Shown: piece after piece, positions 1-64,000 of the stretch | Layout of the letters: each line of letters starts with the position of its first letter | How positions within the stretch are numbered: position 1 is the stretch's first letter | Origin: a virus | Lineage: Duplodnaviria; Caudoviricetes | Virus record (IMG/VR): IMGVR_UViG_3300013426_000017 | Location: 96,001 to 160,000 of that record | Length of the DNA stretch: 64,000 nucleotides | Direction: 5' to 3' (one strand) | Made by a program: the position numbers and the translations under genes | Notes under the pieces: generated by a model | Told to the model about the DNA's origin: nothing | Databases searched by the model: none | Seen by the model: only the letters and a program-made list of their open reading frames with translations

Positions 1-1
1 T

Positions 2-544
2 GTAGATAGGGTTCTCAATTCTATTGAGGGCGCAAGAAACTGTGAGCTAGAAAAATTTATCTGTGGCTTGGGGATCCCGCTGGTTGGCGCCACATACTCA
101 AGAGAGATTTGCAAGCATTTCGCCACTTGGGAAGAATTTGTAGCGGCCGCAGAAGATGAATCCTATAATTTTGCCGAATGGGATGGCTTTGGTATTGAAA
201 CCAATACCGCTCTACATAATTATGATTATACTGAAGCAAAAGAAATTTATGAAAATTACTTGACAAATACTATAAAAAATAGTATAATAAATCAAGAAAG
301 TAAAGATAGTCTATCTGGCGAAGTGATAGTTATAACTGGCGGTTTAACACATTTTGCTAATAGGGTAGAATTACAAAATAAGATTGCAGAATTGGGCGGG
401 CGTAGTTCGACAAGCGTATCTGGCAAGACAACGATGCTAATATGCAATGATATTAATTCTAAGTCTAGTAAGGTTGTAAAAGCGCAGCAACTAAACATCC
501 CGATTCTCACAGAAGAAAATTTTATACGAGATTATTTGACATAA
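2..544 (+). CDS. ligA: NAD-dependent DNA ligase, C-terminal part (HhH + BRCT), 5'-truncated by window
   Basis: Frame open from nt 2; LGIPLVG HhH motif and BRCT-like VITGGL...SVSGKTTMLI...SSKVVKAQQLNIPI. Confidence 0.85.
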   Translation, partial: VDRVLNSIEGARNCELEKFICGLGIPLVGATYSREICKHFATWEEFVAAAEDESYNFAEWDGFGIETNTALHNYDYTEAKEIYENYLTNTIKNSIINQESKDSLSGEVIVITGGLTHFANRVELQNKIAELGGRSSTSVSGKTTMLICNDINSKSSKVVKAQQLNIPILTEENFIRDYLT

Positions 545-564
545 ATTAAAATATATTATATAAT
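536..564 (+). promoter_or_regulatory. sigma70/sigmaA-type promoter
   Basis: TTGACA-N17-TATAAT. Confidence 0.75.
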
Positions 565-587
565 AATCTTGTAAATAAAGGAAAGTT

Positions 588-788
588 ATGAAAAAGAAAG
601 AATTAAAAAATTTCGCAAAAAAGATTGCTAGTTGGGAATACTTGTGTCAAACTAGCACCGATAGCAAAGAAATAGCAAGGGCTTAGGGTGAAATTATGAA
701 GATGGCGAATCATATTGGATGTATCGAGGAGCTTGAAGAAATAGACATAATGGTTCAAGAGATTCTTGCTAAAGAGTATGGTATGTGA
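588..788 (+). CDS. Hypothetical protein, 66 aa, one internal TAG
   Basis: RBS AAAGGA, ATG at 588, reads through GCT TAG GGT to TGA at 786-788. Confidence 0.6.
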
Positions 789-797
789 AAAAATTTC

Positions 798-826
798 TTG
801 ACATTTCAAAAATTTTTTTGTATAAT
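798..826 (+). promoter_or_regulatory. sigma70/sigmaA-type promoter
   Basis: TTGACA-N17-TATAAT upstream of the 892 ORF. Confidence 0.8.
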
Positions 827-891
827 ATTTACATAATCCAAAAGGATTGAGAGTAAAAATATTTTATTAATTTTAAAGGAGATTTTTAACT

Positions 892-1161
892 ATGGCAATG
901 AGCACTAATTCCAAGATGGTATTTGAGTTTTTGAAGGAGAACAATGGTGTTGACCTCACCGCAGCTGATGTCGCAGAGGCACTTTCCCTTGAGAAGCGCC
1001 AGATTGATGGCATCTTTACTAGCGCAATTCAGCGTAAGGGCTATGGCGTTCGCGTTCCTGGCGAAATTGAGCTGGCGGATGGCACCCATAAGGCTGTGAA
1101 ATACCTCCACCTGACCGATGAGGGCATGGCACTTGATCTCGACGCAACCGACGCTGAGTAA
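892..1161 (+). CDS. Small putative winged-helix DNA-binding protein
   Basis: AAAGGAG RBS; LTAADVAEALSLEKRQIDG HTH-like pattern. Confidence 0.55.
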   Translation: MAMSTNSKMVFEFLKENNGVDLTAADVAEALSLEKRQIDGIFTSAIQRKGYGVRVPGEIELADGTHKAVKYLHLTDEGMALDLDATDAE

Positions 1162-1179
1162 TTTAATTTGATTAAGTTT

Positions 1180-1215
1180 AATTATAGGGGATAACGATTA
1201 TCCCCTATAATTTTT
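1180..1215 (+). terminator. Intrinsic terminator
   Basis: TATAGGGGATAA/TTATCCCCTATA hairpin followed by a T-run. Confidence 0.75.
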
Positions 1216-1232
1216 CATATCTAAAAATTATT

Positions 1233-2255
1233 ATGATTTTATATATTATTATTTCAATCATAATTACATTTATTATTTCTTGGTTAATATTTTATTTTAT
1301 ACCAAAAGGTAAAATTTATGAAATTAACCAATAGAAAATACGAGAAGAACAAGATGTAATTAATGAATTGGCGGCAGAAAAAACAGCCCTTGATAAAGAT
1401 GTGGCGATTGGACAAACGCAAATTAACACATTAAATCAAGAAATTAAAAAATTACATTCTAATTTAGCTGAAGAGAATGCTCGATTAGATAATGCCAGAG
1501 TGTAGAACAATAAGTTAATTGATTCTATGCTCAAGGATAATTTAGCACAGATTCAAGAACGATTAGATCTAGAAAGCGAAAAACTTGGTGACAAATATCA
1601 AGAGTCAGAAGCTGAATATCGACGTGAATACGCTAAAATGATGCGAGAATTGGCGCAGGAATATGAAAAACAAATTCATGATTTAACTCAATTGGTGGCG
1701 CAGGCCGATCAAGAGTATCAAAAAGCGCAGTATTAGTTGGAGGACCTCGCCAAACAGGTAAGCTCAGCTATTGAGGCTAATAAACGAGAAGAGGAAAAGC
1801 GCATTCAAGCAGATTTCTATCGTGTTGTAATACCTGAATCTGATTTAATTGAAATTGCGAAGCTCAGAGAAGTCGAGCCATATCTACGTGATAAAGAGGC
1901 ATTAAATAAAGTTATTTGGAAAGTCTATTATGAGAAACCGACTAGTGATATGATTGGTCGAGTAATCGGCGCCACAAAAAAGACTGGTATTTATAAAATA
2001 ACTGAAATCGCTACTGGTAAGTGTTACGTTGGACAAGCGATCGACGCCGCTTCGCGCTGGCGCCAACATATTAAAAGAGGCCTAGGCGCCGAGGCCCCCA
2101 CTCGGAATAAATTGTATCCTGCTATGAAGTCTATTGGTGTTGAAAATTTTACATTCGAGATTATCGAAGAATGTTCTCGTGATGAATTAGATGCCAAGGA
2201 AGATTTTTGGCAAGAGTATTTTCATGCCTTGGAGTTCGGTTTTAGTATTAAGTAA
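1233..2255 (+). CDS. Membrane-anchored coiled-coil protein with C-terminal GIY-YIG nuclease, 340 aa in code 15 (3 TAG)
   Basis: Hydrophobic N-terminus MILYIIISIIITFIISWLIFYF; in-frame TAG at 1332, 1503 and 1734 join track ORFs 1527 and 1737; GIYKIT...CYVGQA motif. Confidence 0.75.
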
Positions 2256-2271
2256 TAAGATACTATATAGG

Positions 2272-2300
2272 TTGTAATTAATTAAAATTTTTGATATAAT
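2272..2300 (+). promoter_or_regulatory. sigmaA-type promoter
   Basis: TTGTAA-N17-TATAAT with extended TG. Confidence 0.6.
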
Positions 2301-2332
2301 AAATATAGAAATTGAGAAAAGGATATTAAGTT

Positions 2333-2689
2333 ATGAAAAATGAATTTCTAAATTTTATTAACAAATTAATGGAAGCGTCACCCGAAATAGTAGATGAGTA
2401 TATGACAGATAGCATTAAAGAGTATTTGGAAATGCTCAAAAATGATAAAGATAAAAAGCCTGAGATAACTGAGACAGGCAGAAAGATTTTGGAGTTTTTC
2501 CAGAATCCTGATACGCCGTCAAAGCTATGGAAGGCCAAAGAAATAGCGCAGGAATTGGGATTGACCTCAAGGGGTGTTTCAGGCTCGATGCGAAAGCTTG
2601 TTAACGATGGTTTTTGTGAGAAGTTGGGAGCATCACCGGCGGTTTATGCCATTACTGATAAAGGAACAATGTATAAATTTAATGATTAA
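2333..2689 (+). CDS. Winged-helix DNA-binding protein
   Basis: KAKEIAQELGLTSRGVSGSMRKLVNDGF wHTH pattern. Confidence 0.7.
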   Translation: MKNEFLNFINKLMEASPEIVDEYMTDSIKEYLEMLKNDKDKKPEITETGRKILEFFQNPDTPSKLWKAKEIAQELGLTSRGVSGSMRKLVNDGFCEKLGASPAVYAITDKGTMYKFND

Positions 2690-2704
2690 GGAGAAAAAGA
2701 AAAG

Positions 2705-3685
2705 ATGAAAGCTAATTTTCTAAACACCACCCATGTAGAAGGACTGTTGTATGACCACAATCTTGAGATGAAGGTAACTGGCGAAAATTCCAAGCATCCT
2801 GGCACTCAGTATATTCGTGGCGACATTAGCATTGTCACTGATAGCAAGCTGATGAATGTAGTTCAGGTTTATTATTCTTATGTCACTGAGACTACTTCTT
2901 CTGGCAAGACTGATAGCCGTTGGTCGGCATTGATGGATATTATCAATGGTAAGCGTAAGACTGTTGTTGCTAATGGCGCAGATCAGGCATCCATAATTCG
3001 TATTGACTCGGTAATTGGTTTTAATGAGTTTTATGCCGATAGCCGCGAGAATCCTGGCACTCAGGAGCTTGTTAGCGTCAAGCGTAATGAAGGTGGTTTT
3101 ATCCATTTTGATGGCACTGGCGAGAATAATCTGTTGCTTGCCGATGAGCACAAGCGCGCCACGTTTAAGAATGATATAGTAATTACCAGCGTTGTTGAGC
3201 GTGAAGCCAATGAGGAACGCAACCTCCCCGCTAAGGCAGTTATTAAGGGCTGGATATTTGATTTCCGTAAGGCGATTTATCCTGTTGAGTTTTCCGCAAT
3301 TGAGCCTAACGCCATGAATTATTTCCTGAGCCTTGAAGCGTCTCCTAAGAATCCCGTTGTTACTCAAGTTTGGGGTGAGCAGGTTTCTGAGACCACTATT
3401 CGTAAGATAGTAACTGAGTCTGCTTTTGGCCCTGATGATATACGCGAGGTTTCCTCGACTCGCAAGGATTTTGTTATTACTGGCGCATCTCGTGAGCCTG
3501 GCGTATGGGATGATGAGTCTTGGATTACCGCCGCGGAATTTAATAAGGCCATGAGCGATCGTGAGGTCTATCTGGCGACTATTAAGAAGCGCGCCGATGA
3601 TTATAAGGCTAGCCGCGCCAAGGCATCTCAGGCATCCGCATTTAGCGCAGGTGGCGCCCCCACCGCTGGCGAGTTTAAATTTTAA
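2705..3685 (+). CDS. Putative single-stranded DNA-binding protein
   Basis: Beta-rich 326-aa protein with flexible tail ending in F, directly upstream of the AAA ATPase; function inferred from context. Confidence 0.45.
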   Translation: MKANFLNTTHVEGLLYDHNLEMKVTGENSKHPGTQYIRGDISIVTDSKLMNVVQVYYSYVTETTSSGKTDSRWSALMDIINGKRKTVVANGADQASIIRIDSVIGFNEFYADSRENPGTQELVSVKRNEGGFIHFDGTGENNLLLADEHKRATFKNDIVITSVVEREANEERNLPAKAVIKGWIFDFRKAIYPVEFSAIEPNAMNYFLSLEASPKNPVVTQVWGEQVSETTIRKIVTESAFGPDDIREVSSTRKDFVITGASREPGVWDDESWITAAEFNKAMSDREVYLATIKKRADDYKASRAKASQASAFSAGGAPTAGEFKF

Positions 3686-3738
3686 TTAGGAATTAATTCT
3701 TAATTAAAATTTTTAAGAGATAAAGGAGATAATAAATT

Positions 3739-5830
3739 ATGGCAATTAATTTGTTAAACATACAGCCGCATAAGGTGTCTCGTGATTTGAGCGGTTATAT
3801 TACTTACTTGTTTGGAATTCCCAAAATTGGAAAGACTACATTCGGCTCACAACTTCCCGGTTCATTGATTCTTGCGTCAGACTAAAAACTTTTAAACAAC
3901 TAAATAAGGAGCAAACATGAATAATTTATATACTATTACACGTATAAATGGCGGTGTAATCGCTTGGACAGACGAACAAGTGGCCTACATTATTGATAAA
4001 TATTTAAACGAGAATTATACGTTAAAACAGCTTGGCCGAGAATTTGGTTGTAGCTATGGAACCATTCGTAATCTATTAAATAAACATCATATTGATAGCC
4101 GTGGCAATAAGCAGGGCTATCCTAGGAATGAATTTATTTTTATGAATATTGATACAGCTGAGAAGGCCTATTGGCTAGGGTTCTTGTATGCTGATGGTTG
4201 TGTTCATAATAACAACAATGAAATTTCAATCAATATCACGGATCAAGAACATGTGGTTAAATTTAAAAATTTTTTAGGAGCTAAAAATCATCGTATTACA
4301 GAAACAAAAGATACTCGTTGGAAGAATGCTAAAATTTTATATCAATTTAGTATTAAAGATACGCAAATACACAATGATTTAATTACTTGGGGATGTGTGT
4401 CTAATAAAACATTAATTATTGAAAAAATCCCTAATATTCCTAGAGATTATATCTCACATTTTATTAGAGGGTATTTCGATGGAGATGGTAGTTTGCATTA
4501 TTTGCAAAGCACAGATAATTATCGCATTTCATTTACCAGTGGTTCTAAAAAATTTCTAGAGGACATTCAAAAAGAATTAAATATAACCAATTTGTCCTTA
4601 GGTCATTCTGATGATACCAATACCTATCAGCTTCAAATTAGTGGTCGCAAACAAGTAGAAAGAATTTTAAATTATATGTATCAAGATTCTACAGAGAATA
4701 CTCGTTTAAATAGAAAATATAATTCTTATTTAGATTGTTTAAAATGGGCGCATCGCCATTGAACCTATAAATGTAGGGTGTGAATAAATATTTATTTATT
4801 TGCTAACAGGGAATGCTATATGGGGATTTATCCAACCTATATAGAGAATCCTGTGCCAAGTCTCAAATTGAGAAAGGTGCAACGACTATCCCTTCTAGGG
4901 AGTAGGCTAAATGTGAAATTCATTTGGCCCAAGTGGTGGCGGAGCTTATAAAAAAGCTCGTGATATAGTCTTAATTTTTTTAAATTAGTCGAAAGAGGAT
5001 ACAATAGTCTACCTGGCGTTATGGTTCAAGATATTACTTCGTGGGGCGAGCTGCGCCAAGTCATGCGTGAGCTCAAAAAGCCCGAAGTCCATGAGGTATA
5101 TAAAAGTATTATCATTGATACTGTTGATGTGGCAGCTACTATGTGTGAAAAATATATTTGTAACCAATTAGGTATTGAAAACATAGGCGACGGTGGTTGG
5201 ACCAATAATGGCTGGTCTAAGTATAAAAAAGAATTTGAAGATACATTTCGTTCTATGGCGCAGATGGGATATGCGATTGTATTTATTAGCCATTCAACTG
5301 ATAAAACATTTACTCGCAAAGATGGCACTACTTATAATCAGCTGGTTCCAACTTGCCAGCGTTCCGTTAATGAAATAGTAAAGGGCATGGCTGATATTTT
5401 TGCATGTGCTGATATAGTTAATGGCGAACGGAAGTTGATTCTGCGTTCCCTTGATGGCACTGTTGACTGTGGCTGTCGTTTTAAGTATATAGATCCTGAA
5501 ATTCCGTTCTCTTATCAGTCGCTTGTTGACGCATTGAATCGTGCTATTGATAAAGAAGCTGGTGAGACTGGTGGCCAGTTTGTAACTAATGAGCGTCGAG
5601 TAGAAAATATAGCACCTAGCTATGATTATGATACTCTCATGGCCGAATTCCAGACCCTTGCTGGTGAATTGACAAGTAAGAATGGCGCATTCTATGGGCC
5701 TAAAATTGTTCAGATTATTGATAAGTATTTGGGCAAGGGTAAGAAGATTACTGATACAACACCTGATCAGGCCGAATTTGTTTATTTGATCATCTCTGAA
5801 ATTAAAGAAGATTTGGTAGACAAAACCTAA
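3739..5830 (+). CDS. AAA_24/Sak4-like ATPase, spliced: exons 3739-3877 and 4989-5830 (326 aa)
   Basis: Walker A GIPKIGKT in exon 1, Walker B IIIDT in exon 2; splicing restores LILA-F-ERGYN. Confidence 0.85.
3878..4988 (+). mobile_element. Group I intron in the AAA ATPase gene
   Basis: Exon ends in T and intron ends in G; core elements GCTAACAGGGAA, AATCCTGTGCCAAG, CAACGACTA, GATATAGTC at 4802-4970. Confidence 0.9.
3917..4762 (+). CDS. Intron-encoded LAGLIDADG homing endonuclease with N-terminal HTH
   Basis: AYWLGFLYADG and FIRGYFDGDG motifs. Confidence 0.9.
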   Translation: MNNLYTITRINGGVIAWTDEQVAYIIDKYLNENYTLKQLGREFGCSYGTIRNLLNKHHIDSRGNKQGYPRNEFIFMNIDTAEKAYWLGFLYADGCVHNNNNEISINITDQEHVVKFKNFLGAKNHRITETKDTRWKNAKILYQFSIKDTQIHNDLITWGCVSNKTLIIEKIPNIPRDYISHFIRGYFDGDGSLHYLQSTDNYRISFTSGSKKFLEDIQKELNITNLSLGHSDDTNTYQLQISGRKQVERILNYMYQDSTENTRLNRKYNSYLDCLKWAHRH

Positions 5831-5866
5831 TTAATTAATATACAGCCCGAGGAATCAATCCTCGGG

Positions 5867-5895
5867 TTGACTTATATTAAAAATTATGATATAAT
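5867..5895 (+). promoter_or_regulatory. sigmaA-type promoter, directly after the hairpin CCCGAGGA/TCCTCGGG
   Basis: TTGACT-N17-TATAAT with TG. Confidence 0.7.
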
Positions 5896-5924
5896 ATATA
5901 TATCAATGGAAAAGGAGGTTTTAA

Positions 5925-6437
5925 ATGGCAAAAAGAATGTTGAAATGCTTGTATTGTGGCTAGTATTTTGATGCCAATAGTGAACCTACGGTTCAAGTTA
6001 GTGCGCGACGTTATGCTCATCAAATTTGCGCCGATAACCACGAAACCATTGATAAAGAAAGGCAAGAATTAGAAGAGTATATTAAACAATTATTTAATGT
6101 AGAAACAATTCCATCAAAAATTCAAAAGCAAATTAATTCATATATTAGAGATTATAATTTTAGTTATTCTGGCATGTTAAAAGCATTAATATATCATTAC
6201 GAAATTCAACATGGCGATATTTCTAAAAGCAATGGCGGAATTGGCATAGTTCCATATTGTTATGATTCGGCAAGAACATATTATTATAATTTATGGATGG
6301 CTCAACAACAAAATATAACTAAAGATATCTCACAATATGTGCCAAAAGTTGAAGAAATTGTAATTAAACAGCCACATAAAAAACGCAATCATAAAAAATT
6401 ATTTTCATTTTTAGATGAAGATAATGGGGGGAGTTAA
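5925..6437 (+). CDS. Zn-finger protein upstream of the helicase (possible loader/initiator), 170 aa, one TAG
   Basis: AGGAGG RBS; MAKRMLKCLYCG(TAG)YFD...YAHQIC is in frame with track ORF 6174. Confidence 0.75.
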
Positions 6438-8280
6438 TGAAAAGTAAATATGTTGACAGGACTGCCTTGGCGCAAGTCATAGGTAGTATTTTTAATTCGC
6501 CTCAAATTTTGGATTTAACAGATAAATATACAATTACCGAAGCAGATTTCCCAGATGAAATGTTGCAAGTAATTATTGGTTCAATTTATAAAATCCATGA
6601 AATGGGTGCAAAAACCATATCACTTGAGAGTATTAGTGATTATTTGGCGAACAAGCCCAAAAGTCAAGCGATTTTTCAAAGAGATAAAGGAGAAGAGTGG
6701 CTACTAAAAGCATCAGAGGTTGCAATTACGTCGGCATTCGATTTTTATTATGATAGAATGAAGAAAATGTCGTTATTGCGTGCCTATGATACTTATGGAA
6801 TTGATGTTAGTTATATTTATGACCCCGATAATATTTTTAATGCCAAGTTAAAGCAACAGCAAGAAGATCAGCTAGATAATATGTCCCTTGAAGACATTGC
6901 CGAAAAAATTGACCAACGTATTGATGAAATTAAAGCACAATATGTTAAAGATATATTTGGAGAAGCTAGCCAGGCCGGTGATGGATTAGAGGAATTAATT
7001 GATCAATTTAAAGAGGCACCAGAAGTTGGTGTTCCATTGTATGGCTCATTGGTTAATACTATTACTCGTGGCGCCAGGCTCAAGAAATTATACCTGCGGT
7101 CGTCTCCCACGGGCTGCGGGAAGAGCCGTAGCATGGTCGCCGATGCATGCTTCATTGGCTGTCCTAAAATTTATGATGATAATTTTGGGTGGATTCGTAG
7201 TGGCGCTGCTAATCCTTCGTTGTTTATTACGACTGAACAAGAACTGTCGGAAGTTCAAACTATGATGCTGGCATTTTTATCTAATGTCAATGAAGACCAC
7301 ATCCTTAATGGTAAATATGAAGGTGACGAGGAAGAACGTGTTCGAGAAGCCGCAAGAATTTTAAAGAACAGCCCGTTATATATTGAAGAATTACCTGATT
7401 TTTCATTGCAGGATGTTGAAGAAACTATTAAGAAAAATATTCGTGATCATGATGTAAATTATGTATTTTTCGACTATATACATAGTAGCATCAAGATTCT
7501 TGAAGAAATATCTCGTAAAACCAAAGGCATGTCATTGCGTGAAGATAACATTTTATTTATGTTGTCTATCCGTCTAAAAGATTTGTGTAATCAATATGGC
7601 ATTTTTATTTTAACTTCAACTCAGCTAAATGGCATGTGGCAAGAGGCCGATACACCTGATCAAAACTTGCTTAGAGGCGCGAAGTCGATCGCAGATCTGT
7701 CGCTATGGCGCGCGACAAGTCGTCCTTAATAGAAATATTAAGTGATTATTAGACCGAGAATTGCTGGAAAGCCCTAAAGTCATATAAACTACAACGTAAA
7801 TATGAAATATAATTAAGCGTGAATGTTATAAAAATTATATGAATTGGGTAATCAGCAGCCGAGCCCCAAATAGGGGAAGGTTCAACGACTATCCTGTTGC
7901 GAGGAGTAGGAAGAAATTCCGAAGTACGGTCTACCTAAACTTGTTATGTAAATAATAAGCATGGTAAAGATATAGTCTATTCCTTATAGAAATATGAGGT
8001 AGCAAAGAAAGTAGATTTTGGCGCCATTTTATTACCCGTTAAGTCTGAGGATGTGGAGAAGCTACAACCCATTCTTGACTCAGGCGTATTTGAAAAGCCC
8101 GTATTAAAATTGTCTGTTTATAAAAATAGACGAGGGCGTTACAAAGGAATTTATCTATGGTGTAAAGCAAATTTAGGAACCTGCCGTATTAATCCTATGT
8201 TTGCTACAACCTATGGTTATGAAATAATTAGTATAGATGATATGAAAATTATTGTAGAGGATGCGCCAAGCGCATTTTAA
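6437..8280 (+). CDS. dnaB: DnaB-like replicative helicase, spliced: exons 6437-7696 and 8008-8280 (510 aa)
   Basis: SPTGCGKS, VFFDYI, TSTQLN; splicing gives LRGAKSIAD-KVDFG and the C-terminal KNRRG. Confidence 0.88.
7697..8007 (+). mobile_element. ORF-less group I intron (311 nt) in dnaB
   Basis: P AATTGCTGGAAA, Q AATCAGCAGCC, R TTCAACGACTA, S AAGATATAGTCT; 5' U and terminal G. Confidence 0.92.
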
Positions 8281-8294
8281 AAAGGAGAAAAATT

Positions 8295-8492
8295 ATGATA
8301 GAAAACAAAACACGATTTGTCCATGAGCGAGCTGGTGCGGTTGAATACGCTATGCCTGATGGTTTGGCGCAGGAGATTCTCAAGACGCGCCACGGCGCTG
8401 AAAAAAATATGCACCCTAATGAATTCCTTGTAAAAGTTGTGAACGAGACATTCGGTCTCAAAGATAAATGTGTAAAGGTGAGCCGATTCTAA
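8295..8492 (+). CDS. Hypothetical protein
   Basis: AAAGGAG RBS; packed between helicase and primase. Confidence 0.7.
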   Translation: MIENKTRFVHERAGAVEYAMPDGLAQEILKTRHGAEKNMHPNEFLVKVVNETFGLKDKCVKVSRF

Positions 8493-8493
8493 A

Positions 8494-9603
8494 ATGATTA
8501 AATATGACAAAGTTGAAGTAAGAGAAAAGTTAACAATTGAACAGGTTTTTGAATTATTAACTGACTGGGGTGGAGAACCTATTTATTCACCTTCTGGTAT
8601 CATTGCTTCAACCATTTGTCATAATATACCTGGCGCTGGCAGTAAAAAGCTATACTATTATAGCTCAAATCAAATGTTTCATTGCTATACTGGATGTGAA
8701 AAATCTAGTTTTGATATTTTTGAATTATTTATAAAAATATCAGCTATACAATATAATCAAGAAGTTGATTTTGATAAAGCTGTTCGTTATATAGCAAATA
8801 GATTTCAATTATTCTCCTATGCTGAGGATACTGGCTTAGATGATAAACTCAAAGACGAAGAAATATTTGCTAATTATGATAGAATACAGCAAATTACATT
8901 GCCACCAAAAAAAGAAATCATACTTAAAGAATATGATTCTAAAATATTAGACCATTTAAATTATAATGTAAAGCTTGAGCCCTGGCTTCAAGATGGTATC
9001 TCTCAAGAAGCCATAGAACAGGCAAGAATAGGATTTTATCCCAAAGATTTACAAATTACTATTCCTCATTATGATGTTAATGGACGATTTATTGGGCTGC
9101 GTGGTCGATGCATTGCCAAAGAGGATGCTGAAAAGTTTGGCAAATACAGACCCGTATTTATCAATAGGCAATGGTATAATCATCCACTAGGTATGAATTT
9201 ATACAATTTAAATAAAAGTAAGAAACATATTGCCGAATTTGAAAAGGCTATTGTATTTGAGGGAGAGAAATCGCCATTGCAATATCAAACTATTTATGGA
9301 ATGGACAGAGACATTACTGTAGCTAGTTGTGGCAATAATCTATCTCAATATCAAGTAGATTTGCTAGTTGAAGCTGGCGCCAAAGAAATTATTCTTGCCT
9401 ATGACAGACAATTTGAAGAATATAATAGTGAAGAATATAATAAATGGAAAAGGCATTTGATTGCCTTGCATCAACGATATAAATATGATGCATTAATTAC
9501 AATCATATTCGATAGGAATATGATTACTAATTATAAATCCTCACCAATAGATGAGGGTCAAGAGAAATTTGAAACATTATTTAAAGAAAGGATTGTATTG
9601 TAA
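8494..9603 (+). CDS. dnaG: DNA primase (Zn-finger + TOPRIM)
   Basis: ICHN...FHCYTGC zinc site; IGLRGR; VFEGEKS; ILAYD. Confidence 0.85.
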   Translation: MIKYDKVEVREKLTIEQVFELLTDWGGEPIYSPSGIIASTICHNIPGAGSKKLYYYSSNQMFHCYTGCEKSSFDIFELFIKISAIQYNQEVDFDKAVRYIANRFQLFSYAEDTGLDDKLKDEEIFANYDRIQQITLPPKKEIILKEYDSKILDHLNYNVKLEPWLQDGISQEAIEQARIGFYPKDLQITIPHYDVNGRFIGLRGRCIAKEDAEKFGKYRPVFINRQWYNHPLGMNLYNLNKSKKHIAEFEKAIVFEGEKSPLQYQTIYGMDRDITVASCGNNLSQYQVDLLVEAGAKEIILAYDRQFEEYNSEEYNKWKRHLIALHQRYKYDALITIIFDRNMITNYKSSPIDEGQEKFETLFKERIVL

Positions 9604-11346
9604 TTGTAGTATAAATTAATTAATGAACGAGATAATTCATTAACACCAATAGCACAAATATTTAAAAATCGTGGAATGGATTATACTATAGAGGATATAT
9701 ATCATTATTTAAATACTACAGAAAATGATACATATCCTTCAACTATGCTCAAGAATATGGAGCGTGGCGCCGCCATGCTAGCGCGCCACATAGCCAATGA
9801 CGATAAAGTCCTGCTAGTAGTCGATGATGATTGCGATGGATTCACTTCGTCAGCATTACTTATGAATTATTTACATCTATTATTTCCCCACTTCGTGGAA
9901 AATAGTATTCAATATTACATCCATGAAGGGAAAAAGCATGGTATATTAAATGCAGATGTGGCGGCGCCAGGTATAGCGCTCGTCATAGCGCCAGACTCAA
10001 GTAGTAATGAATATGCGCTTCATGAGGAATTGGCGCAACGAAATATAGACGTTTTAATTTTAGATCATCACAAAGCTCCATATTATTCTCAGCATGCTTG
10101 TGTAATTAATAATCAATTAGACGATTACCCTACTAAATCCTTATCGGGTGTAGGCATTGTTTATAAATTTTGCAAGTATTTAGATGAACAATTAGATGTT
10201 GAATATGCTGATTTATTTTTGGATTTGGTTGCACTTGGTATTACTGCTGATGTAATGAGTATGTGCGATTATGAAACTAGATATTTAGTATCTAATGGTC
10301 TTGAGCATTTTAGAAATCCTCTAATCAAAGCATTATATGCTAAAACAGAATATTCGATTAATAAAAGTGGTGGGTTGTCGCCTTATAATTTAGCTTATTA
10401 TATTGCGCCATTTCTCAATGCCACTGCTCGGGTAGGGACAGTAAAAGAAAAAACCATATTATTTGAATCACTGCTTGAATTTAAAGCCTATGACCAGATT
10501 ACTTCAACAAAACGAGGCTGCGCTGGCCAAATGGAAAGCATCGTAGAACAAGCCGCTCGAAATTGCACGAATATCAAGTCACGCCAAACTAAAGAGCGCG
10601 ATACAGCTTATGAGCAAATAGAATCAATGATTGCAGAGCAAAATTTGCTTCAAAATAAAATTCTACTTATTCAAATGGATAGCGGAGAGCCTGCGATTGG
10701 TGGCCTTATAGCCAACCTATTGGTCGCCAAGTATCATCATCCAACATTAATTCTTTATAAGATGGGTGATATGTGGCAAGGTTCAGCACGTAATGATTCA
10801 AGATATGGATTAGAGGATTTTAGACAATTTATGCGAGATTGTGATTTAGTGAATTTTGCCGAAGGGCATGAATCTGCTTTTGGCACGCAAATCGCGAATG
10901 AAAATATAGATAAGTTTATAGAATATAGTAATAAGGCATTACAGAATTATGAATTTTCCCCAGTTGATCGTGTTGATTTTATTATTAATGCCAATCAACT
11001 AACATCTGAATTTATTTTGGATATAGGAAAATTACATTATATTTGGGGGCAAGAAGTATCTGAACCTTTAATAGCAATAGAACATATTGCTATTACTAAC
11101 GATAATTTAAATGTTATTGGCAAAAAAGAAGATACGGTTAAAATAATGCTACCAAATGGTATTAGCCTTATGAAATTTGGGTCTACCGCAGATGAAATTG
11201 ATGCACTGGCCCCTGAAACGTCTGCGGGGTGTGTAATAATTAACATTCTTGGTATGTGTAATATTAATAACTACAACGACCAAGAATATCCACAAATAAT
11301 AATTAATGAATACGAAATTGTAGGACGGCAGAGCTACTATTTCTAA
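9604..11346 (+). CDS. recJ: RecJ-like DHH ssDNA exonuclease; start TTG at 9604 with TAG as codon 2
   Basis: DDDCDG, LDHH, GSAR, GHESAFG; in-frame extension M(TAG)YKLINE...IFKNRG follows RBS GAAAGGA. Confidence 0.85.
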
Positions 11347-11387
11347 TACGCACGAAGACCTAATAGTAATATTAGGAGGAAGTTAGT

Positions 11388-12206
11388 ATGAAGAGAAAAC
11401 AGCAAATAGTCTTGGGTATTTTGGTAATTATATTAGGCGCCATTGTTATGTGGCGCGCCACGTATGAGGAGCCAAAAGCCCTTACAATTTCGGAAGAAAG
11501 CATCCCTTCTGAAATTTTTCAATCATTAAATCACCAAGAGTCTAATGATAAAGAACAGCTACAATCATGGATTAACCGAGATACAAATAATATTAATTAT
11601 TTAAAAAGTTTAATACGATTTGATGATTGGAGTGGCAAAAATCAAATTTATAAAGATTTAATAGAACGAATTTCCTATAATGTGGCGGATTATGAAGAAC
11701 AAATATTTCTAATTCAGCAGAAAGAGGAAGAGGCGCGACGCCAAGCTATTGAAAATTCACCAAGTATTGAAGCCTGTCAACAAGACAAATATTTAGCAGC
11801 TACATACATTTGGAATTATTTTAAATATTACGACTATAATGATTATGTTATTGCTGGTATATTAGGAAATATAATGTGTGAAGTTGGCGGTGGCACGTTG
11901 TATATTCAATGGTGGTTATATGGGCCTTGTTATTATGGCATGTGCCAATGGAATAACGGTTATTCTGAAATTTGGGGCGCCGATTTAAAATCACAATGTG
12001 ATTTTCTACGAGCTACAATAGAATTTGAATTAAACACATTCGGTTTTGTGTATCGTTCTGGATTTAAATATAATGATTTTTGCCAATTGCAAAATGCCGG
12101 CGACGCCGCAAGAGCATTCGCCGCCTGTTATGAGCGTTGCGCTAGCGGGTCTTATGGTATTAGACAGAATAATGCGATGATAGCTTATAATTATTTTGTG
12201 AGTTGA
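11388..12206 (+). CDS. Membrane-anchored phage tail-lysozyme-like cell wall hydrolase
   Basis: N-terminal TM; AGILGNIMCE, YGMCQW, AARAFAACYER motifs. Confidence 0.7.
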   Translation: MKRKQQIVLGILVIILGAIVMWRATYEEPKALTISEESIPSEIFQSLNHQESNDKEQLQSWINRDTNNINYLKSLIRFDDWSGKNQIYKDLIERISYNVADYEEQIFLIQQKEEEARRQAIENSPSIEACQQDKYLAATYIWNYFKYYDYNDYVIAGILGNIMCEVGGGTLYIQWWLYGPCYYGMCQWNNGYSEIWGADLKSQCDFLRATIEFELNTFGFVYRSGFKYNDFCQLQNAGDAARAFAACYERCASGSYGIRQNNAMIAYNYFVS

Positions 12207-12210
12207 GATA

Positions 12211-12258
12211 TAATGGGTTATATGGATTTCGGTCTATATAACCCAGTTTTTTTATTTA
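12211..12258 (+). terminator. Intrinsic terminator
   Basis: TGGGTTATAT.../...ATATAACCCA hairpin plus T7. Confidence 0.8.
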
Positions 12259-12349
12259 CATAGCTGATTGCGCGGGCTACGAGCGCCAGTATCGTGGCGC
12301 CGCCACAAAAGTGCCTAGGGGAATTTTAAGACCAAATGTTCTATTTAGA

Positions 12350-12378
12350 TTGAATTATATAAAAAAATATGATATAAT
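12350..12378 (+). promoter_or_regulatory. sigmaA-type promoter
   Basis: TTGAAT-N17-TATAAT with TG. Confidence 0.6.
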
Positions 12379-12404
12379 ATTAATATATAAAAGGAGGATA
12401 ATAA

Positions 12405-12608
12405 ATGACAATACATGTATGCGATAGATGTAAAAAAGCCAAAGGAATTGAAAACTATATAATTCCTGATTTTAATGCCTATGGTGGTGTTATATCCAAT
12501 GGCACTTATGAAATGTATGGTCGTCCTATTCAGCTAATAGAATTATGTCCGCAATGTAAAAAACAACTTGAACTTTTGTTAAATAATTTTTTGGAGGATG
12601 AAATATAA
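12405..12608 (+). CDS. Small CxxC-CxxC hypothetical protein
   Basis: AGGAGG RBS; CDRC...LCPQC. Confidence 0.7.
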   Translation: MTIHVCDRCKKAKGIENYIIPDFNAYGGVISNGTYEMYGRPIQLIELCPQCKKQLELLLNNFLEDEI

Positions 12609-12910
12609 TGGCTGACTTAGAAGTAGCTGTTAAAACTGATGAAATTTTTGACCGGTTAATAAAAAATATTAATGAAGCACAAGATACATTTGATGAATAT
12701 ACTAATAACTATAAGGGTTATATGTATGACAGTTTATGTTACCGTTATCAGTTAGCTCGTTATAAAGCTTGTGAAGCAGATGCTATAGATTTAGTTATGA
12801 CAAAAGGAATTTCTAAACGAGAAGCAGAGACTAAGGCATACCAAGCATATGAAAGAGATTGCTTACGATTCTGTCAAATTCTAGATGAAGCGATAGGTGA
12901 ACACAATTGA
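12608..12910 (+). CDS. Hypothetical protein
   Basis: GGAGG RBS; overlapping stop/start with neighbours. Confidence 0.7.
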   Translation: MADLEVAVKTDEIFDRLIKNINEAQDTFDEYTNNYKGYMYDSLCYRYQLARYKACEADAIDLVMTKGISKREAETKAYQAYERDCLRFCQILDEAIGEHN

Positions 12911-15201
12911 TTTTAACAGAAAAACAACAGAAAGGATTGGACTTGGCCGTAGCCCGCTACAATGAGCACAAAGCTTATACTTGTATAGCGGGCTACGCAG
13001 GTAGCGGAAAAGCTCAACCAGTTGATACTATTATACCAACGCCCAATGGGAATATAGAATTAGGACAACTCAAAATAGGCGACTATGTTTTTGACAGATT
13101 AGGTAAACCTACAAAAATCTTAAATATATACCCGCAAGGAACAAAAGAAAAGTATAAAATAATTTTGTCCGACGGAAGAGAAACTATTTGTGCGAGTGAC
13201 CATCTATGGAGTTATTATACAAATAGTGGAAAATTGGTTTCTAAAACAGCTCAAGAAATGCTTGATAGCGGGTTAAGGAAACGCAATGGGTTTAAATATA
13301 AAATTCCAACCAGTGAGCCAGTTCAATATTCTACGAAGCAATATGAGATTGACCCTTATTTAATGGGTGTTTTTATAGGAGACGGCTGTTGCAAACAAAG
13401 ATATTTGACAATTTCCTCAGAAACGGATGAAATCCCAAATTTAATAGGAGAAATAATTGACGCAAAACCTATAAGAGGAACGGAAAAGAATTATAGCTGG
13501 ACTTTTGAATGGAATAATAAAGCAGAAACAATTAATTGGGTCTGTGGTAATAATGGACAACGAGTCGCTAAGAGAAAGAAACCAAAAACCTTAGATTATT
13601 TTGCAAAATATAAAGACTATTTAATGCAATATGCCTATGAGAAAGATATACCGCCCGAATACAAATTTGGAGATATTGACCAACGTTTATCTTTAATTCA
13701 AGGTTTGATGGATACTGATGGCACCATTAATAGCGTAGATAACCATCGTTATAATATGAGATTTACATCAACCAGCTTAAAATTAATTAAAAGCTTACAA
13801 GAAATTTTATTTAGTTTAGGATATTCTTCTACAATTCACATAGACAAAAGAGAAAAAAAATATACTAATAAGATTTGTTATAATTTAGGAATTAATATCC
13901 CCAACGAAGAGAAACACAAGTTTTTTAGGCTAAAACGAAAAAAAGATATAGCACTAGAGGCTCAAAAATATCCGAAACAAAAAGACTATAGTAGAATTTC
14001 TATTGTCGATATAGTACCTCTAAAAGAAAAAACAGAAATGATTTGTATATATGTAGACAATCCAGAACATCTATATTTAACAAATGATTATATTGTCACT
14101 CATAATACAACATTAGTAAAATTTATTATTAAAGCACTTGGTGTCCCGAATAGCCAAGTAGCCTATGTCGCTTATACTGGTAAAGCAGCAGCAGTATTAC
14201 AAGCCAAAGGCAACCCAAATGCAACAACTGTTCATAAGTTAATTTATCATGCATACCCTACCAAGACCGGAAAGTATAAATTTCGGCCTAAGCTAACATT
14301 AGATGATGCGTATAAGGTATTAGTTGTAGATGAGGTATCTATGTTGCCTAAGTCCATGTGGGATTTATTGTTATCCTATAAAGTTTATGTCTTGGCTTGC
14401 GGCGACCCCGGCCAGTTGCCTAGCTTATTTAAAAATGAACGCAATGACATTCTTGACCATCCCCATATTTTTCTTGATGAAATTATGAGACAAGCGCAAG
14501 ATAGTGAGATTATTAGATTATCTATGCATGTCAGAGAAGGGAAGCCAATATCAACATTTGATTGTAAAAACGAGCAGGTTCAAATTGTTCATCGAAATGA
14601 AATGCAAAGCGGGATGTATACTTGGGCCGATCAAGTTATATGTGCTACCAATAAAACTCGCAATTTTATTAATAAGCTTGTTCGAGAGTATAAAGGACTC
14701 GATCCAAATAAACCATGTGTAGGCGATAGGATTATCGGCTTACATAACGACTGGGATACCTTGTCTGATAATGGCGAATGGGCATTAACCAATGGAACCA
14801 TTGGGACAATATTAGGTTATGAGGTTGAAAACCAATGGGTCACGCCACGTCTCAAACTGCCTATCAAAGATATAGATATAGCATATACTGATTTTGAATT
14901 AGATGATGGTAGCGTATTTTCTGAAATCCCAATTGATTATCAGGGTTTGGCAACGGGAGAATTGGTTTTAGATGATTTGGCTCGGTATAGAATGGCCAAT
15001 TGGGAACAAAGTAATTTATATCCGCCCCATGATTTTGTTTATGCTTATGCAATTACTTGTTGGAAAGCACAAGGTAGTGAATATAATAAAGTGTTGCTAA
15101 TTGAAGAAGACCATCCATTTGATAAACTTGAACATATCCAGTATTTATATACGGGTATCACTCGAGCCAAGGACAAACTAGTAGTAGTAATTAAAGATTA
15201 A
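12907..15201 (+). CDS. RecD/Dda-like SF1B helicase, intein-containing
   Basis: GYAGSGK/TT Walker A split by intein; VVDEVSM, GDPGQL, AITCWKAQGSE, YTGITRA. Confidence 0.9.
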   Translation: MILTEKQQKGLDLAVARYNEHKAYTCIAGYAGSGKAQPVDTIIPTPNGNIELGQLKIGDYVFDRLGKPTKILNIYPQGTKEKYKIILSDGRETICASDHLWSYYTNSGKLVSKTAQEMLDSGLRKRNGFKYKIPTSEPVQYSTKQYEIDPYLMGVFIGDGCCKQRYLTISSETDEIPNLIGEIIDAKPIRGTEKNYSWTFEWNNKAETINWVCGNNGQRVAKRKKPKTLDYFAKYKDYLMQYAYEKDIPPEYKFGDIDQRLSLIQGLMDTDGTINSVDNHRYNMRFTSTSLKLIKSLQEILFSLGYSSTIHIDKREKKYTNKICYNLGINIPNEEKHKFFRLKRKKDIALEAQKYPKQKDYSRISIVDIVPLKEKTEMICIYVDNPEHLYLTNDYIVTHNTTLVKFIIKALGVPNSQVAYVAYTGKAAAVLQAKGNPNATTVHKLIYHAYPTKTGKYKFRPKLTLDDAYKVLVVDEVSMLPKSMWDLLLSYKVYVLACGDPGQLPSLFKNERNDILDHPHIFLDEIMRQAQDSEIIRLSMHVREGKPISTFDCKNEQVQIVHRNEMQSGMYTWADQVICATNKTRNFINKLVREYKGLDPNKPCVGDRIIGLHNDWDTLSDNGEWALTNGTIGTILGYEVENQWVTPRLKLPIKDIDIAYTDFELDDGSVFSEIPIDYQGLATGELVLDDLARYRMANWEQSNLYPPHDFVYAYAITCWKAQGSEYNKVLLIEEDHPFDKLEHIQYLYTGITRAKDKLVVVIKD
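13012..14106 (+). mobile_element. Intein (365 aa, Ala1, class 3-like) with LAGLIDADG domain
   Basis: AQPVDT...DHLW...MICIYV...IVTHN/T; MGVFIGDG and LIQGLMDTDG. Confidence 0.9.
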
Positions 15202-15245
15202 GTGGCGGCCCCCGCTCAACCGGGCAAGTAATCTGGCGGCGCCAC

Positions 15246-15274
15246 TTGACATAGGCAAAAATATATGTTATAAT
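15246..15274 (+). promoter_or_regulatory. sigmaA-type promoter for dnaE
   Basis: TTGACA-N17-TATAAT with TG. Confidence 0.8.
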
Positions 15275-15326
15275 TAATTATTAAGAAAAAGCAGTGTGCA
15301 CAAATATAGAAGTGAGGTGAGGGAAA

Positions 15327-18300
15327 ACGAAGACACAAGAACATTTAATTTATCCAGGTAGTCTTCATAATTAGCCATACCGATTATAGTAATATTAGAT
15401 TGCGTGATGCGATTAGTCGATATGATGAGTTAATTGATTTAGCAATCTCATTAGGACATACTTGTATTGCGTTTACTGAACATGACTGTGTATCTAATGC
15501 CGTTAAAATTCAAAAATATTATCGCAAGATAAAAGAAAAACATCCCGATTTTAAAGTAATATTAGGTAATGAGATTTATTTATGTCATGATGAGATGGAT
15601 AAAGAACATTACAACAAGGGTGAAGATAAATTTTTTCATTTCATTCTATTGGCAAAAGATGCCATAGGCCATCAGCAAATTCGAGAAATTTCAACTCGAG
15701 CTTGGATGCGTTCATGGATGGATGGTAAAATGCGTCGTGTTCCAACTCATTATCAAGATTTGATAGATATTATTGGTAAAAATCCTGGCCATGTAATTGG
15801 TAGCAGTGCTTGTCTTGGTGGCTTCTTGCCCACACTAATTCTTAAAGGGAAAGACAATCCTAATATAGATATTACACCAATAATTCATTCTTGGTTTGAT
15901 AAAATATTGAGCATTTTTGGAAAAGACAATTTTTATTTTGAATTGCAACCTCCTGCAAAAAAGGATAATGAACAAGATTATGTAAATCAATATCTATATA
16001 ATCTATCTAAAGATTATAATATTCCATTCATTATTACTACAGATACTCATTATCCTACAAAAGATGATGCATTTATACATAAAGCGTATTTAAATTCTCA
16101 GAATGGTGAACGTGAGGTTGATAGTTTTTATGCAACTACTTATCTTATGGATACAGATGAAATAGAAAAGTATTTTTCAGTATCTAATATAGATGTATCA
16201 TTAGCATATCAAACCATTCAAAAAATTGCAGATCAATGCGAAGACTATGATTTAACTCGTTCATTAAAAATTCCTCGTTTACGTTGGAAAAGTGCTCAAT
16301 TTTCATATCTAACATTTGAATCCAAATGGTATGATTTAATTCCAATGATTAAACATTTTATGGATTCAGATTATGATGGAGATAAACTATTAGTTAATTT
16401 ATTAATAGAAAAAATTCGTTCAGATGAACGTCTACAAAATCAAGCGACTTACGATGCTGTTAATACTTGTCTTCAAATGACATGGGAATCATCTGAGATT
16501 AATAACACTCATTGGTCAGCGTATTTCCTTAATCTGCAAAAAATTATTGATGTATGTTGGGAAGCCGGAACGTTGGTCGGTCCTGGTCGAGGTTCTGGCG
16601 TCGGCTTTATTTTGCTATACCTATTAGATATTACTCAGATCAACCCGCTATGGGAAACTACACGAACTTTTCCTTGGCGTTTCCTTAATCCTAGTCGTGT
16701 TTCTGTATTGGACGTTGATGTTGATATCGAAGGGTCTAGACGTGGTGAGGTTTTGAGCAAGCTGCGCCAAGTATATGGACAAGATCGAGTAGCAAATGTT
16801 ATTACATTTGGTAGTGAAAAGAGTAAAAGCGCTATATTGACAGCCGCCAGAGGATTAGGTATTGATAGTGATGAAGCACAATATATTTCATCATTAATAC
16901 CAGCAGACCGTGGACAAATTAGAACATTATCACAATGTTATTATGGTGATAAAGATAATGATTTTAAACCAGTATCCCAATTTATTAGTGCCATGAATAA
17001 TAATCCTGAGTTATGGCGCGTAGCACAAAAGATAGAAGGTTTAGTATGCCGCTCAGGTATTCATGCTGGTGGCGTTATCTTTGTAGATGAACCTTTTACC
17101 AATACTACAGCTTTGATGCGGGCGCCTGACGGCACAATAATCACAGCTTACGATCTTCATGATGCGGAAGACTGTAGTTGACGAAATGTTAGGCTACTAA
17201 ATATCTAACTGTTTATCAGCAGCGTATTATAGGCAGCATTCTGCGTAAGTAAAAAATACCTATAATGCGTCGGGGAAGCCTAAGTCTATAAAAAGATATG
17301 GTAATCCCGAACCAAAATATTAAAGTAAGTGTTTAATTTATCTATATATGAAAGGTGGTGAAAAGACAATGTATGTTTATAAAATTACAAATAAAATTAA
17401 TAATAAAATTTATATAGGAATTACAAATAATATTGAAAAACGTTGGGGAAATGAAAAAAGCTATCCTTCAGACCCAAAAAGACGACAAGTAATCCAAGAA
17501 GCGATACATAAATATGGAGTAGAAAATTTCAAATTTGAAATATTAGAGCGCAATTTATCTATTGAGCAAGCAGTTGCCAAAGAAATGCATTTAATTCAAG
17601 AATTAAAATCGCTCGTTCCTAATGGATATAATATAGATTCTGGTGGTTATTATCATCCAAAATGTGCCCCTCAATATGGCGCTGATAATGGACACGCTAA
17701 ATTAACTCAAGAAGAAGCGCAATATATTTTAGATCACCGAGACCAACCCATTTATTTATTATATGATGAGTTCAGTGATAAAATTTCATACGAAGCTTTT
17801 TTAAAAATTTATAATCATAAAACATATACTAATTTAACTACGTCAGTAGATATTTACCCTTATAATCGTGAATTTTCTGGTCAATTTACGAGTGGTCCAT
17901 TAGATTATGATGATATAGTAAAAATCAGAATTAGATATTCAGATGGAGAATATTGGCGCGATGTATATGAAGATTATAAATGGGCCTATGATAATGAGTG
18001 GACCTTTTGGAATGTATACTATGGTAATAGATATAAATTAGTAATGCCTGAAGTTTTTACTAAGGAAAATCGCCATAAACATGCGGGACGTAGCAAATCT
18101 GGAACTTTAAATGGCCGAGCTAAACTTATTGAATCAGATGTTCTTGCAATTCGAGAAAAATGGCAGAATGGCGCCACACGACAAGAATTATATCTTGAAT
18201 ATCCACAAGTGTCTACTACTTCAATTTGTGATATTATTAATGGAAAAACCTGGAAACATTTACTTTAATATATGTGTGTATCGACTATCCCCGGTTAGAC

Positions 18301-20492
18301 GGGGAGTAGAGCATCTATTGATACGATGTTCGAAACGGTATTCTTTTACAAATTATTGTAGAAGTAAGAGATAGTCAGGACATATAGAAATATATGACAA
18401 ACTGCTAATTAAGTACGATTTATTGAGCATTGAAGCGCTAGATAAAATGCATATTTGTCTAGATCTGTTACATGATTATAATTTGATACCAGATGGTACA
18501 ATTAAAGAGCGATATGATAAAATTTTAAATATTTATACCATTAATCGTACCGATCAGAACATGTGGCATAAAGTATGGAATCATGAAATATTATCATTAT
18601 TTCAGATGGAGAAGCAGAGCGGTATTAAAGGTATCGCCACATTAAAGCCTACGTCAGTTGATGATTTATCAGTTTTAAATTCTACTATTCGACTTATGGC
18701 GCAAGAAGGCGTTGATGAAATGCCAACTGATAAATTAGCAAGATTTAAAGCTGACCCAAAAGCTTGGGATAGAGAATTAGCACAATGGGGTCTTGGCACC
18801 TTGGAAAAATCTATTCTTGAACCAATCCTGAAATCATCTTATGGTCTATGTATTACACAAGAGCAGTTCATGGAACTGGTTCAATTACCTGAACTAGGCG
18901 GCTTCTCATTAACCTGGGCAGACAAATTACGTAAATCAATCGCGAAGAAAAATCCAGCAGCATTTGATGCATTAACCGAAGAATTTTATGCTACCACAAA
19001 AGAAAAACATATAAAAGAAAATTTCGCAAAATATGTGTGGCAAGTCCTAATTAGTATGTCGAAGGGATATGGATTTAATGCTTCTCATACGCTAGCCTAT
19101 TCGCTCATTGCGCTACAGGAAATGAATCTTGCAACAAGATTCCCAATTATTTATTGGAATTGTGCTTGTTTAATTAATGATAGTGGTACCGGTATAGATG
19201 ATAATGATGCATGCATTGATTATGATGAACTCGAAAATGAAAAGGATAAAGCAAATACTGATTACGAAAAACTAGCTCGTGGAATCGGCAAAATGAAAGA
19301 CTTTGGAGTCCAAGTTAATTTGGTCGATATTAATAAATCTGGATTTACATTTGTTCCTGATGCTGAAACAAATACCATCTATTGCGGTTTGAAAAGTATG
19401 CTCAATATTAATGATGATATTGTAAATCAAATCATTGAGAATCGTCCTTATTCATCGCCTAAAGATTTCTACCAAAAGGTAAAGCCAAAGCGCCAAGCAA
19501 TGATTTCATTAATCAAAGGTGGCGCATTTGATTCCATGATGGAACGTAGCGATTGTATGATTTGGTATATTTGGGAAACCTGTGATAGGAAAAGTCGTAT
19601 TACATTGCAGAATATGCCAAGTTTAATTAAATATGATTTGCTACCAAAAGATACAGAAGAACGTAAAACTGCATTTCGAGTTTATGAATTTACAAAGTAT
19701 TTAAAAGCGACATGTAAGAACAAGGCAAAGCCTGGTTATTATATTCTAGATACTAGAGCAATTAATTTTCTTGTTGAAATAAAATGCGATGATAAAATTG
19801 AAATGAAAGAGCAAGAGCTTGTATTAGACGAAAAAGTCTGGGATAAAATTTACCAAAAATGGATGGATGTTTATCGAGCTTGGATTAAGAGTAATCATGA
19901 CCAAATCTTGCAAGATTTAAACACTATTATATTCTATGAAGATTGGAAGAAGTACATTAAGAAGAATAATTATTCTGCTTGGGAAATGGAAGTGCTGTGT
20001 TTCTATTATCATGCCCATGAATTACAAGATGCTAATGTGGCGAAGTATGGAATAAAAGATTTTTATAAATTACCAAAAAACCCGATAATTGAATATTCGT
20101 ATCCAATTAAAGATAGAATAATTAATATTTACCAATTAACCAAAATTTGCGGCACTTGTATTGCCAAGAATAAAAATAAATCTACTATATCATTACTTAC
20201 GCCTAGCGGTGTTGTAGAAGTAAAATTTGCAAGAGATTTTTTCTCAATGTATGATAAGCAAATATCTCAGCGCCAAGAGGATGGAAAAAAGAAAATCATA
20301 GAGCGTAGTTTTTTCCAGCGCGGTAGCATGCTCATGATTACCGGTATACGTAGTGATGATATGTTTATTTGTAAGAAATATAAAAACACCCCTGGACACA
20401 GATTGTATAAAATAGAAGAAGTGGCGCCAGATGGTGATTTAATATTAAGAAGTGAAAGATACAAAGGAGAAATGGAAGAAGATGGCATATAA
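15327..20492 (+). CDS. dnaE: DNA polymerase III alpha subunit; spliced (17178 joined to 18405), 5' end anomalous
   Basis: PHP motifs (HTDYSN, FTEH, TTDTHY), GRGSG, LDVDVD, GIHAGG, S-LIKYDLL after splicing, YGFNASH; start uncertain (see findings). Confidence 0.88.
17179..18404 (+). mobile_element. Group I intron in dnaE
   Basis: P1 GTAGT/GGCTAC with U.G pair; CGGGGAA, AATCCCGAACC, ATCGACTA, AAGAGATAGTC; terminal G before CTA ATT AAG. Confidence 0.9.
17348..18268 (+). CDS. Intron-encoded GIY-YIG homing endonuclease (start may be the second Met, MYVYK)
   Basis: YVYKITN...IYIGIT; repeated NGxAKL DNA-binding modules. Confidence 0.88.
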   Translation: MKGGEKTMYVYKITNKINNKIYIGITNNIEKRWGNEKSYPSDPKRRQVIQEAIHKYGVENFKFEILERNLSIEQAVAKEMHLIQELKSLVPNGYNIDSGGYYHPKCAPQYGADNGHAKLTQEEAQYILDHRDQPIYLLYDEFSDKISYEAFLKIYNHKTYTNLTTSVDIYPYNREFSGQFTSGPLDYDDIVKIRIRYSDGEYWRDVYEDYKWAYDNEWTFWNVYYGNRYKLVMPEVFTKENRHKHAGRSKSGTLNGRAKLIESDVLAIREKWQNGATRQELYLEYPQVSTTSICDIINGKTWKHLL

Positions 20493-21093
20493 AATCTTGG
20501 CACTCATGGGTGCTGCTGGTGTGGGCAAAAGCGCCGTGCTTCATGCACTCATGACCCAGGCGCCTCGCTTCCATGAAATTATTAGCTGCACTACTCGCCC
20601 TCCTAGAGAGGGTGAAGTAGATGGTATTAACTATCATTTTTTATCACATGATGATTTTGCTGAACAAATTAATCAAGGAAAAATGATGGAAGTGGCAATA
20701 TTTCGTGGTTGGTGTTATGGCACCTCATTTGATAATTTGGCGCCAGATAATATAAATGTCGGCGTATTTAATCCGTCAGGTATTGCAATGCTAATGGATG
20801 ATAGTAATATAGATCTGTTTCCTGTTTGGATTCAGGCATCTGATAAAACTCGGCTATTACGCCAGTTGAATCGAGAGCACAATCCCGATGTAAAAGAAAT
20901 CATTCGTCGATATTCTACTGATGAAGAAGATTTTAGCGATATAATAATAAAAGATGATCTAGGGTATAAAGCCTATTATGAATCATACCCTATTGCAATT
21001 ATTAACAATGAAAATCGCACACCAGAAGAAACAGCAATAGAAATTCTAAATCTTGTATCCGCTTGGACAAAATCAGATAATTTATCTATTTAA
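20482..21093 (+). CDS. gmk: Guanylate kinase-like nucleotide kinase
   Basis: GAAGVGKS; TTRPPREGEVDGINYHF; YGT. Confidence 0.85.
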   Translation: MAYKILALMGAAGVGKSAVLHALMTQAPRFHEIISCTTRPPREGEVDGINYHFLSHDDFAEQINQGKMMEVAIFRGWCYGTSFDNLAPDNINVGVFNPSGIAMLMDDSNIDLFPVWIQASDKTRLLRQLNREHNPDVKEIIRRYSTDEEDFSDIIIKDDLGYKAYYESYPIAIINNENRTPEETAIEILNLVSAWTKSDNLSI

Positions 21094-21143
21094 AAACCTA
21101 TATATAGTGATATGAAATTTTAGAATAGAAAGGAGATAATTTT

Positions 21144-24100
21144 ATGACAGTTGAAAAACGAGATGGTTCATTAGTGCCATTTAGTAGTGATAAAATTATT
21201 AAAGCAATTGAAAAAGCATTTCTTGAAGTAGATGGTGAAATCTATGAACATGACACAGCTAAGGATATTGCATACGAAATTGGTAAAGAATTAATGAATC
21301 AATTATCGCCCATGTCTGTTGAAGATATACAAGATCGAGTAGAAGATTACTTGATGCGCTCTGAGAGACGAGATGTGGCGCGAGCCTATATTCGTTATAG
21401 ATATAAAAAAGAAATGCTACGACAATCTAATACTACTGACCAGTCTATTAAGGAACTGCTGGATGGTAATAGCGATTATTGGAATAATGAAAATTCAAAT
21501 AAAAACGCAAAACGCACTACCGTTCAACGTGATTACATGGCTGGTATTGTAAGCACTGATATTACCCGTAGATTTCTATTAGATCAAGATATAGTAGATG
21601 CACATGATGCAGGCATAATCCATTTCCACGATGCAGATTATTTCGCACAAAATGCAATTCATAACTGTTTTTCAAGAAATACTAAATTTATTACTAAAAA
21701 GGGCATGTGCTCTTTTAATGATTTTAAAGATGGAGATACTATTGAAGTTCTGTCAATTGATGGGAAGTATCATAAAGCAAAAGTAAGACAATATGGCCTA
21801 CAAACACTTTATAAATATACTTTTTACAATGGGAAAAAAGAATATACCCATGATGTAATAGCAACAGAAAATCATCGGTGGATTCTAAAAGATGGAAAAG
21901 AAACAACTTCTTTAAAAGAAGGAGATAAATTATGTAAAGCTCCCGCTATCTACTCACAAGAATTAGACTGGGACAAATTAACAGAAAATGAAAAGATGAT
22001 GTGGTGTAAAGGCTTTGGAATGGGTGACGGAACTAAAGAATATAATACCAATTCTACTAAAATCCGGTTGTGCGGAGAAAAAGATTTACAATTTATAAAG
22101 CGTTTTTCTATACCAGGATGCAGTATTAGAAATACTTATTTTACTAATGGCGATAAAGAAGTCGTGATTTATAATTATAAAAAAACCATACCAGAATTTA
22201 ATTCAATTAAAGAATTACAATGCTTTATTAATGGCTTATATTGTGCCGACGGACGAAAGAAAAAAATGGCAAATGGTAAATATAATTTTGGCTTACAATC
22301 TTCTTCTTTAGAAATAATTGAATTTTTAAGAAAAATGGCTGGAACGGCTGGTTTATATATTACTAGAGAAAATGATCGCACTGGTGAGATAACTAATTTT
22401 ACCTCAAAAGAAGGACGTCCTTACACAATTCTTTTTTCTTTTAATAATGATTTTTATTTTAATTATACCGTTTTGAAAAAAGAATATTATGGAGAAGATA
22501 TTGTTTGGTGCCTTGAAGTTGAGGATACACACAATTTTATTCTTGAATATGGAATACCAACTGGAAACTGCGAATTAATTAATCTTGAAGATATGTTGCA
22601 GAATGGAACAGTTGTTAATGGCGTAATGATTGAAAAGCCTCATAGATTATTAACAGCAACAACTATAGCTACTCAAATTATTGCAGCTGTGACATCCTCA
22701 TCCTATGGCGGCGCCACAATTTCATTGACTCATCTTGCCCCATTTGTTCGAGATAGTTATTATTATTATTGCCAAAAATATAATAAACGTGGCTGTTCAG
22801 CAGTCGATAGTTTAAAGTTCGCAAAAGAAGACTTGGCTAAAGAAATTTCTGACTCTGTGCAAACATTTAATTATCAAACCAATTCAATGACTAACACTAA
22901 TGGTCAAGCGCCCTTTCTCTCAGTATTTATGTATCTCAATGAAACAGATGAATACAAAGACGAATTAGCTATGTTAATTGAAGAATTTTTGAAACAGCGA
23001 ATTCAAGGATTTAAAAATGAAAAAGGCGTATATATTACACCAGCATTTCCTAAACTCCTCTATGTTCTTGAAGAAGATAACATCACATCTGATAGCAAGT
23101 ATTGGTATTTAACAGAATTAGCAGCCAAATGCACGGCTAAGCGTTTGGTGCCTGATTATATATCTGAAAAGATAATGAAACAACTCAAGGGTGGTGATGT
23201 ATATCCATGCATGGGTTGTAGAAGTTTTCTCACACCTGACCCTGTCGAGCATAAATACTATGGACGGTTGACTGCTTAGGGTTAAGCCGTCGTTAAATCG
23301 CGTGAACATATGAAAAAATGGTGTGGGCAATATGCCTGCTAACGGTGAAACCCAAGGGCAATACCGTGCCAAGTCTTATTATAATTACTAAAATAAAGGA
23401 GTTTTTATAATGAAAACTATATTTTTACAAAATAAAACATTTAAACAATTTAAAAAAACTAAATATTATTGTGATGATAATGGTACTATTTATTCCGATT
23501 ACTCACATAAAATATTAAAACCTATGACTAAAGGTAAAGAAAAGCCTTATTATTATATTGATATAAATTTTGGTGAAGGACAAAAGCACTATCCTATTCA
23601 TAAAATTGTTTATGAAACATGGATTGGCCCAGTAGAAAATGGATTAAGTGTTTTACACAAAGATGATAATAGTTTAAATAATAATATAAATAATTTATAT
23701 TTAGGAACTCAAAAAGAAAATATTCAAGATTGTATTGAAAATAATCATAGAGTAGGAAATATTTGGATTTTAACAATTTTTGACAAAGAAAAAAAAGAAA
23801 CTATTACATTTTGTCCAGCTAAAAAATTTATTGAATATAGTGGCCACTCCAATAAAAGTGGATGTTTAAATAAGTTTTTCAATAAAAATTGGTTTAAGCA
23901 AAGATATAAAATTATTGATTATTATAGATGTAAAAATTTAGTTGAAAAGAAAGGTGTAACGACTATGGATGATGAATGTAATCCAGTAGGGCAGAATTTA
24001 TCACTGCTCGAAGCGCGCGACACTTGTTTAAATATAAGTGAAGAGATAGTCTAATTTTGTTAACCAAGGCGTAGTCACAATTAATTTGGCTGATGTAGCA

Positions 24101-25959
24101 TTTAGCTCTCATGGTGATATGAATGAGTTTTGGCGTATTTATGATGAACGATTAGAATTATGCCATCGTGCATTGCAAGCACGTCATGATCGTTTATCTC
24201 ACGCAATAGCTGATGTATCTCCTATCCTGTGGCGTTATGGTGCTCTAGCTCGCTTACCTCAAGGCTCCAGCATACACGAATTACTACATCATAATTATTC
24301 TACCCTCTCTCTTGGCTATGCTGCATTATATGAATGCGTTAAATATATGACGGGTGAAAGTCACACTAAAGGTGGCAAAAAGTTTGGCCTAGCCGTTATG
24401 CAACATTTGAATGATGTCTGTGCCAAATGGCGACAAGAAGAAGACATTAGCTATAGTGTTTATGGAACACCAATAGAGTCAACAACCTATAAATTTGCTA
24501 AATGCTTGAAAAAGCGTTTTGGTGATGATATTTTTATTAAGCTAGATGGAAAAGATAGAAGCTACATAACCAATAGTTACCATGTCCCAGTATTTGAAGA
24601 AATAGATGCATTTACAAAACTTGCATTAGAGTCTGAATTTCAAGAGTTAAGTCCAGGTGGTTAAATTTCAATATAACTTAAAATAGCCACCTTGAAACTG
24701 TGTGAACGTAAGAAAAAACGGTGTTTAGATTATATAAATCTAAGCTAACGGGGGACACTTAATTGGAAATCCCGTGCCAAGCTTTATTATTTTATTTAAT
24801 AAAGAAGGTGTACAGACTAATTGTACTGATGATTTTATCACATCAGGAAGCGCACAGCTAATGAAGCGGAGGTATCCCGCTATTAGAAGATATAGTCGAA
24901 AGGAAAAAATATGTATAATTGTGAAATTTGTGGAAGAACAGTAAATAAAAAAATCCGTTTAGGCGGATACACTTTATGCTCGAAGCATATGCATCAGCTA
25001 TACTCTCATGGAAAATTCTTAGATAATTGTCCTAGAACCCAAAATGATTTAAATGAATATAGAATAGAATCGGACGTTGTTTATGGCGGACTATATGATG
25101 GTGTCACCTCAGAAAAAATTGATGAATTTATAATTGACTCTGAAGATTTACCAAAAGTGAAATATCATAAATGGAGATTTAGCCATGGACACATAGTAAC
25201 AGGTTTACCCGCACAAAAGACCCAGCGAGAATTAAGTTGGGTTGTTTTGGGGCTTGATAATCGTGTTGAGAAAGATATTGTTATAGACCATATAAACTGT
25301 AACCCCAAAGACAATCGCAAACAAAATTTAAGAATTTGTACACAAAGTGAAAACACTCGAAACAAATCTTTTATGAGTAATAACACCTCTAATTTTATCG
25401 GAGTATCATACCGAAAAGATAGAGATAGATACGATCCTGAAATTAGAAAAAGCTCTATTCGTTGTCATTTAGGATATACCAAAACACTTGAAGAGGCAGT
25501 TTATAAAAGATATTATGCAGAGCAACTTGTTTTCGGAGAATTTGCAAATCAAGCCGAACAGGATAAAAAACAAAAATTTACCGAAAATCTTCCAATAGAA
25601 ACTAAAGAGCAATTACAAACTATTGTTAAAGAAAAATTACAAGCAAAAAACCTTTGGCAATAAGTTATATTGAGACTTCTAACTTACAAAATAATATCGA
25701 GGCAGTAGAAGAAGTTATGAAATTTATTTATGACCATATCATGTATGCTGAGCTCAATACCAAAAGCGATTATTGTCAAGAGTGTGGATATGATGGCGAA
25801 ATTCTAATTGATAATAATATGGAATGGTATTGCCCCAATTGCGGAAATAGAAACCATGAAACCTTGAATGTGGCGCGACGCACCTGTGGCTACATCGGTT
25901 CTCAATTCTGGAACTATGGTCGCACAGAAGAAATAAAAGATAGGGTTCTTCATTTATGA
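21144..25959 (+). CDS. nrdD: Anaerobic (class III) ribonucleotide reductase; exons 21144-23268, 24060-24661, 25657-25959, plus intein
   Basis: ATP cone; IHFHD; MGCRS; splicing restores YYGR-FNQGVVTINL and SPGG-AISYIE; CQEC/CPNC; RRTCGYI glycyl-radical motif. Confidence 0.93.
21666..22568 (+). mobile_element. Intein (301 aa) in NrdD
   Basis: HN/CFSRNT...ATENHRW...VWCLEV...PTGN/CELINL; degenerate LAGLIDADG motifs. Confidence 0.88.
23269..24059 (+). mobile_element. Group I intron 1 of nrdD
   Basis: P1 GACGGT/GCCGTC with U.G pair; P10 GGTTAA/TTAACC; core GCTAACGGTGAAA, AATACCGTGCC, TAACGACTA, AAGAGATAGTC. Confidence 0.92.
23410..24054 (+). CDS. Intron-encoded HNH homing endonuclease whose C-terminus overlaps the ribozyme core
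   Basis: IHKIV...VLHKDDNSLNNNINNLYLGTQKEN. Confidence 0.85.
   Translation: MKTIFLQNKTFKQFKKTKYYCDDNGTIYSDYSHKILKPMTKGKEKPYYYIDINFGEGQKHYPIHKIVYETWIGPVENGLSVLHKDDNSLNNNINNLYLGTQKENIQDCIENNHRVGNIWILTIFDKEKKETITFCPAKKFIEYSGHSNKSGCLNKFFNKNWFKQRYKIIDYYRCKNLVEKKGVTTMDDECNPVGQNLSLLEARDTCLNISEEIV
24662..25656 (+). mobile_element. Group I intron 2 of nrdD
   Basis: P1 AGGTGGT/GCCACCT with U.G pair; core ends AAGATATAGTC at ~24898; 13-bp complement to the 3' exon; terminal G. Confidence 0.9.
24911..25663 (+). CDS. Intron-encoded HNH-AP2 homing endonuclease
   Basis: IDHINCNPKDNRKQNLRICTQSEN; AP2-like NTSNFIGVSY...HLGY...EEA. Confidence 0.88.
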   Translation: MYNCEICGRTVNKKIRLGGYTLCSKHMHQLYSHGKFLDNCPRTQNDLNEYRIESDVVYGGLYDGVTSEKIDEFIIDSEDLPKVKYHKWRFSHGHIVTGLPAQKTQRELSWVVLGLDNRVEKDIVIDHINCNPKDNRKQNLRICTQSENTRNKSFMSNNTSNFIGVSYRKDRDRYDPEIRKSSIRCHLGYTKTLEEAVYKRYYAEQLVFGEFANQAEQDKKQKFTENLPIETKEQLQTIVKEKLQAKNLWQ

Positions 25960-26468
25960 AATATGCAGGAATTGTAAAAAATGATACAGCGAATGCTCCA
26001 GGCGTCTGCGTATCATTCTACGCTCAAGGATGCGACCACCGGTGCTCGGGGTGTCATAACCCTGAGACTTGGGATTTCGAAGGCGGTAAGGAATTTACTC
26101 CCGATGTGTTAAAACAAATAGATAAAGCATTAGTCGCCAATGGCGTGCATCGTGATTTTTGTCTATTGGGCGGCGAACCACTACACGAGAAGAATTTAAT
26201 GCTATCATACCTATTAATTGAGCATATTCGCCAAATACATCCCGATGTAAAAATATATATTTGGTCTGGTTATTTATATGAAGATTTACTCGAAACAGCA
26301 AAAACCAACCATAAATTAAGATTCATATTAGATAATTCAGATTATTTAATAGATGGGCCATTTATCCTCGCAAAAAGGGATATAACCTTGTGGATGAGGG
26401 GCTCTCCCAATCAACGCATTTGGGATTTAAAAAATAAAAAAGAGATAAAGGAGAAAAATGAATTATGA
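25956..26468 (+). CDS. nrdG: Anaerobic RNR activase (radical SAM)
   Basis: CDHRCSGC; GGEPL; RGSPNQR. Confidence 0.93.
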   Translation: MKYAGIVKNDTANAPGVCVSFYAQGCDHRCSGCHNPETWDFEGGKEFTPDVLKQIDKALVANGVHRDFCLLGGEPLHEKNLMLSYLLIEHIRQIHPDVKIYIWSGYLYEDLLETAKTNHKLRFILDNSDYLIDGPFILAKRDITLWMRGSPNQRIWDLKNKKEIKEKNEL

Positions 26469-26806
26469 TAATTACATTGTGCGGCAGCACCAAATTCAAA
26501 GACTTATTTTTCGCAGTTGCCCGAGAATTGACCCTAGCTGGTAACATAGTTCTCATGCCGATGGTATTTCATCATGCCGATAATGATGAATTGACTGAAG
26601 AGCAAAAAATTCGTCTTGATAATTTGCACAAGCTCAAGATTAATATGAGTGATGCAATTTATGTTATTAATTACGGCGGCTATATTGGAAAGTCCACCTA
26701 CGGCGAAATCGACTGGGCTAGTAAGTTAAATAAACAAATATTTTTCTTGGAGAATGCAGAACAGACGCCAGTAGAAGGAGAGGCTAAGGAGGAAACTGAA
26801 GAATGA
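26465..26806 (+). CDS. Small NDT-fold/Rossmannoid protein
   Basis: ITLCGS...DAIYVIN..GYIG.ST..EI. Confidence 0.55.
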   Translation: MIITLCGSTKFKDLFFAVARELTLAGNIVLMPMVFHHADNDELTEEQKIRLDNLHKLKINMSDAIYVINYGGYIGKSTYGEIDWASKLNKQIFFLENAEQTPVEGEAKEETEE

Positions 26807-27321
26807 GAATTTATTTAGCCGGCCCCATATTTTTCTTGGGCGACAAATTTAGGAATGATTATTTTTATCAGAAACTAACTGAAGCTTTTCCTGATGCCGA
26901 TATTTATGACCCACTACAAAATACTGATATCAATGGGGTAGAAGGTAAAAAGAAATTTGCTGATTCCATAATGATTGCTCAAGCTGATAATGCTCGTCTT
27001 GATAACACTGATATACTTGTAGCTTGCATAGACGGCGATATAATTCCGTCAGGGACTAGCTCAGAGATCGGAAAGCTGCATGAGAAGATTCGTCATGGCG
27101 AAAAAAAGGCGTTAATTGGTATTTGCACAGATACAAGACAATGTTATTTAACTCATAGTGCCGAAAAAGATGCTGGAGGTTGCTCTCGTCTTGGTGAGCA
27201 GCAATATTCCTATCAAAATTTATATACCACTGGATTAATTAATGAAGTTGGTGTGCTTGTTTCTAATATTGATGATGCTATCGAAGCCATTAAGCAAGCC
27301 AGGAAGGAGCTTGGCATATGA
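26803..27321 (+). CDS. Nucleoside 2-deoxyribosyltransferase / nucleotide N-glycosidase family protein
   Basis: IYLAGPIF; AD...D.LVA.ID; GTSSEIG. Confidence 0.8.
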   Translation: MRIYLAGPIFFLGDKFRNDYFYQKLTEAFPDADIYDPLQNTDINGVEGKKKFADSIMIAQADNARLDNTDILVACIDGDIIPSGTSSEIGKLHEKIRHGEKKALIGICTDTRQCYLTHSAEKDAGGCSRLGEQQYSYQNLYTTGLINEVGVLVSNIDDAIEAIKQARKELGI

Positions 27322-28571
27322 TTTATAATATTAATGATAGACCACCAATAGGTAAAATGATAGCATTTGCTATTCAGATGCTATTGTCAATATTTGTGGC
27401 GACCACCCTCATTGCTCAAATATGTGGCGTCGCCACGTCTGGCGCGCTTGTAGGCGCCGGTCTCGCCACACTAATCTACCTCTTAGTGACTCGTGGACAA
27501 TCTCCCATGTTTATCTCGAATAGTGGGGCCTTTGTAGCGCCGGTTCTTCTAGCATTAGGCGCTGGTGGTTATACTGCTGTAGCAGTAGGTGGTTTAACTA
27601 CTTGTATTATTTATTGTCTATTCGGTTTTATATTTAGTCACACTTCGGTTGATAATATATATAAAGTCTTCCCCAAGTCTTTGATAGGCGCAATTACAGT
27701 AGTCATTGGTATTAACCTCATGCCTTTTATTCTTACTTATGTTCAAGTTGGTGGCGAGGTTAATATGTGGGGTGTTTCTGTAGCGATGATAACTATGTTG
27801 GCTACGGCTATTGTTTCTCATTATGCCAAGGGTCTTTGGAAAATACTCCCATTCCTTGTGGGTATATTAGTAGGCTATGTTTGCGCCATTATTCTTACAT
27901 TAACTGGTCTTTGTCCAATGGTTGATTTTAGTGTGTTTACTAACCTTTCATTGTTTAGCATGCCCAACTTTGCATTTACACTTATGCATCCTGTAGCTTG
28001 GTCGGTTCTCATCCCTGTTATTATAGTTTATATTGCATATACCATTAGTGCAATGATGGAATGTCTGAGTGATCATGCTGCTTTGGGTGGTATTATTGGC
28101 GTTGACCTCTATCGCAAGCCCGGCTTGAGCCGAATTTTCTGCGGCGAGGGCCTTGCTAACTTATTTAGCGCATGTGTAGGTGGCTTGGGTGCTTGTAGTT
28201 ATGGTGAATCTGTAGCATGTATTGGTTTCTCCAAGGTTGCTTCTGTATGGGTCACTGGCTTAGCTTCAATCTTTCTTATCATTCTTGGTTTCTTGGCGCC
28301 AGTGCAAGCCTTTATCGCCTCTATACCTAGCTGCGTATTCGCAGGTAGTGCAGTTATTTTGTATGGGTTCATAGCTTGTAGCGGCATAAAAATGTTGCAG
28401 CATGTTGATTTAAATATTCAAAAGAATTTAATTATTGTATCTGTTATTTTATCTCTTGGTATCAGCGGTATAGCAATTGGCGGCGCCACATTCTCACTTA
28501 GTGCCACTGCCCTTGCCCTTGTAGTTGGTATTATATTAAATTTTATTTTGCGTGATAATAAAAAAAGTTGA
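27318..28571 (+). CDS. NCS2 (UraA-like uracil/xanthine) nucleobase permease
   Basis: Polytopic 417-aa protein; IQMLL, SNSGAF, MEC.SD, YGE, LYGFIA.SG. Confidence 0.88.
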   Translation: MIYNINDRPPIGKMIAFAIQMLLSIFVATTLIAQICGVATSGALVGAGLATLIYLLVTRGQSPMFISNSGAFVAPVLLALGAGGYTAVAVGGLTTCIIYCLFGFIFSHTSVDNIYKVFPKSLIGAITVVIGINLMPFILTYVQVGGEVNMWGVSVAMITMLATAIVSHYAKGLWKILPFLVGILVGYVCAIILTLTGLCPMVDFSVFTNLSLFSMPNFAFTLMHPVAWSVLIPVIIVYIAYTISAMMECLSDHAALGGIIGVDLYRKPGLSRIFCGEGLANLFSACVGGLGACSYGESVACIGFSKVASVWVTGLASIFLIILGFLAPVQAFIASIPSCVFAGSAVILYGFIACSGIKMLQHVDLNIQKNLIIVSVILSLGISGIAIGGATFSLSATALALVVGIILNFILRDNKKS

Positions 28572-28619
28572 CGTAGAATAAAAAATATGATACAATAAAA
28601 TAAAAAAAGAGGTAAAGTA

Positions 28620-29129
28620 ATGATAACAGTTCCTAATAAGCAAGTCTTGTTTGCCTTACCCCGTGCCCCAAAAGACAATGAGCTTGCTGTGTGTGAAGAT
28701 ACACAGCAAGCCTATGTGGGCAAAGATGGCAAATGGGAACCAATGGATACCAAAAGCGAAGTAAAAGTTAATTTGTATGAAATTAATAAAACAGTAATGG
28801 CTCAAATGAAGCCATTAAATCTCAAACAGCGTCTTGAAGCGGCTGAAGTTATTAAAGAATTTTGTGGCGGCGCCACATCTGATAACTATTACATGTTGCT
28901 CTGCAAAGATTTAAATTATTATACAATATTTACAGTTAAGAATAACAACATAGGCTCAACTCCAATAGCGTCAACTGCTCTGAAGTGTGCTGAAGATATG
29001 GGCCAGATTGTTAGCGTAGAAAAAAATAATGATATGAATAGTATTGAAATTTGGATTAAAGATAAAGATGATGCATATTGTATGATATTTTTCGACTATA
29101 CAGCGGGCGTTGTTCCAGTAAAGGTGTGA
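28620..29129 (+). CDS. Hypothetical protein
   Basis: GAGGT RBS; upstream TTGACG-N17-TACAAT promoter at 28568-28596. Confidence 0.75.
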   Translation: MITVPNKQVLFALPRAPKDNELAVCEDTQQAYVGKDGKWEPMDTKSEVKVNLYEINKTVMAQMKPLNLKQRLEAAEVIKEFCGGATSDNYYMLLCKDLNYYTIFTVKNNNIGSTPIASTALKCAEDMGQIVSVEKNNDMNSIEIWIKDKDDAYCMIFFDYTAGVVPVKV

Positions 29130-29134
29130 ATAAA

Positions 29135-29395
29135 ATGAAAAAAATAATTTGTCATATTGAATTATGGGATACCTATCAGCATCCCATTCTCTTGGATTGT
29201 GGGCAGATTACTGAATTGCCAGAATGTTCACTTGACAAGTTAGATGAAGTATTAGCCTTGTATAGCAAGGAATATGATACAAATGCAATTGCCCTATATG
29301 GCGCAAGGGTATTTAATGAAAAGCTAGCTCATGATATTTATGAGTATGGCGCCACCCATTATGGAATAAATGATTTAGAAATAGAGGTAAATTAA
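29135..29395 (+). CDS. Hypothetical protein
   Basis: AAGGTG RBS favours ATG at 29135. Confidence 0.65.
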   Translation: MKKIICHIELWDTYQHPILLDCGQITELPECSLDKLDEVLALYSKEYDTNAIALYGARVFNEKLAHDIYEYGATHYGINDLEIEVN

Positions 29396-29658
29396 TGAAG
29401 CATCTAATTAAAGTCCAGGAAGTCTATCGTGTTAATACCGACGCAGAAGCCGAGGCATTGATTGCTGAGGCTAAGAATGATGATCGGTTTGTTCTTGTTA
29501 AATATAATTGCGAATCCAAAGAGGTAAAAGCTAAGGGTGAGATTATTGATGAATATATCCGTATTACCCTGAATAAAGTATTTACTGATGAAAAAATGCC
29601 TGATAGTAAGGTAAGTATTGATTATGTAATTGAGGAACCTAATTATGGCACGTTTTGA
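29395..29658 (+). CDS. Hypothetical protein
   Basis: GAGGT RBS; coupled stop/start. Confidence 0.7.
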   Translation: MKHLIKVQEVYRVNTDAEAEALIAEAKNDDRFVLVKYNCESKEVKAKGEIIDEYIRITLNKVFTDEKMPDSKVSIDYVIEEPNYGTF

Positions 29659-30184
29659 GAAAGTATCTAAATACGCAGATGTCGATCTCACGATGCCCAG
29701 CCGCGCTACTGAGTATTCAGCAGGATATGATTTGTATGTGGCGGAGGACACTATAATTCCCCCTATTAGCGAACATATTCATGCTATGAAAACTGCATCT
29801 GGTAATCCTGTTGGTCGAGTTCTCACGCTCGACCAAATGAAAGATATGACTAAGACCCTTGGCGCCAAGCCCACACTCGTTCCTACTGGAATGAAATGTA
29901 AACTTGAGAATAGAACATACTTGAAGCTTGTTCCTCGTAGTTCTACGCCCCTCAAGTATTGGTTGGTCATGGCGAATGGGGAAGGAATAATCGACGCCGA
30001 TTACTACAATAGTCCGGAGTCCGAGGGCGCCATATACCTGCAACTCATTAATCTTTCACCATTCCCTATCAAACTCCAGAAAGGTGATTGTGTGGCGCAG
30101 GGCATTATTTGTCCCTACGGCTTGACTGAAGATGATATGCATGGCGGCAAGCGTATGGGCGGACATGGGAGCACTACCACGTGA
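29645..30184 (+). CDS. dut: Trimeric dUTPase
   Basis: SAGYDL, VPTG, PRSS, GIIDADY, AQG, RMGGHGST. Confidence 0.93.
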   Translation: MARFEKVSKYADVDLTMPSRATEYSAGYDLYVAEDTIIPPISEHIHAMKTASGNPVGRVLTLDQMKDMTKTLGAKPTLVPTGMKCKLENRTYLKLVPRSSTPLKYWLVMANGEGIIDADYYNSPESEGAIYLQLINLSPFPIKLQKGDCVAQGIICPYGLTEDDMHGGKRMGGHGSTTT

Positions 30185-30663
30185 TTCTTTTAGCGTTAGA
30201 CCAAGCCTCATAGACATCTGGTTACGCAATATTTGATGAACAAGAATAGTTAATCACTAGTGGCGCATTTACAATATCTGGGCCATTAGAAAAACGATTA
30301 ATGAAAATACGATAGAAAATTTAGCAATTAATTACAAAATATAATATTACAGAAGTTGTATTAGAAGATATCCAAATGGAAAAGGGTGTAGGTAATAATG
30401 TAGTAACATTTAAAGCACTTGCTGAAGTAATTGGTGTTATTACAGAGTTACTTGCCGAATTAAAAATTCCATTCAAGATTATCCCCTCATCTACGTGGCG
30501 CAGTGGCCTTGGCATTAAGGGTAATTAGCGTTCGGTTTATAAGAAGAATGCCCAAATGTTTGTGGAAAAAAATTATTCCAAAGCCGCCACAGAAGATGAA
30601 TCTGATGCTATTTGTATTGGAACCCATTATATTAGAAATGAAAAAATGTCCTCGGCGTTCTGA
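30181..30663 (+). CDS. ruvC: RuvC-like Holliday junction resolvase, 160 aa, five TAG codons (missing from ORF track)
   Basis: LALDQAS(TAG)TSGYAIF...VVLEDI...TWR...EDESDAICIG; TAG at 30211, 30247, 30313, 30322, 30526. Confidence 0.88.
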
Positions 30664-30755
30664 CGCACGAGGACAATTTTAATTAATGTATAACAACAGA
30701 AAATCATAATATAATAGGAGCATACGAGTATTTCAGGAAAGGGGGAAATTAATCT

Positions 30756-31280
30756 ATGTTGGAATTTATAGCACAATACTGGCTGGAATTTGTATTAGGC
30801 ATCGTCGCTGCTGGACTAATTGGTCTAGCTAAATATTTTTGGGGCTTATTTAAAAAGCACATTAAAGAAACTCTTACAAATGAGATTAGCGCCATGACAA
30901 CTACTATACAAAAGTCCATGGAAGCTAATGATGAGAAACTGGGTATCCAAATCAATAAACTAGATCAAAAGATTACTGATTTGGAACAAAAGGCCACCCA
31001 AACGGCCGCCACAGAAAAAGGCTTGGATGATAGGCTCGACAAACTCGAAGAAGATCTTACAATTCTCAAGGATGGCGTTTTGTCCATCCAAAAACAACAA
31101 TTTATGGACGAATGCAAAACACTCATTAATTAGGAAACGCCAATTGAGTATGAACAATATGAAAAAATAACCAATGAGCATCGGGTATATAATGCACTTG
31201 GCGGAAACCATGATGGTGATGAGTTATATAAACTTGTATTTAATAAGTATAGCGGCCAGTTAGAACATACACAGAAATAA
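30756..31280 (+). CDS. Membrane-anchored coiled-coil protein (holin-associated type), 174 aa, one TAG
   Basis: N-terminal TM; read-through of TAG at 31131 adds the YNALGGNHDG motif. Confidence 0.65.
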
Positions 31281-31330
31281 AAAAATGGGGAACTAATACT
31301 GTGAATATTAGTTCCCCGATTTATTTTTTA
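31281..31330. terminator. Bidirectional terminator between the converging arms
   Basis: GGGGAACTAATA/TATTAGTTCCCC flanked by A- and T-runs. Confidence 0.8.
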
Positions 31331-31639
31331 TTCTGTCATACGAGTAAATATTTTATTAGTTGTATCTATGATTTCCTAACCATAAGTAGCAATAAGGTCT
31401 GCTAGTAATTCTTCTTGCTAGACATTTAATTCTACATTATAGCTAAACATCGCCGCGTGTGTTATTTCATGGCACAGCACTTTTTTCATGCGCTCTGGTG
31501 ATAAATTTTCATTGATATAAATTGTTTTCGACTCATCATCACATGAACCAATGGCTAATGTGCCATTACTACGGATTAATTTAGGATGAATAGTGGATGT
31601 TAATGCAATCATCCACTATTCACCATTTATCTTGAACAT
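31328..31639 (-). CDS. Small HExxH zinc-metallopeptidase-like protein, 103 aa, 3 TAG
   Basis: MFKINGE(TAG)W...KVLCHEITHA...EELLAD. Confidence 0.75.
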
Positions 31640-31640
31640 C

Positions 31641-32210
31641 TCATTTTATCTTTGCTGCTAGAGCGGAAATCTTGCTTTGTAGCATCTGCTTTTCTTCGGG
31701 CGATGCATCATCAATCATTTCTGCAATATCAACAGAGAGTTCTTGCATGTAATGTTCCAAATCCTTTAGCTGAGTTGTTTTATCTTTATGTAATTCTTTC
31801 GATTCCATATACATTTTACGGCTCATAGGGCTGCGTCCTTCGCGCCTATCCCGCAATTCCATGGGATAAGGGCGTTCAGTATAATACGTGGCGCCGCCCG
31901 ATTTACCGGTCTCATAACCACCAGTATCATGCCCGCCAGACCTGTCGCCGCCATAATACATACGACCATAATCTTTATCCATGTCTCTTAGATAATCTCT
32001 GCTGTATGGACGATACTCGGTGTAATATTTTTTTTCTTCTTCGCTCTTCTCCATGGCTTCGGTAATCTTCGCGTAGTAGCAGGCCTCCTCCATATCCTTG
32101 ATCATGTCTACTACTTCACCAAGTTCTTTTGCATCAACTTGATCGAGCTTGCCCATTTGGCCACTGACCTGAGTTATCAAGCAATCTTTAATGCTTTTTA
32201 ATCTTTCCAT
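31641..32210 (-). CDS. Hypothetical helical protein with Tyr/Arg/Gly-rich middle
   Basis: Intact ORF in a tight operon; ELGEVVDMIKD. Confidence 0.8.
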   Translation of the reverse strand: MERLKSIKDCLITQVSGQMGKLDQVDAKELGEVVDMIKDMEEACYYAKITEAMEKSEEEKKYYTEYRPYSRDYLRDMDKDYGRMYYGGDRSGGHDTGGYETGKSGGATYYTERPYPMELRDRREGRSPMSRKMYMESKELHKDKTTQLKDLEHYMQELSVDIAEMIDDASPEEKQMLQSKISALAAKIK

Positions 32211-32211
32211 A

Positions 32212-32631
32212 TTACGCCACCCTTTCTACTATTAAGCTAGCGTTCTGAACATCTACTGCAACCGTAGAGGTATTCTCAACACTAACTTGTGTGCAGCATC
32301 CAGAAGGAACGTTCAAGAACAACGTGCGAGAAACATTAAAGAATTCCTCAACGGCTGCTGGGGTTACTATCATTTGGGTTGCTGATACAGGTTCGCCATT
32401 AATTGCAATTGCTAACTGAATTGGACCGGCAGTTCCGCCAGTAGGCAGTGCAATGTTGGCGCCGAAGGTCACGCGAAATCTGGCGCGACTCTGGTTAGTT
32501 ATGCCGCGGAGGGTAATGAGACCGCTACCCTCTCTGTGCATAATGGAACAGCTACCAGCAACAGCAGTATTAGTAAATTCTACATTAGAGCCGGCATTAA
32601 CCGTCTATAAAGCATTGGCTGTTATTTCCAT
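32212..32631 (-). CDS. Beta-sandwich protein (BclA-CTD/C1q-like by pattern), 139 aa, one TAG
   Basis: GGAGG RBS; MEITANAL(TAG)TVNAGSNV is in frame with the track ORF. Confidence 0.7.
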
Positions 32632-32651
32632 AATCATTTACCTCCTGTTAA

Positions 32652-33724
32652 TTAACCGTTGCAGTTACAAGTGTTACCATAAAGGTAATTGCATCCGCCG
32701 TAGGAAGCATAGGGATTCTGCACAACGTATGCAGGAATAGGTGCGCGCTGTGCCAGCTGAGATACGAGGTATGCATTTTGCTCACTCTGAGAAATCTGAC
32801 CACGAAGCGAAGCATTCTCTGCATTAAGCATATCAAGTTTATCCTGAACAAGGAAGTCAAGAATAGAACGCATGCTAGCGTTAGTGTTGTCAATAATGTC
32901 ACGTGCTGCATCCTGAGTAGCGCGACGATTCTCACAAGCCTGGCTCGCCAAATTGTAGTTTAAGTCGGCAAATGAACTCTGAATAAGCTGTTTTGCATCG
33001 CAGCAGCACTGTGCTTGCTGAGCGGCCATTGCAGCTAACTGACTATTGGTCTGATAATGTGCATCAATGATCGCACCAGTAATAGCATTGGTATTCTGCA
33101 AGTTGGTCATGCCCATGTTACAGATATCACTTTGGATATTACGTGCACTACCATTTACAGTCTCATTGACACCCGAGAAACCAGCCAAGAGGCTAGAGTT
33201 AAGACCATAAGCACTATTAGCAACATCGCTAGTGATACCACGGATGCCACTTCTAATATCGCTAAGATCGAAACCATAAGTGAGTTCGTCGCGAGTAAGA
33301 GCACCCTGATAGCCTGCACCGTTGGAGCCATTATTGCCACCCCAACCGCCGCCCCAGCCAGCGAAGCAAAACAGAAACAGGATGATGATCCCAATAATGT
33401 TACCCTATAGGCTTTTTATCCTATAGTTCTAATACTTGAATTCGTATTAGTTCAGCATATCTTTTTAATTTTTGTATTTTATCAAAAATTATCGCGGCCT
33501 CGTGGTAGGATTATATCTTTTCACCTACTATGCGTTGCCCCTGACTAGTCTTAGACTAGCCTTCGGTTCGGATTAGCATCTCAGCCTTCCCGCTTAATTC
33601 CGCGATTTAACCATGGCAAATCATCTTACCATGCACCGTCTCCGCCCCACATGCCGCCATTGCGGTCGTTACCAGTAGCCGCAGCTATGTCAGACAAGCT
33701 GTAGCCCGAATTTGTGTTGAACAT
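32652..33724 (-). CDS. Gly-rich membrane protein with QCCC motif, spliced: exons 33724-33628 and 33391-32652 (278 aa)
   Basis: Splicing yields GGDGAW-WIIILFLFCFAGWGGGWG in frame with track ORF 33188. Confidence 0.85.
33392..33627 (-). mobile_element. ORF-less group I intron (236 nt)
   Basis: P1 CATGGT-AA/TTGCCATG with U.G pair; TAAGCGGGAA, AATCCGAACC, CAACGCATA/AAGATATGC P7; terminal G. Confidence 0.88.
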
Positions 33725-33754
33725 ATTAAATGTCCCCTTTCATAAAATATATTT

Positions 33755-33997
33755 TTACAACCCCAAATTATTTTTGAAGTTTGTAAATTCTTGATCAAAA
33801 TCTACGCCACGAGAAGCGCAGAAGTTGCGGGCAAATTGTTCAATACCTTGAGCATTATTATTCTGGGCTAATGATAATAAGTTTGCTCCAACAGGATTAG
33901 ATTGAGCTTGGTTCTGAAGCATATTAAGCATTAACTGTTGAGGATTTTGCCCACTTTTAATCATTTGAATTAATTGCATAGGATTCATTTGCGGCAT
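33755..33997 (-). CDS. Small Gln/Asn/Met-rich protein
   Basis: GAGGTG RBS; NPMQLIQM...NPQQL. Confidence 0.8.
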   Translation of the reverse strand: MPQMNPMQLIQMIKSGQNPQQLMLNMLQNQAQSNPVGANLLSLAQNNNAQGIEQFARNFCASRGVDFDQEFTNFKNNLGL

Positions 33998-34013
33998 TGT
34001 AATTCACCTCACT

Positions 34014-34391
34014 TTAAAATTTGTATGGCGCCGGCTCGGTTTGTGCCTCATTAGTCGGCGTGGTAGTAGGTGCGCTAGGTCTAGGCTGCGCCACTAACTC
34101 TTGAATCTTTAGCAATGCGCTTTCAAATTCTGCTCTTGTGACGTAATCAGCTGTAGGCGCTACTGGCATAGGCTTCAGTTCATACATATTCAATGTAGCA
34201 GTTCCATCCATATTAATTTGTTTAGTATATATTTTCTTATTCGCCAAATCAGGAAAATAAAATACTGAACCATCAAAATCAATGGAGAGCGCACGAGCTT
34301 CTTCAAGAGAGGACACAGGGCGTCCTTTCAATGAGTAAGAAGGCTGCCTAGGCGGTTGAGTTGGTGCTTGGAAATAATTATTACTATACAT
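34014..34391 (-). CDS. Hypothetical protein
   Basis: GAAAGGA RBS; GRPVSSLEEA...IYTKQIN.DG...YVTR.EF. Confidence 0.8.
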   Translation of the reverse strand: MYSNNYFQAPTQPPRQPSYSLKGRPVSSLEEARALSIDFDGSVFYFPDLANKKIYTKQINMDGTATLNMYELKPMPVAPTADYVTRAEFESALLKIQELVAQPRPSAPTTTPTNEAQTEPAPYKF

Positions 34392-34501
34392 TGCTAACAT
34401 CCTTTCACTATTTTTCTTTCCATTATATATTGGAAATTGGGATAGAATGATTAATCTACTTTGACAATGTTTGTAAAATTTTTTGTTACAAATTTTTGGG
34501 C

Positions 34502-34545
34502 AAAAAAATAAGGGACATCCTAAAAATTAGGATGTCCCTTTTTTC
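34502..34545. terminator. Intrinsic terminator (bidirectional)
   Basis: AAGGGACATCCTAA/TTAGGATGTCCCTT flanked by A/T runs. Confidence 0.85.
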
Positions 34546-34554
34546 TATTATATA

Positions 34555-34947
34555 TTACTGTTTAGACTCTTTAACCGATGCTTCAATACGTTCAGTGATA
34601 TAGGTTTGCAAGTCGCCAATCACCATCGGCAAATATTTATTGGCCTCATCGCCAAGCGTGCCTAGAACTGCATTATAAGTTTTATTAAACGCTTCTTTCT
34701 GTGCGTCAGCATCAAATGCGTTCTTCTCTTTCAACGATTCAACATAAGTCTGATTTGTTGCCGTAACGCACTTGACTATTGTATCATTGAGAATATCAAG
34801 ATACTTCTGCGCCAACTCATTATCGGTCTGTGCCTTGATTTGATCTTTCTTCTGGGCGATATATTCAATAACGAACTTCGCCACAATGCCCAGCAAGGGC
34901 ACAATACATAATTCAAAAATCTGCTGTAATATAGATAACCAATCCAT
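34555..34947 (-). CDS. Putative holin (LL-H-like)
   Basis: GGAGG RBS; one N-terminal TM; V.ATNQTYV..LK; C-terminal IEASV. Confidence 0.6.
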   Translation of the reverse strand: MDWLSILQQIFELCIVPLLGIVAKFVIEYIAQKKDQIKAQTDNELAQKYLDILNDTIVKCVTATNQTYVESLKEKNAFDADAQKEAFNKTYNAVLGTLGDEANKYLPMVIGDLQTYITERIEASVKESKQ

Positions 34948-34961
34948 TAGATTATCCTCCT

Positions 34962-37280
34962 TTATATTTTGGTTAATTTCCAATTGGAACCATCATACAC
35001 ATATGGAATAGCTTGCTACCAACCGCTGTTAGAAGTAGCGCCAGTGTATATCCATACATGATAATCGCCCCAATCGGTACCATTATTTATCTTTACTGAC
35101 CATTCAGGTTCCCAAATGGCATATAACGACATATTAGATGTCTATTCATAATTTGTTCCTGAAGAATAATTAGTTCCTGTGCCATCTGCAGATGTATTCC
35201 AAGCAACGAATTTATAACCAACTCGTGATACATTTGGTGGGTTAAATTTAGCTTTAATTGTTGTCCATTCAGGATATAATGTTAAATTAGATGTAAGAGT
35301 ATAAGTGCTACCACATCGCCAATAATCTACACCATCACCTGATGAAGCAACCGCACCGCTATAATTCTGATTCCAATAATTCTACTAGTATTGAATTGCA
35401 TCTTTTATCTAATACCTTGGTCCGTTAGCGACTGCGGTTGCAGAATAAGTATAACCAGAGGAAGGATAGTTATATGATACAATACTACCACCCGATAAAT
35501 AATAATTAGTATAGTATGTTGTACCATTAGAACGAGTATAAGTGGCATCTCGAATCTTGAGCTTATAATTAGTAGTGGTTGCAGAATAAGTGGTAGATGG
35601 TGAACCATATCGACCGGGATTATAAGTTACAGTATATTCATTTGCTTGCCAAATTGCGTATAAAGTACCGGTATATCCCGCATCAAGTGCATCCATAGGA
35701 GCGTCATAACTGGTACCAGTACCACTTGAATTTGTGTTCCATTCAATAAAAGTAGCAGAACTATTAACTGGCTAATAAGAATGATTTGTAGAATATCGAG
35801 TACTCGTGGTTGTGGTAGAACCATAACCATATTTTCGTTTAGTAACCTATTTCCAAGCCGATGAAGAAGCAATAGAATACCCGTTACCGTTTAATGAACA
35901 AGTAGTAGTTGTTGTTCCATCCCAAAGGGCATATAACGAACCAGCATATCCAGCTTCAAACGCGCTCTATGGATTAGAATAGACAACAGTATATGAACCA
36001 CTTGAAGTGGCCCAGCCTTTAAAACTTGTATATCCCGAAGGAGCTGAAGGGGAATAAGAACCATTGGTATATGTAGTTCCACCACCGCTTGGAGTAGGTG
36101 ATTCACCATATAACCAAGCTTCAGCCGTCGTGCTTTTCGCAGTTGCGACAAAAGAACTAGAACAGTTATATAGAGTTATAGACTTGCTGCTAGCGCTTTT
36201 TTTGAATACACACCAACGCTCTTTGTTATTATAGGTAGCAACCCAAGTGGAACTCGCAGTCTAATCTACTGACGTTGTATTTGGGGAAGATGCATAGCCA
36301 ACAAACGTGTATCCACTAATTGGTGGGTCCTGGCTACCGAGTGTATAATCTTGTGATTTATATTTGTCAGCGCTAGTCATTTCAAAAGTGCCAGTAGAAC
36401 ATAAATGAACTTGCCAAGTGTATGATGGGGCCACAAAAGTTAAATAATTAGCTGTGCCTGAGTATGTAGCTGTCTAATTAGGAATAACTGTGCAATAATA
36501 TAATTTATAATATCGAGAAGTGCTAGTATCCTAATCCACTTTAAAATTACACGAAGTAGAATTAGCAGTAGACTCACTACGAACATAATAAGGACCAGTG
36601 GGATTGTTACCCACAAGCCATCGACCTGAATAAGAACTTTTTCCCTAAAAATATTGTGCACCAGAATATAAACCGTAGCCAAAAGTAGTTCGAGTTATGC
36701 TTGTAGGCTTGTATGTATTTACAGTAGGTTCTGTATAGTTGAAAGTCACTGAAAAACGAGACGCTGTAGATAAATTCCACTGGCACATAGCCGATGTATT
36801 CCAAGGATAGGAAGCAATATAAATGTAAACTCCACTGGTATTAGCCGCAGACAAATTAAACTGTTTTGCAGAATAATTAAAAGTAACATTGCCAAAACTA
36901 TCTACGGCTGCTGTTGGCGTAGTGGCGTAGACTAAAGTAGTATCGCCTAATTTTGTAGGACCTGAATTCATCCAACCAGAAGGCGTGTCTGTGGAAGCGG
37001 TAGAAACAGACATATAACTACCCAGCTATTTCCCACTTGCAATACCCGAACAGCGTGCCAACTAAATGGTAAAATTAATATAATTAATTGTAACCTTTTG
37101 ATTTTTTAAAGCGGTTGGGATTGGAACATAAAAGACTGCAACTGCACTACCACTACTACCGTATCCTACATAGCCGCCTCCACCTCCAGAATATTTTGTA
37201 CCCCAAGTCCAACTTGATCCCACACCAGATTTACCATAAAATCCGGACAGGTTATTATGAGAATACGTTACTGAAGCCAT
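34962..37280 (-). CDS. Ser/Thr/Tyr-rich virion protein with Listeria-Bacteroides (InlB B-repeat-like) repeats, 772 aa in code 15
   Basis: Continuous frame across >10 TAG; repeats GYxFxxWNTxxxGTG...LYAIW. Confidence 0.75.
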
Positions 37281-37294
37281 TTATTCACCCCACT

Positions 37295-37936
37295 TTACGC
37301 CAATTTAAAAAATATTTGTCCAGTGGTTCCACTTGAAGGTAGTGTAGAACCATATGAATTATTACCAATCACAATCTTAGCATTACTAGTAAATGTAGCG
37401 CTACTATTAGTAAATGATACATTAGATTTTATGTTAGTCAGTCCATGAATATGATCAGCTCTAGCTACTTGGTTACTAGAACCTGCACTTGTGGTTTCGC
37501 CTAGATTTGAGGCGCTACCAAAATTAGTAGACAAAGTTATATTGCCAGCTAAACTACTACCACCCTTTAATCCACTATTAGCATCCGTGACTATTTTTAC
37601 AGTTTTTAATGCATAACTATTCTCAGAACCTAACTCTTCCCAGTTACTACCTAACCATACAAATTCACCATTACCATTGGATAATACAACATCGCCAATG
37701 GTCGGTGTAGATATAATACCAGTTGGCATATTTGATTGACCGTTTACCATGATATCAGTAGTCGAGCCTGCGAATTTCAACGCTTGAGATAAGCCTAAAT
37801 TAGAAGCGGTAATAGTCACAGGCGTTGAGCCATTAAATTCTGAATCGCCAATAGTTAATGTATGATAAGTCTAAATACCTCGTGTGTCGCCATTAGGTAA
37901 TTCAACTTGATTTATAAAACTATCTATTTCTGTCAT
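37295..37936 (-). CDS. Tail-fibre-like protein, 213 aa, one TAG
   Basis: FNGSTPVTI; W.G..WEELG; ARADH.H; YG..LP..G..GQIFFK. Confidence 0.7.
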
Positions 37937-37946
37937 GTCTCACACC

Positions 37947-38351
37947 TCACTGCATTTTGGACCAGTCAAGTTCTTGTTGAACTTGATGTTCACCCACATT
38001 AGAATTAGAATAATATAAAAACTTTTCTTCGCTAACGCTCTCTTGTGGCTCTAATAATACTTCTGGCGTAAGCTGCGACAACTTTAATGCCTTATCCGAA
38101 AACTCTGCCTTGTTAACACAATTATCTTCTTTATATTTGAATTGTTGAAGCATACTTTTAAATACAATACGCTAATCAACATTGTCCCATTTAACATAAG
38201 TATAGGGATCATCATCTATAATAAACAATTCATTAGGTGCGGCATTTTTTATTACGTCATTAATAAATGCCTAACTCATCACACCTTTTTGGACCTTGTG
38301 GATTGTTAATCCATTAACTTGCGTGCTACTATTTGAATATTGCAATCCCAA
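37947..38351 (-). CDS. Hypothetical protein, 134 aa, 2 TAG
   Basis: AGGAGG RBS; TTG start in frame with the track ORF. Confidence 0.6.
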
Positions 38352-38377
38352 TTAAATCATCCTCCTTTATAATATAA

Positions 38378-39652
38378 TTAAAAACAGAAACCGAAGGAAA
38401 CGCCCTTCTCATGTTCATAGTATGGTGTTGCACTATGGTCGCCTGTGCTATCTATATATGCATAATAATGTTTATCTGTAAATGAAGACAACCACCAATC
38501 AATAGGTTCTCCATTCACTTTTTTTATTCTGCTATTACCTATAGCATAATACTCATAACGCGTACCTTCAGTATACCCGGTGCTATAAGTATTGCCACCA
38601 ATTTCGGTCTCAGAAAATACAAACAAAATTTCCGTATTATTATGACCATGCAATCTTTTAATTATCGGTTTAAGGCGACTCTATAAGCTATCTGGCATAA
38701 TGGTTTTATCAACACTAATGACACGCTTACTCAAAACAGTTAAGCAGTTATGTAGCTAAAAAGTTAATGGCGCTATACCACCAGTTTCATAAATATCATG
38801 ATATTTCCCAATAATATCAATTTGCTACTTGACTCCAGCAATTATCATCATTTTACTATCTCCAACTTTCCAACCCACTGGAACCATATTCAATTCACAT
38901 GCTGTTGCAATATCTTCCCAAGAATTTTCAGAAAATATTGGAGACAAAATTGGGCCAGGTTTATTAGTAAATGTAAAAAATGCAGGATTCTTATTAGTCT
39001 ATCCCAAGAAATCTACATCCTATTCTACCCATATACCGTTAATTTTTTGATATACATTAGAACATTCAACCCATTCCCCGTTTTGTTTCACAGATAAAAA
39101 GACAGGCTCATAATCTACGTTAATAAATAACTAATCTAAAGAAAGCGCGCCAGATTTTGCTGAACTAGAGGCTTCATGAACACCACTAATTTGCAATGTC
39201 ATTGGCCCAAAATTTTGTAAACTATCAATATAGGTATTTGTTGAACCAACACCACGAGAATAATTAGCTAAAATACGCGCATTCGTTTGATTAGAGTTTA
39301 ATAATAATTGCCGAGTTAATATGCTGCTACCGGAAGCATTGGTAAATGAATTAGACAACAAGTCTAAAGTGGTATCAATGGTACCCGTAGTTAGATTTTT
39401 ACCAGAACTATAAATACCTTCTATACCAATATTTGTGATATGAAAACTAAAACAATCAGGCTTTGTACTCTCATCTAATGCCAACTATAATTTAATAGTG
39501 CCATTAGATTCTGCTTTGCCTTTCATATAAATATATTCATCATCCAAATTAACAAGTGCCGCCGCACAAGACATATTAGAATTACTTTTTTCCCAATCAC
39601 CAATACTGCTTACATCAATATCAGAAACAGGCCGAAAAATCATTGTTGCCAT
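38378..39652 (-). CDS. Receptor-binding-like protein with C-terminal DUF6273-like domain, 424 aa in code 15
   Basis: Continuous across TAGs; NSWEDI...WKVGD...IIG..HD...APLTF(TAG)L...WWLSS...GVSFGFCF. Confidence 0.7.
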
Positions 39653-39670
39653 TTTAATCTACCCTCACTT

Positions 39671-41122
39671 TTAACCAGATTTTAACTATAAATAAATATC
39701 ACCATCATTACCTAAATAACTAGACGGAGCGGTTTTTTCAACATAGTAAGTATTATATTCAGTAGAAATATTAGCTGTAACAGTACCAGTCCCATCATGA
39801 TAGCCTTTAGGTATAGTATAAACGCCACCCTGTTCTGTAATTTGACCAGTGATATTTTGATTATTTGGCATAGAACCTACCCCATGTTTGATAATTCGAT
39901 CGCTGTTATTATCATCATGCATATAAAATTCAGTGCCCATAACGACCAAACCAGTTAATTCACTCGTGGCATTTAAATCACTATCACAGAAGTATAATTT
40001 GCTAGTATCAATGGTTACTTGAGCCATTCCTTGATAATCAGTATCAGGCAATACATTATAACTATTCCCTGTTGCAAACGTGCTACCAGTAGGAGCAATT
40101 GATTTGTTTTCTTGCAAATTAATTGTGCTACCTACTGGTACATTAACAATTATACTATCATAATAATTGCCATTTGCATCATAAGTAGCAATTGTTCCAT
40201 TCGCTGTAATGCTAGGTGCAGTAGAATTACTACCTAATATTACACTGCCTAAGCCATTATGATAACCCTTGCCAATAGTATAAGACTTGGTAGAATGATT
40301 TAAAGTGGCGCTGACCGCTCCGTGATTTGCCATGCTGCCATACACTGGGCGCAAAGCGTGGGCGCCATGTGCTTCACTAATCTAATAACCGCGTACGCCA
40401 GCCAAAATATATTCATTAGCCTGCTCTTGATCAGTCTCCTCCGCTAATATAGCAAATAAATTGGTGGTGTCGATAACTACCTCTGTCATGCCGTCATAGC
40501 CACTATCTGGCCTAATGATTTTTGAAACATTAGATGCCGCAGCGTTATCTATATTAACTGTCTTGCTAACCTGAATATTGCTTGCCCCACTGCCGCCACT
40601 ATTTGGCACCGCAATAGTAAATGATTTGAACCACTTACCATCTACCGCAGTAACCGTTGTGTTACTGGTAAATGTCTGACCATTACGACTATCTAACGGA
40701 ACTGGATTAATGGTTACTGAAGATAAATAATCATAACCAGCAGAAGGAGTAATAATTTTCGTGGCGCCGCTGGGCGTTGCGGTAACAGCCTGCGCATTAA
40801 TGGCCTCCGAGCTGGATCCCGCCACATTTACAATTACTTTATTAAATATCTAACCATTCTCTGGGCCATATGTGCCATTTGCAGTAATGGTCTTGGTAGT
40901 AACCTTGTTACTAAATGCTACACTGCCAGAACTGGTCTTATAGCTCGATGACAAGGTGCCGCTAGGAATTGAGACAGCGGCACTAACTTGGGGAACACCA
41001 TTTGCATCTAACGTCAAACTTGGTGTAATCCCAATCTATGTCTTGTCCATTTCAACTGTGCCGGAAGCGGGCATTGATACCGCAACCATGCCAGCTGAAG
41101 TTCCACCTCCTAAATATATCAT
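39671..41122 (-). CDS. Tail fibre protein, 483 aa in code 15
   Basis: YTIxKGYHxGxG repeats; PxxGYDG repeats; GNDGDIYL(TAG). Confidence 0.75.
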
Positions 41123-41325
41123 GAGTTATTCACACTCCATGTCTTAATTGTTACAGGATAATCCTCGGCATATGAGGCTGCTAACTTGGCTCTTTTATCA
41201 GACTACACGTCCACATAAAAATAATAATGATTTTTATTATCATGCGCCACATAGCAATAACCTTCATGTATTTCTTTCTGCTCCAATCCACTTTCTGGGC
41301 CTTTAGCTATCTTAAATAATGCCAT
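41119..41325 (-). CDS. Small virion-associated protein, 68 aa, one TAG
   Basis: GGAGG RBS; MALFKI.KG...EG.CY...FYVD; ATGA overlap with the next gene. Confidence 0.6.
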
Positions 41326-41355
41326 AATCAATCCCTCCTATACATTATATTATAT

Positions 41356-41400
41356 AATAAAAAATTGGGTGAGTCAAGCCCAAATAGGCAAGACTCACCC
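41356..41400 (-). terminator. Intrinsic terminator-like hairpin
   Basis: GGGTGAGTC/GACTCACCC followed by a T-run on the minus strand. Confidence 0.6.
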
Positions 41401-41531
41401 TTAAATATATAGTAATCCCTATAGCAATGAGATTTAAATTACTAATTGTGAATCAAGACGATATCTTACCTTTTCTTAACTCATTAAACTATGAAAATTA
41501 CACGATATCGTCTATCATCTTTTGTCCAAAA

Positions 41532-42158
41532 TTATACATCATACCAATAGGTCTGTTGTAAACTGGTTAATTGATTTATCTGAGCTTGTAGATGTTCCAA
41601 CTCATTCGGCGTCACCTTATACTCACTTGGTGGTGTATCATCATCTTCAGCTATAATACTATCAAATACATCCATACCATAGAGAATAGAGGATATATTG
41701 GGCTTAAGGTTGAGCTTATAATCAAATTCAACTGAGCCATCTGGATTCTTATTCAAGCGATAGAACATCATAGTAAATTTAATTTTACCCGATGCTGATG
41801 TGGCGAGGCCACTTATCGGCCATGCGAATACTAGCATTCTATCTTCAGTGAATAGATTGTAGCCCTCAACGCAATAGATGTATTGCTTCTTATTAGCCGT
41901 CTCATACATGATGATACAATCGGCGGTCGCCAAATCCACGTCACCAAAATATCTATCTACTTTAAAATAAATAGTTTCTGCTCGATGGTCTTTCTCAACA
42001 CTCAAGCATTCCGGAACATCAATAGTTCTCTTATTTAAATCAATTGGATGGCAATCATCTAATGTGATATTGTATTTAATCCAATTACCGTCATCATCTT
42101 TTTGCCATTTCCAAAAGGGGTCAACAAACCTTGGGGAATCATTAAGACTGGTATTCAT
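41532..42158 (-). CDS. BppU-like baseplate protein
   Basis: DHRAETIYFKVDRYF.D.DL...W.I...AT...G.IKF. Confidence 0.6.
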   Translation of the reverse strand: MNTSLNDSPRFVDPFWKWQKDDDGNWIKYNITLDDCHPIDLNKRTIDVPECLSVEKDHRAETIYFKVDRYFGDVDLATADCIIMYETANKKQYIYCVEGYNLFTEDRMLVFAWPISGLATSASGKIKFTMMFYRLNKNPDGSVEFDYKLNLKPNISSILYGMDVFDSIIAEDDDTPPSEYKVTPNELEHLQAQINQLTSLQQTYWYDV

Positions 42159-42183
42159 AATCCATACCTCCCATCTTTAATGA

Positions 42184-44124
42184 TTAACCTTCAACAGTAG
42201 CAAAATTAATTGTTAATGTCTTAAATTTATCGCTATCCCAAGAAATCACGCCGATATCTTGAGTCGCGCCAGGTATTGCTTTCTTGCCAGTAATTGCAAG
42301 CTTAAAATTAGCAATACTATTTATCTCCGCCAAGTCAGCTTTCTTTAGTGTGGCGACGATGACGCCATTCTCAATAGCCATTATGCCCTGCGAATTGGTT
42401 AATGCGTCCAATGTGCCTGCATCATTTACCCTATACCACTGGTACGAATACTGATTATAATTGCCTGAAACAGTGAAACGCCAGTCGACATCTCTCTTGT
42501 CTTGAGGATTCATGTTAATGCTTGTTTTATTATTTAGACTATCTGCTACTGGCATCGTCACAGGCTGATAGATAATGACATCCTCAGAGGTCTTAGACTT
42601 TATGGCGCCGTTCTTGGTATGCGACACAGTGGCCTACCAATAGCCCTCCGCATCAGCTGACTGACTAGATTCAATACCCTTGTTTTCATATTCTGCGCCA
42701 TCAGCAAATGTCTTGTATTCCCATTGATACGAGGATACAGCGCGATCATTCTTATTCTCTTCATTCACAATCTTTAATTCTGCGCCAACTATCTGCGCCT
42801 CACTATTGGATAACGCAAATGTAAAATCTTCAGGGGCTTTAACGGTAATTTTACCAATCTTGTATACTTCATTTTCTAAACCATCAATGTCAGTAAAATA
42901 TTCAGGGCGAGTATAGCCATACTGGCTATTCTTCGCCAAGCAGCGATATTCGCCAGTCACATCGCCTACACTAGGTAAGGTCGCCATGCCCATGATGGTA
43001 TAGTAGTTGCCACTAGCAACAGTCGATGAGGTAACGCCTTCGGCCAAGACATATTTATATTTGCCATTAACTTGCTCCTTGGTGTAATACTCCATACCCT
43101 CATCCCAAAAGGATACAGGAACATAGGCATACGAATTTGTGGCGCCTTCGCTATAAGCTGCGCCAGTTGTAGTCCATTCATAACGAATCGTGCCGCTATT
43201 ACTCTTCGCCCAGACATAATAAGTATCGCCAGCATCGGCATCGTCAATATTAAAATTGCCGACATTAGCGACCTTGCCATTGGTCATCTTGGCATAACGA
43301 ACAACATACTCGGGTAAATCAACGTCGTTCACCGTCTTATTAGTAGCTGGTGAACTACGCAGACGCTTAAACACCGCTTCATGGACTTCGCCCGAGGATT
43401 TAAACTCTGGTTCAATCTTATCTTCACCAGCAGCTTCCAAATTGAAATTCATACTAGGATTGATAACAACATTAGTTACCAAAGTAGCAAAGCTAGACTC
43501 AAGTTGGCCATCTTCGCTCAAGCTATATAAACGAATAGAAAACTTGACAATACCAGCCTTCTCAGTTGCCTTATCGGTTAATACCCAGCCAATAATTAAT
43601 TTTTCATCATCATCAGACAATATCTTTGTCCAAGCGGGGGAATAGCATTTCTCACCCTTGGCATTAATCCATTCTACTATTGCCTTGATATTCGATTGAG
43701 CAAAGTCAGTAGTATCAAAGTATCTATCAATAGTAAAATACAAGCTCTCAACGAAATGGTCGCCCTCAACGCCAACACCATTGCGCGCAAACTCTTGAGG
43801 AATGCCAATCTTACGCGAGTTAGCATCAATAACAAAATCATTCTCGCCAAATGGAATAATGAATAATTTATCATTATATAACTTGGCATCATAGCCCTTG
43901 TTATTTGACACAACAGTTTTTACTACCTTAGCGAGTATTTCTAATACAGAAAAATATTCATCAATCGAAGTTACACGAACCTTGCCGTCATCTGTTAATT
44001 TTAACGTTTCACTTAACTTTTTTTTATCATCAGCAGATACGTAGTCAGAATTTAATACCTAAGTTACTTTCTCATACAGTTTCTGATATTCGGATTTATT
44101 GCTACTAGTTTCCTTTGTAATCAT
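42184..44124 (-). CDS. BppU-like baseplate protein with Ig-like C-terminal domains, 646 aa in code 15
   Basis: GDH..E.LYFTIDRYFD; SYQW motifs; joined across 2 TAG. Confidence 0.7.
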
Positions 44125-44227
44125 ACGCTTTCAAATCCTTTCTATTAGATTGGGCAAGACTGAATGACCAATCTTGCCCTAATATATTTATAATTTAAAT
44201 CAATATAATTAATTTAAATTGCCCGTA

Positions 44228-44431
44228 TCATCGAGATACTTCATACCATTGGGATGCATCTGCCTCTGGTACAGTCGTACTCTGACAAAACATTACTCCA
44301 TCTTTTGTAAGCTATTTACCATCATCTGCAATAAGTCTTATTAAACGAATATAATAAATATCCTCAAGATGGACAGGGGAAGTAATAATTCCATTAGTCC
44401 CCATATATTGATATAAAACTTCAGTTATCAT
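44228..44431 (-). CDS. Small hypothetical protein, 67 aa, one TAG
   Basis: AGGAGG RBS; LIADDGK(TAG)LTKDG...W.EV. Confidence 0.7.
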
Positions 44432-44449
44432 ATTACATCCTCCTTTAGC

Positions 44450-47400
44450 TTAATTTATTAATGTAATGGGATTTTTAGGGCTACCATAACGGCCATAGCC
44501 AAAGAAATTACCTAAGGTGGTTGTAATCGTAATACCACTAACCGTCTAGCTAAATTTCTACGAAAGATCAACATTATTACCCCAAGTTGGCGTCCCATAA
44601 AAATAAATATCTTCATATTTATATCCAGAGTTCTAGCCAATTGCCAACATTTCTGATGTATCTTGTAATAGAGAACCACCATTTGGGCCGTATGCATAAC
44701 TTGAAAAATGATTTAACAAACTGGAATCAATAGATAGTTGCGATGGAGATTGACTAGACCCGACGCATAACGTATAATTTGCAAAATCGTTCCAAGCCAT
44801 ACCTTCACATCCAATTTCTTTTACTGAACCTGGGATTGTAAAAATCGCCCCGCTATCGGTGTGTGTAAATGCAGCAGCAAAAGCGCTAGGATAAATAACC
44901 TAAACTGAAGACCCTAAGCCATAATTAAGTTTTAAGTTGTGCACCATATTAAATGCAAATGCGCCGATACTATACAACATTGGTAGATTATCAAAATCAA
45001 AATATTCTAAACGTTCGCAACGCCTAAAAGCGCCAGTATCAATACGTTTAAGAGGATGATTCTTCTCAAAAAAGACATACGTGACATATGCCGCCAATGC
45101 CTAATCCACACTAGTACTGTGGCCAAAACCAGCTATATTTATAATATCTTGTCCATTATATTGCGAAGGTATGGTAATTTTCCCATAAGGCGGATTGTAC
45201 GGATTCGGACTTACACTGTACCCTGAATACTAAATACCATCAACAGTGATTGGTGATGTTAATAGCGTGAAGGTAAAATAACTATCATCTGTAATTGTTT
45301 GATAAACATTTTCTAAAACATACGCTGCATAAAATGTATTATCTTCAGTAATTGCAATTTTACTAAAGTCTACTAAGGCGGCAGAATGCTCATTATTATA
45401 AATATTTGTTGTATTATTACCCGCAATTGTGCGCGTATAGCCAATAAATCGAGTACGATCTTCCAATTTTAAATGCTAATGTACATTCTACAAATTCGCA
45501 ATTGGAGCATGTAGCGTAGTACCATGCACTGCTTCATAATCAATAGTAGCGCCGCCAAGTGTCAAAGCCTATTGTGGCCGCATAGCATTACCATTAGCAT
45601 TTACAGGAACTTGCATGAATGACACTTTCCATTTGTGATCTTGGAAAACTGCATAGAAGGTATAATCATACACATCTTGGGTTAATCTTAACTCATCCCA
45701 TTTACGAATAGATTCACTGTTCCCCAGTAAGTCTATCCAAATCTTATCATAAGATAATACCAAATGCTCGCTATCATTGGCGCTGCCCCAGCCCAAAAAG
45801 TCCTAAGCCGGCCGCTAATTGTTGATATAGCTAGACTGGAAAAGGCGTTCACCATTATCAGCTCGATCGAATGGGCTTGTAAAGAATTTAGTATCACTAT
45901 AATCAGCCGCATTAATACGTTCAGTACCAATAACAGTTTGAGTTATTAACATTTCACCATCAGAACCCAAAGTTTCTTCCTAAATAACAAATTTTGCCAC
46001 ATAACCCTTATTAACATTCTTAAAGAATAAATGTAAATTAGGATAATTAACAGATAATTCGTTATAAATAGTGCCTTCATCTACAGCGGTTTCATTATCA
46101 ATATAAACATAGCCAGAAATATTAGGCACTGTAGAATCTTCAACCGAACTTACAAATATTGAATTATCAATTAGATTTTTAAATAAGTCAATATCAGTAA
46201 TATTCACACTATCTAATTTTTTAGACTCATCATACTCATATAATTGGTTATTATTTAAATACCGTTTCCAAGAACTCTTATCTGCTGTATAATCAGCTTC
46301 GGTATAAACAGCTAATCCATAGTGGCCATTATCATAATAATAATTTCCACTAGTATCAACTGGTAAATCAGTGTCTGTTACCAAAACATAAGGACTCCAC
46401 TATACACTAGTTAAATCAATTTGTCGTTTAATCTTATCTTCATTCTTGCAAGCGTTATAATACTTGTTTAACAAAGCATAAGAATAATAACCTAAATTAC
46501 CGCCATTAATTGACAAACTGGTTAGCGCGGGCACAATAGAGTCTTCGCCCTTATCTTCCCAGTCAGTTAATCCAGCAATATACAATCCTGGTTCGGCTAA
46601 TAAAGTCTAATCCAATTGCAATTCAGGTATTTTATATTCTTCAATTAAATTTGTTAATAAACGAGCTTCAGTTAAGTTGAGACCCCTCGTCGTATTAGAT
46701 AAATACAAAGTATTTAATGCTACACCTTCTGCAAATGTAACGCCAACAATGTTGGAACCCGTATCTCTAAACACTTGCAATTTAGGGCTCTTAGATAAAT
46801 CAAATGTAATATTTTCATTCTTAAACTTGATATTACATAGATTAATTTCTCTAACCAAAGGCAAACCGTTACTACCAGTTATATTCCAAGCATTAACATT
46901 TTCGTTTTTATATGGACGATTACCTTCATCAAGTCCATCATAGCCCAAACACAAATCAGTTAATTTATTGGCGGAACCACTTAATACAAACTCTTGGAAA
47001 TAAAGTTTACTCAAGTCACCCAGTGAACGCATCTAATCTAAACCATAGATGTAATACAATTGTTCACGATAGTTCTTAGATTGACGAACGCCATTCTCTA
47101 AGTCAATTGCACTAAAACGAATTGGTGTACCCGTATATTTTAAAGATGGGAAGTTCGCTGTATCGGTACCAACAGTGACATACATATCACGAACAGGAGT
47201 CATAGTAATCCAATATTCACCATCAAACATATGAGTTTTGACATTATCAGATGTCCAATAATTTTCTTCATTCTCGCCTTCAACCCAAAGGTCAGAAGTG
47301 TCAATACTATTATTTGCCGAAATTCGAGAACGAATATTGTTAGCACCATTGCGTTCATAGTTACCCACAGTTAACCATGAATCAATATAATTTAAACGAT

Positions 47401-50400
47401 TTATTAAGAATTGCTCACGAGACATACTTCTATTGCCCTGTAAGGCATAAAAATAAGTGTTACTATCATCAACCTGTAATACTGGGCTATCGCCAGAACC
47501 TAAATAACCAACCTCCGGATTTGTAATAGAAATATATTTATATTGTTCATCCAAGTTGGATGCGATTAAAGGCCGCCTACCCTACATTGAATAACTCTTC
47601 GTAAAAGTAGGATCACAATTATAAATAGACTCAATAATTTCTACATTATTGAAAGGCGATACGGTTAATTTACCACCGAAATTATTACTTGGATTGCCCT
47701 TTAATTGACGATATTTCTCACGAATTAAATTAAAGTATGTAGCATAGAAATTATTCCATAAGACACTATCATTAGTTGAGAATGTACCATCATTTGTTGC
47801 ATCAATATTATAATCAAATGATGGAATACCAGTATTATTAATACCTAATTGTGTATCCATATCATAGAAAATAGGATACCAAATATATTCACCGCCAGCC
47901 TCTTGAGGACCCCAAGAAGCCATCATACAGTTTTTACCACGAGAATCATAACATTCTAATACTTCAGTGATAATAAAATATGTCGCCAAATATTCTAAAT
48001 TAAAATGGTCTTCTAACTCATTTTTAAATTTAGCCAAGCGATATTCTTTTGTATCATAATTATAAGTCTTCTTACCATAGGTGACTGGCGCAGCCAGCTT
48101 CCATGCGTCATCAAACTCGGTCTATTCAATTGGCTCATAATAAATCTCACTGGCATCAAATGTATCTTCAGCTAATACATAAGTTCTGTCTTCCAAAGGT
48201 AAGGATTCATTAGTGGTATAATATTTTGATGGCGCATAAACCTTAGCAGCGTCTATAGTAAGTTTAATACCACGATAATTGCCATCTTCTAAACAGAAAT
48301 ATATTATTGTAGAATCAAAATTGCCTTGCGCCAAGGTATATTTATTAGCTTCTGTAGCTATATAATATTTATTAGATTCATATAATGCTTCTGCTAAATC
48401 TATTGGTGAATAACTATTCAAATCAGGTACACTAACTAAGGTGCCATCTCCTTTAAGATCGATCTTGGCATCAGTTGCAGTACTCCAAACCCAAGCAACC
48501 GCTTTTTCCCAATTGCCATATAATTCTAACAGCTTGGCGCGGCCCTCGTCTAAATTGGTAATATCAATACCCAAAATATTTTGAATATCCTCTTTAATTT
48601 CATTACCGCTTGCGGCCGACGTATTTAAATCAACAAGGTAATCAATATAATCATCTAATGCATTATAACGATATTCAAATGAATCAGCTACAATAGGGGC
48701 ATTAGATGCAGTAAAACTATTTTTTACACCTGCTGGTGCAGCGAATGTTAATTCTCTACGATTCCAGGGATCGCGGAAAGAACAGAAACCACGCGAGTTA
48801 TTTTCAAATTCCCAACATTCGGCAATGTCGTCCATACTCTTGTTATCATTAAATGCCGATAACACATTCAGTCCCTTAAAGCCATAAGCTTCATCAGCAC
48901 CTTTATCTAACAGCATATTATAACGACCAATAAATAGTGGTTCTTGATTGTTTTCTTTCATTGTTTTAGTTTGCCAGAATGCTAAAGTGGGGAAGCCCTA
49001 AGCCGAAGTGCGATAATCGCTTAAATTAGTTACTTCAGCCGTTTTATATGCGGGAATAAGTGTATACCATACGTTGGTACAATTTTCATTAGTATCAATC
49101 ATAGTTTTTTCAACTTTTGAATAATTTGGTTCTGCACCAATGCCACCTAAAACCTTTTCTTGTCCAATAGAAATTGCATAGCCACGAGGACCTTTAGCAA
49201 AATCTTCTGCGGAAGCTAACGACTTTAATTCATCAACACTAGTATTTTTTAATGTACCCTTGTGATTATAATAATAATACACAGTATTAGGGTCGTATAA
49301 ACTAGCATCATTTTCCACTTTAGTCTATATCTAATTCTCAGTATCAACAACCGAAAACGCCCCAACCTTGTTATAATCTGCTAATGGATGGTGCGAATAG
49401 ACATAGTTAACCAAATTCGCCAAACCCATATTATAAGAACCAGAAGACTCCATGTAATCAACTTTTAAGGTAAATTTATTGCAGCCCACAGTGTCATTAT
49501 CGTAATAGAACCATTTCAAACTTTTTTCTTTGTCTTGGACAAATGGTCCACGATTCATTTTCATTTTTCCCTTAGCCTTAGCCTTATAATTACGGCGTGG
49601 ATAATATTCAGAAGAAGTACCTTGTACACTCAAAGTCACACCTTCAGCCGACCAAGAAGGACAATGATGTTCATAATAATCAGCAATATCAACCTCGCCC
49701 GCGGCGACATTTAGATCTCCACTAGCATAAGCAGCATCAAGACCGGTATTTACAAATTCCATATCTACAGTAATTGGAATAGATTTTTTCCAAGGTAAAT
49801 TACCCTTAGATTGTACGTCAGAATCGTCTGTGGTAAATACAATATAAGGCATGATAGGGTCTGTTGTATGCTCATCATTATAGGCAATCATTTTATTATA
49901 TGAGAACTAGAATGGTTCATTAATATCATTATTTGTAATTGCTAAATTGGATAAATCCCAGGCTGTAGTATCCGTATTATCATAAGCCATATTTTGCAAA
50001 ATTTGTGTTAAAGTTAAAGCCTAATCATATACACGGAATTTATATAAGTCAATATCACAATTTGTCGAATTAACAATTAGATTTTCAGTATCTATAATCC
50101 AACGATTTGCCAGGGTAGATCGCGCCACGCTGGTCAAAACACCATTCAAATAGAATTTCATTAAGTTATCATTGCCAGAAACAGTACCACTACCTTTGTC
50201 ATAAACGATTGCAATATTTAAAATCTGATCTTCGACAAAATCAATAGCTACTGAATTGGTACCATTAGTAAAATAACCATCCTAAGCTCCTAAACAAATA
50301 CCAGGATTGGATTGTTCATTTTCGCCAGACTCAACTAAATACTTAATTACTGCCGTGTCTAAATTGTATTGGCGGCTTAGGCTAGCAAATTCCAAATCTT

Positions 50401-52276
50401 CATAAGTTGGAATAGTATTATCTGTTAAACGCAATTTTGGCAATATCATTGCCAAATAAGCATCATAACTTGAATAGCCCGTGGCACGTTGTGCTAAAAA
50501 TTGCTCAAACACTTCATCATCTTTCCATCCTCTATTGATATTGCTATCACTAGGATTATCAACTACTTGGTATCGAGTATATGTAGTAATAATCTTATCA
50601 TAATTTTGAATATTACTAATTTTCATTTTAAACTCTATGGTATGAGAAGACTTATTCTATCCTGCAAACGCCATAGAGCCAATAGGAAATGATACAGAAG
50701 CGCCGTTGCTAATTCTTAAACAGGTTGGACTATTATCTTCCATAATCCAACCATTGTTATACCAGTTAAAATTAGATAATGTTGCTTTTGAATCACGAAT
50801 CTCAATTACAGAACGCTTTTTCGCTGACTCAGAATTAGAACGACCACGAGCATCAAAATTAACAATGGCACCATCTACAATTCCCATATGTCTTTCATCT
50901 GGCAAAACTGTAAATTCAGGAACTCGCTCCATGGCTTCATGTTCACCATCGCCGACACGAATTTGATATACTGTTGTTTGACCAGCAACCAAATTAGTTA
51001 ACTCCCAAATTTCATAAGCAGTTTTATCTCTATCAACTGCACGGCCATCCTCGCCAGACACGTTCTTACTATTTTCATATAAGTATAAATGCATTACACT
51101 ATTGTTAGGGTCATAAGCACGAATTGGAATAGCAGGTGTATCAAATTCATAATATGTTTTTTTAACATCACCGAACCAAATCAAAGGCTCTTGCTCATTA
51201 AGATACAATCCTACTTCTCGCGTGATTACATCAGTGCCACTGCCACGAGTGCCATCAGATTTTACTAAACTTAATTTAGCTGAAATTGTGTGGCGACCAT
51301 GATTATAACTCGCTCCCAAGGCCACTCCTGTAGATTCATGCGTATCATAATCCACAATTTCACTTGCAGCACGCACATTTATCTCAACGTCGGTAGTTTT
51401 CTCATTCTCCATTTTACTATATATCAAATAGTCATCAAAATAGATATCTAATATTCTACGTGAACCGCCAAGGATTTGAACTGCAACAGTAAAATTATCG
51501 CGGAAATATGATAAATTAGTAAATCGACTATTTATCCAGCTAATATCCATTGCATAAGTGGTCACATTACGAGAAACTTGGCCACCACCTACAAAGATGT
51601 TACCAGGACTACCTGATAAAACAAACATTAAATCTGTTGAAGTGGACTGGCGCAAATGTTCAGGCTTATAAATTAATGTTTGGCCATGCGCAACCTTAAT
51701 CACTTCAGTATAATAAGGCTCAGTATCTTTAGCTGCCATATAAGTAATAGTCAACTTCATGTCTTCTGGATCAATTGGTTGGCCATCTTCAGTGGCTGAA
51801 GTTGCTGTAATACTGAAGGAGCACTCTTCGCCATTCAACAATTCAGTCTCACCTAAACTAGTAACAACTAAGCGACCGCGCACTTTTGAGCTGCCGTCAT
51901 TGCCGCTACCAGCTAGCGCCAAACGATATACGGATAGCGAACCGTCTTCTTCATAACCCAATACTCTATAAAAACATTGGTCAGACTCGTTAATAACCAA
52001 ATCGTCTTTTCGGGGCTAAATGATGTAATTTGCAAAAATTTCAGCGGGATTCATAATACTCATTTCGCCAGTGTTATCACCCAGCTCACTTGAGTCGAAA
52101 CTAGCATAAAAAATACCAGTATTTCCGCCACCCATTAAAATAAATTCATTGCCATCACTATAATAAATTTTATGAGTATCAATAGCAAACCACACTTTGC
52201 CCTCATCAGGTGGCTCATTAAAAATAGAATCCTCTTTACCACGAATCGGTATAAATGGAACTTTACTATTTAGCAT
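44450..52276 (-). CDS. Giant (2608 aa) virion protein with LamG-like, CotH-kinase-like and BspA-type LRR regions
   Basis: One frame across >20 TAG with no TAA/TGA seen; QGTSS.YYPRRNYK, FTLKVDYMESS, DSRGKN, WYPIFYDMDT; IDTGAF...IGAFAF. Confidence 0.8.
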
Positions 52277-52300
52277 AAACCTTCTCCTTTCTATCCTTAT

Positions 52301-52335
52301 AATAAAAAATCGGGACAAGGAAAAATCCTTGTCCC
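52301..52335 (-). terminator. Intrinsic terminator-like hairpin
   Basis: GGGACAAGGA/TCCTTGTCCC plus T-run on the minus strand. Confidence 0.75.
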
Positions 52336-52399
52336 AATCGAAAATTTTCCTCATAGAATTTTAAATAATTCTATAAATTAATTAATGTGTTTTGTCCAA

Positions 52400-54700
52400 T
52401 TATGTGAAATCATCCCATACTAAATCAATTAAATAACTTACGTCAGTATCTGAAGCAGACGTATTAGAAATAGTTAAGTTCGAAGAAGTTAATGAATAAT
52501 TAAACGAATTTCGTTCCTTAGTATTAATCTTTAATGCTTGGTGGAATTTTAATACATTATTCTCTAATGTGCTAGAAAGAGTGTAGTCAATTACTTGCTC
52601 TGTAGGCAGGGTTAACTCATGTGCCCCAATGCTAGTTACATGACCAGCTTTATCAACTTGTACCACAGGAACAGAGAATGAGCCATTAAATCCTAAATTA
52701 GAATCTTCGCTTGGGCCATAAGCCACACTATCATTTAACGAATCTTTTGTAGTATGGGCAAACTCAATTTTCTTATCTTTAGCATCATCAGCACTGGTCT
52801 TAATAGTTATATATTTGTCACCAGTTAATGAAATCAAATCTTGCTCACTAGCATTCGACCACAAAGCCAATGCAGTATTCTCATTACTCGTAGTTAATTT
52901 ATAAGTAGTATTATTGTTTTCATATTCTGGCAACTGGACAGTATTTGTATGCACATTAGTGATATGGCCTTGCGCATCATAAACGACAACCGGAATTTTA
53001 AATGTTCCCTCAGCCTGTGGAGTTTGAGCATCATCAAGACTCGATCCTGCTGCAATTGTATTTGTATGGCCAATGGAAAATACGGCCTTATTGCTTCCAT
53101 CAGGCTGCGCCACATCCACAGAAGAAACTTTTAAGCCATCACTAATTTGAATAGGCTCGCCATCTTTATCAGCGGTCAAATTATGTAAAATAATATTACT
53201 ATTTGCTACATCCGCACGTAAGGCGTATTGAGTATCAATCTCATCACCAGATGGAATAATATCAAAATCAGTATAGGCAGGCGCTTCATTTTCGCCCTTA
53301 TCCGCGCCCTTATAAATTACCAAATCGCCAGCATCAATCGAAATATTAATTTGTGTGCCAGGTGGCGTGTAAATAAATGATTCAGCTGCTTTATAGGTAT
53401 CACCAGTTTGAATACCACCCAAACCATCAGGGAATTGATCTTGAGTTAAGACACCCTTATAGGTCATAGCGTCCATGTCTGCCTTAGCCTTAACAATTAA
53501 CGCATCAACGGCCTTTTTAGAATAAATCTCGCCTAACGAGCCCTGATTATTAATTGTTTTTAAATTATGACCATTTTCGGCATCATCATATATATCCGCT
53601 GTAAATCCAATACTTGCGGCAGGAATGGTTGCTTCTTCATTCTCTTTATCGCTACCATTTTGCTAATGTTTCAAGGTTAATTGAATATTACCAGATTCAT
53701 CTACTGCGCCAGTGTGTGAGCCAAATTGATAAGTATGAACCGTATCGGGAATATCTAATTGGGTAGACTTGGCATTTGAAATATGGCCCTGAGAATCTAC
53801 AGTAAACTGAGGCACAGTAAGAGCGCCTGACTTAAATGTAGCTTCATATTCTTGTGCCGTGACTCCAGAATCCTTGTGACCAATCTTAATTGAATTAATT
53901 TCCTCGGTAGCGATTTCGATTTGGTCTATACCCTCTATAGATACCACATCTTCACTACCGCCACCTTGAGGCTTTAATTTAATCGTACTAATATTATTGG
54001 ATACTGGTGCTTCAAGGTCATATTTAGTATCTGTCGCACCAATAACAAAAATATTATCGTTTACAGTGTCCTTTTTAACAGATACACTTCCGCTACCTTT
54101 AATAGTAACATTTTGGTCGCTATTAGCACCGCTACCCTCTGCACTTAAAACAAGGCCGTCTTTTTCTGCGGTCTCAGTCGCCGCTACACCAACAGAAACA
54201 TTTGTAACTATTGAAGTTAAATCGTTCTGTGAAATGGTTAATTGTCCAGTAGCAGAATGAGACTTTTCTGTATCTTTATTGCTAAGAGCATTCCACTCAT
54301 GGCTTGTTATATTAATATCATAAACCAATTGGTCGTTGTTGGACTTAGTGTTCTTGTTTACGGTAATACTTTCAATACGGGTATCTGTATCTTGATTCGT
54401 ATCAGGGTTTATTTGCACCCACTCACCATCAGGTTTGGCATTAGTTTTAGCGAAAGTACATAAAATATTCTTATCGCTTAAATAATAAAACTGACCCTCA
54501 ACCTTGGGGACAGTAGAATTCTCACGAAACACTTCATCATAAGTATAAAATTTAATGCTTTGATTCAGCAATTCAAGTTTATTATTCGCGCCACCAACGT
54601 ATAGTCTATTAGTATCAGTGGTTAAATAAAAAGCACCATCTACAATATTACTGCTAGGCAAATTCGCTTGTAGACCGCGTTTAAAACTTACACTTGCCAT
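52400..54700 (-). CDS. Tail fibre protein, 766 aa, one TAG
   Basis: FKRG.Q..L...DGAFYLTTD..RLY; three VDxxGH(I/V)-type repeats; AMTYKG. Confidence 0.75.
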
Positions 54701-54719
54701 ATGTAATTTCCTCCTTCAG

Positions 54720-55454
54720 TTATTCCGTCATGTCAACCCATTGTAAACGAGTATCAAGATCATTCATACGCGAGTTTATATTACTCTGCATGGTTTCCAA
54801 ATTACCAACACGAGTAATCAACTTAGTAGTTGCATCGCCATCAGTGGTAATCCAATCCTGAATCTCTTTCAATGTGTCAAATGCTTCAGATGCGCCACCA
54901 ACAAGATTTGTTACCTCCTGCTTAATAACTTGGCGGAATGAGCCTTCAGTATTCTCATCACCGTCAATTCTACCAACAGTAGTAATCAGGCCAGGGATCG
55001 CATTAATCTACTCCTCAGTTAAATTAACTACAGGAACCTCAGCCCAGCTACCGTCGCCACGCAAGAATTTATTTTGGTCTCCTGCTTGTGGCGCCGGCAC
55101 TAATCCAGCCTTGCCAGCCGTCTCAGCAGTCGCGCCAGCCATTACCTCAGCAACAATCTCATCAATGGAACGATTAACCCATTTTCCCGATGCCGCGTCA
55201 TAAGACAATATATCTTTATCTTTAACGCCTGCTTCAGACATAAGAACATTTTTTAAATCGCCTAAATCTAATTCTGTAGTAGTGCTACCGCCGCTTGTTC
55301 CAGTAATAATCTATTTATTGCCTAACCAGAGTGAACCTTTACTAGCATCCTCAGAATTATAGATAAAATACAGGGTATCCTTATCTTTTGTTGTAAGTTT
55401 GTTAAATGCGCTTTCAGTGCCGCGCAAAAATTTTACATAACTACCATTAGCCAT
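54720..55454 (-). CDS. Tail-fibre-like protein, 244 aa, 2 TAG
   Basis: YVKF.RGT...KD.DTLYF; GLVPAP..GD..KFLRGDG.W; FDTLKEI.DWI. Confidence 0.75.
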
Positions 55455-55502
55455 TTATAAAATCTCCCCTTTCTAATATATTTCAAAAAATAAATAGGCC
55501 GA

Positions 55503-57584
55503 TTAACTAGTTTCGGCCTATTTGTTTTCTAATGAATTAAATACGAGTGGCTACAATGTTCGACTATATGATGCAATTTTCTATAGTGGTTTTATTCGCT
55601 TTAACTCAGGACCGTCATCATCCACTTTATAATAAATATAATATTGAGTTAGTTGCGTGTTATCTTCACTGGCTTTAATATAGGCAAAACCATTTGAATC
55701 ACCCTTGCGAGCACGAATTACTGGTGCTTCGTCACTTATCAAGTCTGCTGGCACATTTATCGAAATACTGCTCAAGCTTGTATAATGTCGACCTTGATAT
55801 TCGTAATACAAAAATGCATCACCATAATCAGCGTTAGTATCAAAATTCGATGGGGAATATTTATAAACACCATCAGAATCCGCAATAAACCAATATTTCT
55901 TTGTGCCAATCCAATATACAATTGCTTTATAATCTTTTTCGGCCTTAATCGTAATATTATCTTTATAATAAACAATATCATAATAGTTATCCTATGACTT
56001 GGATGTTAGTTGATTGCCCAATGATTGCCATGTGGAAGAAGCCCAGCCAACTGGCGCCGCCACATTACTTGCACTAGGAAATACTAACTTATTTGCAAAT
56101 TGATTTTCGAATGTTAAGGGCTGCGTAGAACCAGATGAGAGGCTAAAACTATTAAAGCTCTATGGTAATAAGCCTTTATAATTATCCACAAATGAAAAAT
56201 AATTCTCATAAGTCACAAACGAATCACTTGTGATCCAATCACTACTGGCCCCAGCATAATTACTTTTAGCTAATAGTGTTGTGCCGCCAACAAACGTCTA
56301 CAATTTAATTTTATACACTGGCATCGTTACGATAGTATGCTAATCATTATCCATACTAATAATACTCTTTATCGAACTATTTGGAATCGCTACCTAACTA
56401 CCAAATTTGTCTCTGTAGTTAGAACCGGTATATAATGAATTCCAACTAATAGTTCCACCAGTATTAGTTGCTAAATCAATACTGCGATCATCTAATGCAA
56501 TTAACTAAACAGAATAAGTATTAGCTGCTGCATTAAAAAACGTAACATTGTCGGTTCCTCGACCAGACAAGCGATATGTGAAATATTTAGTACTATCACG
56601 TTCCGATTGATAAGGACCATGCAACATATGCCAAGCATCGCCTTGCTAAACATACAATAAACGCCTTTTCAGATTCTCGTCCTCTATCATTGATTTAGGC
56701 ACATCAATACTCATACCGCTGTAACCATGAGGACCTTGAAATGCATGTGTGTATCGAGTCGCGTAGTCATAAGGTGCCATTAATATTGTATCTTCCGTAG
56801 GGACAAAATGATCTAATAGTGCCCCTATTGGATACAAATCAGTATCTTTAGTAACATTTATAGTGGCGCCGGGCGCTATGCGTTCGCTATCCGGTCGTCT
56901 ATATAATTTATCACTCGGTTTAGTTGCCCAAGTTACAAAATATGCACTTTGATTTTTCCAGTGTTCTTTAAGTGTCGTGCCAGCAATCTTATAACTAGCA
57001 GGATCGATCGCTTTATAGCTACCTGGCACAACCTCCTGAGTAACCATAGGCTCTAAACCATTAAATTGCATATATCGCAACTTTAACGCTGAAGTATCAT
57101 AATCTAACCAAATTTCAGGATACCAACTAGTTGTAATAGATAACTAACACTCAATAGCATTGGGCGAATATAAACAAATATAATAGGTCTTGCCTGGTTC
57201 AACTACAGTATTAAATGTAACGTTCACAGTAGTCTCACCATCTAATTTATCTATTAGATGAGTAGCTTCTGTCAAATATTGGTTATTATTGCCTATAGTG
57301 CGCCAACCAACTGGGGTGTCATTCGAGGGCGCTGCCTCACATAAAAATCCTTTAAGACTACCAGAACCAAGCCATGTTCCTTGCAAACGTAGCCATAAAG
57401 AACGAACCTTTGTAATTCTTACCCCATTAGCACTATTAGGCACATTAAATCTAAACACACCAACAGTGTAAGCACCATTTTTATAGCCAATTGGGCTGGC
57501 GCTTGTAGAAAAACTACTCGTGCCAAACTAATGCTCATAATTAGGAACCCTACTGTGGGACCAACCAGCTTGAGTCCAACTCAT
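55503..57584 (-). CDS. Hypothetical virion protein, ~693 aa in code 15
   Basis: Continuous frame across about a dozen TAG, joining three track ORFs. Confidence 0.65.
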
Positions 57585-57598
57585 TGAACCCAACCCCC

Positions 57599-58663
57599 TT
57601 ACGAATCAACAGGGATGAAAAATATTGTCCCTGCTGGGAGAGAAGTTAAATTTTCATCATTAAGAGTTATTGCACCAGTGCTACTGTTCTTTGTATACTG
57701 GCCTTGACTCAAAATGTATGGCTTACCAGTATTTGATACCAGCGTCTAAACATGCTTATACAAAACTGCTTGATTTGACACCAGATTACCAGTAGCATTA
57801 GAAGTAATAACACCAGTAACTTCAGTATCGTTCTCAATAGTCACTTTACTATTAGATGTACTTGCAGCAGATAGAGTCAATGTAACATTACCCAAATTAT
57901 CTTTTGCCGAATTAACATTACCACCATTAGACCAAGATATTGCGCCAGTCATGGAATTACCACCATTAGACATCAAATATTCCAGGCTTAATCTGCCATC
58001 ACCGGGATCACTATCTAAATTTAAATATTTAGTAGCCCACTGCGCTTGATCGCTATTTATTGCATCCCAATCAATACCACTTAATACTTGATACAAACCA
58101 TCTTCTGGCAGCGTCTTACCACCTGCTTGTATCTTGGCTAAATTTTCTTTGTTAGATGCGAATTCAACATTCTTATTACGATTATTAGAGCCATATAATA
58201 TATTAAATACTTGGCCAACAGCCTCGCCAAATATTGGTAAATTAAAATTCAACGGAATACTATATTTACCATTAGCATCGTAGCCGCCTTCACCCAGTGA
58301 AATAGAATATTCAGAACCTCCAGCGACATCACCATTAAACACATTAGATGGATTAAAATATTCCGCGCCATAATTTTTTTCGTCGCCAATGCTAATTTGA
58401 GTTGTAGCGCCATCCAATATTGCCACGCGCTCATAGTCGTAGATACCATTTTTCATAACCTTGCGCCATGCTTCATTATGACCATCGTTTTCACCAACAG
58501 ATTCAATAAGAACATAACGGCCAAGAAATACGCCATCGCTTTGTGCTTTAGCTTGGCGCGCACTGTCAGTTGCAAAATCGCTACGAGAATATGTGCGATC
58601 ATAGAAATATAAATCACCGATACCGCCGGGGGTAATTGTATTACCATAAATACTATTCATCAA
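57599..58663 (-). CDS. Virion protein, ~354 aa, one TAG
   Basis: DGVFLGRYVLIE; ends GTIFFIPVDS-TAA after read-through. Confidence 0.7.
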
Positions 58664-59010
58664 TTAACCCCCTCATAAATTACATCTATAATTAAATAAC
58701 CAGTAGAAGGCATATTAGAATCAAAATAGGGAAGTAATGTATTCTCAATTACATCAAGTTTACCCAATGTGGCGCCGGTTGCCTCTACATCTAGCTCATA
58801 GGTTCCACTTGGCCCTATAATAATATTTGGCGCATTTACACTATTATCATTTATATTAAATTCAACGCCGGGCATTGTTTGAATACCGATACGTTTAATC
58901 GTACCACTTGGCCAATTATTGAATGTAATCTAATTATTAGCTAACGAAACACCCGAATTATTTGTATCATCGGCGCCGAAATATCTATACTATTTAAATT
59001 TCAATGCCAT
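58660..59010 (-). CDS. Small virion protein, 116 aa, 2 TAG
   Basis: GGAGG RBS; MALKFK(TAG)YRYFG...IGIQT.PG..F.IN...IIGPSG.YEL. Confidence 0.75.
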
Positions 59011-59026
59011 AACGCCTTTACCTCCT

Positions 59027-61435
59027 TTAATAAATTGTATTTACGACTTTTGTCGCAGTTATTGACATCGTTCCATTATAGGTTAATGGAACAGTTAATT
59101 TACCTACTAAATAATCTCCATTAATACCTCTATCATTATCCACAATTTCAATCTTGGTATTTACATCTAAATAATAAATTGGAATTGAGGTAATAGATAT
59201 ACTTTCTGAAATAAATGCATTATCATTTAATAATGTAGTTAATGCTTCTTTCGCGTTTTTTCCCATTGATGAGACCTTGAACATTTCTTCCATAGAGCGA
59301 TTGATTAATAGAGGAGTATAACCAGTCATTGTCTTATTATAATCTTCATCTATAAATACAAATAAAACGTTCGGAGCTTCCTCATAATATATAGATTTTA
59401 CTTTTGCATCATTAACAGCTTTTGCCCTATCCCCTAAACGTTGGATAGAGAATTTTGCCATCTCGCCTTCATCGCAAAAATCTAACCAATAGTTAATAGC
59501 AGTTGGATTATCAAATACATCAACATGCCATTTTGCAGCAGACTAATTCTATTTCTTAATCGGACAATAATAGGTCGTTTTTGACTCGTAACCCTAGTCC
59601 GCCCCTACTCGAATGTAATTAGCGCCAAGGTCTTCGGTATTTACCGTATATAATTGGTTCTTGCGCTCATTAAAATTATCAGCAGTTACTTCCGCACGTT
59701 CCATCACCCACTCATCTTCTGGGAGATAGATCTAGCGCCAAAATGCTTGCATATCTTGATAGAATGGTTCATAGCCTGTATAACCAGTAGGATAATAGTC
59801 AGGATTAGCTTGCGCCACTCGCGCCAAGAAATCATCCTCTTGATTACAATGATAATAATCTTCTGCCATTTGATAAATCAATTCACGCCAATCATAACCG
59901 TCATTACCAGCTATTTCATTACTTTTATATGTGGTGCCGCCAGGTCGTATGGACGTATAAACCTGCGGTTTCTCAGAAATGGCGAACCTATAATGAACAG
60001 GCACATTGCTACCATTCACACTTGGTCTTGTTCCCCAGACCGAATAATCATTTTTAATCTTTGTAATCTGAGGAGTGATAGACATTTGCGTAAACAATTC
60101 ACTATTCTAGTAGTTATAACTTTGTAATTGCTGCATTAGCTCGGTATTAAAAATAATGTCTGACTTTAATACGCCATTAACATTCCGTTCGGAGCGCTTT
60201 GAGGCGACCGTCGCCAGCCCTAATGCTTCAGTCTAGATTTGTGACCTTTTCTTCTAGAATATAAAATGTCCATCAAGGTCATAGAAATATTCATAGTTAC
60301 CAAATGTTTTAGTAATATTATCTAAAATGCTTGTAATAGAGGCGCCAACTACGCCTTTTAAATCGCCAGGATAAACCAATGGCGTAGCATGATAACCAAT
60401 CAAATCACCATAGGAAAATTTCATCAAGAACAATGCATCAGTATTATCAAATGGGTCAGCTACTAGACTAAATTCATTGAAATCACTACCAGCATCTAAG
60501 GTATTTAATACCAAGAATTTAAAATTTTCATTCTGGCTTAATGAGTATAATGTGGCGCCTTCCTCATTAATACGCTCGTAAGTTCCCGTAGCGTCATCCC
60601 ATTGAACAGGAAACACAACCATTTCATCATCCAGCACTAAGTTCTCAACCTCATTGGTTGATTTACGAACAAGCATATACATAGTCTTATCGCCACGATA
60701 CTCCCATAACTCAACGCCATTCTAATCAATATCTTGAATAATAATATTATGATATGGCTCATTACCGTAAACATGAACTAACTCTTTAATAATGTCGCCA
60801 ATCCAAATCTTCGTCTGAGTTGAATTCATAATCTGCTCATAATAGGTAATATCTTCAAGCCATCCGTCGCCAGACGACTCATCTAATATATAATCATCGC
60901 CAGATGCAACATAATACTCACCAGGTCGCCATGTCTCAGAATTAACCTCTATTGGTTCGTAGGAATAGCTAATTTCTTCCACCTTATCAAAATCAATTGA
61001 TAAAGCGGGGAGCGCGCCACCTACATCGCCATTCAGCAAGCACATCTTATCCTTGCCTTGTAGGTTAATAGTGTAACCATTAGTTGAGATAGATGAACTA
61101 TAACTAGTGCATACATAAATACCTTGCTTAAACCAGATTATTTGCGGCGCGCCCTGGTTCTTGTCCGTCCCAAAAAATGGATTCTCAAGGCCAACTTCAA
61201 AACTAAACTTGCTATGTATGCCCCATTGATAGGCTGATGTGTCTAATACCGAGGACACCATGCTAAATGAGCAAGAGCGCCGAACTGCCGAGGCCCCATC
61301 AACATTAATGGAGCCTGACGTGATTCGACCTTCAATCGTCTCAATGGGCGATTCATCTAAATTTAATAAAATTACCCTAGCATATACAGTATGTAACCGA
61401 TGCTTAATAACTTCATTTAAAAAATCATAATTCAA
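59027..61435 (-). CDS. Tail/baseplate hub-like protein, 802 aa in code 15
   Basis: IEGRITSGSINVDG.SAVRR.C; DKMCLLNG; YFYDLDG.FIF(TAG)KK; IKNDY.VWG; IPIYYLD.N. Confidence 0.75.
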
Positions 61436-61449
61436 ACGAATTCGCCTCC

Positions 61450-63999
61450 TTAACTATTCTCAAGAATTTTCTTCAATGTCAACTCGTACTGCGCTTTAGC
61501 AAAATCATATCGGCGCTCAAGAACAATACGCTGCGCATACCAGTTCATGTATTCTTGTGTAAAACCGTTCTCATCTACAAAGTTCTCATTATACTTCTGG
61601 TCGCGGTAGTTCAACAACTCAGTAGTGGCTTGAGTAAATGCATCTTTGGCCTCTTGCAAACTTTCATCAGCAATCATTTCTTCAGTAAGATAAATATTCT
61701 CAATCTACTCATAGCCCATTTCCATATAGACACCTGCGCCCAAATTGATTTCCTTAATCTCCTGAGTGCCATTAATCTCCAGAATCTTCTCTGATGCTAC
61801 CATAAATTGACTCGAATCACCAGACTTGTATTTAATAACTACATTTCTATAGCCAACAGGTAATTCCTCATCGGGCAAGGTGGTTGTAGAAAATTCAAAA
61901 TTACCCGTGCCTTTACGATACACATAGGATAAATCAAGTAATTGATTCTATCTCAAACCATTAGTATCAGACTTTTTAATGAGATACAACGGCAAGCGGG
62001 ATATATAAGGGAATATCAACGACGCCATGTTCGGCACATTAATGCCATAACCATTAGCAGTATTCCAAGACCGATAAATGCCAGACCTTGTGGCCGTTAC
62101 ATACTCAACCGGACGTGGTATGAATCGTAGATATTTAACCGCTGATATTGATTCTTTAATATGATTACTTGCATCGCCAGGAGTCAGTAATGGGTTAGAA
62201 ACAAAATCACCAACTACAGTTGCATGGCCCAAAACCGCTTGTGTGGGGCATTGGGTAATACCTACATCCTTAATCTAATCAAATGTCGTAGCTTGATAAG
62301 TTTTATAGGATATGGTAATTGTGCCATGGCTCGGCGCATTCTGAGTCGGCAAGCCAATAGTATTACAAGTGACTCCGTAGGGTAACTCATATTTACCTGT
62401 GGCGCCGATGGCTACGGGGCGATTATCTATTAATATATAACTATTAATATTGGCGGGGTATGCTTCTACTCTGACCGACTGGATACCGACACCCAAGTCG
62501 CCAAATAAATCAGCCTTGCCCCAATCGGCTTCTGTAAATGCATAGGATGATTGCACGAATACCGATTCTGATATATCGCTATCGCTCTCCATAATTTGGT
62601 AATTCGTCAAATTAGTATTATTACACGCTGCTACTTCATAGGCTGTGCATGTGAATGTATGTAACATACGACTTAGCTTATCTTCTGGCGACAATGAGAT
62701 ATTCATTAATCTCACAATATAATTACCTTCGGCCGGTGAGCGGAACAACTTGGGTTTGCCATTAGTCAGCCAATCAAGAACAGCAAGTTTAAATTCGCGC
62801 TCGGCCTTTATATTTTCATCCACTAAATCTGTGGCGCTGTAGCTTGGTATTTCCTCAAGCGCCGGCTGCGCCACGCCAAATTTATCATTCTCTAATCTCG
62901 ATATTAATCCTGAGATAGGGAACTCTTTATACGATACCGAGCCATTGCGGAAAATAAATGGATACTTACCGCCTATGGTATCAGTCTTACTCTCTAATAC
63001 ATCCTATTTAAACGAAGATACTTTGGGGTTGTAGCGCACTCTTAACTGGCGCTCACCGTCGCTTAGAAAGGTGTCCTCAAAATTAGCAGTAATATATTTC
63101 TCGCCATCCTCAGTAGTTGCATAGATAGGTTGAGAATATATACCAGCTTGATTAATCCTCTCCAATACATATTGATACTTAATACCATGCTCAATAGTAT
63201 TATCAATATATGGATTTGTCTCAATCAAATCAACGCCAAGATTAACTCGCTTCAGTTTTTCTTTAATGGTCTTACCATCTGCTTCATGCAAACGAGACAA
63301 AATAAATGTTCCCTGCTAGAATATTGCATCAGGTGAGCTAAAGGTCAGCGCCACACAACCATTATCTAAATCAGGCTTAATAATGAAATTGACATTTACA
63401 TCACCAAGGTCTAGATAATTATTACGAGTAATCTTATACTGAGGAGACTACAACTTCAATCCACTCATGGTCTCGACACTATACTGGACAGTATATATCT
63501 TACCTCGTTCAATTGAGATTGGATAGCTATAATTATCAATGCTGATTAATTGACCATCGGCAATTCTTGTATCAGATTCGTTATTATGCACTTGATCAAC
63601 CACTGAATCTACTATATTGCCGTTTTCGTCACATATAACAAAACTATACTTTTTAATACGCTCGGTCAAATCCGAGTTCTCATACTGGCCTACGAACTCA
63701 CCATTGCGACTAGATATTTTATAATCCAATAAATTCTATATCTTAATAGTAGGGATACCTGTATATTTAATAACCGCTGTAATCGAATAGTATCCAACTA
63801 CTGGATAGGTATCATCTACCTTAACACTCTTATAGGCTGAGCTAATAGAATCCTCAACCAGCGATATGAGATGCGACTTGATCTCTGTAAATTTCTCAAC
63901 ACTTGAACCAGCCATAATACTACATAAGTCAGTATATGATTTCACAAAGCTAGAACTTGCCTTAGATATATCCGCATCATTAGTCATATTAGCAACTTC
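61450..63999 (-). CDS. Large tail-associated protein, 5'-truncated, about 850 aa visible in code 15
   Basis: Seven track ORFs joined in frame across TAG; DTIGGKYPF, KEFPISGLIS, KPKLFRSP.EGN. Confidence 0.75.
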
Positions 64000-64000
64000 T

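Follow-up and report, generated by a model that had tools for sequence, protein, structure and literature searches.

The window, a 64,000-nt stretch (GC 36.3%) of the 175-kb record of a large uncultured phage, carries a large excess of a short, asymmetric, GC-rich word whose core is TGGCG and whose favoured extension is (T)GTGGCG(C). This excess lies in the DNA itself and not in the encoded proteins, and the density of the word is stable while single sites turn over. We consider it possible, though somewhat short of probable, that selection keeps the word for a reader, a factor that belongs to the phage family itself.

The window contains 42 copies of GGCGCC, where base composition predicts 2.3 and order-1 and order-2 models predict 5.1 and 11.1, respectively; the half-sites TGGCGC and GCGCCA occur 64 and 67 times. 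The first-pass annotation had put the count by eye at about 40, with about 1–2 expected, and both figures are close. The positions it named are correct within 1 nt (86, 1968, 2059, 7070, 9376, 11436, 20423, 28295, 40763, 56865 and 62401), and its four inverted pairs are all present (GTGGCGCGCCAC at 11450, GTGGCGCCGCCAC at 12294, GTGGCGTCGCCAC at 27424 and GTGGCGGCGCCAC at 28864). Over the whole 175-kb record, there are 112 copies of GGCGCC against 16.2 (order-1 model). The null was codon-preserving, with the proteins and the codon usage of each gene kept; codon-order shuffles were also run. In the genes of the window, GGCGCC is observed 36 times against 9.6 ± 2.9 in synonymous-codon shuffles (maximum 19 in 300 shuffles) and GTGGCG 69 times against 19.7. 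Genome-wide, coding GGCGCC reaches 83 against 27.7 in synonymous shuffles (3.0-fold, z = 12), GTGGCG is raised 3.4-fold and TGGCG 2.2-fold (z 26), and coding-strand CGCCACA is found 55 times against 5.6. The GGCGCC excess is seen in all three reading frames and both orientations, with the two other frames giving 20 against 4.3 and 8 against 3.8. Strict intergenic DNA (12 kb) contains 7 GGCGCC (0.6–1.2 expected) and 10 GTGGCG (0.8–1.6 expected), and both transcription arms carry sites. The frame, strand and intergenic counts bear out the spread over both arms, several frames and intergenic DNA that had been claimed, and together with the shuffles they agree on a signal carried by the DNA, whatever the frame and whether or not the DNA is coding. 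Codon or dicodon bias, an objection the annotation had itself raised, would reduce the excess to Gly-Ala (GGC GCC) and Val-Ala (GTG GCG) codon choice and has a negligible chance of being correct: 55 of the 83 coding GGCGCC do read in frame as GGC GCC, and GGC makes up 37% of Gly codons, but the excess is at least threefold over shuffles that keep proteins and per-gene codon usage (in the window as in the genome), extends to two other frames, the antisense strand and intergenic DNA, and is therefore not codon bias.

The unit is the asymmetric word. Although first described as a palindromic signal, GGCGCC is found 112 times genome-wide against 118 predicted from its own sub-words (maximal-order Markov), TGGCGCCA 26 times against 34–45 and GTGGCGCCAC once against 4, all at or below the sub-word predictions. 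Excess first shows in the sub-words GGCG/CGCC (1.6-fold), TGGCG (1.3-fold) and GTGGC (1.4-fold). TGGCG is abundant, and GGCGCC therefore appears where two copies overlap; GGCGCC, TGGCGCCA and similar strings arise where words on opposite strands overlap or abut. Each strand carries about 2.4 copies of the word per kb, with TGTGGCG (63 in the genome) balanced by its complement CGCCACA (61). Around an origin, where polarity might be expected of a strand-specific reader such as a primase, none is seen. The information content is low outside the 5-mer core; low flanking information is unusual for a classical operator.

One composite form exceeds what such overlap gives. The dyad TGGCG-S-CGCCA, conserved and present in about 14 copies per genome, occurs 14 times in the present genome (G0) against 1.5–4 expected from sub-words and 12 times in the sister genome G1 against 1.4–3.4. 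Among the aligned dyad 11-mers, 11 of 15 are kept in G1. The word, the GGCGCC sites and the individual dyads are located as follows.

1..64000, both strands: TGGCG / (T)GTGGCG(C) in excess throughout the window, from counts, shuffles and the intergenic test
GGCGCC positions 1–14: 86, 1968, 2059, 2085, 3653, 7070, 8020, 9376, 9766, 9963, 11436, 11976, 12296, 15238
GGCGCC positions 15–28: 17121, 18170, 20423, 20559, 20739, 22710, 27453, 28295, 28482, 28869, 29348, 29861, 30026, 31890
GGCGCC positions 29–42: 32458, 34027, 40361, 40763, 42604, 43141, 55090, 56053, 56865, 58771, 58972, 60341, 60554, 62401
9765..9775: 11-bp dyad TGGCG-C-CGCCA within the RecJ-like gene, retained by both G1 and the 82% relative
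9959..9969: 11-bp dyad TGGCG-G-CGCCA within the RecJ-like gene, retained by both G1 and the 90% relative
11450..11461: 12-bp perfect palindrome GTGGCGCGCCAC, two abutting half-words
12295..12305: intergenic 11-bp dyad TGGCG-C-CGCCA, the pair first recorded as GTGGCGCCGCCAC at 12294
15234..15244: intergenic 11-bp dyad TGGCG-G-CGCCA with a TTGACA box directly downstream
22706..22716: 11-bp dyad TGGCG-G-CGCCA in the NrdD-like gene
27425..27435: 11-bp dyad TGGCG-T-CGCCA, first recorded as GTGGCGTCGCCAC
28478..28488: 11-bp dyad TGGCG-G-CGCCA(CAT), same sequence in G1
28865..28875: 11-bp dyad (TGT)GGCG-G-CGCC(ACAT), same sequence in G1, first recorded as GTGGCGGCGCCAC
56052..56062: 11-bp dyad TGGCG-C-CGCCA(CAT) in a late-arm gene

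Three of the four clade genomes retain the dyad at 15234..15244; one arm reads TAGCG in G1, and the centre is C in the 82% relative.

GGCGCC is found at 0.78 per kb in shared DNA and at 0.21 per kb in strain-specific DNA; GTAC shows the opposite trend (0.37 per kb in shared and 1.22 in strain-specific DNA). Depletion in homing-endonuclease genes and inteins had been proposed as a check, and both elements of this type are word-poor.

3917..4762, + strand: strain-specific LAGLIDADG homing-endonuclease gene with no GGCGCC, no GTGGCG and 2 TGGCG
13117..14107, + strand: intein with a LAGLIDADG domain in the SF1 helicase gene, with no GGCGCC, GTGGCG or TGGCG
44432..54592: word-poor island, no GGCGCC over 11.9 kb, mostly without DNA counterpart in G1

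Between G0 and G1, 63.5% of the motif k-mers are conserved against a median of 37.5% (99.7th percentile). Synonymous sites of the two strains are kept at 78–90% inside the word and at about 50% outside; of 50 GGC codons followed by GCC, 42 retain their third position, against 400 of 804 elsewhere (p = 1e-6), and four other positions or frames show similar synonymous conservation. Several positions are favoured, including the flanking T and G. Upon masking of any single word position the excess remains, and no single-position neighbour is strongly depleted. Only 4 GGCGCC and 19 TGGCG positions are common to all four clade genomes (21 kb), and the commonest G0/G1 difference at the word is TGGCG versus TGGTG (124 cases). 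The motif-compatible dipeptides Trp-Arg, Val-Ala and Ala-Thr are raised 2.0-, 1.36- and 1.34-fold in G0/G1, as compared to 1.14, 0.96 and 1.03 in genome G2. The only outgroup available is 70% identical, and we note that selection and a multi-position mutational drive are indistinguishable without polarised substitutions.

The TGGCG word is confined to the clade whose RecJ is at least 82% identical. Family members with RecJ at 61% identity or less enrich TGCGG(C)/GCCGCA, and G2 enriches TTGCG(S); for each of the three words, both strands exceed the synonymous shuffles. Relatives that share TGCGG span 28–41% GC and avoid different 4-mers (GATC 0/77, CTAG 0/64, ACGT 0/66, TCGA 0/40). As their restriction-avoidance profiles differ, their hosts are presumably different, yet the word is one. 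GTAC avoidance and the word shift fall at the same node, which is compatible with a host switch too. Comparable word density was seen in none of 802 sampled genomes (401 Clostridia and 401 Bacilli, drawn evenly from classes). As the screen covered samples of these two classes, a host factor is still conceivable. An apparent host-genome match, G102, was an artefact of CCGCGG avoidance.

If the word is under selection because a phage-family factor reads it, the reader would most likely sit in the conserved SPbeta-type replication/recombination module, as one of its DNA-reading components. This could be a primase with the word as its start site, or a sequence-specific DNA-binding protein for which half-sites would be weak and the dyad strong; its specificity would have changed from the TGCGG(C) that other family members use to the TGGCG of this window's clade. 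A binding site for a phage protein was among the initial suggestions, and it is the reading we prefer; of the winged-helix candidates named with it, the small protein at 2333–2689 gives only HTH matches below the Pfam cut-offs. When the module proteins were compared by divergence pattern, none stood out. The polymerase was rejected as the cause, as the N-terminal part of DnaE in L142 is 36% identical yet goes with the same word, and that in L143 is 71% identical yet goes with another. More tentatively, a whole family of large uncultured phages with an SPbeta-type replication module may write a private 5–7-nt GC-rich word into both strands under selection, with a protein of the phage's own, such as its primase or a different part of the replisome or recombination machinery, as the reader, and with a reassignment from TGCGG to TGGCG in one clade. 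If true, the word would amount to a self-marking or initiation code that a virus encodes and that can evolve, and it would offer a tractable model for unexplained HIP-type words.

It is unlikely that the word is instead a by-product of biased repair or mutation, as in the HIP model (Elhai 2015), in which methyl-directed or very-short-patch-like repair, acting with a methyltransferase of the host, turns near-matches into GGCGCC-type words with no selected function. GGCGCC is already known as the alternate HIP of Calothrix PCC 7103, tied to GrCGyC methyltransferases (Elhai 2015, PMC4390886), and HIP sites are more conserved than expected under neutrality (Xu et al. 2018, PMC5861425). In the phage, GGCGCC is likewise a GC-rich palindrome many-fold over genome expectation, not explained by codons and conserved beyond neutral; restoring repair would also yield high apparent conservation. 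The words consist solely of G and C around a CpG and show strand symmetry, and the prevalence of TGGCG versus TGGTG among the G0/G1 differences fits the model. However, the palindrome is no higher than its sub-words predict, the transition neighbours are not depleted (GGTGCC 0.83, GACGCC 1.08, AGCGCC 1.51, TGGTG 1.04), the excess outlives masking at any one position, several positions are favoured, and one word is common to relatives with presumably different hosts. The 175-kb record gave no match to PF00145, PF01555 or PF02086 (C5, N4/N6 and D12 methyltransferases), and Vsr and base-modification genes were looked for in it and none found. A phage-encoded, methylation-linked origin, as had been proposed, finds no support in the methyltransferase and Vsr searches or in the neighbour counts.

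A Chi-like role is more doubtful still. A host AddAB/RecBCD-type helicase-nuclease or a phage analogue would recognise the word, so that DNA ends are protected and recombination-dependent replication is promoted. Chi sites include AGCGG in B. subtilis, GAAGCGG in S. aureus and GCGCGTG in L. lactis, and the phage word resembles them as a short, asymmetric, over-represented GC-rich core in an AT-rich genome, lineage-specific, apparently kept by selection and scarce in strain-specific and mobile DNA. A search of the phage genes for RecA, RecT and ERF found none, and the absolute strand counts are about equal despite differing coding baselines, both in line with such a role, as is the existence of Chi-rich phages among lambdoids (Bobay et al. 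2013, PMC3784561; Zheng et al. 2025, PMC12315714). Against it, a RecJ-like exonuclease, an SF1 helicase and an AAA_24 protein (PF13479, a family that includes Sak4-type recombinases) are encoded by the phage itself. Lambdoids with such a module have few Chi sites. The extended word is enriched in no sampled Bacillota genome, and relatives with different host signatures share the word. The orientation bias expected of Chi, relative to replication direction or DNA ends, is not seen, as the 63:61 balance of TGTGGCG and its complement holds along the genome with no switch between arms.

Restriction-site avoidance, by which CpG palindromes would be purged and the remaining CpGs accumulate in allowed contexts, is a very improbable source of the word: GTAC, GATC and ATCGAT stand at 0.29-, 0.37- and 0.14-fold of an order-1 Markov model, and CGCG (0.8-fold) and TCGA (about 0.74-fold) fall below synonymous shuffles, but these deficits (about −95 TCGA and −43 CGCG) are far below the gains (+384 GGCG/CGCC and +164 GCGC), and the 10-fold 7-mer excess and the conserved dyads are left unexplained.

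Among known systems, cyanobacterial HIPs share with the phage the hexamer GGCGCC and a density of the same order (640 per Mb in the phage; about 1000–2000 per Mb for HIPs; Elhai 2015, PMC4390886), HIP1 itself being GCGATCGC (Elhai 2015, PMC4390886; Xu et al. 2018, PMC5861425). In both, sites are above neutral conservation, and the phage excess, like theirs, is independent of codon usage and frame. Unlike HIPs, the phage unit is an asymmetric 5–7-mer with no cognate methyltransferase found in the phage and without the neighbour pattern of the repair model; its carrier is a virus, and the word varies between clades of one phage family. Chi is also short, asymmetric, GC-rich, lineage-specific and under selection, and enriched in long-resident DNA and scarce in strain-specific DNA as the phage word is. 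The E. coli Chi is the 8-mer GCTGGTGG (Bobay et al. 2013, PMC3784561; Zheng et al. 2025, PMC12315714), and the density of the phage word is far above it. The phage word differs further in having no strand polarity, in residing beside the phage's own exonuclease, helicase and AAA_24 module and in being found in no sampled candidate host class. The T7 gp4 primase recognises 5'-(G/T)(G/T)GTC-3', and primase sites resemble the phage word as 5-nt asymmetric words needed at high density on both strands; by this analogy, a phage replication protein would determine the specificity, which could drift from clade to clade. Unlike them, the phage word shows no polarity around an origin, and we know of no primase site with a sequence excess of this size. 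Cluster O mycobacteriophages reportedly carry dispersed 17-bp dyads, taken as protein-binding sites, which the approximately 14 conserved (ATGT)GGCG-S-CGCC(ACAT) copies scattered through this phage genome resemble; here, however, most copies are intragenic and accompanied by about 800 single half-words, and the half-site core is only 5 nt.

TGGCG is a genuine DNA-level word in this phage; it is asymmetric, used symmetrically on the two strands, maintained and specific to a clade of four genomes, all of which is well supported. The first-pass annotation had reported an excess of GGCGCC, which is two overlapping copies of the word on opposite strands. The count is borne out (42 in the window against 2.3 predicted by base composition), the named positions are correct to within 1 nt, all four named inverted pairs were located, and the half-sites TGGCGC and GCGCCA occur 64 and 67 times. 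The whole record holds 112 GGCGCC, 414 TGGCG and 428 CGCCA, and the sites are distributed through both transcription arms. The null model shuffled synonymous codons within each gene. Genome-wide, genes contain 83 GGCGCC (27.7 ± 4.5 in the null), 196 GTGGCG (57.7) and 665 TGGCG (310; z = 26); the window genes alone contain 36 GGCGCC against 9.6, the highest of 300 shuffles being 19. The excess, which had been proposed for comparison with codon-preserving shuffles, thus persists, and it is present in every frame on the sense and antisense strands. A dicodon-preserving null would be circular, as in-frame hexamers are fixed by construction, and the frame and intergenic tests stand in its place. 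In the 12 kb outside any ORF of at least 50 codons under either code, GGCGCC occurs 7 times (0.6–1.2 expected) and GTGGCG 10 times (0.8–1.6 expected).

The 175,406-bp IMG/VR record (GC 37.4%, completeness estimated by CheckV at 96%), of which the window covers bases 96,001-160,000, carries SPbeta-type replication genes: YorF-like, DnaB-like helicase, primase, RecJ-like exonuclease, a split DnaE-type polymerase, NrdD, an AAA_24 protein and an intein-bearing SF1 helicase. No close cultured phage was found, the top RecJ identity among cultured phages being 36%. ORF coverage of the record rises from 80% to 91% when TAG is read as sense, and in the late arm (window 30181-64000; 1-20 kb and 130-175 kb of the full record, G000) from 0.63–0.82 to 0.93–0.99. 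The RecJ genes of L143 (the relative with 61% RecJ identity) and L144 match the database protein only if TAG encodes Q. The window genes that matter here are as follows.

1737: GIY-YIG gene, conserved across the phage family
2333-2689: winged-helix protein, a candidate reader
2705-3685: YorF-like protein, a candidate reader
5021-5830: AAA_24 protein, a candidate reader
8494-9603: primase, a candidate reader
12907-15201: SF1 (Dda/RecD-like) helicase, also a candidate reader, with an intein carrying a LAGLIDADG domain at ~aa 71-400
15400-17181 and 18423-20492: DnaE-type polymerase, in two ORFs
17348-18268: GIY-YIG endonuclease gene, between the two polymerase ORFs
21144-25960: NrdD region, strain-specific relative to the sister genome G001

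The motif had been read as a self-marking signal. The palindrome is not the unit, since the 112 observed GGCGCC compare with a maximal-order Markov expectation of 118. The excess first arises at GGCG/CGCC (1.6-fold), TGGCG/CGCCA (1.3- to 1.4-fold) and GTGGC (1.4-fold), and the flanks of GGCG are graded (T before it in 60%, C after it in 39–49%). The perfect palindromes TGGCGCCA (26 against 42–45, order 4–5) and GTGGCGCCAC (1 against 4) fall below the expectation from their sub-words. The strands are balanced, with 63 TGTGGCG and 61 CGCCACA, and no orientation switch of the word was seen between arms or along the genome. Inverted half-words are enriched at offsets 3 and 6 only. The 11-bp dyad TGGCG-S-CGCCA exceeds its sub-words in this phage (14 against 1.5–4) and in G001 (12 against 1.4–3.4). 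Its copies lie in unrelated genes, coding Gly-Gly-Ala, Gly-Ala-Ala or Val-Ala-Ala-Pro, and three are intergenic. With any centre base allowed, 11 of 15 aligned dyad sites are retained in G001, the centre sometimes being changed, for example from G to C. G-to-C changes are usually rare; here, the switch converts the dyad to its own reverse complement. One such switch, at G000 163309 (late arm, outside the window), replaces Gly by Ala with both arms intact, and at window 15234 the centre differs (G or C) between three clade genomes and the relative with 82% RecJ identity. The words show no regular spacing (gap CV 1.17 against 0.99); the slight over-dispersion is due to word-poor islands. Two intergenic copies adjoin or lie within sigma-70-like promoters (window 15234-15270; G000 27380-27420), one directly upstream of TTGACA and the other between TTGACA and TATACT/TATAAT.

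G001 (174,223 bp, terminal repeats, ~84% nucleotide identity over 76% of the length) carries an equal excess, with 109 GGCGCC. Between the two genomes, word-containing k-mers are 63.5% conserved against a median of 37.5% (99.7th percentile), and the least conserved k-mers include one-off neighbours such as GGTGCC. Third codon positions that complete the word are preferentially kept: GGC before GCC in 42 of 50 (400 of 804 elsewhere; p = 1e-6), GCC in C|GCC|AC in 51 of 62 (223 of 431), GTG before GCG in 36 of 44 (126 of 239) and GCG in G|GCG|CC in 18 of 20 (211 of 361). The pressure extends to proteins: Trp-Arg (TGG CGC), Val-Ala (GTG GCG) and Ala-Thr (GCC ACA) are enriched 2.0-, 1.36- and 1.34-fold in both genomes and stand at ~1.0–1.1 in a relative without the word. 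Individual sites turn over at constant density; a 21-kb alignment of four genomes has just 4 GGCGCC and 19 TGGCG positions common to all. The outgroup for gain and loss is a single genome, 70% identical and too distant for reliable polarity, and shows turnover only.

Our tentative preference, in which the mechanism is conjectural, is that TGGCG is kept by selection as a word that would be read by a component of the conserved machinery of the phage family, the specificity of this reader having presumably changed in the clade. Graded relatives were drawn from Logan and ENA assemblies. Those with RecJ identities of 94%, 90% and 82% have both the word and GTAC avoidance, and those at 61% and 55% have neither. 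Some 75 further members (RecJ 46–53%, GC 28–41%) show no TGGCG or GGCGCC excess and enrich TGCGG(C), appearing as GCCGCA, CCGCAG, CCGCAA or GCGGCC; in G002, a relative of 98.7 kb, the enriched word is TTGCG(S). The word of each relative tested is 2- to 9-fold over synonymous shuffles on both strands, in roughly equal absolute counts. TGCGG is common to relatives that avoid different 4-mers (GATC 0/77, CTAG 0/64, ACGT 0/66, TCGA 0/40, GTAC 6/62) and so presumably meet different restriction systems, which points to a cause within the phage family itself. Among the matches listed for the 14-mer ATGTGGCGCCGCCA in IMG/VR, mostly GC-rich chance matches, no unrelated phage had a strong signature; G808 is a weak case (9 TGTGGCG in 84 kb). 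The divergence profile of the module proteins gave no outlier as a candidate reader. Searches of the record for RecA, RecT and ERF, for TGT/DpdA and a ThyA-family hydroxymethylase, and for Vsr and the three main Pfam families of DNA methyltransferases found none; the AAA_24 protein, RecJ-like exonuclease and SF1 helicase are present.

That the word is a by-product of repair or mutation is unlikely. The excess is still 1.2- to 2.2-fold after masking any one position, no single position shows strong depletion of the alternative bases, and transition neighbours are not depleted, so that the pressure bears on the word as a whole, unlike very-short-patch repair, which acts on a single base; that signature, or one of methyl-repair, was rejected accordingly. 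Polymerase error bias is likewise unlikely, because the word does not follow similarity of the DnaE N-part: this is 36% (aa) in the 82% relative, which yet has TGGCG, and 71% in the 61% relative, which yet has a TGCGG-type word. The same identities indicate mosaicism of the polymerase gene among family members.

A Chi-like signal of the host seems less probable still. A host screen drew evenly on the two classes, Clostridia (401 genomes) and Bacilli (401); none of these genomes had a phage-like density of the extended word. Relatives of NrdD in MAGs lie on phage-like contigs without it. The nearest relative of the NrdD region (86% aa) is on a 174,861-bp contig, probably another phage, in a 'Clostridium sp.' MAG (L104) that has just 3 GTGGCGCC in 3.2 Mb. 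One Clostridia genome, G102 (L121-L135), appeared word-rich (5794 GGCGCC, control 252) and was rejected as an artefact of CCGCGG avoidance at 54% GC: its GGCGCC is 1.8-fold over an order-1 model and 1.0-fold over sub-words, and CCGCGG is avoided ~5- to 10-fold (46 against 236–450 expected, two strands, 300 kb). Reversed-pattern controls therefore mislead for GGCGCC-type words.

We consider a side effect of site avoidance highly improbable. When k-mers are ranked by an unbiased comparison with the synonymous null, CGCCACA (55 against 5.6) and GCGCCACA (33 against 2.6) come at the top, with CGCCAC, GCGCCA and TGGCG, and GTAC (60 against 274), GATC and ATCGAT at the bottom; the usual avoidance of some palindromes thus exists alongside the enrichment. 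In the whole record, GTAC, GATC and ATCGAT stand at 0.29, 0.37 and 0.14 of expectation; in relatives, other sets are avoided, and in G002 these include GGCC (1 against 87 expected), CAATTG, GAATTC and AGTACT. Codon bias, in keeping with which 55 of the 83 coding GGCGCC are in frame and GGC is a frequent Gly codon, is ruled out by the synonymous shuffles, the frame and strand analysis and the intergenic excess, and its probability is close to nil.

Taken together, word density and restriction-site avoidance tell strain-specific DNA of these phages apart from DNA of long residence. Stretches common to this genome and G001 contain 0.78 GGCGCC and 5.6 TGGCG per kb, against 0.21 and 2.35 where G001 has no counterpart. 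GTAC shows the opposite trend (0.37/kb shared, 1.22/kb strain-specific), its avoidance being missing from strain-specific DNA. The low word density of such DNA explains an 11.9-kb gap free of GGCGCC at window 43-55 kb. The depletion anticipated in homing endonuclease genes and inteins holds in part: the LAGLIDADG gene and the intein are almost wordless, but both GIY-YIG genes carry words, and the four mobile-type window genes pooled are not significantly depleted (TGGCG 11 against 15.6 expected, P = 0.15). The intein stretch of the helicase has no counterpart in G001 and zero copies of TGGCG.

Few genome-wide signals are known in prokaryotes, and over-represented short words (Chi, uptake sequences, HIP1) make up some of them; to our knowledge, 30 years have brought no explanation of HIP-type words. 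A literature search returned no description of such iterated words in phages. Here, a viral system of ~175 kb, known from four sequenced strains that are 70–85% identical in nucleotide sequence, has a word clearly under DNA-level maintenance; with a small system, related strains and clade-specific words, the reader should be findable through a few dozen conserved genes and simple biochemistry. Among described phenomena, the HIP class comes nearest; GGCGCC of Calothrix belongs to it (PMC4390886), as does HIP1, for which selection has been shown (PMC5861425). The phage departs from that class in two features: no cognate methyltransferase was found, and the palindrome is not the unit but a by-product of an asymmetric half-word. 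Sister clades use a different word.

Follow-up and report, generated by a model that had tools for sequence, protein, structure and literature searches.

A putative short stop-hop site at a stop-led insert in phage dnaE

How can a phage make its replicative polymerase from a gene that opens with ACG and, after 15 codons, meets a stop codon and a change of reading frame? The question is raised by the dnaE gene of the window, by which we mean the whole stretch of 64,000 nt analysed here. A TGA at 15318–15320 closes the leader frame just upstream, and the frame therefore has no canonical start. The relevant features, all on the + strand, are as follows.

15246–15274, +: sigma-70/sigma-A consensus promoter for dnaE (TTGACA, 17 nt, TG-n-TATAAT), with 12/12 hexamer matches and an extended −10 TG
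15313–15319, +: Shine-Dalgarno sequence GAGGTGA, 7 nt 5′ of the ACG
15327–15329, +: ACG where the start codon is expected; it may be a weak near-cognate start, or else a private mutation or an error
15327–15371, +: leader ORF of 15 codons, TKTQEHLIYPGSLHN, with the first His of the PHP HxH motif
15329–15366, +: hairpin (predicted fold) in which GAAGACAC (15329–15336) pairs with GU.AGUCUUC (15358–15366)
15369–15371, +: take-off codon AAT (Asn), the final sense codon of frame 0
15372–15374, +: in-frame stop TAG, the A-site codon at take-off; the 4-nt insert TAGC consists of it and C 15375
15373–15375, +: proposed landing triplet AGC, 4 nt 3′ of take-off and near-cognate for tRNA-Asn (A-U, G-U, C-G)
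15376–17181, +: dnaE exon 1, in the +1 frame from the resume codon CAT (second His), encoding the PHP and Pol III alpha domains
17182–18404, +: intervening sequence, presumed to be a group I intron, with a GIY-YIG endonuclease ORF inside (17348–18268); boundaries approximate
18405–20492, +: dnaE exon 2 (finger and HhH domains), to the stop codon

The promoter and ribosome-binding site that an earlier note on this DNA had described ahead of the ACG are both present. Its central claim, that the frame is broken by TAGC and that removal of these 4 nt repairs the HxH motif, is confirmed: CAT ACC GAT TAT AGT (HTDYS) follows TAGC in the +1 frame, and skipping TAGC restores SLHNHTDYS. The Thermus Pol III alpha (2hpi) segment HLHQHTQFS aligns with this joined motif, and the Pfam PHP match scores 86.8 bits with TAGC skipped against 79.5 bits without the skip, then reaching profile position 2. 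The join between take-off and resume codons leaves no residue extra or missing relative to the 10-residue G-to-N spacing of all intact loci (112/112). Stop reassignment or readthrough (code 15) was rejected as a solution, since reading TAG as sense leads in the wrong frame to the TAA at 15390 that the note had pointed out, and to a second TAG at 15387. A 1323-aa uninterrupted relative aligns through its residues 9–617 to 15373–17205 and through 609–1322 to 18405–20483; the gap between the two parts contains the GIY-YIG ORF. A search of 15000–21000 against Rfam at E up to 0.01 returned no family, the presumed dnaE intron included. An intact relative is colinear with both exons, each of which is open, and comparison with the sister phage L003 gives a dN/dS of 0.031. 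These observations rejected a pseudogene and bear out the earlier argument that ~1,300 intact codons speak against gene decay. The gene is single-copy and is the sole replicative polymerase gene of the genome, which is 96% complete and in which a family A polymerase is absent.

We compared the window with relatives in the form of dnaE alleles on gut and rumen phage contigs, ~130 of them distinct. A stop-led insert lies inside the stretch encoding GSLHNHTDYS/N at 59 of 171 classified loci, or ~40/130 by distinct allele, and a further clade and some MAG contigs supply additional ones beyond the 171. The inserts fall into 26 types, every one of which begins with a stop codon. TAG, TAA and TGA are all used, take-off occurs at four codon positions, and the shifts range from 4 to 12 nt, with relatives that carry shifts of 5, 8 or 11 nt and others with in-frame 9- or 12-nt inserts; in-frame examples are CAT-TAG-TTT-ATT-CAT and TCT-TAA-CAA-TCT. 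The earlier note had regarded a contiguous CAT AAT CAT in relatives as the mark of an error or private mutation. That arrangement does hold for about two thirds of the relatives, but about a third have stop-led inserts of their own, among them the L086 lineage (59% protein identity) with an AAT-TAGC-CAT identical to that of the window. The sister phage L003 (96–97% protein identity) carries a different insert, in which the stop is TAA; just 5′ of the site (15270–15330) its DNA identity to the window is 51–56%, as against 85–93% on both flanks. In L035-type alleles the insert is TAAC, with the cognate triplet AAC, from which the AGC of the window is one A-to-G change away.

With TAA in the sister phage and TGA in other alleles, the stop need not be UAG, and the late-gene switch by suppressor tRNA that had been suggested for this site is therefore rejected as a selected function. 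In the genome collection, relatives are confined to MAG contigs from gut and rumen bins of Firmicutes type and to one Lachnospiraceae isolate genome, whose allele is intact; the nearest DnaE relatives in cultured phages (Enterocloster, Staphylococcus, SPbeta) are ~40% identical. The family-wide insert pattern, like the link to a homing endonuclease described below, lies outside what the window sequence alone shows.

The inserts follow a rule in the relation between take-off and landing. We defined the landing triplet as the triplet 5′ of the resume codon, assuming that the canonical spacing is restored. In 15 of the 26 insert types this triplet is synonymous with the take-off codon (binomial p about 1e-10, a statistic that, like the allele counts, ignores shared descent), and in all 26 it pairs with the P-site anticodon at two or more of the three positions. 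The window landing, AAU to AGC, is near-cognate only, its middle position being a G-U pair. Three insert types have AGC after an Asn take-off, at +4 in the window and L086 and at +8 in L077/L079/L136, and the H2-site types land on AAU, UAU or GAC, with a first-position mismatch to tRNA-His. A scan of the genome for long open frames preceded by a short leader and a stop, with a synonymous triplet no more than 12 nt away, had no discriminating power: its 26 hits were taken as chance out-of-frame matches, and it missed the true dnaE site because AGC is not synonymous with AAT.

Purifying selection is seen where inserts are present. Within insert-bearing clades dN/dS is 0.01–0.05 at dS 0.2–0.7. 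Among 23 distinct insert-bearing alleles the leader codons for Y-P-G-S-L-H vary mostly at third positions, and the leader is thus under protein-level constraint; leaders also tend to start M-K-T. The local RNA fold around the window site is not significant (z = −0.3). A helix between the start region and the first His codon, of 6–10 bp, is also found in the other N-site and H2-site insert alleles; it occurs in insert and intact alleles alike, with a mean of 7.6 bp in the former versus 5.7 bp in the latter. In the predicted hairpin of the window, ATG in place of ACG would let the start codon pair with CAU, the first His codon. The phage genome also encodes a tRNA with a CUA anticodon; this tRNA, tRNA-Asn and tRNA-Ser(GCU) all have ordinary 7-nt anticodon loops.

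In several relatives the insert does not stand alone. Endonucleases of one GIY-YIG clade, defined by phmmer E < 1e-36 to L013:842-1600, are encoded directly 5′ of dnaE in 9 of 40 distinct insert alleles and in none of 90 intact ones (Fisher p = 1.2e-5, phylogeny ignored); the carriers are L012/L075, L013/L095, L051, L062, L069, L153, L130, L132 and L177. The stop codon of the linked endonuclease overlaps the dnaE start, and the 3′ end of its ORF is a GGTGATGC(T)AA motif that precedes the dnaE start in many insert-bearing relatives and that the Shine-Dalgarno sequence of the window resembles. When L051 is aligned with the intact L047, homology starts exactly at the landing CAT; as far as such alignments go, the 3′ end of the cassette in relatives is the landing codon. 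L132 and L064 have a common insert; what separates them is the clean loss of ~785 nt, endonuclease gene included. Among cultured phages, the nearest relatives of the linked endonuclease are no more than 34% identical to it. The anatomy of the MobA element as described by Manning and Atkins (bioRxiv 10.1101/2022.08.31.505936) agrees with this cassette. We also considered a MobA-like endonuclease directly 5′ of dnaE in the window itself; the gene there encodes a RecD-like helicase with an intein, followed by the promoter, and no endonuclease of the linked clade was found anywhere in the window's genome.

We think it rather likely that TAGC is a natural short stop-hop, or translational bypass, site (AAU to AGC, +4) whose insert originated in an endonuclease-plus-bypass cassette. 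Ribosomes would translate the 15-codon leader and pause with peptidyl-tRNA-Asn on AAU (15369–15371) and UAG in the A site. Some of them would then shift the tRNA by 4 nt onto the near-cognate AGC (15373–15375) and resume at CAU 15376, giving DnaE with the normal ...YPGSLHNHTDYS... N-terminus, and those that terminate would release just a 15-residue peptide. We infer the hop itself, and its efficiency, from sequence. In this respect the comparative evidence favours what the earlier note had put first, namely programmed recoding at the UAG by hop or frameshift.

The insert of the window would then be one allele in a family of stop-led inserts that lie where dnaE encodes the HxH motif. Several relatives carry such an insert as the 3′ end of a mobile cassette, in which a GIY-YIG homing endonuclease gene is followed by a ribosome-binding site, a replacement leader, the stop and a spacer. 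On the analogy of T4 mobA/gene 60, the insert would break the endonuclease target, which we infer to lie in dnaE, and so protect its carrier, and hopping would leave the essential polymerase functional. Lacking such an endonuclease, the window would have an insert that is an orphan relic or an immunity-only allele, and it is probably one or the other, on the same analogy. For the large clade as a whole, the balance of the evidence inclines slightly towards gut and rumen phages with DnaE-type polymerases that routinely use natural stop-hops of 4–12 nt right at the 5′ end of dnaE, at any stop, which arose as the immunity part of a GIY-YIG cassette.

Among other explanations, a +1 frameshift at AAU-UAG-C, with Ser-tRNA(GCU) reading AGC or tRNA-Asn slipping by one base to give ...SLHN-S-HTDYS..., is unlikely, though the most probable of them. 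In formal terms, 4 extra nt with a stop in the A site call for a +1 shift, as prfB does; the phage has a reader of AGC in its own tRNA-Ser(GCU); and TAAC alleles of the L035 type could be read likewise to give N-N-H. However, moving from AAU to AUU produces a middle-position mismatch, so that tRNA-Asn would re-pair poorly, and the upstream GUCUUCAU has no Shine-Dalgarno sequence 3 nt 5′ of the shift site; the RF2-type mechanism was rejected on these two points, a re-pairing P-site codon and a Shine-Dalgarno sequence at about 3 nt. The product would also have an extra Ser inside HxH, against the uniform spacing of the intact loci. Nor would +1 frameshifting rescue shifts of 5, 8 and 11 nt, and the AGC landing recurs in the +8 type, in a frame beyond +1 restoration. 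In-frame 9- and 12-nt inserts are likewise beyond its reach, and plain frameshifting is thereby ruled out for them, where a hop between matched codons could serve. Far less probable, and in our view hardly tenable, is an error of assembly or sequencing, or an RNA- or DNA-level loss of the 4 nt through editing, a micro-intron or polymerase slippage; we found nothing in favour of either. Inserts of 26 different sequences come from dozens of independent assemblies that differ in study and host; slippage would lack a homopolymer run to act on; and we know of no self-splicing intron as short as 4–12 nt. The assembly error and the intron scar that the earlier note had allowed for, and likewise a private mutation, are excluded for the insert by the presence of stop-led inserts in about a third of the alleles and of the identical TAGC in L086.

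The start codon raises a different possibility, a little less probable than frameshifting: that the window copy is impaired or dead, with ACG and a near-cognate landing yielding little or no DnaE, because the genome is defective or recently mutated or because of a base error in the start codon. The ACG is a private feature of the window contig. It is the sole allele of the ~130 without a canonical start, the others having ATG, GTG or TTG there; the window leader aligns with GTG AAG ACA of L177; and this leader, when sought in viral contigs with any base allowed for the C of ACG, matched no other contig. Very low expression is expected from an ACG start, which is why the copy might be impaired, and the window is only one T-to-C and one A-to-G change from a canonical ATG plus TAAC allele. 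Against this, the other ~1290 codons are open under the purifying selection seen relative to the sister phage (dN/dS 0.03), L086 has the same TAGC with a normal TTG start, and the genome has no replicative polymerase gene other than dnaE. It is also conceivable, though we think it improbable, that the leader is a separate upstream ORF and that DnaE lacks its first ~15 residues, being made by re-initiation after the stop, for example at ATT 15370, ATT 15394 or TTG 15400. A few insert types do have an in-frame GTG or TTG at or beside the stop, namely TA-GTG-CAA (L015 type), cat-TTG-ACC (L131 type) and GTG-AAC (L094), but most, the window included, have no canonical in-frame start near it, and TTG 15400 is TTA in the sister phage. 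Re-initiation would give a product without one or both HxH histidines, would leave the matched take-off and landing triplets without explanation, and is at odds with the codon-level constraint that keeps YPGSLH(N)(H) in the leader. Initiation at ATA/ATT 15367–15372, another earlier suggestion, is not upheld for similar reasons: the insert types share no conserved in-frame start 3′ of the stop, and the leader is constrained.

A short stop-hop at this site would have consequences beyond the window. To our knowledge, natural efficient bypassing is confined to few systems, namely T4 gene 60 and its homologues, the yeast mitochondrial byps and one candidate Streptomyces phage, and in the full-text literature we found no report of bypassing or hopping in phage dnaE. 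The family would amount to a natural mutational series for the rules of short-range hopping, with more than 26 variants that differ in take-off codon, stop, landing codon and length of the gap but share one context that is short and portable. The inserts would also be a second case of a homing endonuclease and a recoding signal travelling together, and would support an origin of bypass elements in the self-immunity of mobile DNA. For annotation, the practical result is that dnaE of these phages will be cut short or divided by gene callers and labelled a pseudogene by pipelines.

The dnaE sites can be compared with several known systems. The +1 frameshift in prfB, the RF2 gene, requires a slippery CUU-U and a Shine-Dalgarno sequence 3 nt upstream; an early A-site stop triggers recoding there as proposed here, but both of these elements are absent at the window site. 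The mitochondrial byp elements of Magnusiomyces capitatus, reportedly the subject of work by Lang in 2014 and Nosek in 2015, are likewise numerous short mobile coding inserts that ribosomes skip between matched codons, but they are 27–55 nt long, GC-rich, structured, mitochondrial and without an associated endonuclease. Synthetic stop-hops in E. coli, engineered and of low efficiency, are said to have been obtained by Weiss, Dunn, Atkins and Gesteland in 1987. In these, as proposed for dnaE, a peptidyl-tRNA crosses a stop to a matching codon a few nucleotides on, over a short distance and independently of frame. A 2016 review (PMC5009743) states that no natural in-frame stop-hop was known and that shorter counterparts of bypassing had long been presumed. 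The dnaE sites differ from the synthetic ones in being natural, conserved and located in an essential gene, and, if our interpretation is correct, they would be the first natural use of stop-hops so far known solely from synthetic constructs.

In the terminase of the Streptomyces phage phiHau3, a case reportedly due to Smith in 2013, short coding gaps likewise interrupt an essential phage gene. The passages of Antonov 2023 (PMC10732093) that deal with it give gaps of 7–10 nt, with 10-nt inserts after UUA, argue for bypassing over frameshifting from junction conservation, and describe a junction peptide detected by mass spectrometry in E. coli. According to the same passages, which report no endonuclease link, such inserts are present in 3 of 100 terminase genes, and the trigger differs from that in dnaE in being UUA, a rare sense codon with links to the physiology of the host (PMC10732093).

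If the hop is real, the dnaE inserts would be a second, independent and far more diverse counterpart of T4 mobA/gene 60. The gene 60 bypass and its MobA homing endonuclease cassette are said to have been described by Huang in 1988 and Bonocora in 2011. In both systems a stop follows the take-off codon, take-off and landing codons are matched, in dnaE across the insert family more than in the window with its near-cognate pair, and the insert lies within a conserved motif of an essential replication gene. The relatives extend the likeness to the order of parts, in which an endonuclease ORF is followed by a new ribosome-binding site, by an N-terminal segment that is homologous to the host sequence it replaces, and finally by the bypass; to the cassette that ends at the landing codon, with an endonuclease ORF overlapping the downstream start; and to endonuclease-less alleles of a ‘hit and run’ kind. 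The differences are equally clear. The window has no endonuclease, and no take-off stem-loop is evident in dnaE. The linked endonuclease is GIY-YIG rather than HNH, and the host gene is dnaE, at its PHP HxH motif, rather than a topoisomerase subunit gene. The dnaE gap is 1–9 nt (shift 4–12 nt) compared with 50 nt in T4, take-off is at codon 12–20 compared with 46, and, unlike gene 60, the dnaE family has at least four take-off positions, all three stops and many landings that are only near-cognate.

The dnaE gene is present in one copy in the phage genome, where no family A polymerase was found in the about 96% complete, 175,406-bp virus contig of which the window covers bases 96001–160000. 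The ACG start, TAG break and +1-frame continuation described in the earlier note are exact, with ACG at 15327, TAG at 15372–15374 and the CAT that resumes dnaE downstream. The leader, a short ORF from ACG 15327, encodes TKTQEHLIYPGSLHN and ends at this TAG. It lacks a canonical start because TGA at 15318 closes the frame just upstream of the ACG. Exon 1 is a 601-codon frame opening CAT ACC GAT TAT AGT one base past the TAG, and reading TAG as sense indeed dead-ends, at TAG 15387 and then TAA 15390.

Features of the dnaE locus (window coordinates, except the last)
12907–15201: RecD-like helicase gene, upstream of dnaE, carrying a LAGLIDADG intein
15246–15274: perfect sigma-70-type promoter between the helicase gene and dnaE
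15313–15319: Shine–Dalgarno GAGGTGA
15327: ACG at the dnaE start position, seven bases past the Shine–Dalgarno
17182–18404: intervening sequence between the dnaE exons, holding a 306-aa GIY-YIG ORF (17348–18268)
genome C1:51020–73595, outside the window: nine phage tRNA genes

The remainder of dnaE is intact, as had been proposed: residues 9–617 of a 1323-aa uninterrupted relative align with 15373–17205 and residues 609–1322 with 18405–20483, and dN/dS against L003, the locus of the sister phage, is 0.031 at a dS of 0.69. In the intervening sequence 17182–18404, none of the Rfam group I intron models matched (E up to 0.01). The dnaE genes of L004, L006, L014, L024 and L033 are interrupted at other positions (first open frames 432–845 aa). 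The RecD-like SF1 helicase is 764 aa long with a LAGLIDADG_3 domain at residues 259–321, and its homologue in L003 has 377 aa; the intein is therefore absent from the sister.

Viral and metagenome contigs and genome bins yielded about 220 related loci (33–97% DnaE identity to that of the window). Many of their 5' ends carry a short, invariably stop-led insert within the same handful of codons. Classification used the invariant 10-residue spacing from the G of GSLH to the N of SNxRLRD, which is kept in 112/112 intact loci. Inserts are present at 59 of the 171 classified loci (55–97% identity), giving about 40 distinct insert 5' sequences versus 90 intact ones; a further clade has 7 insert-bearing and 10 intact loci, and more cases occur on MAG contigs. 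The comparison with relatives suggested in the earlier note thus divides: the majority are contiguous, whereas the 59 carry stop-led inserts and L086 has the identical AAT-[T]-AGC. Take-off follows the first His, the Asn, the second His or the Ser of L-H-N-H-T-D-Y-S (the first three giving H1-, N- and H2-site alleles), and all three stop codons are used.

Representative inserts (take-off codon, gap in brackets, landing codon; shift in nt)
window, L086: AAT-[T]-AGC, +4
L035 clade: AAT-[T]-AAC, +4
L004: AAT-[TA]-AAC, +5
L177: AAC-[TGAGG]-AAC, +8
L094: AAC-[TAGGGTG]-AAC, +10
L015 clade: CAT-[TAGTG]-CAA, +8
L051 clade: CAT-[TAGTTTATT]-CAT, +12, in frame
L003 (sister of the window phage): CAT-[TA]-AAT, +5
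L013: CAC-[TAGC]-TAT, +7
L084: TCT-[TAGCG]-TCA, +8
L166: TCT-[TAACAA]-TCT, +9, in frame

The inserts are patchily distributed on the DnaE tree, and their presence differs between close sisters (L015 clade versus L018, L013 versus L028, L004 versus L032). The window and its 96–97% identical sister carry different inserts. A single A-to-G change separates the window TAGC from the L035-type TAAC, converting UAA to UAG and the landing AAC to AGC.

Translational bypassing is marked by a take-off codon, a stop in the A site, a matching landing codon and resumption of translation. Assuming resumption at the codon that restores canonical spacing, the preceding triplet is synonymous with the take-off codon in 15/26 insert types, against a chance expectation of 2–8% per type (binomial p about 1e-10, the types being not fully independent). 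The P-site anticodon pairs with this triplet at at least two of three positions in 26/26 types; at the H2-site landings AAU, UAU and GAC, the first codon position mismatches tRNA-His. We infer from this sequence pattern the signature of bypassing, in which the ribosome would leave the take-off codon with a stop in its A site, land on the matching codon and resume. Without TAGC, the window dnaE reads ...YPGSLHNHTDYS...; its PHP match gains in score, from 79.5 to 86.8 bits, and now reaches profile position 2, and the joined residues align with Thermus Pol III alpha at HLHQHTQFS. For the window alone a +1 frameshift adding a Ser is a less likely alternative, which we rank second after the hop. 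The shifts span 4, 5, 7, 8, 9, 10, 11 and 12 nt, so that a single frameshift direction is insufficient, and Asn take-off followed by AGC is also seen in L077/L079/L136, whose +8 insert a +1 shift could not accommodate. Frameshifting in either direction could not rescue the in-frame inserts.

Within insert-bearing clades, dN/dS is 0.01–0.05 at a dS of 0.2–0.6 (420 codons), and L012, L013 and L015–17 have full-length frames of 1322–1326 codons downstream of the insert. Among 23 distinct insert alleles, variation in the leader codons for Y-P-G-S-L-H falls mainly on third positions (entropy 1.0, 1.69 and 1.85 bits in the first three codons, compared with 0–0.56 at their first and second positions). 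Translation of the leader therefore occurs in its own frame, under selection for the same residues as in the intact DnaE N-terminus, which argues against a disposable upstream ORF. Together, low dN/dS, open frames and leader constraint exclude gene decay on comparative grounds, and with the recurrence in relatives they also dispose of the assembly error that the earlier note had allowed for.

Among about 130 alleles only that of the window has a non-canonical start, the ACG, which could reflect weak initiation, a recent mutation or a base error. A helix of 6–10 bp is predicted between the start codon region and GUCUUCAU ending at the first His codon in the remaining N-site and H2-site insert alleles; in H1-site alleles a different sequence, AAACUAC with GUAGUUU, fills the same role. 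Intact alleles have shorter versions of this helix (mean 7.6 bp in insert-bearing alleles versus 5.7 bp in others). Most alleles, whether insert-bearing or intact (e.g. L015:2955–2991, L094, L101), can pair the start codon and next 4–7 nt with codons ending at the first His (AUG with CAU). The modeled helix would mask the start codon and is a candidate stimulator, which may act by start masking or by driving forward movement.

A 5' module is common to insert-bearing alleles: its ribosome-binding site is GGTGATGC(T)AA-like and its leader usually starts M-K-T. One GIY-YIG endonuclease clade (Pfam GIY-YIG; phmmer E < 1e-36 to L013:842–1600) lies directly upstream of dnaE in nine distinct insert alleles of six insert types, that is, 9/40 insert versus 0/90 intact alleles (Fisher p = 1.2e-5, kinship ignored). 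The endonuclease ORF either ends in a stop that overlaps the dnaE start (ATGA or TAATG) or continues into the leader. L051 and intact L047 are unrelated upstream, with about 91% identity starting exactly at the landing CAT; L132 and L064 have identical inserts and differ by a clean 785-nt presence/absence of the endonuclease gene; and between L013 and L028, identity of 91% or more begins only some 190 nt past the insert. The linked-clade ORF at L012:2232–2954 (L075:732–1454 on the same contig) is open for about 240 codons, but from its first ATG/GTG/TTG the product would be only 133 aa long and lack the GIY-YIG domain. The gene may be degenerating, or its own start may be atypical.

Adjacency alone does not predict an insert, because other GIY-YIG clades (L028-like, L005-like) adjoin intact alleles. 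Free-standing genes of these two clades, one with NUMOD1 and HTH domains, lie directly upstream of intact dnaE at L028:2118–2972, L005:615–1352, L082:594–1466 and L098:609–1466. Endonuclease insertion appears to have a general hotspot at the 5' junction of dnaE. No linked-clade endonuclease was found anywhere in the window phage genome, and the window leader most resembles that of L177, which has one; the most plausible reading of the window insert is thus an orphan relic or immunity-only allele.

The phage tRNAs, all with normal anticodon loops, include a CUA-anticodon suppressor that reads UAG, a tRNA-Asn(GUU) that reads the window take-off codon AAT and a tRNA-Ser(GCU) that reads the proposed landing codon AGC. 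The suppressor would compete with the hop late in infection. Since TAA or TGA takes the place of TAG in sister alleles, the suppressor-tRNA switch proposed in the earlier note is not supported as the function under selection. An in-frame TAG in the L004 helicase gene upstream of dnaE (1508–2716) suggests that other clade members also recode TAG.

A literature search found no report of bypassing or hopping in phage dnaE. The closest known system is T4 mobA/gene 60, followed by synthetic stop-hops, the phiHau3 terminase (PMC10732093) and mitochondrial byps. The T4 gene 60 bypass is carried by the MobA element: an endonuclease is accompanied by a new N-terminal segment, related to the host sequence that it displaces, and by a bypass cassette ending at the landing codon, and the insert makes its carrier immune to the endonuclease of the element (bioRxiv 10.1101/2022.08.31.505936). 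The dnaE cassette matches this anatomy point for point and, by analogy, its inserts would disrupt a site that an endonuclease targets within the conserved HxH-coding stretch. Unlike T4, the cassette has a GIY-YIG rather than an HNH endonuclease and dnaE as host gene, with very short gaps, take-off inside the first 20 codons, many take-off positions, all three stops and frequent near-cognate landings; the scale of the inferred hop is that of stop-hops in synthetic constructs (PMC5009743).
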